Translations under genes and position numbers: made by a program
Notes under the pieces: model-generated
What the model saw: only the letters and a program-made list of their open reading frames with translations
Told to the model about the DNA's origin: nothing
Databases searched by the model: none
In this document: positions 1 through 64,000 of the stretch, in pieces
How positions within the stretch are numbered: position 1 is the stretch's first letter
Layout: each line of letters opens with the position of its first letter
NCBI GenBank assembly: GCA_965208675.1
Contig: OZ242351.1
Coordinates: forward strand, 4,544,001-4,608,000
DNA length: 64,000 nt
Direction of reading: 5' to 3'
Source of the DNA: Candidatus Poribacteria bacterium
GTDB taxonomy: Bacteria; Poribacteria; WGA-4E; PCPOR2b

Positions 1-191
1 GGTTTAATCTGTTTAATAACCGGCTTACGTACTTGGGGTTTTGGCGGCTCAGGCGGTTCAAGCACTTGTGCACCGACTAAGTCTTTGAATTGCGGGGTTT
101 GTGTGACGAGATAAACACCTAGAATCAGCACAGCGACGCCGTGAAGAATCAACGATGTCATCAAGGCACCTGAAATCTTCTTGGCACTCAT
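1..191 (-). CDS. 5' part of a membrane-anchored protein (TonB-like SxxxH N-terminal helix then Pro-rich linker); runs off the window edge
   Basis: Not in the ORF track. The minus strand from ATG at 191 reads MSAKKISGALMTSLILHGVAVLILGVYLVTQTPQFKDLVGAQVLEPPEPPKPQVRKP with no stop; GGAGG lies at 203-207. Confidence 0.7.
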   Translation of the reverse strand, partial: MSAKKISGALMTSLILHGVAVLILGVYLVTQTPQFKDLVGAQVLEPPEPPKPQVRKPVIKQIK

Positions 192-269
192 CTTCCGTGT
201 CGCCTCCGATTCGTATTAGTAAGCGCAGCATGGGACCTATAATTCAACTGCGCCGCCAGTACAAAGCCT

Positions 270-1298
270 TTATTCTGGCCTGTAAATCCCTGTGCCTAGC
301 TGTTTAATCCAACTCCAGGTCAAGGGGCGCTTTTTGCCGGGCGATACTGCATACGGCACAACAAAGTCCGGGTCAAACCAATCCGGAGAACGGCTGCCTT
401 GCCATTCTGCGCCAAGCGGCAAGACTTTTCCATCTGCACGTACATCGTCGACAACCTTATCTGAATCCATCACGGCAATTTCCACAAACGGAGCATCTGA
501 CAGGACGAGCATTGTTCCATCGGGAGACCACGCCGGGTCAAAGTTACATCGCGGCCCAGGCGTGAGGTTTTTCACGTTTTCACCGTTGGCGTCCATGGTG
601 TGCAGATCGCCCGTCCCATTGCGCCTAGATGTCCAGACAATCTTTTGGCTGTTCGGCGACCAACGGGGATAGCTGTCATCGCCGCGGTGGTTAGTCAAAT
701 TCAAGGGGTTTTCACCACTCGCATTCATCGTGTATACGTCTGAAATAGTTCTACCCCGCTTGGAAGCGAAGGCAATCATTCGACCGTCGGATGACCAATC
801 AGGTTGCCTGTCGGGAGCAGCGTCGTTAGTCAGGTTCACCCCGACGTTCCCGTTAGCTGTCAATGTGTAGATTTCGTAATTGCCATCCCGATTGGTGGTG
901 AACACAAGCCGTTGTCCGCTAGGATGCCACGTGGGCCAACTATCCTCGGCTTCATGGTTGGTCAGTCTCTTGAGCTTCTCGCCATCGGCGTTAACCACGT
1001 AGATATCAATGTTGCCGTCCAACTTGGTATGGAACGCCACCTTTTGTCCATCTGGCGACCACCTAACCCCTAACGGCTGTTCGTCCGCTTTAAGCCGTAA
1101 ATCAATTAACGGACGAAGATTTGCACTGTCGGGGTCCATCAGCCAAAGGTCGCCTTCCGGTTGGCTGCTCGAAAACACAATGGTCGGATCCTCGGGTGCC
1201 CGCTGTGCGTCAGCGCCTGCCGCAAAAATCATGCTGCCAAAAAGGAACGTAATCACTGAAAATACAAACCGTGTTGTGAATGGTAATCTATGTTGCAT
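270..1298 (-). CDS. Secreted TolB-like (PD40 repeat) beta-propeller protein with C-terminal TWxWIK tail
   Basis: Signal peptide; repeated P.WSPDG..IAF / EIY.M..G...NLT motifs; ends VSPGKKRPLTWSWIKQLG. Confidence 0.85.
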   Translation of the reverse strand: MQHRLPFTTRFVFSVITFLFGSMIFAAGADAQRAPEDPTIVFSSSQPEGDLWLMDPDSANLRPLIDLRLKADEQPLGVRWSPDGQKVAFHTKLDGNIDIYVVNADGEKLKRLTNHEAEDSWPTWHPSGQRLVFTTNRDGNYEIYTLTANGNVGVNLTNDAAPDRQPDWSSDGRMIAFASKRGRTISDVYTMNASGENPLNLTNHRGDDSYPRWSPNSQKIVWTSRRNGTGDLHTMDANGENVKNLTPGPRCNFDPAWSPDGTMLVLSDAPFVEIAVMDSDKVVDDVRADGKVLPLGAEWQGSRSPDWFDPDFVVPYAVSPGKKRPLTWSWIKQLGTGIYRPE

Positions 1299-1342
1299 TC
1301 GTGTTATCTCCTCTCGCTGTTTCGGAGTTGCCGGTTAGAGAT

Positions 1343-1371
1343 ATTTTATAACTAACTTCTTCAAATGTCAA
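1343..1371 (-). promoter_or_regulatory. sigma70-type promoter for the 270..1298 gene
   Basis: Minus strand TTGACA-17 nt-TAAAAT. Confidence 0.55.
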
Positions 1372-1502
1372 TCGATTTAGAGCGTGATTTCGAAACCGCT
1401 CGTTAGGTAAGAGGAAGGGTATGCACGCATGACCCCGGCGTTTCGGTGCCTGCGTCAGACTGCATTAATACCACGGCCCGCGGATAATTGGTAACTCTTG
1501 CA

Positions 1503-3410
1503 CTACTTGCTTAACCTTTGGATAGCTTCCCGAATGGCATCAAGGCCTTGCTGATACGTTTCGTTCTCGGGATGCAGTGCCAGCGCTTTCAGAATTGCGT
1601 CTTCCGCCCTCCCGTAGTCTTTCGTGCGGTATAATAACCAAGACAGCGTATTCAGATAATCCGCCGCGTGGGGTTGAAGTTTGACAGCTTCTTGCGCGAG
1701 TTCAACCGCTCTGTCAAGGTGGATGTCCTGGGCGCCGTATAGATGCGCCAGCCGTTCGTAGGCGTGCGCAAATGAGGTACCTAGAGCAACTGCCCGTTCA
1801 AATGCCCGCACAGCTTCGTCGTTCCGACTTTGCGCCGCATGGATTGTGCCCAAAAAGTAGTATGCATCTGCCATGTCCGGTTGACGCCTCAGCGCCGCAT
1901 TCAAGTTATTTGCCCCGTCATCTAACCGTCCTTCCCGGACAGCGATGACACCGAGGATGTAATGCGGTTCAGCAAGCTCGGGGTCGCTGGCAGTGACCAG
2001 TTTATAGTGGTGAACCGCTTGTTGAACCAGTCCTTGGCGCAAGTAGACGCGGGCGAGCCCCAGAAAAACCTTTGGGTCGCTTAACCCGAACGACAGCAGT
2101 TTTTCAAATGCCGTTTGAGCTTCTTTAAAACGGGATAGTTGAAAGGCGATATTGCCCACGTTCTGCCACGATTCTACAGAGTCGGGTTCAAATTCCAGCG
2201 CTTTTCGATACGCCGAAAGGGCGCGGCCGTAAGCCGCAGCATCTTTGGATGCCTGCGCTTTCTTAAACCAGATTAATCCCAAACCCCGGTGCACGGCAGC
2301 CGACTCCGGTTCCAATTCAACTGCGCGTTGCTGCGCCGTAATCGCGTCGTCAAGTTTGCCGCGCATCGTATAAACATGCGCCAACCCCTTATGTGCTTCC
2401 GTCGAGTTTGGATAGTGCGCCACGGCTTTTTGGAACTGTTTTATTGCTTCTGCATAAATTTTGTCCCGATTGGGTTCCCACCCAGGCTGCGCGGCGAGTG
2501 CATCGGCTTGTGCCATGCTCTTGAGGCCTGCGTCTATAGCATCATTTGCTGTCAACTGCCCTTTTATCCGCCGATACCGCTGCATCTCGGATTCGGCTTC
2601 CGCTGTTCTCCCTTGCTTAAAATACAACAGTCCCAACTGATAGTACGCGCTTTCCATCTGAGCGTCAATGCGAATAGCTTCGCGGAAAGCAGCCTCCGCG
2701 CCATTCTCCTGTTCCTTTGAGAGATTTACCATACCAAGTTGGAAATAGACTTTGGCGAGCGGCGGCCCCAAATTTATCGCGCGTCCGAAATTTTCGGCAG
2801 CTTGGTCAACCCTGCCCTGTTCAAATGCGATTCGCCCAAGAAAGTAAATCACATGCGCGGGCAGCAGCGCATCCACGCCATACGCGCCTAATCCCGCTTG
2901 AGGCGAGGACGGTGCAGTACGGTATTTCGGCGCGTCCGGCGACACCATCAGTGCGAAGGCCTTTTCGAATTCGGCGATTGCGCGATCATAATCATGGCGC
3001 TGAAAGTGAACCATTCCCAGCTGCGCGTGAGCCTGGTCCCAATCTGGGAAGAGCTGAATAGCTCGCTCAAGCACGGGTATCGCCCGCTCATATTCTTCTC
3101 GCAGGTAGTAGATGCCGCCCAAGCGGTGGTAGATACTGGCATCTTCTGAATCTAACCGAAGCGCGTTTGAAAAAGCCGCTTCCGCTTCGTCTGTCGCATC
3201 AAGCGACAGGTACGCCAATCCCAGATTCAAATGGGCTTCGGCCGAGTCGGGGTTTTCATCGACCGCCTTTTTGTACGGAGCGACCGCTTGCGACAACCCG
3301 AATGCCGCATCTTGGGGCTGTGAAACCGTGCACAGTCCAATTAGCATGACCGAAATAAAACCCGCAAAAGCGAAACTCCGGCTTGTTCGCGGAAGGAAGC
3401 AGGTAATCAA
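1503..3410 (-). CDS. Secreted TPR-repeat protein (paralog of 49572..51509)
   Basis: Many 34-aa TPR units (AHLNLGLAY, AYYQLG, SWQNVG); N-terminal hydrophobic segment. Confidence 0.85.
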   Translation of the reverse strand: MITCFLPRTSRSFAFAGFISVMLIGLCTVSQPQDAAFGLSQAVAPYKKAVDENPDSAEAHLNLGLAYLSLDATDEAEAAFSNALRLDSEDASIYHRLGGIYYLREEYERAIPVLERAIQLFPDWDQAHAQLGMVHFQRHDYDRAIAEFEKAFALMVSPDAPKYRTAPSSPQAGLGAYGVDALLPAHVIYFLGRIAFEQGRVDQAAENFGRAINLGPPLAKVYFQLGMVNLSKEQENGAEAAFREAIRIDAQMESAYYQLGLLYFKQGRTAEAESEMQRYRRIKGQLTANDAIDAGLKSMAQADALAAQPGWEPNRDKIYAEAIKQFQKAVAHYPNSTEAHKGLAHVYTMRGKLDDAITAQQRAVELEPESAAVHRGLGLIWFKKAQASKDAAAYGRALSAYRKALEFEPDSVESWQNVGNIAFQLSRFKEAQTAFEKLLSFGLSDPKVFLGLARVYLRQGLVQQAVHHYKLVTASDPELAEPHYILGVIAVREGRLDDGANNLNAALRRQPDMADAYYFLGTIHAAQSRNDEAVRAFERAVALGTSFAHAYERLAHLYGAQDIHLDRAVELAQEAVKLQPHAADYLNTLSWLLYRTKDYGRAEDAILKALALHPENETYQQGLDAIREAIQRLSK

Positions 3411-3476
3411 GAACTAACCTCATTTTTGTGGATGAATTAAATCACTATGGATAAATAGCGTAGGGGCTAGGAATTT

Positions 3477-4529
3477 TCAGTCGCGCGGCCCTAAATTTTT
3501 TATCCATCCCCACGTAAGCGGGCGCTTGTCAGCAGGCTCAACATCGAATGGCGGCGCTGGAAATGCGGGGTCGAACCAAGCTGGAGACCGGGCGCGCCTG
3601 CCTTTATCTAGCACAAGAATCTGTATGAAATTTTTCGCCGCCTTGAGGTCCGCTTCGAGCGTTTCTCCAACGCCAAGCTCGTCTACTGCGTGGTAAAGGA
3701 AGATGCCTTGCGGGAATGACAGGGAGGCGATGCTTTTGCCGTCTGGAGACCATGTAGCATCCTTCTTCTCCTCGGTGCTCTTTACCCACCGCTGATTTTC
3801 GCCATCCGAATCAATGATGTAGACGTCACCCGTGCCGTCTCGCCGGGATACCCACGCCAATGTTTCACCGTCAGGCGACCACCTCGGTTGAATATCCTGG
3901 CCTTTATGATTGGTGATATTCTGCAGATTTTCGCCTTTCGAATCCATCACATAGATATCTGCAATCGTGCGGCCTCGCTTGGTCGAAAACGCAATCTTTC
4001 GACCGTCAGGCGACCAAGACGGGTCAATATCGGGCGCAGCGTCTGCTGTGAGGTTTCCGCCGACATTGCCTTGCGCCGTCATGGTGTAGATTTCAAAATT
4101 CCCGTCACGGTTGGTGGCGAACGCCAGTTTTTGACCGCTCGGATGCCACGTGGGCGAGCTGTCTTCCGCCTCATGCTCGGTAAGCCTCCGCAAATTTTTC
4201 CCGTCGGCGTTCACGGAATATACGTCAATGTTGTCCTTCAAGTTAGTATGGAAAGCCAACATTTCACCGGTTGGGGACCATACCAAGCCCGCCGGCACCG
4301 GCTCGCCGTCAATTTCTAATACCAAGAAAGGAGGGTTTACACCTGCCGGATCCATTGACCAGATGCCTACTTCGCCCGCCACACCGTCGGTGCCCACGAC
4401 TATCGTTGGCACGATTGGTGCTTGAGCCTGCCCGCTCTGGAGCGTAGCAAAACAGTTAATGAGAAGCACGCCGATGAACACGACCGGCATGAATATGTCC
4501 CGAATCTGAAGGTTTTGTCGGATTTGCAT
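3477..4529 (-). CDS. Secreted TolB-like (PD40 repeat) protein with C-terminal TWGWIK tail
   Basis: PD40 repeats, clearly paralogous to 270..1298; ends DVEPADKRPLTWGWIKNLG. Start moved to ATG 4529 (GAGGTG upstream). Confidence 0.85.
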   Translation of the reverse strand: MQIRQNLQIRDIFMPVVFIGVLLINCFATLQSGQAQAPIVPTIVVGTDGVAGEVGIWSMDPAGVNPPFLVLEIDGEPVPAGLVWSPTGEMLAFHTNLKDNIDVYSVNADGKNLRRLTEHEAEDSSPTWHPSGQKLAFATNRDGNFEIYTMTAQGNVGGNLTADAAPDIDPSWSPDGRKIAFSTKRGRTIADIYVMDSKGENLQNITNHKGQDIQPRWSPDGETLAWVSRRDGTGDVYIIDSDGENQRWVKSTEEKKDATWSPDGKSIASLSFPQGIFLYHAVDELGVGETLEADLKAAKNFIQILVLDKGRRARSPAWFDPAFPAPPFDVEPADKRPLTWGWIKNLGPRD

Positions 4530-4681
4530 GGTTATCACCTCATCGTGTTGGTTAAGGTTTATGGACAATCGCTAAGTGAATCCGGGAAGACGAATTCCTC
4601 GGCGCATTTACGCTCGGTATTGCCTGTGAAAACTCGACCGGTTTTTAGCCTGTTGAAACACGCGGTGAAGGCGGTTAAATA

Positions 4682-6331
4682 TTACTCACGACTCGACTCG
4701 GTAACGACAATCTCCTGATTAACCGTTACTTTTTCTAGGATTTGCACAATGCCGCTCGGCCAATGAATTTCAAGACGATCCACAATGGAATTATCGCCGA
4801 GACCAAAGTGGCAGCGCGGATCATTGCTGCACATTATACTTGACCCCGCACGCACCTCTTGAACCCAAGACTGGGTACCCGCCGTCAAAGTCAGCCGCGC
4901 GCCGATGCCGCCGCGATTGCTAAGGACGCCCGCGAGTTTTACCCGCAACCAGTTTTTTTGATTGCCGCCTTCGTTGCGGAGTAACTGCGCTGCCTGATTC
5001 ACCTGGGTCGTGACGATATCGCAATCGCCGTCGTTGTCATAATCTCCAAATATCGCGCCGCGGCTGACGCTCGGTTCATGAAAATATTTTCCCGAACTGA
5101 ATGAAACTTCCCTGAACGTCCCGTCGCCTTTGTTATGAAACAGTTGATTTCGCTGCGCGTAAGTTAGAATGTCCGTTACCTGCGCTATATTGTCGATAAT
5201 ATGTCCGTTCGCGATAAAAATATCCAGATATCCATCGTTATCATAGTCGAAAAAGCGCGTACCAAATCCGACAAATAGAAAACTTTCATCACCGAGATGT
5301 GCGCCGTAGATTACATCGGAAAACGTACCATCCCCGTTGTTCTGGTAAAGCGCGTTCGTTTCATAGGAAAGGTTGGTGACAAAGATGTCCAAATATCCGT
5401 CGCCGTTATAGTCGCCGGCATCAACGCCCATTCCCGCCTGCGCCACGCCGTTGAAGCTATACGCGCAACCCGCCAATAGCCCCGTCTCGGTAAACGTACC
5501 GTCCCCGTTGTTGTAGTAAAGATAGTTCGGCGTATCGTCGTTGGCTACATAGATATCTGCTTCACCGTCGTTGTTGAAATCTGCTGCGACGACGCCCAAA
5601 CCCTTCCCGCTGTGCGGTCCCTCGGCTACTTTGAAACCTGCCGCTTCGGTGACGTTCGTGAATGTGCCGTCTCCGTTGTTGCGGTAAAACTGATCGGGCG
5701 CCCCGTCGAAGTTCTTTGGGTGGCACAAAATGCGGATCCCGTCAACTTCACAAGGTGCATGCGGCACATCCAACGAATACCGCAAGTAATTTACAACGTA
5801 CAGGTCGAGGTTGCCGTCGCGGTCGTAATCAAGAAATGTAGCGCTGCTGCCCCACATCGGGTCCCCTACCCCAGCGGTTTCCGTGACATTGGTAAAGCTG
5901 CCGTCCCCGTTATTCCGATAGAGCACATTGGCGCCGAAATTTGTTACGTATAAATCGGGATCTCCGTCATTATCGTAGTCGCCGCAGGCAGCGCCGACTC
6001 CGTAATTCCCCTTATTGTCCGCGCCCGCCTCACTAGTGATGTCCGTAAATGTACAATCCCCGTTATTGCGGTAGAGAGCGCTTGTGACCGTACTTTCGTG
6101 CCCTTCGTCCGGTAAATCTCCGCTGTTCACGAGATACAGGTCGAGGTCGCCGTCGTTGTCATAGTCAAAAAACGCTCCGCCGGCACCGAGTTGTTCGGGC
6201 AGATGGTAACCGCCTTTCGCCCCGTTTTGATGCCGAAAATGAATCCCCGCCTCCGCGGTAGCATCAATGAACTTAATCTGTTCCCCAACGGCAAAGGCGT
6301 TGAGGCATATCATCATGAACGCCAACGCCAC
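4682..6331 (-). CDS. CRTAC1-family protein (FG-GAP/VCBS repeats + ASPIC/UnbV C-terminal domain)
   Basis: Repeated DYDNDGDxDLYV / LYRNNGDGTFTDVT motifs; C-terminal GIGAR...HFGLG...WPSG. Confidence 0.9.
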   Translation of the reverse strand: MALAFMMICLNAFAVGEQIKFIDATAEAGIHFRHQNGAKGGYHLPEQLGAGGAFFDYDNDGDLDLYLVNSGDLPDEGHESTVTSALYRNNGDCTFTDITSEAGADNKGNYGVGAACGDYDNDGDPDLYVTNFGANVLYRNNGDGSFTNVTETAGVGDPMWGSSATFLDYDRDGNLDLYVVNYLRYSLDVPHAPCEVDGIRILCHPKNFDGAPDQFYRNNGDGTFTNVTEAAGFKVAEGPHSGKGLGVVAADFNNDGEADIYVANDDTPNYLYYNNGDGTFTETGLLAGCAYSFNGVAQAGMGVDAGDYNGDGYLDIFVTNLSYETNALYQNNGDGTFSDVIYGAHLGDESFLFVGFGTRFFDYDNDGYLDIFIANGHIIDNIAQVTDILTYAQRNQLFHNKGDGTFREVSFSSGKYFHEPSVSRGAIFGDYDNDGDCDIVTTQVNQAAQLLRNEGGNQKNWLRVKLAGVLSNRGGIGARLTLTAGTQSWVQEVRAGSSIMCSNDPRCHFGLGDNSIVDRLEIHWPSGIVQILEKVTVNQEIVVTESSRE

Positions 6332-6371
6332 CGATAAACGCTTTAGATTCGAGCCGAAAAACTCCGATTGA

Positions 6372-7235
6372 CTATGGTTGATTGTCGATGTCCTTTGCCA
6401 GCCTAAATCCGATAAAACTAGTTCCGACCGCCGGGTGGTGTCCCATGCGTGTAATGCACCGAGCTAACTGCGGCCCATTTGCCCATGACCCGCCCCGCAC
6501 CACGCGCCGACTGCCCACATCAGGACCCGCCGGGTTTTCGGTAGGGCTGCGATAGTAATAAGATTCAGAAAACCAATCTGCAACCCACTCCCAGACATTT
6601 CCGCCCATATCGTATACGCCGTACGGGCTTGCGCCAGTCGGAAATTTCCCGACAGGCGCCAAGACGTTGTCATATCCGTCTCGCCCATTCCACACATTTG
6701 CGTGGACATTTGCGCCGCGTATCGAAACGAAGAAGGCATTCCCCCACGGCCAAACACGTTGGTCGGTTCCCCGAGACGCTTTCTCCCACTCCGCTTCGGT
6801 GGGCAGCCGCTTATTCGCCCATTTGGCATACGCGTCCGCTGCGGCCCAAGAAATACCCACAACGGGATAGTTCGGCTTGGACTGCGCAATCTCGGGCCAA
6901 TCCCCCAGTCCAACCTCCTCGCCGTAACTGACTGGTGTGTGCTTACTGCGCTCTCCGCCATCTGCCATCCAGAAGGCAAAATACTCGGCGTTCGTGACCT
7001 CGTGTTTGTCGATGTAATAAGCGTCAAGCGAAATCTGGTGCGCCGGTTTCGCGCCGATTCCCCCGGAATCGCCGCCCATGGTAAATTCACCGCCCGGAAT
7101 CAACACCATCCCGTCGGGCGGTGTCAACGGATGCGGCGTTGCAGTTACCTCGGCGTGCCCATCGGTAATCGGGAGATGCAGGACAATCCAGAAGAAACAA
7201 AATAGATTGAGGGATAAACAACAGTTCGCTAACAT
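6372..7235 (-). CDS. Secreted FGE-sulfatase (SUMF1/EgtB/PvdO) domain protein
   Basis: IPGGEFTMG, EVTNAEY, RLPTEAEWEKA, YDMGGNVWEW, RGGSW and GFRL motifs. Confidence 0.9.
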   Translation of the reverse strand: MLANCCLSLNLFCFFWIVLHLPITDGHAEVTATPHPLTPPDGMVLIPGGEFTMGGDSGGIGAKPAHQISLDAYYIDKHEVTNAEYFAFWMADGGERSKHTPVSYGEEVGLGDWPEIAQSKPNYPVVGISWAAADAYAKWANKRLPTEAEWEKASRGTDQRVWPWGNAFFVSIRGANVHANVWNGRDGYDNVLAPVGKFPTGASPYGVYDMGGNVWEWVADWFSESYYYRSPTENPAGPDVGSRRVVRGGSWANGPQLARCITRMGHHPAVGTSFIGFRLAKDIDNQP

Positions 7236-7246
7236 CGTTTTACCGT

Positions 7247-8485
7247 TTAATTTTTAGTCGTGAGGCGCTGATAGACACGGTATTCTTCTTGAGCCTTTGC
7301 CGTGTCCCCTGCTAACTCATAAGCTTTCGATAGATTCAAATGAAATCTTGGTTCGGACGAATCTAAATGAATCGCATTTTCATACGCTTCAATGGCATGG
7401 CGGTATTCCGTCATCATCAAATATACACCGCCGAGGCCGTTATAATATGCCGCAACATCAGGACGGCGCTTTACAACCTCCTGGTATGCCTTCAAAGCTC
7501 GTCCGTAAGCTTTCAATCGAAAATAGACGAATCCTAAAGCTTCATAGCTCCGCACAGATTCAGGGTCGAGCGCTATACACTTTTCAAAGGCGAAGACGGC
7601 AGCGCCCCATTGCTCCCGTCCCATCTGAACGCGGCCCAACGAATACCAGGCATCCAGGTTCGCTGCATCGCTGCCTACGATGCGCTGCAAACGCTCAATC
7701 TCTTCCCCCTCTCGCGTCAACCGGTGAAAGGTTTCTAACGCCTCCGCCGCCTGTTCCAACATGCCCATACGGCGGTAGCAGTTGCCAAGGTTCAAGTATG
7801 CTTTGGCATTGAACGGATCTTGTTCGATTATCCGTTGGAAGTTTGTGCTCGCCGCCTCAAATTCGCCGCGCTGGAAATAAGCCAACCCGAGCGTATAGTA
7901 CGATTCCAATCGCGAAGGGTCGAGTTCTGCGGCGCGCCGGAGTTCGTGAATCGATTTATCCAGGCGTTGCTGCCGGAAGTAGGCTAAACCTAAAAGCCGT
8001 CGGCTCTCTGCATGATGCGGATCCATCTCGACCGCTTTCTGCAGCGGCGGAATTGCCTTCGACACCTGCGCCAACACCTTTAGGTAAGTATCGCCTAATT
8101 TGTAATGGGCTTCGATGTAGTCCGGGTCGGTTATTGCGGCTTGTTGAAATGCACGCGTTGCGCTTTGCCACTTCTGTTGCGACCCGTAGACCATCCCCAA
8201 GTAATAGTGTGCGTCAGCGAGCGACGAATCCAGTTCTACGGCGCGTTGAAACGCTGCCTCCGCCTTATCATAATCTCGATGAAATATAGCCCGCTGCCCT
8301 TCGTCGTAGGCGCGAAGCGCCTGGTGGGCATCGGATTTCGCATGTGACGCTGCTATAGCGCGGAAGGTCAGCGCTAAAAAAAACACGCCAACCAGAATTG
8401 GTGTGTTCAGCGTAATTAGACCACTTTTCATAACATCGCAAAATGCGAATAGATAGGGGAAAACCCGCCATGCGTAAGTGCACAC
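7247..8485 (-). CDS. Secreted TPR-repeat protein
   Basis: About 10 TPR units (AHYYLG, AHYKLG, AYLNLG, AWYSLG); the exact start is uncertain. Confidence 0.85.
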   Translation of the reverse strand: MCTYAWRVFPYLFAFCDVMKSGLITLNTPILVGVFFLALTFRAIAASHAKSDAHQALRAYDEGQRAIFHRDYDKAEAAFQRAVELDSSLADAHYYLGMVYGSQQKWQSATRAFQQAAITDPDYIEAHYKLGDTYLKVLAQVSKAIPPLQKAVEMDPHHAESRRLLGLAYFRQQRLDKSIHELRRAAELDPSRLESYYTLGLAYFQRGEFEAASTNFQRIIEQDPFNAKAYLNLGNCYRRMGMLEQAAEALETFHRLTREGEEIERLQRIVGSDAANLDAWYSLGRVQMGREQWGAAVFAFEKCIALDPESVRSYEALGFVYFRLKAYGRALKAYQEVVKRRPDVAAYYNGLGGVYLMMTEYRHAIEAYENAIHLDSSEPRFHLNLSKAYELAGDTAKAQEEYRVYQRLTTKN

Positions 8486-8577
8486 GACGGGATTTTCCCG
8501 AATTCAAATTCAATCAGAGCGCCGCGAATTGCTAACGGCCAACAATACTAGCGTCGCTGCAGTTGAGTTTAAATTAG

Positions 8578-9459
8578 CTATCTGCGGGTTTTTATATCCC
8601 CCCATGTTGTGGACAGTTTTTCAACCGGTGCAAAACCGAGCGCAGTCGTAACGCCAAGCCCATCATTCATGATCGCCGCGATTTCCGCCCCGCTCAATAC
8701 CCGGCTGAATACCCCGATATCGTCCACTGTAACCTGTGCGGAAGAGCCATACCTGCCGCAAATATGCCAAGGACCGTGTTCATCGGTCCGAACAAACGGT
8801 TCCGTTCCGGGACCGCGATTGACAATTTGACCATTCTGGTATATCACTGTCTCTTTGCCATTTCCCGTAAAGGCGTAGTGGTTCATCTCGGCGCCGTTTG
8901 CGGGAAACCGCCAATGATGGTCCTGGGGAGGCTTGCCGTATTGCCACATCATAAACTCGCCCTCGCCGTCATCCCACGGAAAGTGAACCAGAATTCGGTT
9001 GTCCCACGGCCCGCCGGGCTCAAATGAGAAGAGATCTTTTTGGGCAAAGCTGTCGATTTTGTCGTTTCGCTGCACCCATGCGGTTATTGAAATCTCTGTC
9101 TCGTCGGGAAGATTGCCGGCATTCGCATCGTCTTCGTCAGGCCCTAACCGCTCATCCTTGATGAAGTTTGGGACTATGATAACGCTGCCCTCGCCTTCAC
9201 ATTTCAGAGCCGTGCCGAATTTGCCGTCAACCCACGACGGCCTTAGCGCATCGCTGTCAGGACGATTACCTTGCAGTCTGCCGTCCATGTCGTGGGGGTT
9301 GCCCGACGCGTCATTGGCAGTGACTCCTTCCCCCTCATCAAATAGCCAAACGGCAATAATGTCGTCGGGGTCGAGTGCGGCATGAGTCGGGGCTGTCACC
9401 ATAATCCCAAACAATGAAACGGCGCTGACGCATACCAGCGTTTTTAGCATGAGTTTCAA
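8578..9459 (-). CDS. Secreted LamG-like jellyroll protein, paralog 1 of 3, with TTWGDIK tail
   Basis: WLFDEG.G...D.SGN...WVDGKFG.AL...ITAWV...DD.G.F.R.L pattern. Start moved to TTG 9459, which aligns with the paralog's ATG and has GGAGG upstream. Confidence 0.85.
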   Translation of the reverse strand: MKLMLKTLVCVSAVSLFGIMVTAPTHAALDPDDIIAVWLFDEGEGVTANDASGNPHDMDGRLQGNRPDSDALRPSWVDGKFGTALKCEGEGSVIIVPNFIKDERLGPDEDDANAGNLPDETEISITAWVQRNDKIDSFAQKDLFSFEPGGPWDNRILVHFPWDDGEGEFMMWQYGKPPQDHHWRFPANGAEMNHYAFTGNGKETVIYQNGQIVNRGPGTEPFVRTDEHGPWHICGRYGSSAQVTVDDIGVFSRVLSGAEIAAIMNDGLGVTTALGFAPVEKLSTTWGDIKTRR

Positions 9460-9632
9460 TTTGCATTTCCTCCATCTACAGCCGGTACGGTATAGGATGG
9501 CCGAATGCTGCCGCTGTAGAAAAACCCATCCCGTATACCTGTACGCGGCGAGTTTTTCAAATATTGAATCTACATACAACGGCGCCAGTTGCTAAACTGC
9601 AAGCAAAACACCACTCGCGCCGTTGTGGTTAT
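9460..9632 (-). repeat. Duplicated leader/upstream region, copy 1 (copy 2 at 10535..10705)
   Basis: The first 99 nt differ from copy 2 at only 5 positions. Confidence 0.9.
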
Positions 9633-9649
9633 GCGTAGCAATCTCTTAG

Positions 9650-10534
9650 CTAATTTTTGGTTTTTATCACCCCCCATGTTGTTGATATTTTTTCATCCGG
9701 TTGAACATCAAGAGCCGCCGCGGCGGCAAGCCCGTCGAGCATGATAGATGCAATTTCACCTTGGGTCAATACCCGGCTAAATACGCCGATGTCGTCCACT
9801 GTAACCTGAGCGGAAGAGCCAAACCTGCCGCAAATATGCCATGGACCGTGTTCATCGGTCCGAATAAACGGCCTCGATCCGGGACCGTGATGCACCATTT
9901 TACCATTCTGGTAAATCACTGTGGCTTCGCTATTGCCGGTAAATGCGTAGTGGTTCATCTCGCCGCCGTTTGCGGGAAACTCCCACGGATTGTCGAAGTC
10001 AGGTCTGCCGTATTGCCACATTATAAACTCGCCCTCTCCGTCATCCCACGGAAAGTGCACCAGAATCCGGTTGTCCCACGGCCCGCCGGGTTGGAACGAA
10101 AAGAGGTCTCTCTGAGCCGCCGTGCCGATTTCATCGTTGCGCTGCACCCATGCGGTTATGGTAATCTCCGTCTCGTCGGGAATATTGCCGGCAGACGCAT
10201 CGTGTTCGTGGCGTCCCAATCGCTCATCCTTGATGAAATTCGGGATGACGATAACGCTGCCCATACCTTCACATTTCAGGGCCGTGCCGAATTTTCCGTC
10301 TACCCACTTCGGTTTTTCGCCGGCGTTGTGCGCCCGCTTGGTGACTTCCAACCTACCGTCCATGTCGAGCGGGTTTCCCGAAGCGTCGTTGGCAGTGCCG
10401 CCTGCGCCCTCATCGAATAGCCAAATTGCAATGATGTCGGCGGGGTCTAGGACGGCGAAAACCGGGATTATAACGATAAACCCGAACAATGAAACAGTGG
10501 CGGCGCATGCCAGTGCCTTTAGCATAGACTTCAT
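9650..10534 (-). CDS. Secreted LamG-like jellyroll protein, paralog 2 of 3, with TTWGVIK tail
   Basis: Long blocks identical to its neighbours (PGGPWDNRILVHFPWDDG); signal peptide; GGAGG RBS. Confidence 0.88.
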   Translation of the reverse strand: MKSMLKALACAATVSLFGFIVIIPVFAVLDPADIIAIWLFDEGAGGTANDASGNPLDMDGRLEVTKRAHNAGEKPKWVDGKFGTALKCEGMGSVIVIPNFIKDERLGRHEHDASAGNIPDETEITITAWVQRNDEIGTAAQRDLFSFQPGGPWDNRILVHFPWDDGEGEFIMWQYGRPDFDNPWEFPANGGEMNHYAFTGNSEATVIYQNGKMVHHGPGSRPFIRTDEHGPWHICGRFGSSAQVTVDDIGVFSRVLTQGEIASIMLDGLAAAAALDVQPDEKISTTWGVIKTKN

Positions 10535-10705
10535 TTTGCATTACCTCCATCTACAGCCGGCACGGTATAGGATGGCCGAATGCTGCCGCTATAGAAAAAC
10601 CCATCACGTATACCTGTACACGGCGAGTTTTTCGAAAACCAAATCTACGTGAAACGACGCAAATTGCTAAACCGCGAGCAAAACATTACTTGCACCGTTT
10701 TGGTT
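10535..10705 (-). repeat. Duplicated leader/upstream region, copy 2
   Basis: Direct alignment with 9460..9632. Confidence 0.9.
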
Positions 10706-10707
10706 AA

Positions 10708-10960
10708 AAGCCTGTTTGAATAATGGGCGGCAATGCCATTCTTGGGGGTTTGAGTTGCTATAACCGGTGGAACTTCTATCGCGCGGGATTTTCTATCGCC
10801 TTCGCTATTCGCTCAGTTAATCCAATTTGGTCGCTCGATTCCATCAAATACCTTACTCCGGCATTGGGCGGGGCAAGATGCCCCACCTACGGAGGGTAGT
10901 GAGGTACTATACACCTGCCGCACCTATGGTACTGTATAAAATGAATTTTCACACAGGTTC
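10708..10960. mobile_element. MITE (253 bp) with IS5-like terminal inverted repeats and TAA target duplication
   Basis: Left end AAGCCTGTTTGAA, right end TTCACACAGGTTC, TAA on both sides (10705-10707, 10961-10963); partial copies at 34480, 53471 and 55302. Confidence 0.75.
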
Positions 10961-11008
10961 TAAGAGAATGTATATATAGAATAAATTGCGGCCTTAATCA
11001 CGTCCACT

Positions 11009-11045
11009 AAAGAAAAACCCGCCCTACACACGTGCAGGACGGGTT
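11009..11045 (-). terminator. Intrinsic terminator downstream of 11142..12023
   Basis: Minus strand AACCCGTCCTGCA-CGTG-TGTAGGGCGGGTT followed by TTTCTTT. Confidence 0.7.
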
Positions 11046-11141
11046 GTTTTGGAAATCACCTTTGCTGAAGCGCCGCGAGCTGCTAAGCGTATTCACGTTC
11101 ATTACTCACAGTGCTTGAGTTTTAGACACGACAACGCAAAG

Positions 11142-12023
11142 CTATTTGGGAGACGACTTAATTTCTCCCCATGTTGTCGATAATTTTTCAGCCGGTTCAA
11201 CACCGAGGGCTGCAATTGCGAGTCCTTTCTGCTGAATGGACGCGATTTCGTCATCGCTAAGAACTCGGCTGAACACCCCAACGTCATCGACTATAACTTG
11301 AGCCGAGGAACCGAACCTTCCGCCGATGTGCCAAGGACCGTGTTCGACGGTTCGAACAAACGGTTTTGCACCGGCGCCCAGATGGACAAATTCGCCATTC
11401 TGGTATATGACAGTCTCTTCACCGTTGCCGGTAAAGGCGTAGTGGTTCATTTCGCCGCCGTTCCCGGGAAATTCCCAGTTGGTGCCTTGGAACGGTTTAC
11501 CATACTGCCACATAATAAACTCGCCTGCTCCGTCATCCCAGGGGAAGTGGACCAAAATTCGGTTATCCCATGGACCGCCGGGCTCATATGAAAACAGGTC
11601 TTTTTGCGCCGCGCTGCCGAGTTTATCCAGCCGCTGCACCCAAGCCGTAATGGTAATGGTTGTTTCATCGGGAAGATTTCCGGCAGCTTCATCCTCTTCA
11701 TCAGGACCTAAACGCTCGTCCTTGTTGAAATTCGGGATATTGATTACACTGCCTGCACCTTCGCATTTCAAGGCTTTGCCGAACTTGCCGTCAACCCATT
11801 GAGGTCTCAGGTTATCGCTGTCGTTGGCGCCGCCTTCAAGCGTGCCGTCCATGCTCTTGGGGTTGTCCGACGAATCTACGGTCTTATTGCCCTCACCTTC
11901 GTCAAACAGCCAAATAGCGACAATGTCAGCGGGGTCAAGTGCCGCATTGGTTGGGACCGCAACCAATAGCCCGCTCAATGCAACAGCGCTGACAAATGCC
12001 AGTATTTTTAGCGTCGGTTTCAT
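11142..12023 (-). CDS. Secreted LamG-like jellyroll protein, paralog 3 of 3, with TTWGEIK tail
   Basis: Same family as 8578 and 9650. Start moved to MKPTL at 12023 (AAGGAGG upstream). Confidence 0.88.
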   Translation of the reverse strand: MKPTLKILAFVSAVALSGLLVAVPTNAALDPADIVAIWLFDEGEGNKTVDSSDNPKSMDGTLEGGANDSDNLRPQWVDGKFGKALKCEGAGSVINIPNFNKDERLGPDEEDEAAGNLPDETTITITAWVQRLDKLGSAAQKDLFSYEPGGPWDNRILVHFPWDDGAGEFIMWQYGKPFQGTNWEFPGNGGEMNHYAFTGNGEETVIYQNGEFVHLGAGAKPFVRTVEHGPWHIGGRFGSSAQVIVDDVGVFSRVLSDDEIASIQQKGLAIAALGVEPAEKLSTTWGEIKSSPK

Positions 12024-12263
12024 TAGCATTTCCTCCTTTTTAGTTGGCGGATTCGCCAACATTTTTGGAATGGTGTCTGGGCAATTACCGCCCAATCACC
12101 TGTTCAGGAACGCATCGGCCACCGTACCCCTTGCGGGAGCGGATTGCTATGCGCACCATTCAAATTGCACGGGGCCTTATTCTTATTAAGAAATGGAACG
12201 ACCAAAACTCCGTACATGCCCGTTTCCGGGCAAAAATACAGTAATGCTACTATATTTAGCGAT

Positions 12264-12293
12264 AGTATACTATATTTTGTAACATTATTGCAA
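12264..12293 (-). promoter_or_regulatory. Possible sigma70 promoter for the LamG triplet
   Basis: Minus strand TTGCAA-18 nt-TATACT in an AT-rich intergenic region. Confidence 0.4.
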
Positions 12294-12419
12294 CAAAAAA
12301 ATGAATATAATGACCACTTAATTTCATTGGAAGTTTTTAAAAAACTGATTTTTTGCACTAACAGTATTGCCTCTCCATGCATTGACCAATGATCCCCGAT
12401 GCGTACTTTTTGGAAACCG

Positions 12420-13184
12420 TTACCGATTCAGGATTTTCATGACAATCGGGTGCAATTCCCTATTTGCGGCTACGCAAGATGTCCCTCGCACTGCGTCGCC
12501 GCCAGCCCAAGTCGTAATGACGCCGCCGGCGCCGCGAACGATGGGAATTACAGGGAGGACGTCCCACGGGTTCATGATAGGGTCGAGCATGACGTCAGCT
12601 CCGCCGCACGCGAGGAGCAAATATCCGTAGCAGTCTCCCCAGGTGCGCAAATACTTCACCTTTTGAGACAATCGCTCAAAACCCGACGACTCGTCTTGGT
12701 ATTCGGAAATGCTCAGAACGTCCGTCGTCAGCAAAGTTGCTTCGGCGAGTTTGGCAACCCTTCTCATTTGAACGCGGCTGCCGTTAACACTTGTTCGATG
12801 GTTGTCGCCGAGGCACAATATGTCCAAAATTGGCTGATTGATCGCGCCTAATATTGGCCTGTCTTCGTGAAGCAGACATATGAGCGTCCCAAAGAGCGGA
12901 CAGCCGCTGGCGAACGAGATTGTGCCGTCTATCGGATCAAGTATCCAAACAAACTCCGCACGCTCGTTTTCGTTGCCATACTCCTCGCCGATGATACCGT
13001 GGTTGGGAAATTCCCGCCGTATCAAATCGCGCATCAATGCCTCAGCTTGGCGATCCGCTAAAGTTACCGGTGTTTCATCTTCTTTGATTTCAACCTCAAA
13101 ATTCAAAGCGGCGAAGTAGGGTTTAATTACCTTTGCGCTTTCATCGGCGAGCCGACGGATAAATCGGACATATTCCTCGTTCAC
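12420..13184 (-). CDS. hisN: Inositol monophosphatase-family protein, probable histidinol-phosphatase
   Basis: PVTLADRQAE, GEEYG, WILDPIDGT, WGDCYGY and PWD motifs. Start moved to GTG 13184, just downstream of acyP. Confidence 0.75.
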   Translation of the reverse strand: MNEEYVRFIRRLADESAKVIKPYFAALNFEVEIKEDETPVTLADRQAEALMRDLIRREFPNHGIIGEEYGNENERAEFVWILDPIDGTISFASGCPLFGTLICLLHEDRPILGAINQPILDILCLGDNHRTSVNGSRVQMRRVAKLAEATLLTTDVLSISEYQDESSGFERLSQKVKYLRTWGDCYGYLLLACGGADVMLDPIMNPWDVLPVIPIVRGAGGVITTWAGGDAVRGTSCVAANRELHPIVMKILNR

Positions 13185-13212
13185 CACTTCACCATTTTTG
13201 GACAACGACACA

Positions 13213-13482
13213 TCAATACTCGATTCTAAAGGAGGTATATTCCCCGCCCAATCGGCGTTCTTCGACCTCGACAGACTCAACCACGGCGGCCGGCGGACCA
13301 CCCCGAAGGAGCGTTTCAAACTTATCAAGCACGGCTTCTTCTCCTTCGGCGGCAATCTCGACCCCTCCGCTGCGCAAGTTCCGCACGTAACCACGAATGC
13401 CGAGCCTTTGTGCAGCCTGTTGCGTAAAATAACGGAAATTTACGCCTTGCACTCTGCCGTGAATGAGAATGTAGCGTTGCAT
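13213..13482 (-). CDS. acyP: Acylphosphatase
   Basis: GRVQGVNFR, GYVRNL..G.VE, GPP.A.V and FRI motifs; 89 aa. Confidence 0.93.
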   Translation of the reverse strand: MQRYILIHGRVQGVNFRYFTQQAAQRLGIRGYVRNLRSGGVEIAAEGEEAVLDKFETLLRGGPPAAVVESVEVEERRLGGEYTSFRIEY

Positions 13483-13682
13483 GGTTCGATTTGCTAGAAT
13501 GGTATCTCCATTCGTCGATTTGCTGCTCAGTTATTTTACCGCAAAGATCTCGGATTGCCCTGAAGCGGAATTGGAATCGGATTGACATCCTCAACACCGC
13601 GACGTTGCCGCACAGGTGCCGTATTTCAACCTCGCTTTAGGAAATCAAATCGCGGGGGTACATCTGCTACCCCTGTCCCGCT

Positions 13683-15974
13683 TCAGCCGCCTGTTGAGAG
13701 ATTCAATCTTCTGAGCGTAAATTTCGTGTATTGTTCTTCGCCTTCAACAATCTGGATAAACTGGTTGCATGAAACATCGCGGAATGTCTGTGTGATATTG
13801 GTGGTTGGCCAGAAGACTTCTAATTTTTCAATTTTTGAAGCGCCCCCCAACCCGATGGTTTGCCGCAGCGGATTGCCGCCAAAGGTGCCGCCGCTGTTGA
13901 CGTGCTTGTAAATTGAGCGCGGGGAACCGTTTTCGATGACTTGGGCATGGATGCGCGCGCCGATAGCAGAACGATTGGATTGATGTCCGACGAGTTTAAC
14001 GGTAATCCAGTGATTGCCAAAGCCGGGATTCTCATATAAGATGTTGCCGTACGCGTCTCCGGGGAGCGCACCGCCCATCTGCTCAAAGATGTCCTGGTCG
14101 CCATCGTTGTCGAGATCAGCGAAAGCCACGCCGTGCCCCTTCTGCAAATTGCTGAACCCGCCCGCAACGCTCACGTCCGCGAAGCGTAGCCCACGGTCAT
14201 TGCGGTACATGACGTTAGGCATGATATTTTCGTAGTCCGGGTAACCGGTACCGAGGTAAAAATCGAGATAGCCGTCGTTGTCCAAGTCGCCAAAGTTGGA
14301 TCCCATGGGCGCTGTAGGGCGAATCAGGTTATATTGTGTTGAAACCTCTTCAAAGCCCCCGTTCCCATCTCCGCGGTACAGACGAGCCATAACAGCGTTC
14401 ACTTGTTCGGTATGCAGTCCAATCCAACTCGCTGTGAGGTGTTCGAGTTTTGCAGAATAAGCCGAGACATACAAATCCAAGGTTCCGTCGTTGTCAAAAT
14501 CCCAAAACCAAGCCGGGAAGCTTACCTCTGGAAGGTCAACGTTGAGTTTTCTAGCCATAGGCGTGAACGTTCCGTCACCATTGTTGTGATACAAGCGGTT
14601 TCCACCCTTGAAATTCGAAACGTATAAATCTTGCCAGCGGTCCCCGTTGTAGTCGCCCCAGACAACCGCCTTCGCGAATCGATTATTCTGCACGCCCGCC
14701 TGGGCGGCGACATCTGTGAATGTCCCGTCTCCGTTATTGCGGAACAGTTGGCAAGGTGCGCGCAAGTTCTTACCATTACGCCCTTTAGAGGTTTCGTTGC
14801 CAATGTACACATCAAGGTCGCCGTCGTTGTCGTAGTCCCCCCAAGCCGCGGTGCCTGTAGGATAGTGCACTTCAGCCAATCCGGCATCGAAAGTGACGTC
14901 TGTGAACGTACCGTCGCCGTTATTGCGCAGGAGTGAGTTTGGGTGCTGTCCCTGCGCAATTAGCCAGGCGCCGCGCAATACTAGTATATCAGTGTCTCCA
15001 TCGTTGTCATAGTCCGCTTGTACCATATTCAATCCGCCGTAGACACCCGTCAGTCCCACCTCGTGTGTAACGTCCGAAAACGTGCCGTCCCGGTTATTTT
15101 TAAAGAAGTGCATCTGTCCTCGGGTGTCCCATGTCGACGTTACGATGTCGAGGTAATCGTCATTATCAAAATCGTCCACAATTGCTCCGCCCGACAGGTC
15201 AAAGGTATCAAGCCCTAACTTTGGTGCGATATTCATGAAACGCGGAATATTCTCGTCAGATTCGAAGGCTGTGCGCGGAATGAGGTATGCCTTGGGTACC
15301 TGCTCGGGGTAACCGCCGATTGTCATGTACGCGATGTTTAAAAGCCAACGTACCGCTAGATGCAGCGATTCATACGTTGTCGTATTTTCCAGTACGCGGC
15401 TGAAATAAGAGATTGCTTGTTTTGACGGCCCCTGCTGGACATGAATCCCGCCGCCTCGAATCGGGAGAACACAACTATCCGCAGTATTGCGAAGACAGCA
15501 GTTTTCCGTTTCGCCGCGCCGCATGTATGCAACTCCAAGCCGAAATAGCGTATGATTCACAATCTCCGCTGGTACCGTACTTTTCATGATTTCGGTTAAT
15601 TCTAGGGCACGCTCGAGGCAAGAGATTCCGTCTTCTTCATCTCCCAATCGAAGCAGTGCGTGTCCCAACTGCATATTCGCCATCCATCTCGTCCGATTGG
15701 ACGCTTCATCGGGCAAGCTAGATAGGTGCTTGCGAAGAAAGTGTAAATCCGAATTTCCCAAATAAGCGTTGTTCTTAGAAGTTTCATCGGCAATTGATTT
15801 AAGCAGCACAAGCATCCGCTGGTGTCCTGTCGTTTCTTTTGGCGCCGTGGGTTCGGTATTCGATGACACCTCGGATGTTGAAACCGCAAATTCAATATCA
15901 GCCGAAATACCAGCTATTTTGCCGAAAAACAGTAAGACTGACAAGAGAACTAACAGCATAGCATCCTTTTGCAT
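13683..15974 (-). CDS. CRTAC1-family protein (FG-GAP repeats + ASPIC/UnbV) with helical/Cys-containing N-terminal extension
   Basis: Signal peptide; ETENCC...CVLPI segment; DYDNDGD repeats; AIGARI...GLG...WP C-terminus. Confidence 0.88.
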   Translation of the reverse strand: MQKDAMLLVLLSVLLFFGKIAGISADIEFAVSTSEVSSNTEPTAPKETTGHQRMLVLLKSIADETSKNNAYLGNSDLHFLRKHLSSLPDEASNRTRWMANMQLGHALLRLGDEEDGISCLERALELTEIMKSTVPAEIVNHTLFRLGVAYMRRGETENCCLRNTADSCVLPIRGGGIHVQQGPSKQAISYFSRVLENTTTYESLHLAVRWLLNIAYMTIGGYPEQVPKAYLIPRTAFESDENIPRFMNIAPKLGLDTFDLSGGAIVDDFDNDDYLDIVTSTWDTRGQMHFFKNNRDGTFSDVTHEVGLTGVYGGLNMVQADYDNDGDTDILVLRGAWLIAQGQHPNSLLRNNGDGTFTDVTFDAGLAEVHYPTGTAAWGDYDNDGDLDVYIGNETSKGRNGKNLRAPCQLFRNNGDGTFTDVAAQAGVQNNRFAKAVVWGDYNGDRWQDLYVSNFKGGNRLYHNNGDGTFTPMARKLNVDLPEVSFPAWFWDFDNDGTLDLYVSAYSAKLEHLTASWIGLHTEQVNAVMARLYRGDGNGGFEEVSTQYNLIRPTAPMGSNFGDLDNDGYLDFYLGTGYPDYENIMPNVMYRNDRGLRFADVSVAGGFSNLQKGHGVAFADLDNDGDQDIFEQMGGALPGDAYGNILYENPGFGNHWITVKLVGHQSNRSAIGARIHAQVIENGSPRSIYKHVNSGGTFGGNPLRQTIGLGGASKIEKLEVFWPTTNITQTFRDVSCNQFIQIVEGEEQYTKFTLRRLNLSTGG

Positions 15975-16168
15975 GCCTAATCACCCGCTAAATCAGATAG
16001 AATTAACAGTTTCATGCAACCCAAAATTTACACCGGCGAACTTCCCGTATAGTATTGTTGAGTTGAGCGTGTTATCGAACACCATTCATCCTGTTGATTA
16101 TCGCCACAGATTGCGACGCTTCTCGCCAACCGAACCGACGGCTAATAATTGAATAGATTGTTTCTAAT

Positions 16169-16224
16169 TGACCGCAAATTGCGGACATTTTTTATTGGAC
16201 AATTTGCGGCGATTGCTCTAAAAT
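16169..16224 (+). promoter_or_regulatory. Palindromic operator-like site next to a probable promoter upstream of adk
   Basis: TGACCGCAAATTGCGGACA (16169-16187), then TGGACA-17 nt-TAAAAT (16196-16224); related site at 16469-16484. Confidence 0.45.
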
Positions 16225-16510
16225 GGAAACGAATTACATACAGGCCTTAATGCCGTTATTGAATTCAGCATTCCGGAATTAATTCGAACCCATCCAATAT
16301 CGTATCACGCCGAAAAACACCTTGTCAAGAGGGGAGTCTTGTACTCACCAAGGACAAAAAATGAGATAATATGCCATTTTTTTCTGTGGGTTCGGCGAGC
16401 CTGTTTGAGGCGGTATTTTGCATTAATAGACGGCAGGATTACTAAATATATGAACATCGTTATATGAACCCGAAATTGCGGACATTTAAGAGGAGGAAGG
16501 TTTTTAGCTA

Positions 16511-17134
16511 ATGAGCGATACGCAACGCCACAAATCTCTACTACTATTTGGCGCACCCGGCGTAGGCAAAGGCACGCAAGGGAAGATGCTTGGATCCATG
16601 CCGGGATTTTTCCATGTCTCGAGCGGCGATATATTTCGTGCGCTTGACGCAAATTCCAGGCTTGGCAAACTTTTTCATGAATACTCATCGCGCGGCGAAC
16701 TTGTTCCGGATGATATTACGATACAAATCTGTACAGCGTACATCTCCGGCCTAACTCCCGAAAACGGCTATGAATCCGGCACAAGTTTGCTTATCCTTGA
16801 CGGTCTCCCGCGGAATGTCAATCAAGCACGCCTGATGGCTGAGCACGTCGACGTGCTCAAAATCGTCCACCTCGTGTGCGAAGACTTGGAAACGCTCATC
16901 GAACGGCTTCGCGGCCGTGCCATCAAAGAGAACCGAACCGACGACGCGCAGGAATCGGTTATCCGACGGAGATGGGAAGTTTATCGAGAGGAGACATCGC
17001 CGCTGCTCGAACATTATCCGGAGTCAATTATCGCTAACGTGAACGGCATCGGCAGCCCCGCCGAAGTCTTGCATAGGATACTTGAAATCCTGATTCCCCT
17101 GCAGAACCGCCACCTCGACAACCCGCTCATATAA
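16511..17134 (+). CDS. adk: Adenylate kinase (short-LID type)
   Basis: LLFGAPGVGKGTQ, SSGDIFR, GELVPD, ILDGLPRN..QA and R.DD motifs; AGGAGG RBS. Confidence 0.85.
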   Translation: MSDTQRHKSLLLFGAPGVGKGTQGKMLGSMPGFFHVSSGDIFRALDANSRLGKLFHEYSSRGELVPDDITIQICTAYISGLTPENGYESGTSLLILDGLPRNVNQARLMAEHVDVLKIVHLVCEDLETLIERLRGRAIKENRTDDAQESVIRRRWEVYREETSPLLEHYPESIIANVNGIGSPAEVLHRILEILIPLQNRHLDNPLI

Positions 17135-17284
17135 CTGCGGACGCTTGGCAGTTAGCTGAATATGCTTTATCAGATAAACCAAAAATGCCCTTAAGGCGTC
17201 TTTTGCATAAGAGTTTCACGGTCACTCAAAAGGGGAATACCGCCCGCGAACGACAATTCTGAATGATTCTACGGAGACATTGTT

Positions 17285-18337
17285 GTGATTGAAGTTGATA
17301 ATCTCACGAAAAATTACGGTACCACAGAAGCTTTGAGGGGCGTTTCCTTTAAGGTAGATAAAGGCGAAGTGGTAGGCTTCCTCGGCCCAAACGGCGCGGG
17401 CAAAACAACGGCAATGCGCATATTGACCTGTTTCATGCCCGCGAGCGGCGGGAGTGCCGCGGTTGCGGGGCACGATGTCTTCAAGGAATCCCTCGAAGTC
17501 CGCAAACACATCGGCTATCTTCCCGAGAGTGTGCCGTTGTACCCGGAGATGACTGTCACGGGGTATCTCAAATTCGTCGCTAAAATCAAAGGGACGCCCC
17601 GCGGGGTACGCGCGGAGCGGTTGAACCTAGCCATTGACGCCTGCGGATTGAGCGACCGCCGCAACCAGATAGTCGGTCATCTGTCCAAAGGGTTTCGGCA
17701 ACGCGTCGGATTAGCCCAAGCGCTTATCCATGATCCGGATGTCCTAATACTTGATGAACCCACGTCGGGGCTGGACCCGCGCCAAATTGTCGAGATTCGC
17801 GAACTCATCAAAAACTTGGGCAAGGAGCGCACAATCATCCTCAGCACACACATACTGCCGGAAGCAAGCATGACCTGCGAACGGTTGATTGTAATCAATG
17901 AAGGGCGGATTACCGGGAATGTAAAGCTGGCGGAAGGACGCGCCGTCTCGGTTGAGGCGGGTGAGGGCGAGAACAACCAACTAGGCGGTGAGAATGAAAT
18001 TTATCTTGAAGTGGCAGCGCCGGCTGGCGCCATTCACCCGGCGTTAAGCGAAATTCCGGAGGTCAACCGAGTTGAAAGCCGGGGTTTGAGTCCGGGAAAC
18101 AACCCGACTTTCCATGTCGGTTGCGATGCCGACGTTGATATTCGCGCGCAATTATCATCGCGAATTATACAAAACGGTTGGGGGCTGCTTGAAATGCGTT
18201 CGGTAGAAATGACGCTTGAAGAACTCTTCCTGAAATTGACGACGCAAGCGGACAAGAGGTCCTACGAAGAGGGAAATAATTTTCCGGACTCCGACGTGGA
18301 GGCGGTAAGCGGCCCGACCGCCGATCAGCCTGAATGA
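17285..18337 (+). CDS. ABC-2 type exporter ATP-binding protein (GldA-like)
   Basis: GPNGAGKTT, LSKGFRQR, LILDEPT, STH and C-terminal TLEELF. Confidence 0.9.
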   Translation: MIEVDNLTKNYGTTEALRGVSFKVDKGEVVGFLGPNGAGKTTAMRILTCFMPASGGSAAVAGHDVFKESLEVRKHIGYLPESVPLYPEMTVTGYLKFVAKIKGTPRGVRAERLNLAIDACGLSDRRNQIVGHLSKGFRQRVGLAQALIHDPDVLILDEPTSGLDPRQIVEIRELIKNLGKERTIILSTHILPEASMTCERLIVINEGRITGNVKLAEGRAVSVEAGEGENNQLGGENEIYLEVAAPAGAIHPALSEIPEVNRVESRGLSPGNNPTFHVGCDADVDIRAQLSSRIIQNGWGLLEMRSVEMTLEELFLKLTTQADKRSYEEGNNFPDSDVEAVSGPTADQPE

Positions 18338-18350
18338 GCGCGTGAGTGCG

Positions 18351-18758
18351 CTAGGATTGCCTTGCAACCCTCAAGCGGTTTTCCGCTCTAGCTAGCGCGG
18401 CTTCGGCGCGCCGGCGGTTAATCCCCCGATCACGCGACTCCAGAAGTTCCTTGGCGCGCTGGCGCGAGGCTTCGGCGCGCTCAATGTCAATGTCGGACGC
18501 CCACTCTGCGGTGTCTGCCAACACGGTAACGCCGGTGCGCAGCACTTCAAAAACGCCTCCGCTCGTAGCAAGAGATTTCACCGCCTCGGATTCGCGGATT
18601 CGAATCTCTCCAGCCTCTAAGACCGTCAGAAAAGGAATGTGCCCCGAGAGTATCTCAAACAAGCCGAGTTCACCGGGGGCTCTCACGCTCGTAACTTCCC
18701 CTTCATAAATTAACTGCTGGGGCGTTCTGATTTCCAAGAGTAGTCGTTTTTCAAGCAT
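18351..18758 (-). CDS. atpC: ATP synthase F1 epsilon subunit
   Basis: EIRTP, G.F.IL.GH.P, SGG..EV, LADTAE and ALARA..RL; last gene of the atp operon. Confidence 0.95.
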   Translation of the reverse strand: MLEKRLLLEIRTPQQLIYEGEVTSVRAPGELGLFEILSGHIPFLTVLEAGEIRIRESEAVKSLATSGGVFEVLRTGVTVLADTAEWASDIDIERAEASRQRAKELLESRDRGINRRRAEAALARAENRLRVARQS

Positions 18759-18772
18759 TTTTTTCGGGGTAG

Positions 18773-20206
<1,434 letters not shown>

Positions 20207-20389
20207 CTATTTTGCGAATGTTTTCAGTAAATGAGGCGATTCAATATGCTCGCCGGATTTTATCCGGAAATAAAAAGTCTCTTGGTCTGCTTTGGCGAAA
20301 ATGCGTTATACAGCGAACCTTCAAGGCTCCACGAATTGAGGTACGGTCTCCAAAACTCTCGTTTTGTGAAGCCGTGCCAATCTCAACGG

Positions 20390-21196
20390 CTACTCCTCGG
20401 CGTAGTCCAAACGCTGTGCGTACAGAAGCTGGGATGACCGGCTTGTGCGGTTCGGCAGTTCAATACTAACAGCCAGTGCCGCTTCGTTTTCCATGTACCT
20501 ATTGGCTTCCGCGATGCTATCGAACTCAAACTCAACTAACCGGTGAGGAGTTGCGCCGTGAATATTGTCGTATGAGGCTATCCGCTTAACCTCTTCGGGT
20601 TCTTGCAAACCGGGTGCAACAGTCGCAATCCAATCCAGATACGCCTCTTTTCCGCCAAGTGGGTAGTCGACTAAATAAACTAGTTTGACCGTCCGGGTTG
20701 GGTTTTCGTCCTTTGTATATTCCGCAGAGCGTTGCGCGAACACGTGCGTACTAACCTGGCTGCTGCGGTTTGGGAGATCCCGGAAAACCGCAGCCACATC
20801 AGGTCGGCGTAGATAAGTTGCCGCGTCCGATAAATTATCAAATTCAAACTCTACCAGCCGGTGCGGATTCTCGCCCCGCACATTATCGTAAGATGCGACT
20901 CGATTAAGCTCTTCGGGCGCCAGCAACGTCGGCGCGACTTCCGCTATCCAAGCGAGATACGCGGCTTTTCCGCCGACCGGATAGTCGACTAACCAGACTA
21001 CTTTCACCGGTAAGGTTTCCAGCTCAACCATGTCGGTGTCCATGGGCGGCATGATGTCGATCGGAGGCGTCGTGTCCGGCTCGTCATCCTTTGGGATCAT
21101 CACATCCATCATCATGTCTTGGGACAGATCGCAACCGGTCAAAGCAGCCACAGCCAAGACAGCAACAACTAAAATGCTCCTTATCTGAAATGTCAT
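20390..21196 (-). CDS. Lipoprotein with two tandem dimeric alpha/beta-barrel-like (EthD/DUF1330-like) repeats
   Basis: Lipobox LTGC; the motif VDYP.GGK.AYL.WIA.VAP.L..PEE..R.ASYDN..G..PHRLVEFEFD occurs twice; AAGGAGG RBS. Confidence 0.75.
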   Translation of the reverse strand: MTFQIRSILVVAVLAVAALTGCDLSQDMMMDVMIPKDDEPDTTPPIDIMPPMDTDMVELETLPVKVVWLVDYPVGGKAAYLAWIAEVAPTLLAPEELNRVASYDNVRGENPHRLVEFEFDNLSDAATYLRRPDVAAVFRDLPNRSSQVSTHVFAQRSAEYTKDENPTRTVKLVYLVDYPLGGKEAYLDWIATVAPGLQEPEEVKRIASYDNIHGATPHRLVEFEFDSIAEANRYMENEAALAVSIELPNRTSRSSQLLYAQRLDYAEE

Positions 21197-21354
21197 CAGT
21201 TTGCCTCCTTTGGTGTAACAAATTATGAACAGTTAAGTTTTGGCCGTCCGTTCACATCGGTTTCGTGAAACCGAATTTCCCTTTGCATCCTGATTCTGTT
21301 TACTGACGGTGTAAGGCACGTTTCACACCTGAACACACCGTGAAGTACCGGCGT

Positions 21355-21753
21355 TTACTCGTCGAAATGGTAGATGATTTGGTCGAAGCGGTCGCACGCG
21401 AATGAGAACACGAAAATCAACGGCTCGCCGCCGATGCACTGCACGGCGTGTTTCGCATTAGACGGGATATAGACCGCTGACCCGGGGCCTATATCCGCTT
21501 CGTGACCCTCGATTGTCATAATGCCGGTGCCGCTGGCTACGTAATACGTCTCCGCAGGCTCGTGGTGGTGAAGCGGAAGCCGTGTACCTGCCGGAAACTC
21601 CGCCACGCCCGTGACCAGCCCGCTGCTCGGTCCCAGTTCTCCGGAAACCAGAATTTTCCAGCGAATCTGGCTTTTGGCGGCAATGGCGGGATCATCCCAA
21701 CCCTCCCAAGCTAACTCTGCTTGATTGATGATTATGGGTTTCTGGCCGCTCAT
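21355..21753 (-). CDS. Cupin domain protein
   Basis: LPLHHHEPAETYYV.SG.G and GSAVYIPSNAKH cupin motifs. Confidence 0.85.
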   Translation of the reverse strand: MSGQKPIIINQAELAWEGWDDPAIAAKSQIRWKILVSGELGPSSGLVTGVAEFPAGTRLPLHHHEPAETYYVASGTGIMTIEGHEADIGPGSAVYIPSNAKHAVQCIGGEPLIFVFSFACDRFDQIIYHFDE

Positions 21754-21800
21754 AGCTCTCTTGTATTTCCGGCATTGGTCAAGGTTGCCGCATCAGGATT

Positions 21801-22667
21801 TTAACCCTCGAGCGCCGCGGCGCCGCTCACAATCTCCGAAATCTCCGTAGTAATCTGCGTCTGGCGTGCCCGGTTCCGCTGTAGGACTAAATCGTCAATG
21901 AGTTCCTTGGCGTTTCGAGTGGCATTCTCCATCGCCGTCATCCGCGCCGCTTGCTCGGCGGCGTTGGAGTCCAAAAGCACCTTCCACATCTGCATGTTCA
22001 GATGTTTCGCCAGTACCGACTGAAATATTGCGTCTTGCCCCGGCTCATAGACATAATCGAGGAACAGGTCGTCGCCGGTCGGAATCTCGGGCGTAAGCGG
22101 CAGCAACTGCTCGACCAAGACAGTCTGTAGAATTGCAGATTTGAAATCGTTGTAGATGACCTCCACCTTATCGACCGTTTTATCCCTGTAAAGATGTTCA
22201 AACTCTGACACTATGGCGACCGCCGTCTCAAATGCGAGTTGCCGAAATATGTTCACGTATTCCGCGATCACATTATAATTCCGCCGCGCGAAATGGTCGC
22301 GCGTGCGCCTGCCGACGCAAATGACCGACACGTCCGCGCCCTGCGCTTCATAGTGAGCCCGCCGCTGTGTTGTTGTTCGGATGACGTTGCTGTTAAAGCT
22401 GCCGCACAGCCCGCGGTCCGCGGAAACGGAGATAAGGCACACCCGCTTGAGTTCGCGCGACTCCAACAGGGGATGGGTAGGATTTTCAATCTGCGAAATG
22501 AGGTGGCCCAATATAGTGTTGAATTTTTCCGCGAACGGGCGCGTCGCGAGGATATTTTCCTGTGCGCGCCGCAGCTTCGCCGCGGCGACCACTCGCATCG
22601 CATCCGTCACCTGTGCAATATTTTCGATACTTGCGATTCGGCGCCTAATTTCACGTAGTGTTGCCAT
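21801..22667 (-). CDS. atpG: ATP synthase F1 gamma subunit
   Basis: IRRRIAS, DRGLCGSFN, EQAARMTAMENAT and RQTQITTEISEI. Confidence 0.98.
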   Translation of the reverse strand: MATLREIRRRIASIENIAQVTDAMRVVAAAKLRRAQENILATRPFAEKFNTILGHLISQIENPTHPLLESRELKRVCLISVSADRGLCGSFNSNVIRTTTQRRAHYEAQGADVSVICVGRRTRDHFARRNYNVIAEYVNIFRQLAFETAVAIVSEFEHLYRDKTVDKVEVIYNDFKSAILQTVLVEQLLPLTPEIPTGDDLFLDYVYEPGQDAIFQSVLAKHLNMQMWKVLLDSNAAEQAARMTAMENATRNAKELIDDLVLQRNRARQTQITTEISEIVSGAAALEG

Positions 22668-22707
22668 GGTAAAACCTCAGATGAGTAATAGAGTAAGGCG
22701 TAATGAG

Positions 22708-24231
22708 TTACTGATCGCCAAACCCATCCTTAAAGCTTTTAGCCGCCTCATGCAGCTTCCCAATCAACTCATCACTGAGTTGCCCCGTGTCGGCAATTTC
22801 CGTTAGGACGTCCGCGTGATTTCTCTCCATGTATGCCAAGAATTCGGATTCAAACCGCGCCGCCAAATCTGTCTCAATGTCGTCTAGATACCCGTTCGAG
22901 CCGCAGAAAATAGAGGCAATCTGTTTCTCGACCGGCATCGGCTCGTATTGCGGCTGTTTCAGCAACTCAACCAACCGCTCACCGCGCCGAAGCTGGCCCT
23001 GGGTCGAAGTGTCCAAGTCGGAACCGAACTGCGCGAAGGCGGCAACTTCGCGGAAACTCGCCAAATCAAGTTTGAGCGTGCCCGCAACTTCGTCGGATTT
23101 CATCGCTTTGGTCTGGGCATCACCGCCGACGCGAGACACCGAGGTGCCGACATCGATCGCCGGTCGCACGCCTTGGTTGAAGAGTTCGGATGTCAAGTAA
23201 ATCTGCCCGTCAGTAATTGAAATCACATTTGTCGGGATGTAAGTCGTGAGGTCGCCCTCGAAAATCTCAATAATCGGCAACGAGGTTAAAGAACCCGCGC
23301 CCAAGTCGTCGCTGAGTTTGGCGGCGCGTTCCAACAGGCGGGAGTGCAGATAGAATACGTCGCCCGGATATGCTTCGCGCCCCGGCGGGCGGCGTGAGAG
23401 CAGCGACATTTGGCGGTATGCCCACGCATGTTTGGTCAAGTCGTCGTAAATGACAAGTGCGTGCTGCCCCTTGTCGCGGAAATATTCGCCCATCGAAGTG
23501 CCCGTATAGGGCGCAAGATATTGGAGCGGAGAAGGCTCGCTCGCCGGCGCGGAAACGACAATGGTGTAATCCATCGCGCCGTGCTCTTCAAGGATATCCA
23601 CGACCTGCGCAACCGTCGAACCCTTCTGTCCGATGGCTACATAGATGCAAAAGACGTCGGTATTTTTTTGGTTGATGATGGTGTCAATCGGGATAGCTGT
23701 TTTGCCCGTTTGACGGTCGCCGATAATTAGCTCGCGCTGTCCTCGGCCGATCGGCGTCATGCTGTCAATCGCCTTTAAACCGGTGTAAAGCGGCTCGTTC
23801 ACCGGCTGGCGTTGCACGATTCCCAGCCCTTTCCGCTCGACGGGGAGAGTCTGTTCGGTCTTAATCTCTCCTTTGCCGTCAATCGGTTGTCCAAGCGCGT
23901 TCACTGCGCGCCCAAGCAGCGCTTCGCCGACGGGCACTTCAAGTAGCCTGTTCGTCCGCTTGGCGATATCGCCTTCATGGATGAGCTTATCCTCGCCGAA
24001 GAGGACGCAGCCCACGTTGTCCTCTTCCAGGTTGAACGCCATGCCGAACACCTCGTTTGGGAACTCGACCATTTCGCTCGCCATGACATTGGCGAGCCCG
24101 TGCACGCGGGCGATACCGTCGCCGACATCCAACACCGTCCCGGAATCGTATACGTCGACCTGCTGGCTGTATTGCAGCAGTTGTTGCTTTAATATGTTTG
24201 AAACCTCATCGGGTCTAACTTCTCTTGCCAT
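22708..24231 (-). CDS. atpA: ATP synthase F1 alpha subunit
   Basis: [28 protein letters not shown] and SVSRVGG. Confidence 0.98.
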
Positions 24232-24246
24232 GAACTGTTTTCTCCC

Positions 24247-24789
24247 TTATCCCCTCGCAAGTAATGTTCTCATTCGCTGAAGCTGTGTGACAACGCTGCC
24301 GTCGAATACGGTGTCCCCCAACCGAACAACGGTACCGCCTCGGATATCCGCGTCTATGCCCAACTCGAGCCGCACCTCCGCCGCGCCCGAATATTCCATC
24401 AGCCGCTGCGTGAGGTCCGCCTGCTGCGCATCGTTTAGCGGCACCGCTGAAGTCACTTGGGCGACCACCCGCCCCGCTTTCCGATCCACTATCTCCAAAA
24501 ATGCCCTCAATATTGCTTCCAAGAACCGATCACGCTGTTTCGACGCAAGCAGCAGCAGGAAATTGAGCGTTAGCGGCGCTACCGTTGCGGATAATAGCTG
24601 CTGAAACATCTCGCCCTTGAACCGCGGGGATAGAATCGGGTTGCTCAAGAAGTTTTCGAAATCTTCCGATTCACCAGTCAACTCGATAAGCCGGTTGGCA
24701 TCCGCAACGATTCGGTCCAAGGCATCCTGCTCTATGGCTGCATCATACAGCGCTTGCGCGTAGGGTTTGGCAATGCGAATCTCTCTCAT
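24247..24789 (-). CDS. atpH: ATP synthase delta subunit
   Basis: IAKPYAQAL, VTSAVPL and GG.VVR.GD.VFDGSV; position in operon. Confidence 0.95.
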   Translation of the reverse strand: MREIRIAKPYAQALYDAAIEQDALDRIVADANRLIELTGESEDFENFLSNPILSPRFKGEMFQQLLSATVAPLTLNFLLLLASKQRDRFLEAILRAFLEIVDRKAGRVVAQVTSAVPLNDAQQADLTQRLMEYSGAAEVRLELGIDADIRGGTVVRLGDTVFDGSVVTQLQRMRTLLARG

Positions 24790-24820
24790 TGGATAGTTTC
24801 TTCAAATTGAATGCTTTAAA

Positions 24821-25420
24821 TTATTGTGTGTTCTGCGCCGGTAGGCGGCTGATTGACTCGTCAATAATATGCCGATGTTTCTCGGCGTCGAGCGTCTGAT
24901 CTATGATTTTGCCGGCGGCGTCGATAGCGATTTCTGCGACAGTCCCGCGCAATTCGAGAATGGCTTCCTCTTTTTCGCGCTGAATCGCGGCACGCGCCTT
25001 TTCGAGTTCCAATGCTGCGTCTTGGCGCGCTGCATCAAGTATGCGCTGCCGCTCCGCGTTCCCTTCGTCAATTGCCGCCTGAATCTTCGCCTGCCCCTCG
25101 GATTCAATCTCGCTGAGCCGCTGACGTGTTTCAGCGTTCAACCGGTCCAACTCGTGCTGCTCCGCCTCGAACTTCTCCATACGCGAGGTAATCTCCTGCT
25201 GGCGGTCATCCAATAGCCCGCCGATGCGGCCGAAGACGAATTTCCAAAGCACCAACAGAACAACCAGAAAACCGATTACTTGAAGGATTATTGTCTGCGG
25301 ATCGATTCCAATGGCGCCCAATAATCCGCCGCCGCCGCCGGCTTCCGCGGCAAATGCGAACGGAATCGCCGCTATAGTGAACGCACAGAACGCTAAGATT
25401 ATAACTGAAATTTTTTTCAT
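24821..25420 (-). CDS. atpF: ATP synthase Fo subunit b, with extra N-terminal signal-like segment
   Basis: TM helix, LDDRQ..I, long charged coiled coil, A.KII; probable start MKKISV at 25420. Confidence 0.92.
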   Translation of the reverse strand: MKKISVIILAFCAFTIAAIPFAFAAEAGGGGGLLGAIGIDPQTIILQVIGFLVVLLVLWKFVFGRIGGLLDDRQQEITSRMEKFEAEQHELDRLNAETRQRLSEIESEGQAKIQAAIDEGNAERQRILDAARQDAALELEKARAAIQREKEEAILELRGTVAEIAIDAAGKIIDQTLDAEKHRHIIDESISRLPAQNTQ

Positions 25421-25495
25421 AATGTTTCGCCGTCTCATTGTTGCTGAAACATAGTGCGCGACCGAAACGATCGCGCATTATGTTTCATGGCCCTT

Positions 25496-25825
25496 CTAGT
25501 GGCTGTGGTCTGCGTCGGGGTGTTCCTCGGACGACCCTACCTGCATTATCTTTTCAAGCGCGCTGACCTTTTCGCCTTCAGCCGGCGTTACGTCCGGCAG
25601 TTTTCCCATCAGCAAGAAAAAGATCAACAGCGAGTAGATGACCAGCGATTCGATGAGCGCCAAGCCGATAATCATCGCCGTCTGAATCCGAGGCGCCGCC
25701 TCGGGTTGACGCGCAATGCCTTCGAGAGCGGTGCTCGTCGCCTTTCCTTGTGCAGTTGATGCCGCGATCACGGCGATGGGCAGCCCAAGCGCCACCCCAA
25801 AAGCTAAAACCGCGAGATAAATCAT
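25496..25825 (-). CDS. atpE: ATP synthase Fo subunit c, with polar C-terminal extension
   Basis: ARQPEA loop and LALIESLVIY; start at ATG 25825 (AAGGAGG upstream), 109 aa. Confidence 0.95.
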   Translation of the reverse strand: MIYLAVLAFGVALGLPIAVIAASTAQGKATSTALEGIARQPEAAPRIQTAMIIGLALIESLVIYSLLIFFLLMGKLPDVTPAEGEKVSALEKIMQVGSSEEHPDADHSH

Positions 25826-25912
25826 GAATGTTCCTCCTTTGAATTTTATGCCGAAATAGAGTTTTGAAACCGAAAAAACGATAATTTGCGGACGGCGTGA
25901 GCCGCCCATTGT

Positions 25913-26758
25913 TCAAGGATGCGCCTCCGCGCCGTGTGCATCATCATCGTGGGAAAGAAATGTCACGATGTAGATTGAGGTCAACATCGAGAAGACCAGT
26001 GCTTGCAGGAAGCCGCCAAACAACCCGAAAAACAGCATCGGCACCTGGATAGGAGCCCAAGGGATCATGCCCGCGATCGCCGGAATTGCAAGCCCCAACA
26101 GCGTCAAATTTATGACGACGGACTCCTCGCCGAAGATATTGCCGAAAAGCCGAATCGCCAAAGAGCCGGCGCGTGCGGTTTCGCCGATGATGTGCAGCGG
26201 AAACATCAATGGCCCCAACCACCACGGATCGCCGATGAAGTGCCGCAGATAGCCGACCAGCCCGTTCTCCTTAATCGCAATGATATGAACACCAATCAGC
26301 GCACTAATGCCGAGCGCGAGCGTCGTGTTCAAATCTGCCGTCGGAGCTTGAAAACCGGGTATGAGGCCGAGGTAGTTCAAAAACAGGATAAAGATGAAAT
26401 AAGAGCCGACAAACGGAACATATTTCTTTCCGTGGTCGCCCAAGATTCCGCCGAAGAAGTTTATTAACCCGCCGACGAACAGTTCCAGAAAAGTCTGTCC
26501 TTTACCTCGCGGGAGGCGCCTTAAATTCCGCGTGGCAACGATGAATAGGATTGCGATAAACAACACCACGAAATAGGCATTGGGAATGAGATCCGGCTGA
26601 TGCCATCGTTGGGGTTCCGGAACAACTTCGTTCGGCAGCAGTTTCGAGATAGGGCTTAACCAAGAACGGTGCGCATCTTCGCCCGCAAAGGCGGCGGGAA
26701 CCGCAGCCGTAGCGGAGATTAAGATTGTGAATAACAGCGTGAAAACCAATTTTTTCAT
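25913..26758 (-). CDS. atpB: ATP synthase Fo subunit a
   Basis: PTADLNTT, SLAIRLFGNIFGEE and LQALVFSMLT.IY. Confidence 0.96.
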   Translation of the reverse strand: MKKLVFTLLFTILISATAAVPAAFAGEDAHRSWLSPISKLLPNEVVPEPQRWHQPDLIPNAYFVVLFIAILFIVATRNLRRLPRGKGQTFLELFVGGLINFFGGILGDHGKKYVPFVGSYFIFILFLNYLGLIPGFQAPTADLNTTLALGISALIGVHIIAIKENGLVGYLRHFIGDPWWLGPLMFPLHIIGETARAGSLAIRLFGNIFGEESVVINLTLLGLAIPAIAGMIPWAPIQVPMLFFGLFGGFLQALVFSMLTSIYIVTFLSHDDDAHGAEAHP

Positions 26759-26771
26759 AGTGTATCGTTCG

Positions 26772-27188
26772 TTAACGCTTTGTTGCGCCGCCTCTGAACA
26801 GAATCCCCGCCATCAGCCCGAAGGCTTTGAGAATTATGACAACCTGCACAAGCCCGACACCTGCCGCGAGGGTGTAGATGTTCAACCAGTTCGCTTTCAT
26901 CAAGAAATAGAAGCCGCCGAAGATAACTGTAAATTTGCCGATCGCGATGAATCCAAGCCACCGCTTCGCTTTGGGCGAACTACCGGGTACTACCATACGG
27001 CGTACGACAAGTTCCAGCGCCAATACAGCGCCCAAACTGAACAGGCTGCCGATGGCAAAACTTAAGCCAGTCGGAAACCCGTATATTCCCCATAGCACCG
27101 CCGTCCCGAGCAACGCAAGTATGGTCGACCAGCGGTAAACCTGTTGGAGGAATCCATCGTCCACTTCAATCGGCCCACGGGGATTCAC
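26772..27188 (-). CDS. atpI: ATP synthase protein I-like membrane protein
   Basis: Four TM helices, immediately upstream of atpB. Confidence 0.75.
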   Translation of the reverse strand: MNPRGPIEVDDGFLQQVYRWSTILALLGTAVLWGIYGFPTGLSFAIGSLFSLGAVLALELVVRRMVVPGSSPKAKRWLGFIAIGKFTVIFGGFYFLMKANWLNIYTLAAGVGLVQVVIILKAFGLMAGILFRGGATKR

Positions 27189-27189
27189 T

Positions 27190-27462
27190 TTACGAACCTT
27201 CCTCCGAATCCTCTACTTCTTTGCGCTCACTGCGCTCCATGCGTCTGTTCCAACGAGACACGGCTCGAAACATCTCAATAAAACCCGCCGCTGTGCCGAA
27301 TAAAAATCCGATAATCGATCCGGCGGTCGGGTTTCCCAGCTTCCCGCCAATCCACCTGCCGGCGAAAAACCCGATGACTATGGCGAGCGCGAGCGTTAAA
27401 CCGATGGTGCCCAAATCGCCCGCGCTGATCCAATCGCTGCCTCTCTTCTTGGACCAAAACAT
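27190..27462 (-). CDS. AtpZ/AtpI-family small membrane protein
   Basis: Two TM helices with G...G...G.W...K.G..P.G.I.G...G..AGF pattern; position at head of the atp genes. Confidence 0.75.
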   Translation of the reverse strand: MFWSKKRGSDWISAGDLGTIGLTLALAIVIGFFAGRWIGGKLGNPTAGSIIGFLFGTAAGFIEMFRAVSRWNRRMERSERKEVEDSEEGS

Positions 27463-27513
27463 CTTGAACTCGCCCGCCCCGTAAATTCAACCCCGGGGCT
27501 TAATGTATTTCGA

Positions 27514-29040
27514 TTAACGCAGAAAAACGAAGGTCACCGCCACAAACAGCGGGAAGAGTATGACGACCGACCAGAGCATGAATCCGAAAAAACTCGGCAT
27601 CTTGATGCCGCTGCCTTCCGCAATCGACTTCACCATAAAGTTCGGGGCGTTCCCGATATAGGTGTTCGCTCCCATAAAAACGGCGCCGACGGAAATCGCC
27701 GTCAGAATCCTGACAAACTCGAGATGTTGTGCTCCGGTGAGCGATCCGTTCAGGATTTGCGGCACCACGGCTTCCGTCAACTCCAGCTTCCCGAGCGCCG
27801 TGTTGAAGAACGTCAAATAGGTCGGTGCGTTGTCCAAGAAACTCGATAGTATGCCCGTCACCCAAAAATAGTGGAGCGGTTCGGTAACCGACCGAATTAA
27901 TCCGCTTAGCGCGCCGTGTTCCCCAGCTTTGAGAATCGCCAACGCGGGGATAATCGTCATGAAAATGCCGGCAAACAGCTTGGCGACTTCGGCGATCGGT
28001 TCCCATTCAAAGTGGTTCTCGCGCCGCAGCGCGCCTTCGAAGGGTGTGAACTTCAACGACATCAGCCCCATACCAACGATGAGCAGATCCCGAAGCAGGT
28101 TCTGCCACGCCACGTGGACGCCCAGAATGTTCACCTCGCCCAGACTGGCGGTGCCGCTCATCAAAACTGCCCCGACAATGCCGGCGAGGAAAATCAGGTT
28201 GTAAAGCCCCGCAATGCGAATCGGCGCGCGCTCGCCGTCGTCCGGCGCCTGGCCGCCCTCGCGTTTAAATAGAATCGTGTCCAAAACGAAGAAGATGCCC
28301 AGCAGCAGCACGCTGATAAACACCATTTGCGGGAAAAGCGCGGTTGTCGTCCAGAAAAACGGGACGCCGTGCAGAAATCCCAAAAACAGGGGCGGGTCGC
28401 CCAACGGCGTCAGCGAGCCGCCGATGTTGCTTACCAAAAAGATAAAAAAGATTACCAAGTGCGTCTTGTTCTTGCGGTATGCGTTGGCGCGAATCAGCGG
28501 GCGAATCAGCAGCATTGACGCGCCGGTTGTGCCAATCCACGAAGCAATTGCCGTTCCAATCAGCAGCAGCACTAGGTTGACAACCGGCGTGCCGCGCAGC
28601 GTGCCGCGAACCACAATTCCGCCCGCGACCGTGAACAGTCCCCAGAGCAGTATGATAAATGGGATATAGTCGATCAGATAGATATGGAGTATGTCGTAAA
28701 ACGCAGCGACTCGAAAGATTGCGAGATACGGCAGCGCGAAAATTAACGCCCACGCTAACGAAATCTTGCCGTAATGCTGATGCCAGAAATGCGGCGCGGC
28801 AAGCTGCCAAAACGCAATCGAAAGCAGAATGCCGATAAACGGGATTACGCTCCAAACCGGCAATACGGCGCCGTCAACGCCGTGGTGCTCCGCATGGTGC
28901 GGGGCGTCTGCGTGGTGGGATTCAACGCCGTGGCTGGTATGGGTATGGCGATCGCCTTCCGCCGAAAAACCTAAAGGTGCAAACAGATGTAACGATGTGC
29001 CTAAAAGGACAAATGGTAGAAAACTGCGGCTAATCTTCAC
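27514..29040 (-). CDS. Putative sodium:proton antiporter (ion-transporter superfamily) with His-rich N-terminus
   Basis: Many TM helices; GTTGASMLLIRP, SNIGGSLTPLGDPPLFLG, SSFLDNAPTY and TYIGNAPNFMV. Confidence 0.82.
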   Translation of the reverse strand: MKISRSFLPFVLLGTSLHLFAPLGFSAEGDRHTHTSHGVESHHADAPHHAEHHGVDGAVLPVWSVIPFIGILLSIAFWQLAAPHFWHQHYGKISLAWALIFALPYLAIFRVAAFYDILHIYLIDYIPFIILLWGLFTVAGGIVVRGTLRGTPVVNLVLLLIGTAIASWIGTTGASMLLIRPLIRANAYRKNKTHLVIFFIFLVSNIGGSLTPLGDPPLFLGFLHGVPFFWTTTALFPQMVFISVLLLGIFFVLDTILFKREGGQAPDDGERAPIRIAGLYNLIFLAGIVGAVLMSGTASLGEVNILGVHVAWQNLLRDLLIVGMGLMSLKFTPFEGALRRENHFEWEPIAEVAKLFAGIFMTIIPALAILKAGEHGALSGLIRSVTEPLHYFWVTGILSSFLDNAPTYLTFFNTALGKLELTEAVVPQILNGSLTGAQHLEFVRILTAISVGAVFMGANTYIGNAPNFMVKSIAEGSGIKMPSFFGFMLWSVVILFPLFVAVTFVFLR

Positions 29041-29185
29041 CTTAACTGAATCGCCTCATCGCCGCTAACAAAGGTCGGTGCTGCAACCTTCGGCGGCGTC
29101 GCACGAAAGATTGACTTGTCATGAACCGATTGAATCTTTGACAAGTTCGCTTCCAAAAAAGAAATGTACAAAAACGCCATGAAGT

Positions 29186-29203
29186 TTGTGAAATTTTTCA
29201 CAA
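29186..29203. promoter_or_regulatory. Rex-type operator palindrome upstream of the antiporter-atp operon
   Basis: TTGTGAA-ATTT-TTCACAA matches the Rex consensus TTGTGAANNNNTTCACAA; the arms extend to 10 bp. Confidence 0.7.
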
Positions 29204-29254
29204 ACTCAAGCCAAAAAAAAATGTATTACGCGCACTTTCATCACGCAAACACGT

Positions 29255-29283
29255 ATTGTCTCACATTTCTGGGAGCGTGTCAA
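29255..29283 (-). promoter_or_regulatory. sigma70-type promoter of the antiporter-atp operon
   Basis: Minus strand TTGACA-17 nt-GACAAT. Confidence 0.55.
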
Positions 29284-29323
29284 GTTTTTTTTCGGAGGGG
29301 ATTTTGAAAAAACGGAATGTGGT

Positions 29324-29473
29324 TTATTTTTCGGCGGACGATTTTTCGACGGCTTTGCGGCGCGCCCGCGCTTTTCGGGCGAGCTGCCGTTTCATAGCAT
29401 CGAGCTGGTTTTTGCGGTTCAGTTTCCGGCTAATGTCTTCCGCAATAGTTTTTGGGGCGCGCTTCGTTTTCAT
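29324..29473 (-). CDS. Small, very basic hypothetical protein (49 aa)
   Basis: MKTKRAPKTIAEDISRKLNRKNQLDAMKRQLARKARARRKAVEKSSAEK; GGAG 7 nt upstream of the ATG. Confidence 0.5.
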   Translation of the reverse strand: MKTKRAPKTIAEDISRKLNRKNQLDAMKRQLARKARARRKAVEKSSAEK

Positions 29474-29601
29474 TATAGGTCTCCGTGCCAGATAAATTGA
29501 CGCATCGTTTCGGCGTGCATAAATGAAAACGACAATGGGGTTGGGTGCGGTTTCACACATTTCAACACGTGTTGTGGAAGCGCGGCGAAATTCATCCGCT
29601 A

Positions 29602-29631
29602 TTGACGGGTGAGGTGGCTTTTTGGTATACT
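29602..29631 (+). promoter_or_regulatory. Probable promoter for cstA
   Basis: TTGACG-18 nt-TATACT with an extended -10 TG. Confidence 0.5.
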
Positions 29632-29731
29632 AAACATCATAACGATGGTTGGGGATTAGGATTTGTTAGGAGGGTTTGTCTGAACTGTGATTTGTGTGAT
29701 TAAATGATTGGCTATGATAAAGAGAGTTCTT

Positions 29732-29990
29732 GTAGGTTGGGTTGAGCGGAACATACCTTAATATGTTAATCAGATTATTAACGGTGGCGATTTAGGAAAG
29801 ATGTCGTGGGCAATACGCGTGGAGCGTAACCCAACGCTTTTCGGTATTCTGGACACATTTCAATACGCGAAAAGTGTTGGGTTACGAGCGTTGGGTTACG
29901 CTAGATTGTAGGGAATTAATAATTCATTAAAACACGAAACGCCTGCGGTGAAGCTAACTGTTTCGATTAACACCGCTTAACCCAACCTAC
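29732..29990. repeat. REPIN-like element built from GTAG-type REP halves in inverted orientation
   Basis: Terminal IR GTAGGTTGGGTTGAGCGG / CCGCTTAACCCAACCTAC; inner IR CGTAACCCAACGCTTTTCG / CGAAAAGTGTTGGGTTACG. Confidence 0.8.
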
Positions 29991-30067
29991 AAAGACATGA
30001 AAATAGAAACACAATGGAAATGCGGTAAATATCTGGTTTGCCGAGTGCACAAGGAGGCGGGTCGCCT

Positions 30068-31756
30068 ATGAACGCTGCGGTAATTGCGGTTGTCGTGTTG
30101 ATTCTGTATTTCTTGGGGTACCGCTACTACTCGAAATTTCTTTCCGAGAAGATTTTTCGGTTGTCCGACGATGAGCCGATGCCCTCGCATGTGCTGGAAG
30201 ATGGCGTGGATTATGTTCCGACGAACAAGCACGTGCTGTTCGGACACCACTTCTCATCCATTGCCGGCGCGGCGCCGATTATCGGGCCCGCGATTGCCGT
30301 GTTTTGGGGTTGGCTGCCCGCGATTATCTGGGTGGTGCTCGGCACAATCTTTATGGGTGCCGTGCACGATTTCAGTGCGCTCGTGGTTTCGGCGCGGCGG
30401 AAGGGGCGGTCCGTCGGGGATCTCGCCGGGATTCTGGTGAATTCCCGTGCCAGAACGCTGTTTCTGATAATCGTCTACTTCCTCATATTTTTCGTCCTCG
30501 CGGTCTTCGCCTACGCCATCGCCACCCTGTTCGTCAAATATCCGACAAGCGTGCTGCCCATCAATTTCGAGATTGTAGTCGCGCTCGGGATCGGGTTTCT
30601 GCTCTATCGAAAAGGGATTCCGCTGCTCTGGCCGTCTATAATTGCGCTGCTCATGCTTTACGTCATGGTCTGGGTCGGCACGCGTGTGCCGATACCGCTG
30701 CCCGAGATTATGGGCAGCCAAAAGGTGACGTGGATTATCCTGCTGCTGGGTTACTCATTCGTTGCGTCGGTGCTGCCGGTGTGGCTGCTGCTGCAGCCGC
30801 GCGACTATATCAACTCCCACCAACTCTTTGTCGGTTTGGCGGTGATGTTCTTGGGGCTGATGGTCGCGCATCCGTCGATGCATGCGCCCGCAATCAACCC
30901 CAACCCCGTGGGCGCCGTCCCCATGTTTCCGTTCATCTTCGTAACCATTGCCTGCGGCGCGATCAGCGGTTTCCATGGTTTGGTTTCGAGCGGCACGACA
31001 TCCAAACAGTTGGAAAAAATGACGCACGCGCGGCACGTCGGTTACGGCGGGATGCTGGGCGAGGGAACCTTGGCGATGTTCGCCACGCTCGCGGTCGCCG
31101 CCGGGTTGAGCCAAAGCGAATGGCTTACCCACTACCACGATTGGCATGCGGCGAGCAGCGGCGGCATCACCAATTTCGTGCTCGGCGCGTCGACGTTCTT
31201 GCAGGCGCTGAAAATTCCCGAACTGTTGGCGAATACCTTTATCAGCGTCATCGTCATCAGCTTCGCCGCGACCTCGCTCGACACCGGCACGCGAATACAG
31301 CGACTCATCGTCGGCGAACTCGGCGCGGCGTATAAGATAAAAGGATTTCAAAACCGCTACGTCGGCGCGGCGTTGGCGGTCGTGCCCAGTCTGCTGCTGG
31401 CGCTGCTGGTCGAAGCCCCGAACCTCGGACCCGGTTCCGGCGGTTTTCTGCTCTGGCCGCTCTTCGGCGCAAGCAACCAACTCGTCGGCGGGTTGACCTT
31501 GCTCGTTGCGACGATTTTCCTCTGGAAATCGGGGCGTCCCATCATCTATACGTTGATACCGATGTTCTTCTTGATATGCATGACGACGGGAGCCATGATT
31601 TTAAACTTTAAGTCGTTTTGGCATAACCCGCTGCTGCTCGTCCTTTCTGCCATTATTCTGGCGCTCGAAATCTGGCTGATTCTGGAGGCGGTCGTCGTGT
31701 TCAAGAGTCGGCGCGGCGGCGAAAGCGGCATCCCGCAAGAGGCGGAGATGGATTAG
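30068..31756 (+). CDS. cstA: Carbon starvation protein A family transporter
   Basis: DGVDYVPT, FGHHFSSIAGAAPI.GP, LLQPRDYIN and IACGAISGFH; ATG at 30068 after AAGGAGG. Confidence 0.92.
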   Translation: MNAAVIAVVVLILYFLGYRYYSKFLSEKIFRLSDDEPMPSHVLEDGVDYVPTNKHVLFGHHFSSIAGAAPIIGPAIAVFWGWLPAIIWVVLGTIFMGAVHDFSALVVSARRKGRSVGDLAGILVNSRARTLFLIIVYFLIFFVLAVFAYAIATLFVKYPTSVLPINFEIVVALGIGFLLYRKGIPLLWPSIIALLMLYVMVWVGTRVPIPLPEIMGSQKVTWIILLLGYSFVASVLPVWLLLQPRDYINSHQLFVGLAVMFLGLMVAHPSMHAPAINPNPVGAVPMFPFIFVTIACGAISGFHGLVSSGTTSKQLEKMTHARHVGYGGMLGEGTLAMFATLAVAAGLSQSEWLTHYHDWHAASSGGITNFVLGASTFLQALKIPELLANTFISVIVISFAATSLDTGTRIQRLIVGELGAAYKIKGFQNRYVGAALAVVPSLLLALLVEAPNLGPGSGGFLLWPLFGASNQLVGGLTLLVATIFLWKSGRPIIYTLIPMFFLICMTTGAMILNFKSFWHNPLLLVLSAIILALEIWLILEAVVVFKSRRGGESGIPQEAEMD

Positions 31757-31850
31757 TGAATAGACTGAAAACTTTGGAACGGCAACCGCACTGAATTTGT
31801 GTCATAAGGATAATATTGCCGACTCTTCAACTGAACGAAGGAGGATGGAA

Positions 31851-33299
31851 ATGAAAACGCACTGTCGGATTTCTTTTGCAATTATCGTAGCCTTTATTTG
31901 CAGCGCATTGATAGGCATCGAATTCGCCAGCGCAGATCATGATGCAGTAGTTGATAACGACAAGGAAGCGCCGGATTTTACCCTGCCGGACACGAATAAT
32001 CGAAACGTGACCCTAAGCGAGCATGAGGGGAGGGAGAACGTCGTCCTAGTCTTTTACCGAGGGCAGTGGTGACCGTCCTGTATTGACCAGCTCGTCGAGC
32101 TGCAGCCGCATTACACCCGCGTTCGCGAACTCGGCGCCGAGATGTATGCCATCAGCGTGGACAAACACGCCGACTCGATACGCGTGCTCGTGCAAGGGAA
32201 TAACAGACACAATACTAAAGTGACGTTTCCTATCCTATCAGATTCAAATCCAGTTCTGGCGACCATAAAAAAATATGGCGTGAAGGATAGAATCTCGCCA
32301 TTCGCCAGACCGGCTACTTTCGTTGTCGATAGGGATGGAATTATTCAATGGCACGACGTCGGAACACACAAGGATGACCGCGCATTTGCTCAGGAAATTC
32401 TCCCCGTTCTCGAAGACCTCAGCGAACCGCCGAACACGCCGCCCGAGATATTCGGAACGATTCCGGATCTCTATGTACAATCCGATCAACAGCCAGAAGA
32501 CTTCGATCTGTCCGAATTCGCGTACGATAAGGAGGACTCGCAGGGCAGCCTGCGCTGGGAAGTGGAGCCAACGAAAACCGAATATTTTACCGCTGAAATC
32601 AACGGCCATCAGCTCACAATCACGCCGTTCCCGGACGAATACGGTGAGAGAAGCATTACATTGAGGCTTTTTGATTCCGGCGGTGACATGGATTCGCAAT
32701 CGCTGTTCGTCACGGTCATCCCGGCGCCGAATTTTCAGAAAACGATTCGCTTGGTCGTCCGCGGCGGGTTAAACCTGATTCACCTTCCAATCGGCGTGAA
32801 CATCGTTAATGGCGCACCGGGAACTATCACCCGAATCAGCGAACTCTACGACGTGCTCGGCGGATCGGAAAATGTCCACTGGCTGGTAACCAGTTCCCCG
32901 GATGTGCCGGGCGGGGTGAATGAGTTGAAACCGTATTTCGGCGGTGCCAACGATTCAATTATTGAAGCCGAAACCGGCGTCCTCGCCGCACTGCGAGAGC
33001 CGAGAACGCTGCACCTTGTCGGAACGCTGCTCAATGCGCCGCTTCCCCTCAATCCGGGTTGGAATATCGTCGGTGTGCCGCATTACGACAGCGGTATTTT
33101 ACTTCTCAGCGACGTCGCGGGAATAGATGTTATTCAAGGCAACGCCTCCCAAATTGCCGTATTCGAAGATGGTAAATTTTTTGCGAATGCGCCAAGCGGC
33201 ATTATTAAAAGCACCCAGTCCGATAGGAGATTAGAAACGGGGCAGGCGATCCTGATTGAAATGACGGGCGCCGCAACCATACCGTTGCCGTTGAAATAA
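31851..33299 (+). CDS. Secreted selenoprotein: AhpC/TSA redoxin domain with UxxC, followed by an Ig/cadherin-like domain and a C-terminal domain
   Basis: ORFs 31797..32072 and 32142..33299 are in one frame, separated only by TGA at 32070-32072. Read-through gives FYRGQW-U-PSC-IDQLVELQ...GAEMYAISVD. Confidence 0.85.
32078..32105 (+). promoter_or_regulatory. Putative bacterial SECIS hairpin
   Basis: CAGCTC-GTC-GAGCTG stem-loop; the G-initiated loop is 21 nt downstream of the in-frame UGA. Confidence 0.65.
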
Positions 33300-33341
33300 G
33301 TTGGCGGCTGAAGCCTATCTCTGAATCGAGTCTTACCGCCG

Positions 33342-34373
33342 ATGAACCCAACCCACATCTCAAGCACTATTCGCCAGGGCGTATCGGGCGGCGTTTTCCC
33401 CGGCGCGGTGGCTTACATCGTCGAAGGCGGAAACCTATCCTATTATGAAGCCTTCGGGAACCGTATGATCGAACCGGATGTTAAACCGATGCACCGCGGC
33501 ACAATCTTCGATATCGCGTCGCTCACAAAACCCATCGTCATCTCGTCGCTCGCCCTGCGCCTCGTCGAGTCCGGCGATATCCATCTGCGCGCCCCCGTCC
33601 GAGACTGCCTCCCCGAATTTTCGCATCCGGAGGTGACGGTTCACCACCTGCTGACCCACTCCTCCGGGCTGCCGGCGTGGCGGTCGCTGTATCTGGAAAC
33701 CGAATCGAAAGAGGGCGTCGTTGAACATCTGGGGCAGATGCCGCTGGAGCAGCCGCCCGGCGAAAGAGTCGAATACAGTTGCCTCGGCTATATCCTGCTC
33801 GGCGTGCTCATTGAACGCGCCGTGGGAAAACCGCTCGACCGCCTGGCTGGCGAACAGATTTTTCAGCCGCTGCAAATGTCCAAAACGCGGTATAATCCGC
33901 CGGAATCGTGGAGGGACAGTATCGCCGCAACGGAGGATTCGAACAGCTTCGAAAAACGCATGGCCGACCATCGCCGCTACGATTGGCGGGAAGGGGTGAA
34001 CGTTGGCGCGGTGCACGACGAGAATGCCCATTATCTCGGCGGCGTGTCGGGAAACGCGGGCTTATTTTCTACCGCTGAGGACGTTTCGAAATATTGCCGC
34101 ATGATGATTGGCGGCGGAGACGGGGTGTTGACGGAGAATGACGTGGCGCAGATGGCGGCTAATCAAACGAAGGGGTTAAACGAATCGCGCAGCGTGGGTT
34201 GGATTATCTTGGAGGACGGCTCGCTCTACCACACCGGTTTCACCGGCACTTCCATCTTAATCAACTTGAAAAGCAGGTCATTTGCCGTTTTGTTGACGAA
34301 CCGCGTTCACCCGAGCGCATTCGGTCCTAGCATGGTCGAATTTCGCGCCAAATTTCATCAGGAAATTTTTTGA
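33342..34373 (+). CDS. Serine hydrolase, beta-lactamase/class C family
   Basis: FDIASLTK (SxxK), LLTHSSGL, YSCLGY, VHDENA, GNAGLFS, HTGFTG and LTNR. Confidence 0.9.
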   Translation: MNPTHISSTIRQGVSGGVFPGAVAYIVEGGNLSYYEAFGNRMIEPDVKPMHRGTIFDIASLTKPIVISSLALRLVESGDIHLRAPVRDCLPEFSHPEVTVHHLLTHSSGLPAWRSLYLETESKEGVVEHLGQMPLEQPPGERVEYSCLGYILLGVLIERAVGKPLDRLAGEQIFQPLQMSKTRYNPPESWRDSIAATEDSNSFEKRMADHRRYDWREGVNVGAVHDENAHYLGGVSGNAGLFSTAEDVSKYCRMMIGGGDGVLTENDVAQMAANQTKGLNESRSVGWIILEDGSLYHTGFTGTSILINLKSRSFAVLLTNRVHPSAFGPSMVEFRAKFHQEIF

Positions 34374-34479
34374 TATTGCGGCTACAACTATCGTTTTAAG
34401 TAAAGAAGAGTTTCCTTAATCTGTCGCCCCTCTGGGGCTTTCGATTTAGGTGAATTAATGATTTTATAAACCTGAGAAT

Positions 34480-34574
34480 CTCTATCGTACTCGCAAATCA
34501 CTCGCTCGATCCTGCGCTGGGGCTTTGGCTTATGACAACTGGCTACTGTAAAATTAGAATTTTCAAACAGGTTC
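34480..34574. mobile_element. Right-hand fragment of the MITE family
   Basis: TCTATCG...TCGC.AATC.CTC..TCGATC core and terminal ACTGTAAAATTAGAATTTTCAAACAGGTTC match the right end of 10708..10960. Confidence 0.6.
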
Positions 34575-34610
34575 AAAGCAAATCCTTGAATAATTGAAGG
34601 AGAATTTATA

Positions 34611-36890
34611 ATGTTCTCAAAGGCGGCAGAACTCGCCCGATCAAAACTCGGCGGTTCGGCTTCGGATTCAGGTTCGGGTCACGGCTTCGGCACGGCGCCG
34701 GTATTCCTCGCGTCAGTAAGCACCATACTCGGGGCGATTCTCTTTTTGCGGTTCGGTTACGCTGTGGCGCACGTCGGGCTTGGGCTCACGCTCGTAATTA
34801 TTGTACTCGGTCATTTCGTGACTATTCCCACGGTTCTCGCGGTGTCGGAAATTGCCACAAACCGGCGGGTAGCGGGCGGCGGTGCGTATTTTATTGTAAG
34901 CCGATCTTTCGGCATGAGTATTGGCGGCGCCATCGGCATTGCGCTTTATCTCTCTCAAGCGATTTCGGTCGCGTTCTACATGGTGGCGTTCGCGGAGTCG
35001 TTTGAGCCGCTCAAAGCATTGGCTGTTGAAAATATAGACTGGATTAAGCAACCGCCGGATGCACGCTGGATTAGCCTCCCGTTTACCGGTTTGCTCATTG
35101 CATTGATGTTGACAAAAGGCGCAAATTTGGGTGTACGCGCACTGTGGGCTGTGTGCTGCCTCCTCGCCGCCGCAATTGCGGCGTTTTTAATTGGGAAGCC
35201 GCCGGAAGGCACGGAGCTAAACGGCTTAAACGTTACGGCACGCATTGATAACAATGACGGCTTCGGTACAGTTTTTGCGACATGTTTCCCCGCGTTCACT
35301 GGGATGATTGCAGGTTTGGGGCTATCCGGCGACCTGAAAAACCCCCAGCGGAGCATACCGCTCGGTACCATCGGGGCTACGTTTGCTGGAATGGTAATTT
35401 ACACTTTGGTCGCTGTAAAACTTGCACTAAGCGCGACGCCCAAAGACCTCGCGGAGGATTATTTCATCATGGCTAAGATTGCAATCTGGCCGCCGATAAT
35501 TTATATTGGGTTAGCCGCCGCAGCGCTGTCGTCCGCCCTCGGTTCAATCATGGTGGCGCCGAGAACACTGCAAGCGTTGGCACGCGACAACGTGTTGCCG
35601 ATTCCCAAACTGAACCGACTGCTAGAAAAGGGGTGGGGCAAAGCACAGGAACCGTTTTATGCGACCTGCGTGTCAGGCGCGATTGCCATCGTGTTTGTGG
35701 TGCTAGGCGGTGTGGATTCCATCGCCCGGATTCTCACGATGTTCTTCATGGTGACGTACGGCGCACTTTGCGCGGTGTCGTTCCTCGAATACTTTTCGGG
35801 CAACCCGTCGTACCGGCCGACATTCCACACTCGATGGTATTTATCGCTGCTGGGCGCGGTGATGTGCGGCTTGATGATGATTCGGATTGACATTCTCTAC
35901 ACGCTTCTCGCACTGCTTCTGATGATAGCGGTATATATCGGACTCCGGCGCAGCCGACACGGGCAGCGCGACTTAACAGCGATTTTTCAAGGGACGATGT
36001 TCCAGCTCACCCGGCGGTTGCAGATTTTCCTGCAGAAGAGCCGCGCTATCTCCACAAAAGACGGATGGCGGCCGTCAATTGTCGCGGTGACCCGATTCGG
36101 CGAACGACGCCTTGGTCATTTCGACCTGCTCCGATGGATTTGCCACCGGCACGGATTCGGCCAATTCATACAGTTCTCGGAGGGCGAATATTCATTCTCA
36201 AGCGAGGTTGCCGCGCGCCTCGGCGTCGACGAGCTGATTCAGCGAACAGAAGTAAGCCGCGCTGGCATCTTTGTCGATTCGCTGATTTGCCCGTCGTTTC
36301 AGCTTGCGATAGCACAAACCCTGCAGATGCCGGGCGTCTCCGGTTTGCCCAACAACTGTGTTTTGCTGGAGTTCCATCAAGATAATCCTGAAGAGATTAA
36401 GGAGGTCGAACAGGGTGCGCGCCTGGCGGCGAATGCGATGTTCAACGTGTTGATTTTGCGATCGACTAAATACCGTTTCGGCTACCGGTCGTCGATTCAT
36501 GTCTGGGTAACTGAGGAGACCTTGGCAAACGCGCCGATGATGCTGATGTTTGCATATATCATTGTCGGCCATCCGGAATGGAAACGCGCCGAGATTAAGC
36601 TTTTTGGCTGCTTCGATTCGACTGAAGCCGGGCGCGAGGTAAACAAACTCTCAACGCTCATGACGGAAGGACGGCTGCCAATCTCGACGCATAACGTGAC
36701 GTCCGTATCTTGCAGCGTCGACGAGCTGGAGGAAGAGGTGTTCCACCGATCTTCCCAAGCTGACCTCGTCATAGCGGGCCTAAAAGCGGACAGCGCCGAA
36801 CCGCGCCCGGTGGCTGATGCATTACGGCATTATGAACGCGCGAACGAGGTACTGTTAGTGCATTCGAGCGAGAAGATATCAATCCGGTAG
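34611..36890 (+). CDS. APC-superfamily transporter, cation-chloride cotransporter (SLC12)-like
   Basis: TILGAILFLRFG, FPAFTG..AG...SGDLKNP..SIP.GT, APR.LQALARD and a C-terminal cytoplasmic domain starting WRP. Confidence 0.85.
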   Translation: MFSKAAELARSKLGGSASDSGSGHGFGTAPVFLASVSTILGAILFLRFGYAVAHVGLGLTLVIIVLGHFVTIPTVLAVSEIATNRRVAGGGAYFIVSRSFGMSIGGAIGIALYLSQAISVAFYMVAFAESFEPLKALAVENIDWIKQPPDARWISLPFTGLLIALMLTKGANLGVRALWAVCCLLAAAIAAFLIGKPPEGTELNGLNVTARIDNNDGFGTVFATCFPAFTGMIAGLGLSGDLKNPQRSIPLGTIGATFAGMVIYTLVAVKLALSATPKDLAEDYFIMAKIAIWPPIIYIGLAAAALSSALGSIMVAPRTLQALARDNVLPIPKLNRLLEKGWGKAQEPFYATCVSGAIAIVFVVLGGVDSIARILTMFFMVTYGALCAVSFLEYFSGNPSYRPTFHTRWYLSLLGAVMCGLMMIRIDILYTLLALLLMIAVYIGLRRSRHGQRDLTAIFQGTMFQLTRRLQIFLQKSRAISTKDGWRPSIVAVTRFGERRLGHFDLLRWICHRHGFGQFIQFSEGEYSFSSEVAARLGVDELIQRTEVSRAGIFVDSLICPSFQLAIAQTLQMPGVSGLPNNCVLLEFHQDNPEEIKEVEQGARLAANAMFNVLILRSTKYRFGYRSSIHVWVTEETLANAPMMLMFAYIIVGHPEWKRAEIKLFGCFDSTEAGREVNKLSTLMTEGRLPISTHNVTSVSCSVDELEEEVFHRSSQADLVIAGLKADSAEPRPVADALRHYERANEVLLVHSSEKISIR

Positions 36891-36904
36891 ATAGAGATTA
36901 GAAC

Positions 36905-37789
36905 ATGCAGATCTTGGAAGACATTCGTGAAATCCTAGGGAAAAATCTTGGCGCTATAGGAGAGGTGAACATTACCCCTGCCCGCCTGGTGACGGTTCTG
37001 TTAATCATTGCGGGGACGTTCTGGATTTCACGGTTGCTGCAGCGCGTGCTGCGGCGAAACTTGTTCGTGCGGATCGGTTTAAGAGAGGGTACACAGGCTA
37101 CCATCTTCCGCATCTTGCACTATTCGATAATGTGCTTGGGTGTCTTCATTGCGGTGACCGTAGCGGGCATTAATTTGACGGGACTAGCCGCCATTACCGC
37201 GGTGCTAATGGTGGGCATCAGTCTCGGGTTGCAAAGTGTCACCAGTAATTTCATCAGTGGGTTAATACTGCTGATTGAGCGGCCGGTGCAGGTGGGAGAT
37301 TTTGTGGAGGTCGCCGGTGTCCAAGGTAAGGTGCGTACGATTAGAGGACGCAGCACCACCGTGGACACGTTGGACAATGTGTCGATTATTGTGCCGAATA
37401 CTAACTTTATATCAGAGAACGTTACCAACTGGAGTTTTCGAGATATGAAAGTCCGCATCCACGTATCTGTCGGTGTGTCGTACGGTTCAGATGTCGACTT
37501 GGTGGCGGAAACCCTGTTGGAGGCGGGACGCGCACACCCGGAAGTATTGGAAAATCCAGAGCCGCAGATACAGTTTTTGGAATTTGGCGACAGCTCGTTG
37601 AATTTCGATTTGCTAGTGTGGCTTAGGGATGCGTCGCGCCAATATTTTGTGAGAAGCGATTTAAATTTCGCTATCGTGAAGGTGTTTCGCGAACGAGACA
37701 TTACGATTCCGTTCCCGCAGCGTGATTTGCACCTCCGAAGCGCCGTGCCGATGAATGTCGGCACGGACGAGGATTTCGATGAATCGTGA
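36905..37789 (+). CDS. Small-conductance mechanosensitive channel (MscS family)
   Basis: GLQ...SNFISGLILLIERP..VGD, IIVPN..F....V.NW, VGVSYGSD and IPFPQRDLH. Confidence 0.92.
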   Translation: MQILEDIREILGKNLGAIGEVNITPARLVTVLLIIAGTFWISRLLQRVLRRNLFVRIGLREGTQATIFRILHYSIMCLGVFIAVTVAGINLTGLAAITAVLMVGISLGLQSVTSNFISGLILLIERPVQVGDFVEVAGVQGKVRTIRGRSTTVDTLDNVSIIVPNTNFISENVTNWSFRDMKVRIHVSVGVSYGSDVDLVAETLLEAGRAHPEVLENPEPQIQFLEFGDSSLNFDLLVWLRDASRQYFVRSDLNFAIVKVFRERDITIPFPQRDLHLRSAVPMNVGTDEDFDES

Positions 37790-38975
37790 GCGGCAGCGCG
37801 CGAAAACGCAAGTCGGTTTGGACATTCTATTCAAGGATTGCATTTCTCTGATTACGAGCCGGCGGGTCGGGCTAATCACCAACCAAACCGGAATTGATGA
37901 ACAGTTTCAGAGCAGCGCGAGTTTGTTCGCCGGACACCCGGCGGTTCGGCTCTCGGCACTGTTTAGCCCGGAGCACGGGATTCAGGGAAGCGCGTCGCAC
38001 GGGGTCCGAATCCCCTCCACGATTAACGCACAGTTTCAGATTCCTGTCCACAGCTTGTACGGGGAGAAGCGCGCGCCGACATCGGAGATGCTTGCGGACA
38101 TTGACGCATTGGTATTCGATATACAGGATGTTGGTTCGCGGTTTTTCACGTATATTTCGACGCTGCGTAATGCGATGCAGGCGGCTATGTCGAACGACGT
38201 GGACTTCATGGTGCTTGACCGGCCGAATCCAATCCGCGGGGATTGCGTTGAGGGCAACCTGCTTCAACCGGCTTTCCAATCGTTCGTTGGGGCAGCCGGT
38301 TTGCCGATTCGTCACGGTATGACGACTGGTGAACTCGCGCGGCTTTTCCGGGCAGAACTCGAAATAACAGCGCAACCGCAGCAGTGCAGCGTGCAGTTGG
38401 AAGTGGTGCCGATGCAGGGTTGGCGCCGCGCCATGTGGTACGATGAGACCGGTTTGCCGTGGGTGCCGCCTTCGCCGAATATGCCTACAGTGGCAACAGC
38501 GACCTTGTATCCCGGCACATGCCTTATTGAAGGCACGAACCTATCCGAGGGGCGCGGCACAACCATGCCGTTTGAGTGGATTGGCGCGCCGTGGATCGAA
38601 TCGGAAGGTTGGGCGGAGACGCTCAATAGTTCCGGTTTGCAGGGCGTTTACTTTCGCCCGATTGAATTCGCCCCAACCTTTTCCAAATTCGCGGGGAAAC
38701 AGTGCCGCGGCGTACAGGTGCATGTAACGAATCGAGACAAATTGAGACCGGTTGAGGTTGGCATTCATCTTATTGCAACGGCGCGGCGCGGCTATCCGGA
38801 TAGGTTTGCGTTTTTGCAAAACGAGGGCCGATTCTTCATTGACCTTTTGGCTGGCACTGATGAACTACGGTTGCGGCTCATAGATGGCGAACCGCCCGGC
38901 GAGATAATTCTCGCTTGGGAGAAAGATGCGGCGGCGTTCAGAGAGCGGCGCCAGCCGTATCTGCTCTACAACTGA
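37779..38975 (+). CDS. namZ: Exo-beta-N-acetylmuramidase NamZ family (DUF1343)
   Basis: GLITNQTG, LFSPEHG, FDIQDVG.RF.TY, LDRPNP, RHGMT.GELA, PSPNMP and SEGRGT; ATG at 37779 after GAGGA. Confidence 0.85.
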   Translation: MNRERQRAKTQVGLDILFKDCISLITSRRVGLITNQTGIDEQFQSSASLFAGHPAVRLSALFSPEHGIQGSASHGVRIPSTINAQFQIPVHSLYGEKRAPTSEMLADIDALVFDIQDVGSRFFTYISTLRNAMQAAMSNDVDFMVLDRPNPIRGDCVEGNLLQPAFQSFVGAAGLPIRHGMTTGELARLFRAELEITAQPQQCSVQLEVVPMQGWRRAMWYDETGLPWVPPSPNMPTVATATLYPGTCLIEGTNLSEGRGTTMPFEWIGAPWIESEGWAETLNSSGLQGVYFRPIEFAPTFSKFAGKQCRGVQVHVTNRDKLRPVEVGIHLIATARRGYPDRFAFLQNEGRFFIDLLAGTDELRLRLIDGEPPGEIILAWEKDAAAFRERRQPYLLYN

Positions 38976-39031
38976 GACGCGTCAATAGTTCGATTCGATA
39001 TATTGACGCAGACATACGGAATTTTACGGCA

Positions 39032-40219
39032 GTGAAATCTCTTTACCACCTATCCTGGAAAAGGACGAAAAAGGTTATTGGCTTGATGTCGGGCACGTCT
39101 GCCGATGGGGTAGATGCGGCGCTCGTAGAAATCCGGGGCGACGGTTTAGCCACACAGGTCGAACTCCTCGCATTCCAGGCTTTGCCCTATGGGGAGAACG
39201 TCCGAAGCCGCGTCTTTAATCTTTTTCAGCCGGAAACTAGCGGCGTCGACGAAATCTGCCAGATGAATTTCCTTATCGGGGAGATATTTGCGGACGCGGT
39301 GCACTCGGTAGTTCGGCACGCGGCACTCGATATAGACGAAATTGACTTAATCGGTTCACACGGACAGACGGTCTATCACCTTCCGCCTCAGATTGACGCA
39401 GCATATATACCATCGACTTTACAGCTTGGCGAGCCTGCTGTGATTGCGCATCGTACAGGCGTCCCGACGATTGGGGATTTTAGAGTCGCGGACCTCGCAG
39501 CGGGCGGGCAGGGCGCTCCGCTTGTGCCTTACGTCGATTTTCTACTCTTTCGGCGAAGTGATAGGACAATCGCACTCCAAAACATCGGCGGCATCTCCAA
39601 TGTGACGCTCATTCCTGCCGGCACAGGTCTAGCTGATGTCTTGGCATCCGATACCGGACCCGGCAACATGATTATTGACGCGGTCGTAGAGATAACGACG
39701 AGCGGCAAAGAGAAGTATGATTTCGGCGGACAGCGTGCGGCGCTCGGACAACCGTGCGAGGCGTTGGTAGCGGAATGGTTGGATCACCCATTCATCCGCC
39801 AAGCGCCGCCAAAAACGACCGGGCGTGAGGTGTTTGGCGTGGAGTTCGCCCGCCGGGCAATCGAGGCGTCGCGCGCGAAGAAAATGTCCAATTCGGACAT
39901 AGTTGCGACGGTGACGGAGTTTACTGCGCGGACAATCTTTGACCACTACAACCGTTTTCTGACGCCGCATCATGCAATCGATGAAATCGCTGTGAGCGGC
40001 GGAGGGGTGCATAATGCGACGCTTATGCAACGATTGAATACGCTGTTCCATCCGATTGACGTTCAATCGGTAGATGCATACGGATTCTCAAGCGATGCAA
40101 AAGAGGCGGTTGCTTTTGCGGTGCTTGCAAATGAAGCGGTGCATGGGCATTGCGGGAATTTACCGCGAACCACGGGCGCTTCGCAGCCAAAGATTCTAGG
40201 TAAGTTTGTGCCTGCGTAA
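39032..40219 (+). CDS. anmK: Anhydro-N-acetylmuramic acid kinase
   Basis: GLMSGTSADGVD, GSHGQT, DFR.AD.A.GGQGAPL, NIGGISN, DTGPGN, PPKTTGRE and KEA.AFA; probable GTG start at 39032. Confidence 0.93.
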   Translation: MKSLYHLSWKRTKKVIGLMSGTSADGVDAALVEIRGDGLATQVELLAFQALPYGENVRSRVFNLFQPETSGVDEICQMNFLIGEIFADAVHSVVRHAALDIDEIDLIGSHGQTVYHLPPQIDAAYIPSTLQLGEPAVIAHRTGVPTIGDFRVADLAAGGQGAPLVPYVDFLLFRRSDRTIALQNIGGISNVTLIPAGTGLADVLASDTGPGNMIIDAVVEITTSGKEKYDFGGQRAALGQPCEALVAEWLDHPFIRQAPPKTTGREVFGVEFARRAIEASRAKKMSNSDIVATVTEFTARTIFDHYNRFLTPHHAIDEIAVSGGGVHNATLMQRLNTLFHPIDVQSVDAYGFSSDAKEAVAFAVLANEAVHGHCGNLPRTTGASQPKILGKFVPA

Positions 40220-40251
40220 AAACGAAATATTTGGTTGGAGGCGATTTTAAA

Positions 40252-40354
40252 TCGTTGAGTTCGCTGCGCCGTGGAGATTATGGAACATAATATAGTCTTA
40301 GGACGTATTAGAATGAATCAGTCATGTTGCCCGAACCCGCTTAACCCAACCCAC
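40252..40354. repeat. ~100-bp REP-derived element, copy A
   Basis: Aligns end to end with 43121..43222 (CGCT.CGCCGTGGAGATT.TG.AACA.AATA ... CATGTT.C.CGAACCCGCT..ACCCAACC.AC). Confidence 0.75.
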
Positions 40355-40391
40355 AAAAACTTGAATCGTTATCGACTAGGGCGGTAAATCA

Positions 40392-40982
40392 ATGAGAACA
40401 CATGTCCTCCAATTTACGCTGTGCGCAGGTCTTTTTTTTCTTATCGCCGTTGCGGGATACGCGGATGAAGGCAATTTTTTTCAGCGGCTGGATCGGGATA
40501 TATTCGACGCAATCTACGATGAACCGCCCCGGAGCGAGCCGATCGGCACCACCATGGAGGTTGCCACCTATCTTGGTGATAGTAGACTTATGATGGGGGT
40601 TTCTCTCCTTCTAATGGCTTATGGAAATGATGAACATCGTGAGACTGGTAGGCTGATGACTTCCGCATTCATCGGCACGGGCGTAACCGTATGGGGGTTG
40701 AAGGAGATTATCGGACGAAAGCGGCCTCTAGACGATGTGGTCGGTAATCCGGCGTTTCCGTCGGGGCACACCGCATACGCGTTCGCGGGGGCGACGCTCA
40801 TCGGGGCGCGCCATCCCAAACTCCGTATTCCGCTTTACCTTGGCGCGGGTTTGGTCGGGCTCACTCGGGTATATCTGGGCAGGCACTATGTTTCCGATGT
40901 TTTTGCAGGTGCAGCGTTAGGCACCGCAATCGGAGCACTCATCTCGAGTCATCGTGCTAAGTTGTTGGAATGGCGGTTCTAA
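40392..40982 (+). CDS. PAP2-family phosphatase
   Basis: K....R.RP, FPSGH and TRVYLGRHY.SDV motifs; signal peptide. Confidence 0.9.
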   Translation: MRTHVLQFTLCAGLFFLIAVAGYADEGNFFQRLDRDIFDAIYDEPPRSEPIGTTMEVATYLGDSRLMMGVSLLLMAYGNDEHRETGRLMTSAFIGTGVTVWGLKEIIGRKRPLDDVVGNPAFPSGHTAYAFAGATLIGARHPKLRIPLYLGAGLVGLTRVYLGRHYVSDVFAGAALGTAIGALISSHRAKLLEWRF

Positions 40983-41205
40983 TCGCAGAATTTTTAAGCT
41001 GTCCTCAGATTTCGAGACGTTTCGAAACGGCATTCGCCCGATGATGAACACGATTCATAAGGTTAAATTAGCACGGCAAGCGAGCTAGATACACTTGCCA
41101 ATATAGGACTGAGCGTATCCTCTTACGAATCGAGCAAATCAACTATGCGGAATGGCGAAATGCGGAAAGCCAACCATTTCGTTTCATGGATGTTGTGTTT
41201 CATCA

Positions 41206-41586
41206 TTAAGACGCTCTAAGCGGAATAACCGGCAGCCCGAATCGATTTGCGTCGTCCGTGCCCCGCATGAATCCTAGGAACACAACTAGGAAGAAAATGC
41301 CGTAGACTGGGATAAGCACCGTTAAACACCACCACCCCGATTTGTCATGGTCGTGGCATCGCTTGACCGACACAGCAATCATGGACCACAACATCAAGAC
41401 GCACGCAATAAACCCAATTATTCCAAAAAGCAGAACGGAATCAATAAATTGCACGATAAGCGAAACTAGAATTATCGCAATCCATCCCAACCAGAAATGA
41501 CCTCTGCCAATTCGCCCGTCGAGGCAAAAGTACAGGTGTGCGAATTTGTCCGGCGTGTCGTAACTCGAATCGTGTTGCATCGTCAA
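41206..41586 (-). CDS. DUF805 membrane protein
   Basis: GRIGR..FW, VKR.HD.DKSGWW and G....NRFG. Confidence 0.88.
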   Translation of the reverse strand: MTMQHDSSYDTPDKFAHLYFCLDGRIGRGHFWLGWIAIILVSLIVQFIDSVLLFGIIGFIACVLMLWSMIAVSVKRCHDHDKSGWWCLTVLIPVYGIFFLVVFLGFMRGTDDANRFGLPVIPLRAS

Positions 41587-41671
41587 ATTGTTAAGTACGT
41601 TTAGGTGTGAACATTGACCTGGGATATTCGTGTTCTATTCAAGGCATTCTCGATGTAGAGCAAAGCGGAAT

Positions 41672-42481
41672 TTACCTTTGCGGCGAATTTTTTATTTCAC
41701 CCCACGTCGTGGTCAAATGCTTTTCAAGATCAACACGTCGCGGGCCAATGTTTGGAATCTGCGGACCAGTAATGGCAATGTCGTCAAGATGAACGGTCAG
41801 GTGACTTTGCGACCAAAACCTTACTGTGCCCGGGCCGGCCTTTACATCGCTATATTGCGTTACGAATTGGTCGTCGAAATAAAATTCAAATGACTCCTCA
41901 TGAGCCACGATTTTGATTGGGATCCATCGATCCCATATGGGTCGTTCGAGATTTTTCCGGCGTATTTCTGCACGGTGAACAAGGCCCATCTGTTGGGGGA
42001 ATCCTGCAGGGGGTTCAACTGGTTGGATAGTCGAGACACTTAACCTCTGGAGGCGGTCGTTGTGTATCAACATGACTTGTAAGTTTTCCAGGCGGATTGA
42101 CCGGCGGGGGTCTACTTCAACCACATCGCCCTCGCTGTATCGGACTTGAATTGAGAAAATTGACGGCGGCTCTAGATTGACGTGTGATTTAAACCTAATT
42201 CGACAGGCCAGCGTATAAGAATCCCAACGTTCCGAATTGCCCGTGTTTAATTTCAGAATTACCGAATGCCGCTGTCCATTGCGAACAGTGTTGATAACCA
42301 AATATCCATTTTCGATTGTCAAAAAATCGTTAACGGGGTGCCATGGCGGCCCCGGAGCAGTTTCAATTTGCCATTGGTCCAGGTTTCCATTGTTGAAATC
42401 TTCCCGAAACACGCCGGCGTGTGCCGCTATGACCGGTAATACCAACAATAACAATGCTATTACTACCCGCGCCGTTTTCAT
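41672..42481 (-). CDS. Secreted beta-rich hypothetical protein with TTWGEIK tail
   Basis: Signal peptide ending AHA; FREDFNNG start and HLDDIAITGP near the end; ends VDLEKHLTTTWGEIKNSPQR; GGAGG RBS. Confidence 0.75.
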   Translation of the reverse strand: MKTARVVIALLLLVLPVIAAHAGVFREDFNNGNLDQWQIETAPGPPWHPVNDFLTIENGYLVINTVRNGQRHSVILKLNTGNSERWDSYTLACRIRFKSHVNLEPPSIFSIQVRYSEGDVVEVDPRRSIRLENLQVMLIHNDRLQRLSVSTIQPVEPPAGFPQQMGLVHRAEIRRKNLERPIWDRWIPIKIVAHEESFEFYFDDQFVTQYSDVKAGPGTVRFWSQSHLTVHLDDIAITGPQIPNIGPRRVDLEKHLTTTWGEIKNSPQR

Positions 42482-43120
42482 TGGAATTCCTCCCTATTAG
42501 GTGCGTTACCGCGTATTGGCTTGGTGAGTGATGTTGAACTCCGCACGTCACGTGCAGTTTTTTGACTTATTGTCAAATGGCTTCTCAATAGTCAACGGAG
42601 TTCCTAACTCGCTGCACACCTAAACTGGCATCAACGTTAGGTATTTCATGCCGCACCACCTACAATTGTAGGGGATTTTGACCCCATCGTCAATTGCGTT
42701 AACCCCGACAGCGAAAACAAGTCACTTCGGTTGGGAAAGTAGTGCAAACTATATGCCAGCGCAAAAAGACCTTGAATAGTGGGTTGAATGCAATTACCGA
42801 AATTCGTAAGTATCACGGGTAGCCGGCCGCGAGAAAATTCTGGCCAGGGAACATAACCATGGCATTTCTGTATCGTTTTTGCAACAATACGTACATTTTT
42901 GCCACACATCGACCTGTTTTTTTTACAGGACTATCGCTACGAGTAATTTGGGACGAGGGAAACCTACCCGGGTTTTTTTGTATGATTGCCCGCGTGCGCG
43001 GTGGGATTCGGGCGGTTGACAGTCGAATGGGGATGTGATAATCTAATTGAATCGCATGTATAGATCGCAGTCGCTAGAAAACTAGTGAAGTCTATCGCAC
43101 TCACTATTCGCTCCTTTGAT

Positions 43121-43222
43121 CGTCGGGTTTCGCTACGCCGTGGAGATTTTGTAACAGAATACGGGTTTGACGGTCACGCGGCATATGTAACATGTTTCAC
43201 GAACCCGCTCTACCCAACCTAC
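43121..43222. repeat. ~100-bp REP-derived element, copy B
   Basis: Homologous to 40252..40354; ends ACCCAACCTAC like the right arm of 29732..29990. Confidence 0.75.
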
Positions 43223-43280
43223 AGGAATTTAGCCCAACCGAGGAAGATTACAACTGCATTCAGAAAGGGATAGAGTATAG

Positions 43281-45974
43281 ATGAATTTGATGCAATTGCA
43301 ATGCATTATTGGAATTTCAACATCGCTTTCTTTTTGGCTTGCGATAAACAGTGCCGCATTCGGGGGGTTGACGTTGGACGATCTGTTCCCGACCGACCGG
43401 GTGTTGGACGTGCAGATTACCGTTGCGGATAAGGATTGGGATACTATTCGCCATCAGCGGCGTGATTTTCGATCGACATTGCACGAAAGCCGCAGAGAGG
43501 CGCCGATTGATTCGCCCTACACCTATGTCGACGCCAGCGTGACAATTGACGGAGTAACTTTCCCCGAGGTTGGCCTTCGCAAAAAAGGGTTCCTTGGATC
43601 GCTAAACTCGGAACGCCCTTCGCTCAAGATTAGACTCAATCACGTTGACAAAAACGGCGGCATTGAGGGCTTGACCAACCTGACGTTGAACAACAACCAA
43701 CAAGACGCGGGTTTGGTGAGCCAGTTTATCGGGTACGCGCTGTTTAACGCCGCCGGCTCGCCCGCGCCGCGGTGTGCTTTTGCGAGTGTGAACGTGAACG
43801 GCAAAAACTTGGGGGTTTATTCCCATGTTGAAACGATTCGGAGATCGCTGCTGGATCGGGCGTTCGGCAACAGCGACGGGACGCTTTATGAAGGCCCTTA
43901 CGTGGATTTTTACGAAGGATGGGAAGGCAGTTTCGAGCACAAGACGGGGGATGATTCGGTCGGACGAGCGCGTATCGGCAACCTCATCAGGGTACTAATG
44001 GGCGATGACGAAGGTATTGACCGGGCGATTGGCGAGTACGTCCATCTCGATTCGTTCTTCACGTATTGGGCATTGGAAGGGTTGCTCGGTTTTTGGGACG
44101 GATACTCCGGCAACAGCAACAACTATTTCATTTATCTGAACCCCGCGACCGACAGGTTTCACTTTATACCGTGGGGTGCAGATTCACTATTCGTCAAACA
44201 CAGCAAGCTAGAGCATGACCGACGCGCCCCAATTTCTGTCAAGACACAGGGGTTGATGACCCACAAGCTGTATCAACTCGAGTCTGCGCGAAAACGTTAC
44301 GCCGAAACGCTTACGGCAATTATGGACAAACATTGGAATGAAGCGGAGTTGCTTGCGGAACTGGATCGGATTGAAACCATGGTCACGCCGCATCTGATTG
44401 AGTCCCAGCGCTTCTTTTACGATGACGACAAACAAGAGGAGGGAGTCTACACATACGCTCAAGCATTGGACGAAACGCGAGATTTCATCCGCCGCCGCCG
44501 TACGGAGATAGGCGAGGAGACTGCGGACGGAATGCCGGAGTGGCGCGCAGCGCCAAAGGAACTATTTGTCATTGATGACGACGACATGTTCAAACCGAAA
44601 CCCGATTCGATTTGGCATGCGGTGCACACCGGAAACACGGCAGCCATTAAGCGGTACCTAGCTGACGGCGTAGATGTTAATACTAAAGATGGCAAATTTG
44701 GGGTGACACCGTTGGCGTGGGCGGTACTTGGGCGGCAGATTGACGCGGTCGAATTGCTCATCCTGAAAGGCGCCGATATCAATGCAAAAAATAACGACAG
44801 CTTCACACCATTGCATACGGCTGCATTTCTCGGTGAATACGAAATTGCTCAATTATTAGTAAATAACGGCGCTGACGTCAACGCCACGAATGAAGATGGC
44901 GATGCACCGATGGACAGCTTGGAACTGGATTGGGAAACAACCGAAGCTATTGCCGAATGGATACAAATTGAAGTTGACCGCGCGAGTGTTGGACGGGGCA
45001 GGACTAGAATCGCAGCACTGTTAAGGCAGCACGGTGCCCGAGCCGCTAACCCGAATCGTGATGCCATCTGCGATGCGGCTAGGACTGGAAACATGGAAAA
45101 GATTGAGGCGCATTTAGCTGAAGGGGGTGCGAATCCTGATGCCGGAGACAGAAAATTTGGGGTGACACCTTTGTGTTGGGCGGCACTGGGCGGCCACACG
45201 GGAATCGTTGAACTTCTCATTCAGCACGGGGCGTCCGTGGATGTCAGAAATCGAGACGGAGCAACGGCGTTGCACGGCGCGGCTTTTCTGGGGCGGATCA
45301 AGGCAGCGGAACTATTACTCAAAAGTGGAGCGGAACCGGATGCACGAAATCACCGAGGCGAGACACCGATGAACGGTTTGAATACCGATTGGGAGACTAC
45401 GCAATTTCTCGCTGGCCTGTTAAGTGTTGAGATAGACCGGGAAAGCGTTGAGCGCGGCAGGGCTCAGGTTGAGGCGTTACTCCGACAGCACGGGGCTGGC
45501 AGCGCAAACCGCACTATTGACGAACTATACGGCGCGGCTAGGAACGGGAACATTGATGCTGTTAAGAGATATTTGGCCGATAGCGTAGATATCAACGCGG
45601 GAGATACCAAATACGGGGTGACACCGTTGTGCTGGGCGGCATTTAGCGGCCACACAGAAATAATTGAACTCCTTATTGAGAACGGCGCCGATGTGAACGC
45701 CAAGAATCGAGATGCCGGAACTGCGCTACACGGCGCCGCATTTCTCGGAAAAGCTGAGGTCGCAGCACTATTGATTCAGAATGGTGCTGACACACATGCC
45801 AAGCATGAGAGCGGCGACACACCGATGGATAGCGCGAACGTCGACTGGGGAACTACCCAGTTTATTGCCAGCCTGTTGGAGATTGAGGTTGATCGCGAAG
45901 CGGTTGAGCGCGGCAGGGAGAGGGTGGTTGATATTCTTCGCGATCACAACGCCAAACGCGGTAGAAAAGAGTAG
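43281..45974 (+). CDS. Secreted CotH-kinase-family protein fused to three ankyrin-repeat modules
   Basis: CotH motifs VGLRKKG, PSLKI, LTLNN, PAPR, LGVY..VE, WDGY...NNY..Y and IPWG.D; C-terminal half has GxTPL/TALH.AA ankyrin repeats in three ~150-aa blocks. Confidence 0.88.
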   Translation: MNLMQLQCIIGISTSLSFWLAINSAAFGGLTLDDLFPTDRVLDVQITVADKDWDTIRHQRRDFRSTLHESRREAPIDSPYTYVDASVTIDGVTFPEVGLRKKGFLGSLNSERPSLKIRLNHVDKNGGIEGLTNLTLNNNQQDAGLVSQFIGYALFNAAGSPAPRCAFASVNVNGKNLGVYSHVETIRRSLLDRAFGNSDGTLYEGPYVDFYEGWEGSFEHKTGDDSVGRARIGNLIRVLMGDDEGIDRAIGEYVHLDSFFTYWALEGLLGFWDGYSGNSNNYFIYLNPATDRFHFIPWGADSLFVKHSKLEHDRRAPISVKTQGLMTHKLYQLESARKRYAETLTAIMDKHWNEAELLAELDRIETMVTPHLIESQRFFYDDDKQEEGVYTYAQALDETRDFIRRRRTEIGEETADGMPEWRAAPKELFVIDDDDMFKPKPDSIWHAVHTGNTAAIKRYLADGVDVNTKDGKFGVTPLAWAVLGRQIDAVELLILKGADINAKNNDSFTPLHTAAFLGEYEIAQLLVNNGADVNATNEDGDAPMDSLELDWETTEAIAEWIQIEVDRASVGRGRTRIAALLRQHGARAANPNRDAICDAARTGNMEKIEAHLAEGGANPDAGDRKFGVTPLCWAALGGHTGIVELLIQHGASVDVRNRDGATALHGAAFLGRIKAAELLLKSGAEPDARNHRGETPMNGLNTDWETTQFLAGLLSVEIDRESVERGRAQVEALLRQHGAGSANRTIDELYGAARNGNIDAVKRYLADSVDINAGDTKYGVTPLCWAAFSGHTEIIELLIENGADVNAKNRDAGTALHGAAFLGKAEVAALLIQNGADTHAKHESGDTPMDSANVDWGTTQFIASLLEIEVDREAVERGRERVVDILRDHNAKRGRKE

Positions 45975-46024
45975 GCGCAGGGCGCGTTAGTCCCGCAGCG
46001 GATGCGCTCTATGTCCGTCTGTTA

Positions 46025-46792
46025 CTATGACCGATACGCATTTGTTGTGCTAAGGAAGTCACGCACGCTCGGCGGGACGAGGCTATCGATTGAATCACCC
46101 CGTGCAATTTGTGTACGGATTTGGGTCGAAGATAGTTCGGCATAGAAACAGGGCAACTCAATCATGTCTATATTCTCAGCGAAGGCACGAATTTCCGGCT
46201 GCTCTAGGAATTTGTTCACTGCGTCCGCATTCTCACTCTCACGGTTGGCGACAATTAGGCGGCATCGATCGAAGAGGAACTCCAGCGCTGTACTCATATC
46301 GGTGTAATATTTGGGGTCGAAGATTCGTACGAACGTGTCGTAACCGACGATGAACGAGAAATAAGTGTTGGGCGGATAGACAGCCTCCAACACACGAAGT
46401 TTCTCAATGAACCGACCGTGGCTACAGGCAGCCACCGAAACATCTTCTCGGCTGACGGCATACAGCTTGAGCATCAACAGGCGATCCGCCAGAGACAGCC
46501 CAAACACATTTTTATCGACGTTCGCCTTCGCTAAGAGCAAGACCGTTTCCTGCAGATTGAAATTGGCGGCGGCGGTTGCGATCATTTTGGCGTGGGCTAC
46601 AGTGAGCGGATTAAATGAGCCTGAAAAGATGCCGAGTTTGCTCCCGCCCGCCACGATGCGTTTTGAGGCGCGGTGCACCCAGCGCACTTGCGGTTCGCCG
46701 TGATGTTGGAGTTGGCCGAGGAGTTTTTTAAGACGGTTGTATTCATAGGCGTAATCTGCGTATTGCGCGAGACTCACAGTTAACTCCGTCAA
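46025..46792 (-). CDS. Nicotinate/nicotinamide-nucleotide adenylyltransferase-like protein
   Basis: GSFNPLTVAH, F.VG.DT..R..DPKYY, V.NR and LSST.IR motifs. Confidence 0.78.
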   Translation of the reverse strand: MTELTVSLAQYADYAYEYNRLKKLLGQLQHHGEPQVRWVHRASKRIVAGGSKLGIFSGSFNPLTVAHAKMIATAAANFNLQETVLLLAKANVDKNVFGLSLADRLLMLKLYAVSREDVSVAACSHGRFIEKLRVLEAVYPPNTYFSFIVGYDTFVRIFDPKYYTDMSTALEFLFDRCRLIVANRESENADAVNKFLEQPEIRAFAENIDMIELPCFYAELSSTQIRTQIARGDSIDSLVPPSVRDFLSTTNAYRS

Positions 46793-46860
46793 ATCGGAAT
46801 CGATATTAGATGATTATTCCGGGGCGGTGTTGCTCTTTTCCAGCCGAATTTTCGTACGGC

Positions 46861-49575
46861 TCACGCTTTGCGTTTAGCGGGTTTATGAAGGATTAACTGC
46901 GTGCTATCTTCGCGCGCCAGAATTTCGAAGAACCGTTTGGCGGCAGGATAATCTTCGGGGGAAATGACTCGATTCACGAGCGTGAACTGGAGGATATAGC
47001 GAATCTCACGCCCTTCCAACTCGTAACGTCGATCCATACTAGCAAAGCTATGCTCCACCCGGAGGTTTTCCGGGAGGATAGCTGACCATCCCTGCGGCAA
47101 GGCAATACGCACGGTCTTCTGCATTTCAAACGGATAGCTAAACTCGAGCGGATGGCTTCGTTTACTCGCCGCAAAGAGTTCAGCATAATCCGTGAACTCG
47201 CCGCTCGGCAACGGAAAGAGCAGCGTTCCGTTGATCTGCTTAACATATTCTTCGACGGCAAAATCGATTTCGACCTCAACCGGCAGGTTGAGATTGTTGA
47301 GATCGGACATTGCCACACGATTAACCACGACACCGGGAAACTGCGTGCTGAGTTCCCCCGCAAAGGTATCCTTCAAGGCGTTAGGGTGGACGGGGCTATA
47401 GTGCAAGCGGTTTTCGATGTTGTATTGACCGCTAGTTTCGACGTGCATCTTGCCGTGAAGTTCGCCATTTTCACTTAAACTGAGTTCCGTATTTACAATG
47501 AGTTTGTTGGATTCGGGGGGAAAAGTGGGAATATCAACGAATTCGCCTCTGGTTTCTCCGATTATGAAGCCTTTGCGCCCTTGATCGCTCGCAGGTAAAT
47601 CTCCGAAACTACAGACTTCCGATGTTGCGTCCAGCCAGATATAGCTGCCGCCATCTTCCGGAACTGCGGCGATGACGTGACTGAACTGGCCGAGCGACGG
47701 GATTTCATCATCAATCCGCTCATAGGGCGTCGGATTAAGCAGCACCGGAAACGCCTTCATGCCGATGATATTGAGCATGGAAATTAACAGTGTGGTTTTA
47801 TCCTTGCAATCTCCGTACCGCATTTGAAACACTTGACTCGCGGGTGACGGCTGATAGGCGCCTTGCCCCAACTCGATACCGACGTACCGAATCTGCGACG
47901 CGACCAGATGATATAGCGCCTGGATTTTTTCTGATGGTGCTGTAAGACCGGCTGTAACAGCGTGCACGGCTTTTACGATGTTGCCATCGGCATCGTACCG
48001 ATCCTTTGCGAGGTCTTTGTACCAATTGTAGACGACGTCCCACGACTTCACCGAAGAGTAGGTGAGACGCGGCACGATATCTTTTGTTGGCGGCATACCC
48101 ACTTCTTCCACAAGCCCCGGCGTTTCGCCATAGTTCCAGATGTAGGTGCTTGCTTCATCTTCATGAGCCACTTGCGGATCGAGTTGGCAATTTACGGCTT
48201 TCCACCGAAAGTGGGTATCGTTAGGGATACGCAGCGCATAGGTGGACCGTAGCGTTACGTGCGACGCTTGAAAATTGAAATCCCCCCAAAACCATGTTTC
48301 GTTTTCCGCTGTTTGTGTGCCGGTGTCTTCAAGCGTGACCTGAAATTCGATGCACACGCCGGGTTTGAGTGCGGGCATCGAGATTACTTTCCACATGGCA
48401 TCCGAATAGAGATTGTAGGAGAGCAACCCCGGCGGGGTCACATCGTTGTAAGCTTCATCGAGCGGTTCAACCACCGATCCATCCGGTAAAATTGTGCGTG
48501 CAATATTGATGGAGATGTACTGCGCCAACGGGTTGTAAGGGATAGCGATGTCATCATATTCCTGCCTGCCTCTTTCCGTCAGGATTTTGACCACTTGATG
48601 CGAAGTGTATCGGGATTTACCCGTAGGTAACACGTCATGGCTGAACTGGTTGAGCAAGAGGATTACGTCAGCGGCGGGGTAAACTGCTGCGTCCGGAGCA
48701 CCCGCGATGATTGCGTCAATGTCGGTGTGGATGAGTTCCACCGGGGGTACGTCAGTCGTCGTATAAGCAGGTGAATTAAGCTGGGATAGGGCTTGGAGCC
48801 GCGCTGGCGCGAGTAGATTGTCCGGTTCGACGCGCAGAATTTCGTAATATTGGAGTTCTGCCTCGTAGTAACGCGCTTCGTCCTCATAGATTGAAGCGAG
48901 TTGTTGGCGCGCCCACACGTCGCCGGGAAAAAGGCGAATTGACTCTCGAAACTCGGCGATGGCTTCACCGATCTCGCCCTGTTCGAGGTAAATCAACGCA
49001 AGGTAGTTATGTGTATTTTTGCTCTCTGACCGCTCAGATTTCGGGTCGATTTCCAACGCACGGCGTAGAACGGTTTCTGCCTCATCTAGGCGATGAAGTT
49101 GTTTATAAGCCAATCCTAGGTGGTTAAGCGTGTACAAATTGCGGGGGTCAAGTTTCAATGCAGCTTCATACGCTTTTGCGGCAGCTTTGTAGTTGTTAAG
49201 ATTCTCGTGGACATATCCGAGATAATTTCGCGCGATGACGTTTTTCGGGTCGAGTTTTAACAGCGTCACAAAGGCGTCGCGCGCTTTTTCGTATTCCTGA
49301 CGTTGAAAGTGGATTTCTGCAATTTTAAGCTGCGGCGCGCTCGACCTCGGTTTGATTGCCATCGCCGCGCGATAGGCTTCGATTGCGCGATCGAAGTCTC
49401 GATTTTGGAACGCCCAGTTTCCACTGTCAATCTGTTTCTGCCATTGTCGATTCCGATCGACGATTGGATCGACAATTTCCACTTCAGACGACCGGTTCCG
49501 CGAGAAAAAGGCGCATCCACCAAGCACTAGGGCAAACATGACAACAGCTACGTACTTCAACCATGGAATAATCAT
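46861..49575 (-). CDS. Lipoprotein: TPR repeats + DUF3857 + transglutaminase-like domain
   Basis: Lipobox LGGC; N-terminal TPRs; IRYVGIELG, YGDCKDK, FSHVI and WLDAT (Cys-His-Asp triad). Confidence 0.88.
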   Translation of the reverse strand: MIIPWLKYVAVVMFALVLGGCAFFSRNRSSEVEIVDPIVDRNRQWQKQIDSGNWAFQNRDFDRAIEAYRAAMAIKPRSSAPQLKIAEIHFQRQEYEKARDAFVTLLKLDPKNVIARNYLGYVHENLNNYKAAAKAYEAALKLDPRNLYTLNHLGLAYKQLHRLDEAETVLRRALEIDPKSERSESKNTHNYLALIYLEQGEIGEAIAEFRESIRLFPGDVWARQQLASIYEDEARYYEAELQYYEILRVEPDNLLAPARLQALSQLNSPAYTTTDVPPVELIHTDIDAIIAGAPDAAVYPAADVILLLNQFSHDVLPTGKSRYTSHQVVKILTERGRQEYDDIAIPYNPLAQYISINIARTILPDGSVVEPLDEAYNDVTPPGLLSYNLYSDAMWKVISMPALKPGVCIEFQVTLEDTGTQTAENETWFWGDFNFQASHVTLRSTYALRIPNDTHFRWKAVNCQLDPQVAHEDEASTYIWNYGETPGLVEEVGMPPTKDIVPRLTYSSVKSWDVVYNWYKDLAKDRYDADGNIVKAVHAVTAGLTAPSEKIQALYHLVASQIRYVGIELGQGAYQPSPASQVFQMRYGDCKDKTTLLISMLNIIGMKAFPVLLNPTPYERIDDEIPSLGQFSHVIAAVPEDGGSYIWLDATSEVCSFGDLPASDQGRKGFIIGETRGEFVDIPTFPPESNKLIVNTELSLSENGELHGKMHVETSGQYNIENRLHYSPVHPNALKDTFAGELSTQFPGVVVNRVAMSDLNNLNLPVEVEIDFAVEEYVKQINGTLLFPLPSGEFTDYAELFAASKRSHPLEFSYPFEMQKTVRIALPQGWSAILPENLRVEHSFASMDRRYELEGREIRYILQFTLVNRVISPEDYPAAKRFFEILAREDSTQLILHKPAKRKA

Positions 49576-51509
49576 TGCATTTTCCCTTCCGCTTGGACTT
49601 GTTTCTGCCTAGCTGCTTGAATCGATTCAAGCCCCTTTAGGAGCTTGGGGTTATCAGGCATTAATTCTAGCGCCTTTTGGATGGCTTCCTCCGCATTCGC
49701 ATAGTCATTGTTTCGGAAATACAACCAAGATAACGTGTTGAGGTAGCTCGCCGAGTTGGGTTGGATTTCGACCGCCTTTTGAACCAACTCGAGTGCCTCG
49801 TCGAGGCGGGAATTCTGCGCCGCATAGAGTTGCGCTAACCGTTCGTACGCCTTGTCATAGGCTGGATTCAGAGATATACACTTCTGAAACGCACCCTCCG
49901 CCGCGTCGAATTGGTTGCGTTTAATATGGATTGTGCCGAGGAAGTAGTACGTCTCAGCCATGTCGGGTTGAAGTTTTACGGCGGTGCTCAGATAGTCGGC
50001 GGCTTCATCCAGACGCTCCTGCCACAGGGCGATTAACCCTAACATGTGATGAGGTTCGGCGAGCTCCGGGTTTCGATTGATTGCCTCCCGATAGTGGTTT
50101 GCCGCCTGTTCAGGTTTATTCTGACCTAAGTAGACTCGTGCCATACCGTGGTGGACACGCGCATCATCAGGCATGAGACCAAGCAATTTTTCGTACACAG
50201 CAAGCGCATCGTGCAGGAGGGAGAGTTTAAACGAAATGGTACCGATGTTCAGCCACACTTCGCCGTTATCCGGTTCAAACTCAACGGCTCTGCGAAAGGC
50301 TGAGAGGGCGTTTTGGTAATCCACGTTGTTTTCAGATTTTTGCGCCTTGGCAAACCAAACAGACCCGAGGTCGATATATGAGGCGGCGGAATTCGGTCTT
50401 AGTTCGACGGCGCGGTTTTGGGCTTCCAGTGCATCGTCGAACCGCTCCAGCATGGTATAGATGTGGCTAAGTCCGCTGTAGGCTTCTGCGTTATTCGAAT
50501 CGTGCCAGAGCGATTTATTGAATTGCTGTATCGCTGCTTCATACTTCTTATCCTTGATGAATTTCCAACCGAGGTTTGACAATGTGACGGCTTTTCCAGT
50601 TCCTTGAGGCGCCCGCAACATGTCGACTTCGTCGGCTAGTTCTGCTTTGAGGCGCCGAAATTTTTCCATCGCCTTTTTTGCCTCGGTGTTTTTCCCTTGC
50701 CTGAAATACAGCAGTGCCAATCGGTAGTGGGTGCTAGCGAGTTGCGGATTCACGCGGATTGCATTTCGAAACGACCTTTCCGCATTTTCTTCACCCCCGA
50801 TTCGAAGACGCGCCACTCCAAGCCAGAAATGCGCCTCTGCGAGCGGAGGCCCCAGACGAATCGCCTGCTCAAAGTATTCGATAGCCGAGTCAACTAAGTT
50901 TCGCTCGAAGGCGGCGCGCCCAAGGAAGTAACTTACACCTGCTAACGATAGCGGGGTAAGTTTGTAGGTTTGGCTACCCCCCTGTAATATGGGCGTTTTT
51001 GCTAGCCGAGCATCTTGTGCGTTCAACGCTTTCATCAGCGCAAAACCCTTTTTTAATGCTTCGTCGGCTGCATCATAGTTTTGCTGCCGAAAATGAACGA
51101 CGCCTAACTGTGCATACGCTTGACCCCAATCGGGGAAGCGGCGCACGGTATTCTCGAACACTTCTCGGGATTTATCGTAGAGTTTCTGTATGAGAAATCC
51201 GCCGCCTAGACAGTAGTAGGCAACAGGATGGGTGTCATCGAGGGTTAATGCCTTCTCGAACGATTCGACGGCAAGATCGGCTGCGCCAAGCGAAAGATAC
51301 GCTAGTCCGAGATTTAAGTGCGCCTCTGCAGATGTCGGATCTTCTTCGAGAATCTTCCGATACGCTTCGACAGTTGCGACCATATCCGTGGACGAAACCA
51401 TTTGCGCACAAATTTTTCCGCACAGCGTTACCGTCAGTAATATGACTGATGTAGAAAGTATAGTTCTACAACTTGAACCATATCGGGAAGGGAATTTAAT
51501 TCGTATCAA
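49572..51509 (-). CDS. Secreted TPR-repeat protein (paralog of 1503..3410)
   Basis: TPR repeats; shares SAEAHLNLGLAYLSL, FPDW.QA.AQLG, LGPPLA, AYERLA.LY and YLNTLSWL with 1503..3410. Confidence 0.88.
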   Translation of the reverse strand: MIRIKFPSRYGSSCRTILSTSVILLTVTLCGKICAQMVSSTDMVATVEAYRKILEEDPTSAEAHLNLGLAYLSLGAADLAVESFEKALTLDDTHPVAYYCLGGGFLIQKLYDKSREVFENTVRRFPDWGQAYAQLGVVHFRQQNYDAADEALKKGFALMKALNAQDARLAKTPILQGGSQTYKLTPLSLAGVSYFLGRAAFERNLVDSAIEYFEQAIRLGPPLAEAHFWLGVARLRIGGEENAERSFRNAIRVNPQLASTHYRLALLYFRQGKNTEAKKAMEKFRRLKAELADEVDMLRAPQGTGKAVTLSNLGWKFIKDKKYEAAIQQFNKSLWHDSNNAEAYSGLSHIYTMLERFDDALEAQNRAVELRPNSAASYIDLGSVWFAKAQKSENNVDYQNALSAFRRAVEFEPDNGEVWLNIGTISFKLSLLHDALAVYEKLLGLMPDDARVHHGMARVYLGQNKPEQAANHYREAINRNPELAEPHHMLGLIALWQERLDEAADYLSTAVKLQPDMAETYYFLGTIHIKRNQFDAAEGAFQKCISLNPAYDKAYERLAQLYAAQNSRLDEALELVQKAVEIQPNSASYLNTLSWLYFRNNDYANAEEAIQKALELMPDNPKLLKGLESIQAARQKQVQAEGKMQ

Positions 51510-51556
51510 TATTTACGCCCTCACATGGGGTCATCAGAAAATTAAACAGTATCGGT

Positions 51557-51585
51557 ATTGTACATGAATACGCCGAGCGTGTCAA
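51557..51585 (-). promoter_or_regulatory. sigma70-type promoter for the TPR/transglutaminase operon
   Basis: Minus strand TTGACA-17 nt-TACAAT. Confidence 0.6.
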
Positions 51586-51650
51586 GATCAGAGTATTTGA
51601 TACCCATTTTGTATAGGCGCCGCATCGCGTGCACGATTGACAGATTTGTA

Positions 51651-51679
51651 TTGCAAAGGGCGGCGTTAGTCCGTATAAT
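51651..51679 (+). promoter_or_regulatory. Divergent sigma70-type promoter for the CRTAC1-family gene
   Basis: TTGCAA-17 nt-TATAAT. Confidence 0.55.
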
Positions 51680-51781
51680 ACCGGTGTTGGCGGCGTCTTA
51701 TTCAATAATCCGCGACGGTGCCAGTGTGTCCGGTGTGATTCGCCGCACTACTGCCTTTCAATACAGATTGGGGACGGTCAT

Positions 51782-53461
51782 TTGCATTCCGATTCGCGTT
51801 GCTTAAGAACTTACTGTTTGGCATTTCTTTTGCCTGTCCAAATTGCGTTCGCGGATTCAGCGATTCAATTCGTTGATGTCACCGAAGCGGCAGGCATCCG
51901 ATTCAATCACGTCGACGGGCGCAGCGGCCAGCGGTATTTTGTGGAATCACTTGGGTCCGGTGCTGCATTTTTCGACTATGACGGCGACGGCGACCCAGAC
52001 CTATACTTCGTAAACGGGGCGGCGCTTCCGGGCTATCAGGCGGCCGTATCGCCGACCAACAGACTATACCAAAACAACGGCGACGGCACTTTCAGCGACG
52101 TGACGGTGCAAGCGGGCGTTGGGGACACCGGCTATGGGCACGGATGCGCGGTTGGCGACTACAATAACGACGGCTACCTTGATTTGTACGTGACCAACTA
52201 CGGACCTAATGTACTCTATTTGAACAACGGAGATTTGACTTTTACCGACGTCACAGCCGATGCGGGTGTCGGCGACCCCCAATGGAGCAGTAGCTGCGCG
52301 TTCGCAGACTACGACCGTGACGGCGATCTCGACCTCTATGTCGTCAATTATATTGAGTACAGTCTAGAGGACAACCCGTGGTGCGGCCCTAAGGAGAAAG
52401 GGATTCGAGCGTACTGCGAGCCGAACAATTTTCCGGGTCTGCCGGATACCTTGTATCGGAACAACGGAGACGGGACATTTACGGATGTCACCCGTGAGTC
52501 CGGAATTTACATTCCAACCGGAAAGGGGCTCGGCGTGGTGTGGGGGGACTACAACAACGACGGGCATCCGGACATCTACGTTGCCAACGACTCGACCGAA
52601 AATTTTTTCTTTTTGAATAAAGGGGACGGCACTTTTGAGGAAGTGGGATTCATGCTTGGCGTTGCAATGAGCGAAACTGGAGCGGAAGAAAACGGGATGG
52701 GCACGGCATTTGGGGACATGGATAATGACGGGTGGTTGGATTTAATTGTGACGAACTATCAGGATCAGGCTAACACGCTTTACCACAACGACCAGGACGG
52801 ATTTTTTACTGATGTGTCAACCGCCTCAAAAACCGGAGCAATCAGTTTCCCCTTTCTTGGTTGGGCGACAGAATTCATTGATTACGATAACGATGGCTGG
52901 CAGGACCTTTTTGTCGCCAACGGCCATGTCCACGATAATCTTGAGGAGATTGGACAGGCGGGGACTTACGGCCAGCGGAACTTAATTTTCCGTAATGCCT
53001 GCGACAACACATTCACGGAAATTTCCAATCAACTGGGCGCGGGTATGCTCCACGAAGATGTCAGCCGCGGTGGTGCGTTTGCCGATTACGATTTGGATGG
53101 CGACATTGATATTGTGGTGACCAACTCCAATAGTCCGCCGCGGCTGCTTCGGAATGACGGCGGCAACAAACGCCATTGGCTGTCAATCAAGTTGAATGGT
53201 ACCACGGGGTCAACCGATGCCATCGGTGCGCGTGTAACAGTTCACGCCGGGGATATATCCCAAACCAGGGAGGTGCGAAGTGGTACTGGTTATTTATCCC
53301 AAAACGAACTCAAACTGCTCTACGGGCTTGGGGACAGCTCAACCACAGTTTCAGTCGAAGTGCAATGGCCGGGGGGCGCAAAACAGCAGATTGAAAATAT
53401 TGCGGTTAACCAGTCCATTATGATTATTGAAGGCGGCGACTGGAAACGCGCTGAATTTTAG
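51782..53461 (+). CDS. CRTAC1-family protein (FG-GAP repeats + ASPIC/UnbV), paralog of 4682..6331
   Basis: FVDVTEAAGI.F.H, DYDGDGD repeats, GKGLGV, VSRG.AF.DYD and AIGARV...GLG...WP. Confidence 0.9.
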   Translation: MHSDSRCLRTYCLAFLLPVQIAFADSAIQFVDVTEAAGIRFNHVDGRSGQRYFVESLGSGAAFFDYDGDGDPDLYFVNGAALPGYQAAVSPTNRLYQNNGDGTFSDVTVQAGVGDTGYGHGCAVGDYNNDGYLDLYVTNYGPNVLYLNNGDLTFTDVTADAGVGDPQWSSSCAFADYDRDGDLDLYVVNYIEYSLEDNPWCGPKEKGIRAYCEPNNFPGLPDTLYRNNGDGTFTDVTRESGIYIPTGKGLGVVWGDYNNDGHPDIYVANDSTENFFFLNKGDGTFEEVGFMLGVAMSETGAEENGMGTAFGDMDNDGWLDLIVTNYQDQANTLYHNDQDGFFTDVSTASKTGAISFPFLGWATEFIDYDNDGWQDLFVANGHVHDNLEEIGQAGTYGQRNLIFRNACDNTFTEISNQLGAGMLHEDVSRGGAFADYDLDGDIDIVVTNSNSPPRLLRNDGGNKRHWLSIKLNGTTGSTDAIGARVTVHAGDISQTREVRSGTGYLSQNELKLLYGLGDSSTTVSVEVQWPGGAKQQIENIAVNQSIMIIEGGDWKRAEF

Positions 53462-53470
53462 TTAGTTTTA

Positions 53471-53605
53471 GAGCATGTTTGAATAATTGGCGGCAAAGCC
53501 ATTCTTGGATTTCTGAGCCGCTATGACCGTTGGAACTTCTATCGCCCTCGGTATTCGCTCAGTCGATCCTATTCAGTCGCTTGATTCCCGCCTACGGGGC
53601 GTGGT
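53471..53605. mobile_element. Left-hand fragment of the MITE family
   Basis: TTA then GAGCATGTTTGAATAATTGGCGGCAAAGCCATTCTTGG...; aligns with 10708 onward. Confidence 0.7.
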
Positions 53606-53615
53606 GGTGTGCTTT

Positions 53616-54422
53616 ATGAAAATTTCATTTATGACTCAAGCCTACGCTGATACGCCGTTCGAGAAAATTGTTCCGCGGCTTGCGAAGGTCGGATATGACG
53701 GTGTTGAGCCGTTAGCCGGTCCCGAAGGACAGTTGAAACCATCGGAACTCAAGGACAGCGACAGACGCGAACTGGGGTCACTCCTCACGGAACACGGTAT
53801 GACAATTCCTGTTCTGAATCCGTATAGAGAGTCGATGGTCAACATGGCAAAAGAAGGGATAGCGAGAGACTTTTACGGCGCCATAATGGAGCTTGCTGTG
53901 GATTTGGGGACGCCCACCGTGAATTGTCTGAGCGGCTTTTTCGCCGATGGAGATAGGGAGGGGTGGAAGATTCTAATTGATTTTTTCAAAGAGCTAACCC
54001 GGCACGCAGAATCGATCGGCATCTGCCTGTCAATTCACAACCACGAGGCAAATATCTTGGACACGGTTGAGAAATGTACGCTAATGATCGAGCACGTTGG
54101 CTCGCCGAATCTGAAAGTCACGTTCGACGCGACAAACTGCTATCTGCTCAACGTAGATGTCCCACAAGCCGCGGTGTACCTTGGGCCGCATCTCAACCAC
54201 TGCCATCTCAAGGGTATAAAGGGTAAATACCCATTTACGCACTTTTTAGTTCCCGGCGAGGAAGGCGATGAGATGGACTTTGAAGCGTTGGCGAGCGCAC
54301 TTGCAACGGTGGGATACGACGGTTACATCTCGGTCGAGACTTTCCCGCATATGCGAGACGATAAGGACAGGATTGCATACGAGATGATGAGTAGTACACT
54401 GGCGGGGCTAGGGCTCAGTTGA
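53616..54422 (+). CDS. Sugar phosphate isomerase/epimerase (xylose-isomerase-like TIM barrel)
   Basis: GYDGVE, IHNHE, FDATN, HCHLK and GYDGYISVE; start moved to MKISF because the upstream codons are MITE sequence. Confidence 0.85.
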   Translation: MKISFMTQAYADTPFEKIVPRLAKVGYDGVEPLAGPEGQLKPSELKDSDRRELGSLLTEHGMTIPVLNPYRESMVNMAKEGIARDFYGAIMELAVDLGTPTVNCLSGFFADGDREGWKILIDFFKELTRHAESIGICLSIHNHEANILDTVEKCTLMIEHVGSPNLKVTFDATNCYLLNVDVPQAAVYLGPHLNHCHLKGIKGKYPFTHFLVPGEEGDEMDFEALASALATVGYDGYISVETFPHMRDDKDRIAYEMMSSTLAGLGLS

Positions 54423-54509
54423 GGGTTTACATACCATGATGGCGCGGGAGAAACAAGTGCCGTGTGAAGGGGTTCGCGTTGCCAGGGGAGGTGCAGCGCC
54501 GCCTGAAAT

Positions 54510-55289
54510 CTACAAACGACTCTTGATTGCCGCCCAAAGGGTCACCAGTGAACCTTTGGAAGCGACGGCCTGCGCGCGGGGTTCGGACTCAGACAACGCG
54601 AAGACTTCATCCCCGTCCAACACGCGTTTGTAGATGCGCACTTCGTCCAGACGCCCGACGAACCCGTTCAGTTGGAACTTGGGAATGCCTCCCAGATACA
54701 GGGCGTCGCCCTGCTCCCCAATTTTGCCAATCGCCCCCGGATTCGCTTTAACCAGCAGTCCGTCCCGGTAAAGCTTAGAACCGTTCTTCGGCGACCACGT
54801 GCCCGCGACGAAATGCCACTCACCCTGTTTTAGCGCCGGCCCTTCGCCGCTCTGCAGCCAACTGCCAGCGACTTGGACTTCCAATCTACCGTTACCTTTA
54901 AGTAGATCGAGATTGAACTGCTTACGGCGAAACACGGCGCGGTTCTCGCCGGCGAAGTCCAGTTTCTCCGGATACACCCAAAAGGAACACGTAAAACCTT
55001 CATCCTGCTTGGTAATCAGGTAACTCGCCGAATCCGTTGTTTCCGCGCCATCAGTGACCGCGTCAAAGCGGATGGCTTTGCCGAACTTTCCTTCCGCCTC
55101 GCGTTTTGCAGTGTGTAGGTCTCCGTGGTTCTCTTCTCCGCTCTTGTCGGTGATTAAGTTGCCGTTCCCTTCAAATGGATAGTATACAACTAAAGCGTCC
55201 TGGAATTTCGCCATCACGCTGGCGGACAAGAACAGAGAGACGGCGATTGCCGCAGCGAGCGCAACCCGCTTCGCAGTGTGAGCGTTCAT
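54510..55289 (-). CDS. Secreted LamG-like jellyroll protein with TLWAAIK tail
   Basis: YYPFEGNG, GKFGKAIRFD, WHFVAGTW and GRLDEVRIYKRVL; ends AVASKGSLVTLWAAIKSRL. Confidence 0.88.
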   Translation of the reverse strand: MNAHTAKRVALAAAIAVSLFLSASVMAKFQDALVVYYPFEGNGNLITDKSGEENHGDLHTAKREAEGKFGKAIRFDAVTDGAETTDSASYLITKQDEGFTCSFWVYPEKLDFAGENRAVFRRKQFNLDLLKGNGRLEVQVAGSWLQSGEGPALKQGEWHFVAGTWSPKNGSKLYRDGLLVKANPGAIGKIGEQGDALYLGGIPKFQLNGFVGRLDEVRIYKRVLDGDEVFALSESEPRAQAVASKGSLVTLWAAIKSRL

Positions 55290-55301
55290 GCTAATTCCTT
55301 A

Positions 55302-55450
55302 GAGCCTGTTTGAATATTAGGCGGCAAACCGATTCTTTGGCGTTTGAGTTGCGATAACAGTTGGAACCCCTATCGCACGGGTTTTTCTATCGCCTTCGCT
55401 AATCCCTCAGTCGATCTTTTTCAGTCGCTTAATCCCCGCCTAAGGTGCGT
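55302..55450. mobile_element. Left-hand fragment of the MITE family
   Basis: TTA then GAGCCTGTTTGAATATTAGGCGGCAAACCGATTC...TTCTATCGCCTTCGCTA; aligns with the 10708 and 53471 copies. Confidence 0.72.
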
Positions 55451-55456
55451 GGCGAT

Positions 55457-56284
55457 TTACTTGAAAGCTTTGATTTCCCCCCACGACACTGCGAGTCTCC
55501 CAGCGGGATTGACACTAAATCCTCCGGACAGGAAATTTTGCTTGACTTCCCCCGCGTTGAGCGGCCGATCATATATAGCCACTTCATCCACGGCGCCATC
55601 CATCCAGGCTCTATCTGCGAATGTGAAAATCTTTTTTCCAAAGGTGGCTCTGGTGTCCTCTCCGGTTTGGAGCGGATTTATAGTCTGGTTATCGTAGACG
55701 AGTTCGCCGTCTACATAGATTTTTAACTCCGTCTTCTTGTCGTATGTTGCTGTCACGTGGGTCCATGTGTCGGGCTCAAAACGTCTCGGGGCTACATGGT
55801 CATTGCAAATTCCCCACAAGGCAATTCCCGCGCCGTCCCACGCGGTGATACCGTACAGCTCCCCTTGACAAATTTGCGCAGATTCTCCTTCCCATCCCCA
55901 AGCAACCGGCACCTGTTTAAGAGCAAACTTGTTAAACCGCACCCACGCGCTCAAGGTGCGGGGATCGGAGCCGGTGATTTCGATTTCCTGTTTTGACTGT
56001 GCGTAATCGCCGTCTCCGTCAAACTCCACTGCACCTCCAATTCTACCTTCTACAATCTTGGGCTGGCTTTGTCCTCCTCCAAGCAGCGGCGGCGATTTGC
56101 CGCGGACGAGTTCGACATCATTGTTTCCAGCGAGGTCCGGCACGGTGTCATTATCGGCATTATCAAACGACCAGTAGTGGACGAGTCCGTTCGCGACGAT
56201 TTTTGCTTCCACGGCTTTCGCGGTCACCATCACAATGAAGACAACCGCCAGAAACGAGGTCAAATTCATTGCAGTGCGAGGCAT
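55457..56284 (-). CDS. Secreted LamG-like protein with VSWGEIK tail (paralog of 56406)
   Basis: YWSFD, EFDGDGDY, TLSAW and DEVAIYDR.L; start at 56284 after GAGGAGG. Confidence 0.88.
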   Translation of the reverse strand: MPRTAMNLTSFLAVVFIVMVTAKAVEAKIVANGLVHYWSFDNADNDTVPDLAGNNDVELVRGKSPPLLGGGQSQPKIVEGRIGGAVEFDGDGDYAQSKQEIEITGSDPRTLSAWVRFNKFALKQVPVAWGWEGESAQICQGELYGITAWDGAGIALWGICNDHVAPRRFEPDTWTHVTATYDKKTELKIYVDGELVYDNQTINPLQTGEDTRATFGKKIFTFADRAWMDGAVDEVAIYDRPLNAGEVKQNFLSGGFSVNPAGRLAVSWGEIKAFK

Positions 56285-56405
56285 AATCGTCCTCCTCATG
56301 GATTCTTAATGAAATGCTGTTTGGCACAAATCGATAAATCGTCCCCTTTGGGCACCGAAATGTTGCCGTACGGCAAACTGCACATTGCGTAGGCCTTTAT
56401 GATGA

Positions 56406-57242
56406 TTACCGTGATGCGTGTTTTATCACACCCCAGACCGCGGCGATCGTACCAGCAGTATCCACTGCTACTGCCCCAAATTCGTCTGCCATGTAGTTCT
56501 GCATGACTTCATCCGGGTTGAGCGCCCTATCATAAATGGCGACTTCATCGACAACGCCGTTTGTCCACGCTCTATCGCCGAAAGTGAAAATTTGCTTTCC
56601 CAAGGTCATCTTTGAATCGCCCGTCTGAAGCGGCGTTACATCCATTTTGTTGTAGACTTCTTCCGCGTTGACGTAGATTTTAAGGTCGGTGTCGTTCTCG
56701 TAGGTTGCTGTAACGTGCGCCCATAGGTCCTGTTCAAATCTCTCTGTGGATACATGGTCATTACAGACTCCCCACAGGGCAATCCGGGGACCGTCCCAAG
56801 CGGTGATGGCGTACAACTCGCCCTGACATATTTGTTCGGTTTCGCCTTCCCAGCCCCATCCGACCGGCACCTGTTTCTGCGAGACAAACCCGTTGAATTT
56901 AATCCAGGCGCTCAATGTCCGCGGTGCAGACCCTGTAATGGGGATGTTAGCTATGGATTCTGCATAGTCACCATCTCCATCAAACTCTACGCCCATACCG
57001 ATTTTACCCGACGTAATTTGCGGATCGCTAGGTCCGTCGCCGAACAGTTCCGGGGAATCCCCGTGCATGAGTGCAACATCGTTATTCCCAACCAGATCTG
57101 GTGCAACGCTGGCTTGAACGTCATCGAAAGACCAGTATCCGATTAACCCTTCCTTAACGACACCAGCGTTCGCAGTGCCGATAATTAGCCCGGTTGTCAA
57201 GATGGCTAGCGCAGAAACAGCCGCCAAAACTTTGTTAAACAT
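56406..57242 (-). CDS. Secreted LamG-like protein with AVWGVIK tail
   Basis: Shares KQVPV.WGWEGE..QICQGELY with 55457; start MFNKV at 57242 after AAGGAGG. Confidence 0.88.
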   Translation of the reverse strand: MFNKVLAAVSALAILTTGLIIGTANAGVVKEGLIGYWSFDDVQASVAPDLVGNNDVALMHGDSPELFGDGPSDPQITSGKIGMGVEFDGDGDYAESIANIPITGSAPRTLSAWIKFNGFVSQKQVPVGWGWEGETEQICQGELYAITAWDGPRIALWGVCNDHVSTERFEQDLWAHVTATYENDTDLKIYVNAEEVYNKMDVTPLQTGDSKMTLGKQIFTFGDRAWTNGVVDEVAIYDRALNPDEVMQNYMADEFGAVAVDTAGTIAAVWGVIKHASR

Positions 57243-57398
57243 ATTTCTTGTGCCTCCTTTATCTTCATTTGGGGTATTGTTTAATGCAGGTCTCACGCTC
57301 AACAGTTGACTAACGCTTCATTTTTTCCGGCGACGAGGTCAAGAACAGACGAGGCACTTGGTGAATCCGCGTTGAGCGTTCTATTTTAACCGATAGAT

Positions 57399-57428
57399 AA
57401 AAAAAACCCCGATCCGAAGATCGGGGTT
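57399..57428 (-). terminator. Intrinsic terminator after 57440..58243
   Basis: Minus strand AACCCCGATC-TTCG-GATCGGGGTT then a T-run; UUCG tetraloop. Confidence 0.85.
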
Positions 57429-57439
57429 AATTAAACCGT

Positions 57440-58243
57440 CTACTTTGTAGACTTTATGTGTGCCCATGTACTTGCGAGTTTTCCAACGGGCTCAACCGCG
57501 ACGGTCGCCGCGAAGTTTTGTACAACTTCGTCGGCGCTAAGTGCGCGGTTGTAAAGTCCGACATCGTCAATTAAGCCCTCAAAGAACTCACCCGGGTCAC
57601 CGGGTTCATGACCATGAAGGTCTACATGGGGACCGGGATTGATGCCGGGATTGCTTCCAATGGCTCCAGCATTGGTACCGACCACCTTCATCGCTTCAGG
57701 AAGAACATGCTCAGCGACCATTTCTCCGTTCAGGTAGATGGTATTGTTCTGACTGCCGTTGTAAACAGCAACAACGTGGTGCCAGTCACCAAGAGACACG
57801 ACAGGTCCATAAGTATCAGACCCGGCGCCCCATTGGGTCATGAAGACCTGATCGCCATTACGAGTCCCGATACCGAAGAATATACCGCAGCACTGCGGCA
57901 CACCGAATGTAGCGATATACTGAACCCCGCCTGCGTCAGATACCTCTCGTTTAAACCAAGCCGACCATGTCATTGGCGAATTGCCTGTTGGCACGCCGTT
58001 TGTCGGAAATGTAACATTATCACCATCTTTATCGAACTTTAGGGCATCACCGATTTTGCCGGCGACGACTTCCGGATCTCCGTTAATGGTTCCGTCGTTA
58101 TCTCCAACTTGGTCTGAGACATCCCCGCCATCGAAGGACCAGTAGCTAACGAGACCATCTTGGACGACTTGTGCTTCTGAAATACAAGCGAATGCAACAA
58201 ATCCAGCGATGACAAAGAACAGCATGATGCTCTTGTTTAACAT
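57440..58243 (-). CDS. Secreted LamG-like protein with STWAHIK tail (paralog of 58318)
   Basis: YWSFD, GKIGDALKFD, WHHVVAVY and GLIDDVGLYNRAL; start MLNKS at 58243 after AGGAGG. Confidence 0.88.
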   Translation of the reverse strand: MLNKSIMLFFVIAGFVAFACISEAQVVQDGLVSYWSFDGGDVSDQVGDNDGTINGDPEVVAGKIGDALKFDKDGDNVTFPTNGVPTGNSPMTWSAWFKREVSDAGGVQYIATFGVPQCCGIFFGIGTRNGDQVFMTQWGAGSDTYGPVVSLGDWHHVVAVYNGSQNNTIYLNGEMVAEHVLPEAMKVVGTNAGAIGSNPGINPGPHVDLHGHEPGDPGEFFEGLIDDVGLYNRALSADEVVQNFAATVAVEPVGKLASTWAHIKSTK

Positions 58244-58317
58244 TGAAAAAAGCCTCCTGTTTAGTGAGTTATGCATTGGCTTCGGACGGTAGTGAGTCAT
58301 CCGAAGGTTGGTTACAG

Positions 58318-59082
58318 CTATTTTTTATCCTTGATGTTCCCCCATGTAGTCGTTATTTTATCAGCCGGGTTTACAGCAAAAATTAGTTTCGCCTCATAAT
58401 TCTGCAGGACTTCATCCGCATTCAACGCACGGTCATAAAGCCCGACTTCATCAATGAAACCCTCAAAATTTTCGCCTCCCTCCGAATTGCTGCCGATGGC
58501 TCCCTTTCTATCATTTACGGCGTTTGGCTCTTCAGCTAGCGCCATTTCTTTCACCAATTCCCCGTTTAGATAGAGGATATCATTCTGATCGCCATCATAG
58601 ATTGCAGCAATATAGTGCCATTTGTCGAATGAAATAACAGGGCCAAAAACGTCAAAGTGGGCACCCCATTGGGTCATGAAAAGTTGCTCGTTATTCCGAG
58701 TCCCGATTCCAAAGAATTGACCGCAACAACCCGCAATGCCAAACGCCGCAATATATTGAACGGAGTTGTTGTCGCCGGTCTCTCGCATAAACCAAGCCGA
58801 CCAGGTCATGGCAGAATTACCTGTTGGGAAACCTTCATTGTCGAAAGAGACACTGTCTATTTGCCCGCTGAACTCCAGTGCCATACCGTGTTTACCCTCG
58901 ACCAGCTTTGGCTTGCCGATAACTTTTCCGTCATTCGGGCCAACCGCATCTTCGACATCAAGGTTGTCCAGATGCCAGTAGCTAACAAGCCCGTCTTCGA
59001 CGATTTGAGCTGCCGCTGTATGGCAAACAACCACAGCGACACTCATCACAATGAAAATTATAGCGATGTTTTTGTTAAACAT
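58318..59082 (-). CDS. Secreted LamG-like protein with TTWGNIK tail
   Basis: Shares PTGNS.MTWSAWF, CCG.FFGIGTRN and FMTQWGA with 57440; start MFNKN at 59082 after AGGAGG. Confidence 0.88.
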   Translation of the reverse strand: MFNKNIAIIFIVMSVAVVVCHTAAAQIVEDGLVSYWHLDNLDVEDAVGPNDGKVIGKPKLVEGKHGMALEFSGQIDSVSFDNEGFPTGNSAMTWSAWFMRETGDNNSVQYIAAFGIAGCCGQFFGIGTRNNEQLFMTQWGAHFDVFGPVISFDKWHYIAAIYDGDQNDILYLNGELVKEMALAEEPNAVNDRKGAIGSNSEGGENFEGFIDEVGLYDRALNADEVLQNYEAKLIFAVNPADKITTTWGNIKDKK

Positions 59083-59306
59083 TGTCCTTACCTCCTGATT
59101 ATACGGTTTCTGCATTTCGAGTTGGAAACATTGTTATAAGTTGCGCAGCCAACTACGGCAGGAATTTCAGCCTACTACGAGCGTCCATCAGAATAGAAAA
59201 TCCCGTCAAAACACAGCGGGATACCCGTCCTCGCATTGACTCGCCCTTATCGGCGTAATTGTTAGACAGGCGTCCGTTGTCCCGAAAATCACTCTCAGCT
59301 AGGCAC

Positions 59307-59335
59307 ATTATAACAGAAGTGGGGAAAAATGGCAA
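59307..59335 (-). promoter_or_regulatory. sigma70-type promoter for the LamG cluster
   Basis: Minus strand TTGCCA-17 nt-TATAAT with extended -10 TG. Confidence 0.6.
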
Positions 59336-59463
59336 TAAAAATAATTGTACGCTACAAGCACTATTGGTTTGTCAGAATCGCAATTTTGCGGTGAGTTTGC
59401 ACGATTGGCGCATCATGCTGGATTGCGACAGCTAAGACCGCATTTAGCGGTGGGAGGCCATTG

Positions 59464-60468
59464 CTATTGAGGGCGCACAGCGCAGCGAAAACCGAGGTAG
59501 ATGCTGGCGTTCGCCGGATGCAGGCTGTTGCGATTCGAGACGCGAAGATTCCCCGGCGGATGCAACCAACTGCCGCCCCGATGTACACGATGCGTCGTAA
59601 CATTCGTATAGTCGTTGTTGTCAAAGGCGATCAAGCCGCCGGCGACAGGGTTATCTTTCGGACTGCTCGCGTATGCGCGCGGGTCGTATGCATCCATGCA
59701 CCACTCCCACACGTTGCCCGCCATATCATGCAACCCGTACCCGTTCCCTGGATATGCGCCGACAGGCGCGGTAAATTGATTACCGTCGTCAAGACTTCTG
59801 TCCGCCCAATTAGCCCAGTCTGGCGCCTGTTTGTCTGCAAAGTTACACTGGAATGCTTCAGGACTTTCATCGCACCACGAGTGCCGTTTTCCGACGAGAC
59901 CGCCGCGCGCCGCTTTTTCCCACTCTGCTTCGGTGGGAAGCCGCTTTCCGGCCCATTGGCAATATGCCACGGCATCGTACCAACTCACGCCGACCACTGG
60001 GTGATTCGGCGCATTGAGATCGGGGTCTTCCCAGAATGCGGGAGCCGCGTGTCCTGTTTCGTGCATGAACTGCTTGTATTGTGCGTTTGTCACCTCGTGC
60101 ACGTCCATATAGAAACTGCCGACGTAAACGGTGTGGACCGGGCGTTCATCATCCCCGCCGCCGCCGAGGGAATTGCCCATCTCAAACTCACCGGCGGGAA
60201 TGAGGCGCATCTTTGCACCGTCCTTTTCGGATGTGATCTCTTTTGGTTGCTTTCGTTCGTGATTTAGGGCAAACACGTCTTGGGCGGTTGTGTTCTTTGC
60301 GTCTGGTTCGTCCGCGTTTTTGGGAGCGGCGACAGGGACCTGCACGTTGGATACTGGGAGATTGTCTGTTGTAGCGTTATTCTGGACCGATGCGCAACCG
60401 CACATCGAAATGGACAGAAGCAGGTTTATAAGGGAAAAAATATGTGTTTTCATTATCACCGTTACCAA
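59464..60468 (-). CDS. FGE-sulfatase (SUMF1) domain probable lipoprotein
   Basis: IPAGEFEMG, EVTNAQY, RLPTEAEWEKAARGG, DMAGNVWEW, RGGSW and GFRC; lipobox-like MCGC. Confidence 0.9.
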   Translation of the reverse strand: MVTVIMKTHIFSLINLLLSISMCGCASVQNNATTDNLPVSNVQVPVAAPKNADEPDAKNTTAQDVFALNHERKQPKEITSEKDGAKMRLIPAGEFEMGNSLGGGGDDERPVHTVYVGSFYMDVHEVTNAQYKQFMHETGHAAPAFWEDPDLNAPNHPVVGVSWYDAVAYCQWAGKRLPTEAEWEKAARGGLVGKRHSWCDESPEAFQCNFADKQAPDWANWADRSLDDGNQFTAPVGAYPGNGYGLHDMAGNVWEWCMDAYDPRAYASSPKDNPVAGGLIAFDNNDYTNVTTHRVHRGGSWLHPPGNLRVSNRNSLHPANASIYLGFRCAVRPQ

Positions 60469-60587
60469 TTTGCGCGCAACCGGTTGAGGAATCCGCAGAT
60501 GCAGGTTATTTTAAGATTGTTATGCGCAAAAGGAGACCACGTCCTGAGTGCAGAATCGTTAACATAGCGTAAATCCAACCCAGCAAG

Positions 60588-61370
60588 CTACAGCAGCACC
60601 ATCCCGCCATCTACCATAATTGACTGACCTGTGATGTAGTTGGAATCGTCTGATGCCAAGAATGCTGCGAGTCCAGCAATGTCATTGGGCGTTGATGGAC
60701 GTCCCAGCAGGATGCGTCTGCCAAACTCAGCCATGGCGTCTCCGGGCTGCTCAAACAGTCCGTGATCCAAGAACTCTTTGTCGAGCTGATCCCAGAGCGT
60801 GGTTTGCACGACACCCGGACAGAAGGCGTTGACGCAGATTCCGTTTTCGGCGAAGGCGCGCGCACCAGCTTGTGTAAGCGCTACGACCGAGAATTTGCTC
60901 GCACAGTAGTGCGGCTGAATTTCATACCCCTCCTTGCCAGCAATAGAGGCGGTGTTGATTATCTTCCCGCCTTCGCCTTGGGCGATCATTCGCCGTGCTG
61001 CCTCCTGCATGCAGATCATCACCCCTAGCGCGTTAACTCGCATCAACCGTTCCCAATCGCTCTCAGTCACATCCATAAAAGGTTTGATTTCCGCGACGGC
61101 AGCGTTGTTAAAGATGACATCCAAGCGTCCAAACGCGTCGACGGTACTCTGAACCATGGCTTTAACGCTGGTGCGATCCGCGACGTCACACCGGCACCCG
61201 ATTGCGTTACCACCAATTTCAGACGCAGTGTTTTTAGCGTTGTCCTCGTTGATGTCTGCGATGCACACCTTCGCGCCTTCGGCAGCCATTCGCATAGCAA
61301 TTCCGCGTCCGATACCTTGTCCACCGCCAGTAACAACGCATACCTTTCCTTCAAGCCGCTGTTCTGCCAT
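60588..61370 (-). CDS. Short-chain dehydrogenase/reductase (acetoin/polyol dehydrogenase-like)
   Basis: TGGGQGIG, NNA, YCASK and ITGQ...VDGG; start MAEQR at 61370 after AGGAGG. Confidence 0.9.
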   Translation of the reverse strand: MAEQRLEGKVCVVTGGGQGIGRGIAMRMAAEGAKVCIADINEDNAKNTASEIGGNAIGCRCDVADRTSVKAMVQSTVDAFGRLDVIFNNAAVAEIKPFMDVTESDWERLMRVNALGVMICMQEAARRMIAQGEGGKIINTASIAGKEGYEIQPHYCASKFSVVALTQAGARAFAENGICVNAFCPGVVQTTLWDQLDKEFLDHGLFEQPGDAMAEFGRRILLGRPSTPNDIAGLAAFLASDDSNYITGQSIMVDGGMVLL

Positions 61371-61470
61371 ATTCGTATTGCCTCCTGATTGGTATTTATG
61401 GGATTCAACTTGCCATACCAGCCGTCGAGCGGTTAACCCGGCGCGTTTTTGCACAAGTCTCCTATGTATT

Positions 61471-62259
61471 CTAATGGAACAAGCAGCCCCCGTTAATGTT
61501 AAGCGCTTGACCGGTAAGGTATGCGCCCTCGGATGAAGCCAAGTATACGACCGCGGCGCCGATGTCTTCGGGTGTACCCTGTTTGCCCAACGGGATACTG
61601 TCTTTTACGAGCTGATTCATCTCGTCAAAGGTGATTCCGCGTATCTCCGACTCATCGCGCAGTGCTTGCCAGTGCATTTCAGTCGCCATGTTTCCGGGGC
61701 AGATGCTGTTGGCACGTACGCCGTACGGCGCGAGTTCTAGCGCAAGGGTTTCTGTCATGCGGATTACCGCCGACTTGGATGCACAATAGACTCCAAAATT
61801 AGCGAAGCCTTGTTTGCCATACCAAGAACCGAGGTTAATGATGCAGCCGTTACCTTGCTCGCGCATTACGCGTGCTGCAGATCGACACCCGTTGAACACG
61901 CCGCGCACGTTGACGCCAATCACGCGGTCAAAGATTTCGTCCGACGTATCTGCTACCGGTACCATCGGCTGCACGACGCCAGCGTTGTTGACAATGAGAT
62001 CCAGCCCGCCCAGCCGCTCGACGACCTGATCAATCATTGCATCCACGGATGATGCCGTTGTAACGTCAACGTTAATCGGGAAACCGCCATTTTCGGGGAA
62101 ACGTTCCCGGACTGCCGTCCATGTGTCTTCGACTTGGGGTTGTATATCAGCGGGTACGACTTCGGCACCCTCAGCCGCCAGCCGGAGCGCTGTACCCCTT
62201 CCCAGCCCTTGGGCGGCTCCCGTAACGATAGCTACCTGATCCTCCAAAAGTCCGCTCAC
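61471..62259 (-). CDS. Short-chain dehydrogenase/reductase
   Basis: TGAAQGLG, NNAG, YCASK and TGQ.L.INGG. Confidence 0.9.
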   Translation of the reverse strand: MSGLLEDQVAIVTGAAQGLGRGTALRLAAEGAEVVPADIQPQVEDTWTAVRERFPENGGFPINVDVTTASSVDAMIDQVVERLGGLDLIVNNAGVVQPMVPVADTSDEIFDRVIGVNVRGVFNGCRSAARVMREQGNGCIINLGSWYGKQGFANFGVYCASKSAVIRMTETLALELAPYGVRANSICPGNMATEMHWQALRDESEIRGITFDEMNQLVKDSIPLGKQGTPEDIGAAVVYLASSEGAYLTGQALNINGGCLFH

Positions 62260-62317
62260 TGTCCACCTCCTTGAAGCAATTGCACAATAGCTGCGTCCAG
62301 CGGTTGGGATACCGCCA

Positions 62318-63547
62318 TCAATAGTTCACACCGCACCCTATCAGTTCTTCACACGGGAATTTGGTGATGACATCAATTCCTGTCGAAGTGACAACGACTT
62401 CCTCTTCTATCCTAGCCCCGTCCATTCCTTCAGCATCATATGTTTCGACGGCGATTACCATACCCTCTTGGAATTCGACGGGATGGTCGAGGCTATACAA
62501 CCTCGAAACGATGGGACGTTCCCACAAACCGACACCGAGTCCGTGTGCGTATGCCAGACCGAATGCCTGGGATTCGTTTTCGAAACCCCAGTAGTCAGCG
62601 GAGGGCCATGCGCGTGCAAGATCGGCTGTGGTTGCGCCAGGACGGATGACCTCCATTCCCTCTCGCAACATGTCGTAGGTGCGTTTGTAGACCGCCTTTT
62701 GCCGCTGGGTCGGCTTACCGCAGCAGAGTGTCCGGTAGTAGCAAGTCTGGTAGCCGTTATACATCATCTGTATGTCGAGGAAAACAAGATCGCCCGGTTG
62801 TACAAGCCGATCGGAACTCAGATGCGGGTGTGGATGTGTACGCGAACCGCTAGTGACTTGCACGTTTAACACCCATTGGCTGCCGAGTCTGTGGAGTTCG
62901 TGTGAGGCTTCCGCTTGAATGTCGTTTTCACGTATACCCGGCCTGAGTGTTCGCGCGACACGGTCAAACGCGGCATCGACGGTAGCAGCGGCATTGCGCA
63001 TAATCTGGATCTCGTCGTCAGTCTTGATTAACCTGGCTTTCATCATGACATCTTGACCGTCGACAAATCGAACGCCTTCCTTCTGCAGCGCCAAGATTAA
63101 TTGAGAGTCAAGCACGTCGATGCCGATAGGTTCTTTGGGGCTGATGCCGTTCTGATCAAGTACCATCCGCAAATCCCTGATAAACTTTTTGTGTGCATCC
63201 CAGTTGCTAGGCAAGGCGCCGAACAGGGTAGTATGCGCAGGATATGCGCGATCGGCAATCCATGGGCAATGCAATTTTTCAGCGGCAACCTCCGACCCAA
63301 ACCCGAAGATGTATGGTTCACCGTTGCGAGGTACAATGGCGTAACGGCCCATGTTATCAATTTCAGGAGAACACACGGCGGTTGATGTAGCGTAGCGCTT
63401 ATTGTGGTTGTCAAAGAGCAGCAAGCAGCCGAAATCGGTTTTCTCTAGTTCGGCTTTGACTCGGTCGAGACGGTCTTTGCGCAGACGGTCGAAGTTGATT
63501 CGCTCTTCGTAGTCAACGCCCATTGTTCCCTGTGTTCCAAATCTCAT
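62318..63547 (-). CDS. M24 (Xaa-Pro peptidase/creatinase fold) family protein
   Basis: ARLIKT.DEI, GD.VFLD, HGLG and GARIEE; creatinase-like N-terminal domain. Confidence 0.85.
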   Translation of the reverse strand: MRFGTQGTMGVDYEERINFDRLRKDRLDRVKAELEKTDFGCLLLFDNHNKRYATSTAVCSPEIDNMGRYAIVPRNGEPYIFGFGSEVAAEKLHCPWIADRAYPAHTTLFGALPSNWDAHKKFIRDLRMVLDQNGISPKEPIGIDVLDSQLILALQKEGVRFVDGQDVMMKARLIKTDDEIQIMRNAAATVDAAFDRVARTLRPGIRENDIQAEASHELHRLGSQWVLNVQVTSGSRTHPHPHLSSDRLVQPGDLVFLDIQMMYNGYQTCYYRTLCCGKPTQRQKAVYKRTYDMLREGMEVIRPGATTADLARAWPSADYWGFENESQAFGLAYAHGLGVGLWERPIVSRLYSLDHPVEFQEGMVIAVETYDAEGMDGARIEEEVVVTSTGIDVITKFPCEELIGCGVNY

Positions 63548-63565
63548 ATCAAAATCTCCTCTGAT

Positions 63566-63952
63566 TTATTTTATCGTCGATTCAAAAATCTGCATTATCT
63601 CGAAGACGAGACCATTGGGCGACCGGAAAAATGCGAGGCGGCGCGATCCGAAGGTACCGCTGATGGTTTTAGGATCAACGAGTACTTCAGTACCCAGGTC
63701 CATGAACTCCTCGAATGCCGCTTCGAAATCGTCTACCTCAAACACGGCATGAGTCAATCCCGGCCTAGGCTGATGGTCGAGTTTGTCTTCGAAAGCCAGA
63801 TGTGGCGTCAAAAAGAGGCGCGTCCCACCAAACCCAAGAAATGCGGTTCCACGTTCGTGCATCAACACTTCTGCCCCAAGCGCTTCAAAAAATTCCATCT
63901 CTTTTTCAAGGTCCTCGACTTTGACGCCAATGTTCCATAAGCTTGCATCCAT
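63566..63952 (-). CDS. VOC (glyoxalase/bleomycin resistance) family protein
   Basis: IGVKVEDLE...FF, HAVFEVDD and AFFRSPNG..FE. Confidence 0.85.
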   Translation of the reverse strand: MDASLWNIGVKVEDLEKEMEFFEALGAEVLMHERGTAFLGFGGTRLFLTPHLAFEDKLDHQPRPGLTHAVFEVDDFEAAFEEFMDLGTEVLVDPKTISGTFGSRRLAFFRSPNGLVFEIMQIFESTIK

Positions 63953-64000
63953 ATTTTACCATCCTTAACTTTGCGCAGTGAATTCAGACAAACAACCCGC

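Follow-up and report, generated by a model that had tools for sequence, protein, structure and literature searches.

What function is served by a conserved C-terminal tail that is shared by eleven exported proteins of different domain content? The question is raised by a 64,000 nt stretch of the genome of a sponge-associated Candidatus Poribacteria bacterium (assembly GCA_965208675.1, contig OZ242351.1, positions 4,544,001–4,608,000), referred to here as the window. Few uncultured sponge symbionts are as abundant as Poribacteria, whose many 'eukaryote-like' and lectin-like exported proteins are regarded as mediators of host contact.

An initial annotation of the window had described a single C-terminal tail on eleven secreted proteins, and this tail is present in the translations of all eleven ORFs, at coordinates that agree with that description. 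All lie on the minus strand. The consensus is [AS]-V-x-P-x-x-K-L-x-T-T-W-[GA]-x-[IL]-K, followed by 3–10 residues. The W-x-x-I-K core, previously called invariant, does have W, I and K unchanged in all eleven tails, and V is found in ten of them. Each ORF also has a hydrophobic, signal-like N-terminus, in keeping with the signal peptides assigned before, and no other ORF in the list for the whole window carries the tail, which bears out the statement that it is absent from cytoplasmic proteins of the window.

Two of the tagged proteins are PD40 (TolB-like) beta-propellers with tails matching the tail profile. In the first (270..1298; PF07676, E 3.3e-40) the 15-residue motif is located at about 303–347 and is followed by a 10-residue extension; in the second (3477..4568; PD40, E 1e-37) it is at about 3498–3542 with a 6-residue extension, and the true start is probably an ATG 13 codons into the ORF as listed. 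Three LamG proteins (Laminin_G_3, PF13385) are encoded nearby. The ORF at 8578..9579 (E 2.2e-12), which probably starts near 9450, has its motif at about 8590–8634, with a 3-residue extension, and is matched by the iterated profile. The next, at 9650..10534 (E 8.6e-13; motif at about 9662–9706, 3-residue extension), matches the tail profile, and the tail of the third, at 11142..12095 (E 2.4e-13; motif at about 11157–11201, 4-residue extension), is the top match of the tail profile in the genome (48.3 bits).

Five further LamG proteins are found at the far end of the window. A divergent tag, without the Pro and with Ala for Gly, is carried by 54510..55289 (motif at about 54522–54566; PF13385 E 1.1e-21), which matches the tail profile, as do 55457..56299 (motif at about 55469–55513; E 3e-20) and 57440..58300 (motif at about 57452–57496; E 1.8e-23). 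The tag of 56406..57302 (motif at about 56421–56465; E 3.1e-19) is also divergent; it is matched by the regular expression and by the profile of the eleven tails, and fails iE ≤ 0.01 in the iterated profile. The last protein, 58318..59115 (motif at about 58330–58374; E 1.2e-22), starts at 59082 in public gene calls (P0163, 254 aa, 99% identity) and was taken for structural modelling. The remaining tagged ORF, 41672..42481 (motif at about 41690–41734, 5-residue extension; tail profile E 5.3e-10), encodes a beta-sandwich resembling DUF1080/3-keto-disaccharide hydrolases, with a PF06439 match that is below cut-off (E 0.0052). Because the 3keto-disac_hyd/DUF1080 family, to which this weak match points, is concanavalin-like, as is LamG, the window shows two fold classes and not the three unrelated folds claimed originally, although fold diversity is real when the whole genome is considered.

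The extent of the tag in the genome was determined with a profile built from the tails, iterated, and run over 29,359 six-frame stop-to-stop ORFs of at least 60 aa (iE ≤ 0.01). This gave 127 sites, 125 of them within 12 residues of the stop and the other two at 15 and 20; none of the 127 matches in the 29,359 ORFs lies deeper than 20 residues. A regular expression matched 135 of 4,425 real C-termini and 5 of 22,125 internal pseudo-termini. Across 123 carriers the W is invariant (123/123), V is present in 122 and the terminal K in 121, with R in the other two, and the Arg-rich extension that follows this Lys varies from 1 to 10 residues. A signal-like N-terminus was scored in 120/123 carriers and, by the same permissive heuristic, in 1,079 of 2,454 control ORFs (44%). 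The carriers belong to at least seven Pfam families, including LamG, PD40 propeller, DUF1080, Ig-like (Big_5), cohesin (two carriers), HmuY and DUF3108-like domains, and a GHL15 protein with the tag was found by the regular expression only. C-terminal position, signal-like N-termini and domain diversity, the properties on which the initial annotation relied, are all upheld by this genome-wide scan.

Tag genes are clustered, 92 of 123 having another within 3 kb, and 110 of the 127 sites fall in two paralogue families. Codons at conserved tag positions nevertheless vary freely (Lys is AAA in 63 cases and AAG in 58, and the full set of four codons is used for each of Val, Pro, Thr and Gly), and selection has therefore acted on the peptide and not on the DNA. 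Among 47 LamG relatives with a mean identity of about 26%, all three invariant columns and seven of the eleven nearly invariant ones are in the tail. The tag is independent of the preceding domain, restricted to C-termini and selected at the peptide level.

The AlphaFold2 model of the LamG carrier at 58318 has a core pLDDT of about 90 and a tail of about 50 with no secondary structure. The tail of this one modelled LamG carrier is predicted to be disordered and to lie outside the LamG fold, so the concern that it might be an integral strand of the domain is not borne out in this protein.

The earlier statement that the tag corresponds to no known sorting signal agrees with the searches of Pfam and NCBIfam, in which no sorting-signal model covers it and no NCBIfam match was obtained at E ≤ 1; the same NCBIfam library detects the 24-position PEP-CTERM on two homologues, which served as positive control. 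PEP-CTERM is, like the tag, a short, domain-independent, C-terminal element of exported proteins, but in the tag the motif is followed by neither a transmembrane helix nor an obligatory basic cluster. A PEP-CTERM/exosortase identity was rejected: the eleven window proteins gave no TIGR02595 match at E ≤ 1, the 1–10-residue extension is too short for a helix, and exosortase (PF09721) has no match in the genome, with a control genome positive. Of 40 LamG homologues, 37 have the tag at their C-terminus and none has a CTD, and the only two non-tail LamG homologues with any C-terminal signal (P0200 and P0201) carry PEP-CTERM where the tag sits (TIGR02595, 21 and 26 bits; cut-off 16).

The LPXTG/sortase and GlyGly-CTERM/rhombosortase signals have a tripartite architecture of motif, helix and charge. 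They share with the tag a short conserved near-C-terminal motif and a dispensable tail, and the cleavage and attachment that they direct is the role proposed for the tag; they were rejected as identities, as no hydrophobic stretch follows the tag motif and no NCBIfam model matches it. An outer-membrane-protein beta-signal, which is an aromatic residue at the very end of a beta-barrel protein, was rejected because the last residues of the tails are variable and polar or basic and the carriers are soluble LamG or propeller domains. Encapsulin cargo-loading peptides, which resemble the tag, were rejected too: their cargo is cytoplasmic, whereas the tag carriers have signal-like N-termini, and the PF04454 shell gave no match in the genome, with three control genomes positive.

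A close parallel to a known system came from the T9SS. Its type-A CTD (TIGR04183/PF18962, FlgD_ig-like) is, like the tag, C-terminal on unrelated Sec-exported proteins, but it is a beta-sandwich of 70–100 residues, whereas the tag is a disordered segment of about 20. None of the 11 window proteins matches TIGR04183, PF18962, PF13860 or PF13585, while six of six tested CTD proteins do, and the tag is not itself such a CTD. In this genome the type-A CTD is found on 49 ORFs, and in WD40 cargo the tag motif is directly upstream of it, with the TIGR04183 and PF18962 matches beginning directly after the tag-like motif. Using the tail-only profile, 19 of 49 pre-CTD segments scored at least 3 bits compared with 6 of 960 control segments, and at 5 bits or more the figures were 15/49 and 1/960. 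By these sequence matches, the linker between passenger and type-A CTD in WD40 and other propeller cargo is the same motif. The arrangement recurs in a distant poribacterial class, where in a WD40 protein (L169) a tag with Trp is directly followed by the CTD and an LVIVD propeller (L194) has the tag, a 14-residue spacer and then the CTD; overall, the spacer is 0–17 residues long. At the junction, AlphaFold2 predicts the motif to be a disordered linker and the CTD a sandwich with pLDDT above 90. The tag+CTD proteins of this genome have Leu at the position of the invariant Trp of tag-only proteins, and the motif is missing in 29 of the 49 CTD proteins. At 4 of 15 tag+CTD gene arrays, a tag-only gene in the same orientation lies no more than 500 bp away, a modest enrichment over a background of 7.7%.

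Counterparts of the three components by which a T9SS is recognised in a genome (SprA/Sov, PorV and PorU) are all present, that of SprA below cut-off. The PorU model NF033707 gave 427 bits on one protein (cut-off 420) and 375 on a second. Both have Peptidase_C25 and Propeptide_C25 domains and a CTD of their own; the catalytic His and Cys motifs of the C25 domain are conserved, and the best PDB match is PorU (6za2, E 1e-20). The PorV/PorQ family model, with a cut-off of 90 bits, is matched by two proteins (232 and 200 bits). A SprA-like protein (2,178 aa) stays under its cut-off of 200 bits, at 160, and PorP/SprF has one match in the genome. GldM and GldL gave no match here, and the control genomes were equally silent except for a sub-cut-off GldM_1st match in Caulobacter. 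Two FGE proteins of the window were considered as GldK/PorK and rejected, since nothing beyond a generic FGE domain is matched (134 and 153 bits; cut-off 350). In the relevant passages of Kamke et al. 2014 (PMC3909097), CTD-bearing proteins are reported for poribacterial single-cell genomes, and no Por structural genes. By comparison with those passages, PorU-, PorV/Q- and SprA-like genes are present in the genome analysed here, and C25 giants are found throughout the phylum.

The tag motif before T9SS CTDs, together with the PorU-, PorV- and SprA-like genes, indicates that the system may be an offshoot of the T9SS. This modifies two points of the initial annotation. The tag had been set apart from T9SS CTDs, and while it is shorter and matches no CTD model, the same motif is found at CTD junctions. 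It had also been assigned to an uncharacterised sorting system, and its domain independence, C-terminal position and exported carriers fit that description, but the system may derive from a known one.

The tag was found in all 61 sampled Candidatus Poribacteria genomes (phylum search, E ≤ 1e-5); a stricter phylum search (E ≤ 1e-9) gave 37 of 121 genomes. In a scan of 185,579 species, the best 80 matches comprised 76 named Poribacteria and 4 MAGs. Giant C25 proteins are likewise present in 61/61 genomes of the phylum, with two to five C25 paralogues per genome; C25 copy number and tag count follow no pattern across the 61 genomes, each of which has both. A homologue search restricted to the tail region found 5 close orthologues among 25 candidates, and one for longer relatives of the tail proteins gave 7 matches, all distant LamG/DUF2341 proteins. 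A PD40 tag protein had 180,712 matches among protein representatives, and the best 150 were all PD40-repeat matches to long multi-repeat proteins. A protein atlas search with the tail alone reached a best score of 0.87, which is below the meaningful level, and among the papers listed for Poribacteria with type IX secretion, sorting domains or C-terminal secretion signals, or for motif strings, none describes the tag in its title or abstract. Around tag genes (5 kb), TPR (9/32), FG-GAP/ASPIC (4/16) and FGE (3/15) genes show weak enrichment over a 13% background, and no strongly co-located partner gene was found among FGE-sulfatase, FG-GAP/ASPIC and TPR paralogues.

The tag is a portable element of about 20 residues, predicted to be disordered, that Poribacteria place at the C-terminus of Sec-exported binding proteins. 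The best explanation of its function, proposed tentatively, is that it marks the C-terminal end of the passenger for sorting or anchoring and is coupled to T9SS-like attachment machinery. The partners would be the giant PorU-like C25 sortases, the PorV/PorQ-family barrels and the SprA-like pore. In CTD cargo, removal of the CTD would leave the tag exposed near the new C-terminus, and tag-only proteins would be made already in that state. In known T9SSs, however, proteins pass through SprA only with a CTD, and those with only the tag should not reach a surface-exposed PorU. The Leu in place of Trp also means that the tag+CTD and tag-only forms may not be functionally equivalent, and, since 29 of 49 CTD proteins have no motif, CTD cargo does not in general require it, and descent within the WD40 family could account for its presence. 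The silence of GldM and GldL, shared by the control genomes, and the modest neighbourhood enrichment also count against coupling to the T9SS.

In its most specific version, a sortase of the gingipain family (C25) would cleave with the invariant Lys at P1 and release the short variable extension as leaving group, and the protein would end up fixed to the cell envelope or docked there. Among C25 peptidases of this family, Kgp cleaves after Lys and RgpB after Arg. The tag resembles a gingipain substrate in having a basic residue (Lys in 121 of 123 carriers, Arg in the other two) before a putative variable leaving group, and the candidate enzyme is, like the gingipains, a C25 peptidase, one whose His and Cys are conserved. 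On the other hand, we know of no report that PorU of P. gingivalis needs Lys or Arg at P1, and the proposed S1 pocket of the C25 protein is deduced from a gapped sequence alignment. A complex prediction of the PorU-like C25 domain (26-row alignment) with the C-terminal 40 residues of a tagged LamG protein scored 0.00, giving no verdict either way. It is unlikely that the tag is a minimal CTD-independent signal at which a paralogous C25 giant cleaves after Lys and transfers more than 100 proteins per cell to an envelope glycolipid.

The predicted disorder of the tag in both contexts, LamG tail and CTD junction, would also suit a non-covalent docking peptide, bound in extended form by one common envelope receptor. 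That receptor would be a repeat scaffold (WD40/TPR) or a PorV/Q-type barrel, holding lectin-like heads on a shared anchor with no cleavage and no PorU. The model is the type I dockerin, which is also a C-terminal module shared by unrelated exported proteins, with holding by a scaffold presumed for the tag; a dockerin, however, folds into a Ca-binding domain about 70 residues long, unlike the linear motif of about 20 residues seen here, for which the receptor is hypothetical. The carriers are small single-domain binders, two of them cohesin proteins, and the variable lengths of both the extension and the pre-CTD spacer are more easily reconciled with a recognition epitope than with cleavage at a fixed geometry. 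The weak enrichment of TPR genes, and the tag-only genes adjoining WD40 tag+CTD genes, also fit. Docking to such a hypothetical receptor is nonetheless rather doubtful, as no strongly co-located partner gene was found and the exact C-terminal position, without internal copies, is left unexplained. If, instead, the homology to the CTD-abutting segment is given most weight, the tag could be an autonomous minimal export signal, recognised by the SprA/PorV translocon or another outer-membrane route in place of the 70–100-residue CTD. Tag-only proteins (about 125–141, against 49 CTD proteins) would then be the major cargo class, and the paralogues of PorV/Q (two) and of C25 (two to five per genome) might be divided between two classes of substrate. 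But the motif is outside the CTD fold in the predicted structure, a second export signal would be superfluous on CTD cargo, and, to our knowledge, T9SS signals need a folded CTD, making this quite unlikely.

The strictly C-terminal position, conserved core and variable short extension recall substrates of C-terminal processing peptidases, and a Prc/CtpA-type protease could trim or degrade the exported carriers in the periplasm, the tag then governing stability and not location. Such a maturation or turnover tag is improbable, since it explains neither the internal motif before CTDs nor the replacement by PEP-CTERM in homologues. A linker or structural end-piece with no function of its own, inherited and spread by tandem duplication and gene conversion, would account for the clustering of tag genes and the two dominant paralogue families. 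It is disfavoured to the point of being very improbable: the tag is on at least seven unrelated Pfam families, shows the strongest conservation in proteins otherwise about 26% identical, is maintained across the phylum while synonymous sites are randomised, and is predicted to be unpacked against the LamG fold.

About 3% of the long ORFs of this genome (135/4,425) carry one hitherto undescribed C-terminal tag. It defines the main set of exported, probably surface-displayed, proteins of the phylum and allows these proteins to be recognised in metagenomes by a simple sequence criterion. If a C25 giant does transfer tagged proteins to a glycolipid, Poribacteria would have a sortase-like display of lectin-like and propeller proteins needing about 20 residues, which implies another route to the surface. 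As a C25 sortase substrate signal, the tag would be the shortest known signal linked to the T9SS and a compact handle for surface display.

All eleven minus-strand ORFs of the window translate as the initial annotation had described, each ending in the tail V-x-P-x-x-K-L-x-T-T-W-G-x-I-K, or a close variant of it, plus 3-10 residues, and the signal peptides assigned to them correspond to a hydrophobic, signal-peptide-like stretch at the N-terminus of 11/11. In alignment, the eleven tails share W, I and K without exception, and ten of them also have V. By Pfam, the carriers are two PD40 (TolB-like) propellers, eight Laminin_G_3 proteins and one protein with a sub-threshold match to 3keto-disac_hyd/DUF1080. 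We take the latter family to be concanavalin-like, as LamG is, so the three unrelated folds originally proposed are a generous count for the window, although several unrelated families do carry the tail genome-wide. In none of the 11 ORFs does the tail match a model of Pfam (E ≤ 0.01) or NCBIfam (E ≤ 1). The silence of NCBIfam is meaningful, since the same scan detects the PEP-CTERM signal, which is only 24 positions long.

A genome-wide profile scan and a check of C-terminal position had both been proposed, and were carried out on the full genome (4.89 Mb, a single contig, 96.4% complete). The profile was built from the tails by coordinates, iterated once, and searched without regard to position against the full set of 29,359 six-frame stop-to-stop ORFs (60 aa or longer). 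Matches at iE ≤ 0.01 numbered 127, all of them C-terminal: 125 lie at most 12 residues from the stop, two lie at 15 and 20 residues, and none is found further than 20 residues from it. The two outliers are full-length genes (contig positions 1337591-1338439 and 988338-989261) that look like cases in which the normal stop was lost. A motif regex matched the true C-terminus of 135 of 4,425 ORFs (150 aa or longer) versus 5 of 22,125 random internal pseudo-termini, and the union of profile and regex comes to 141 ORFs.

Conservation among the 123 profile matches of at least 150 aa is high at V (122), P (98), the first K (106), W (all 123), G or A (118), L or I (103) and the last K (121, with R in the other two). 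The extension past the last Lys is 1-10 residues long in 121/123 (15 and 20 in the rest), usually 3, and is Arg-rich. The conserved residues use all of their synonymous codons (Lys AAA 63 and AAG 58; four codons each for Val, Pro, Thr and Gly), which places the constraint on the peptide and argues against a DNA or RNA element or recent gene conversion. Tag genes are often in tandem, and for 92 of the 123 there is another within 3 kb.

Clustering of the 127 matches after removal of the tail gave 74 LamG proteins, 36 PD40 propellers (327-664 aa), a family of five including a Big_5 Ig-like protein, two pairs (Cohesin and DUF1080) and eight singletons. Among the singletons are DUF1080, HmuY and DUF3108-like proteins, others that lack a Pfam match, and three apparent gene remnants, each a fragment about 70 aa long; a GHL15-like carrier was detected by the regex only. 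The diversity of domains suggested from the window is therefore borne out across the genome, with Big_5, Cohesin, HmuY, DUF3108-like and DUF1080 carriers beside LamG and PD40. Two ORFs of about 70 aa at contig positions 1384269-1384481 and 1660360-1660572 consist of the tag and little else, and look like decayed remnants of tag genes. The association with signal-like N-termini also extends genome-wide, as a permissive hydrophobic-stretch heuristic finds one in 120/123 carriers versus 1,079 of 2,454 (44%) long control ORFs. If public records give the carriers a name, it is 'hypothetical protein'.

The initial annotation had pointed out that the tail might fold back as an integral strand of each domain. 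For LamG, the one carrier type modelled, AlphaFold2 shows no such strand. The mature protein of ORF 58318 (58318-59115, minus strand), modelled from an alignment with 47 relatives, folds confidently into a LamG sandwich (mean pLDDT 86.9, most blocks 87-97) that ends in a short helix at residues 198-206, while its last 20 residues have a pLDDT of about 50 and are without secondary structure. The tail holds 3/3 invariant and 7/11 nearly invariant columns of this alignment, in which mean column identity is 26%.

Database homologues of the same LamG protein (40 sequences, 145-464 aa) carry the tag at the C-terminus in 37 cases. None of the 40 has the type-A C-terminal domain (CTD) of type IX secretion system (T9SS) cargo, and a form with this domain added would have shown up over this range of lengths. 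Two of the three most distant homologues (P0200 and P0201) end in a PEP-CTERM signal precisely where the tag otherwise stands (TIGR02595, 21 and 26 bits, cut-off 16). One passenger family can thus end in either the tag or a known sorting signal, the two being interchangeable there, which lends independent weight to the view that the tag serves in sorting or anchoring. An exosortase search of this genome gave no match.

A link to the CTD came from two weak internal profile matches, in which a tail-like motif lies directly before a T9SS type-A CTD signature. The genome has 49 ORFs with this CTD, the signature being 83-84 residues from the stop, and one truncated copy. The TIGR04183 match begins at the residue just past the motif in 6/6 tested CTD proteins, and the PF18962 match likewise begins right past it in the four CTD proteins listed. 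A tail-only profile scores at least 3 bits in 19 of the 49 pre-CTD segments versus 6 of 960 control segments of the same proteins, and at least 5 bits in 15 of 49 versus 1 of 960. L001 and L002, the two ORFs with tag plus CTD that were scanned in full, are WD40-repeat proteins, and the remaining ones show the same repeat ending in their aligned C-termini. In this genome the WD40 proteins with tag plus CTD have Leu at the position of the Trp of tag-only proteins, and by regex 29 of the 49 CTD proteins have unrelated linkers before the CTD. Genomes of other poribacterial classes encode a WD40 protein in which a Trp-containing tag abuts the CTD (L169, 10.9 bits) and an LVIVD-propeller in which a tag-like motif is followed by a 14-residue spacer and the CTD (L194, 7.0 bits). 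In an AlphaFold2 model of the C-terminal 130 residues of one WD40 protein, the CTD formed a sandwich with pLDDT above 90 and the motif a disordered linker. Together, the junction and the fold evidence indicate that the tag is a module in its own right that closes the passenger, with either a nearby stop or a CTD after it. Cargo of the latter kind, once stripped of its CTD, would resemble the tag-only proteins.

Directly upstream of the window (contig positions 4526978-4542579), five WD40 genes in tandem each bear the junction motif and a CTD, and 867 bp past them are two PD40 tag-only genes that run into the first two PD40 tag genes of the window, so that both forms of the motif occur in one same-strand block. 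Across the genome, 4/15 arrays of tag-plus-CTD genes have a same-strand tag-only gene no more than 500 bp away, versus a background of 7.7%, an enrichment that is suggestive only.

Kamke et al. 2014 (PMC3909097) noted that WD40 proteins of Poribacteria carry the TIGR04183 domain, and reported that Por structural genes were not found in poribacterial single-cell genomes. The complete genome studied here encodes Por-like genes, all lying outside the window. Two PorU-like C25 giants of 2,091 and 2,116 aa (4188812-4195084, plus strand; 3854389-3860736, minus strand) comprise Propeptide_C25, Peptidase_C25 and a CTD of their own. The first passes the NCBIfam PorU model at 427.4 bits (cut-off 420) and the second scores 374.9 bits; the best solved relative is PorU (6za2, E 1e-20), then gingipain R, and the catalytic His and Cys motifs are conserved. 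Such giants occur in 61/61 genomes sampled across the phylum, with one to five in each. There are also two PorV/PorQ-family barrels (179307-180239 and 4419762-4420853; 231.9 and 199.8 bits, cut-off 90), an SprA-like protein of 2,178 aa (3218110-3224643, minus strand; 160 bits, cut-off 200) and one PorP/SprF match (26.8 bits, cut-off 22.3). The GldM and GldL models had no match in the genome, and control genomes gave none above cut-off either. Adjoining the SprA-like gene are two genes (locus L117, 11932-13602 and 13645-15210) with ECF-sigma-factor-like N-termini fused to WD40 and LRR repeats, respectively.

The tag arrays of the window are flanked by FGE-sulfatase, FG-GAP/ASPIC and TPR genes, which genome-wide show at most mild enrichment near tag genes. 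One FGE-sulfatase (SUMF1-like) gene flanks each LamG tag array (6372-7235 and 59464-60468, both minus strand), and 3/15 FGE paralogues genome-wide are within 5 kb of a tag gene. The best NCBIfam match of the two window FGE proteins is GldK/PorK, far below cut-off and through the shared FGE domain alone. A 904-aa protein with TPR, DUF3857 and transglutaminase-core domains (46861-49575, minus strand) overlaps by 4 bp the start of the next gene, for a 645-aa all-TPR protein (49572-51509, minus strand); the two are probably co-translated, and adjoin an FG-GAP/ASPIC protein and the LamG tag array. Elsewhere in the window, an 897-aa protein (43281-45974, plus strand) has a eukaryote-like architecture, in which roughly a dozen ankyrin repeats accompany a CotH kinase domain; the repeats drive its NCBIfam matches to Legionella ankyrin effectors, all far below cut-offs. 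The F-type ATP synthase operon contains a 268-aa ORF (20390-21196, minus strand) that matches nothing in Pfam or NCBIfam; its neighbours are the genes for the gamma (21801-22667) and beta (18773-20182) subunits, and it has a further 600-bp gap upstream.

The tag is a portable, disordered and strictly C-terminal element on exported proteins throughout the phylum, and shares homology with the motif found at the passenger/CTD junction in part of the T9SS-type cargo. Our preferred explanation, held tentatively and at somewhat less than even confidence, is that it is a sorting or anchoring element at the passenger end that works with PorU/PorV-like attachment machinery. In its sharpest form, with cleavage after the last Lys, the proposal builds on two points: this invariant Lys closes the motif and has a variable, putative leaving group after it, and the candidate enzyme is a C25 protein of the gingipain family, whose peptidases cleave after Lys or Arg. 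The reading of the S1 pocket of that enzyme is a weak point, as it is drawn from a gapped alignment. That the tail marks proteins for periplasmic processing or degradation is a further possibility, which we consider very unlikely.

Other weak points of the attachment-machinery explanation lie in the cargo. Known T9SS translocation requires the CTD, which tag-only proteins do not have. The motif has Leu with the CTD versus Trp in tag-only proteins, and is missing from more than half of the CTD cargo. The tail may instead be a non-covalent docking peptide for one common receptor, an unlikely but serious alternative. That it is itself an autonomous mini export signal seems decidedly improbable. 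A tag without function is scarcely credible beside the constraint on the peptide.

The profile of the eleven tails found matches in 31/31 related genomes (14-149 each at E ≤ 0.01, with up to 150 candidates scored per genome) and in all 61 genomes of the phylum sample, which includes other families, orders and classes (2-57 each at E ≤ 1e-5). A 10-residue tail pattern scanned against 185,579 prokaryote species, with one genome each, gave 268 matches, of which 200 were confirmed by tblastn; the best 80 of these 200 are titled Candidatus or uncultured Poribacteria in 76 cases and 'uncultured bacterium' in four, and beyond these 80 the tag may occur, if rarely, in other phyla. No description of the motif was found in the literature, as judged on titles and abstracts. 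Its occurrence across the phylum makes the tag a trait of Candidatus Poribacteria, and we class it among the short, domain-independent C-terminal sorting signals.
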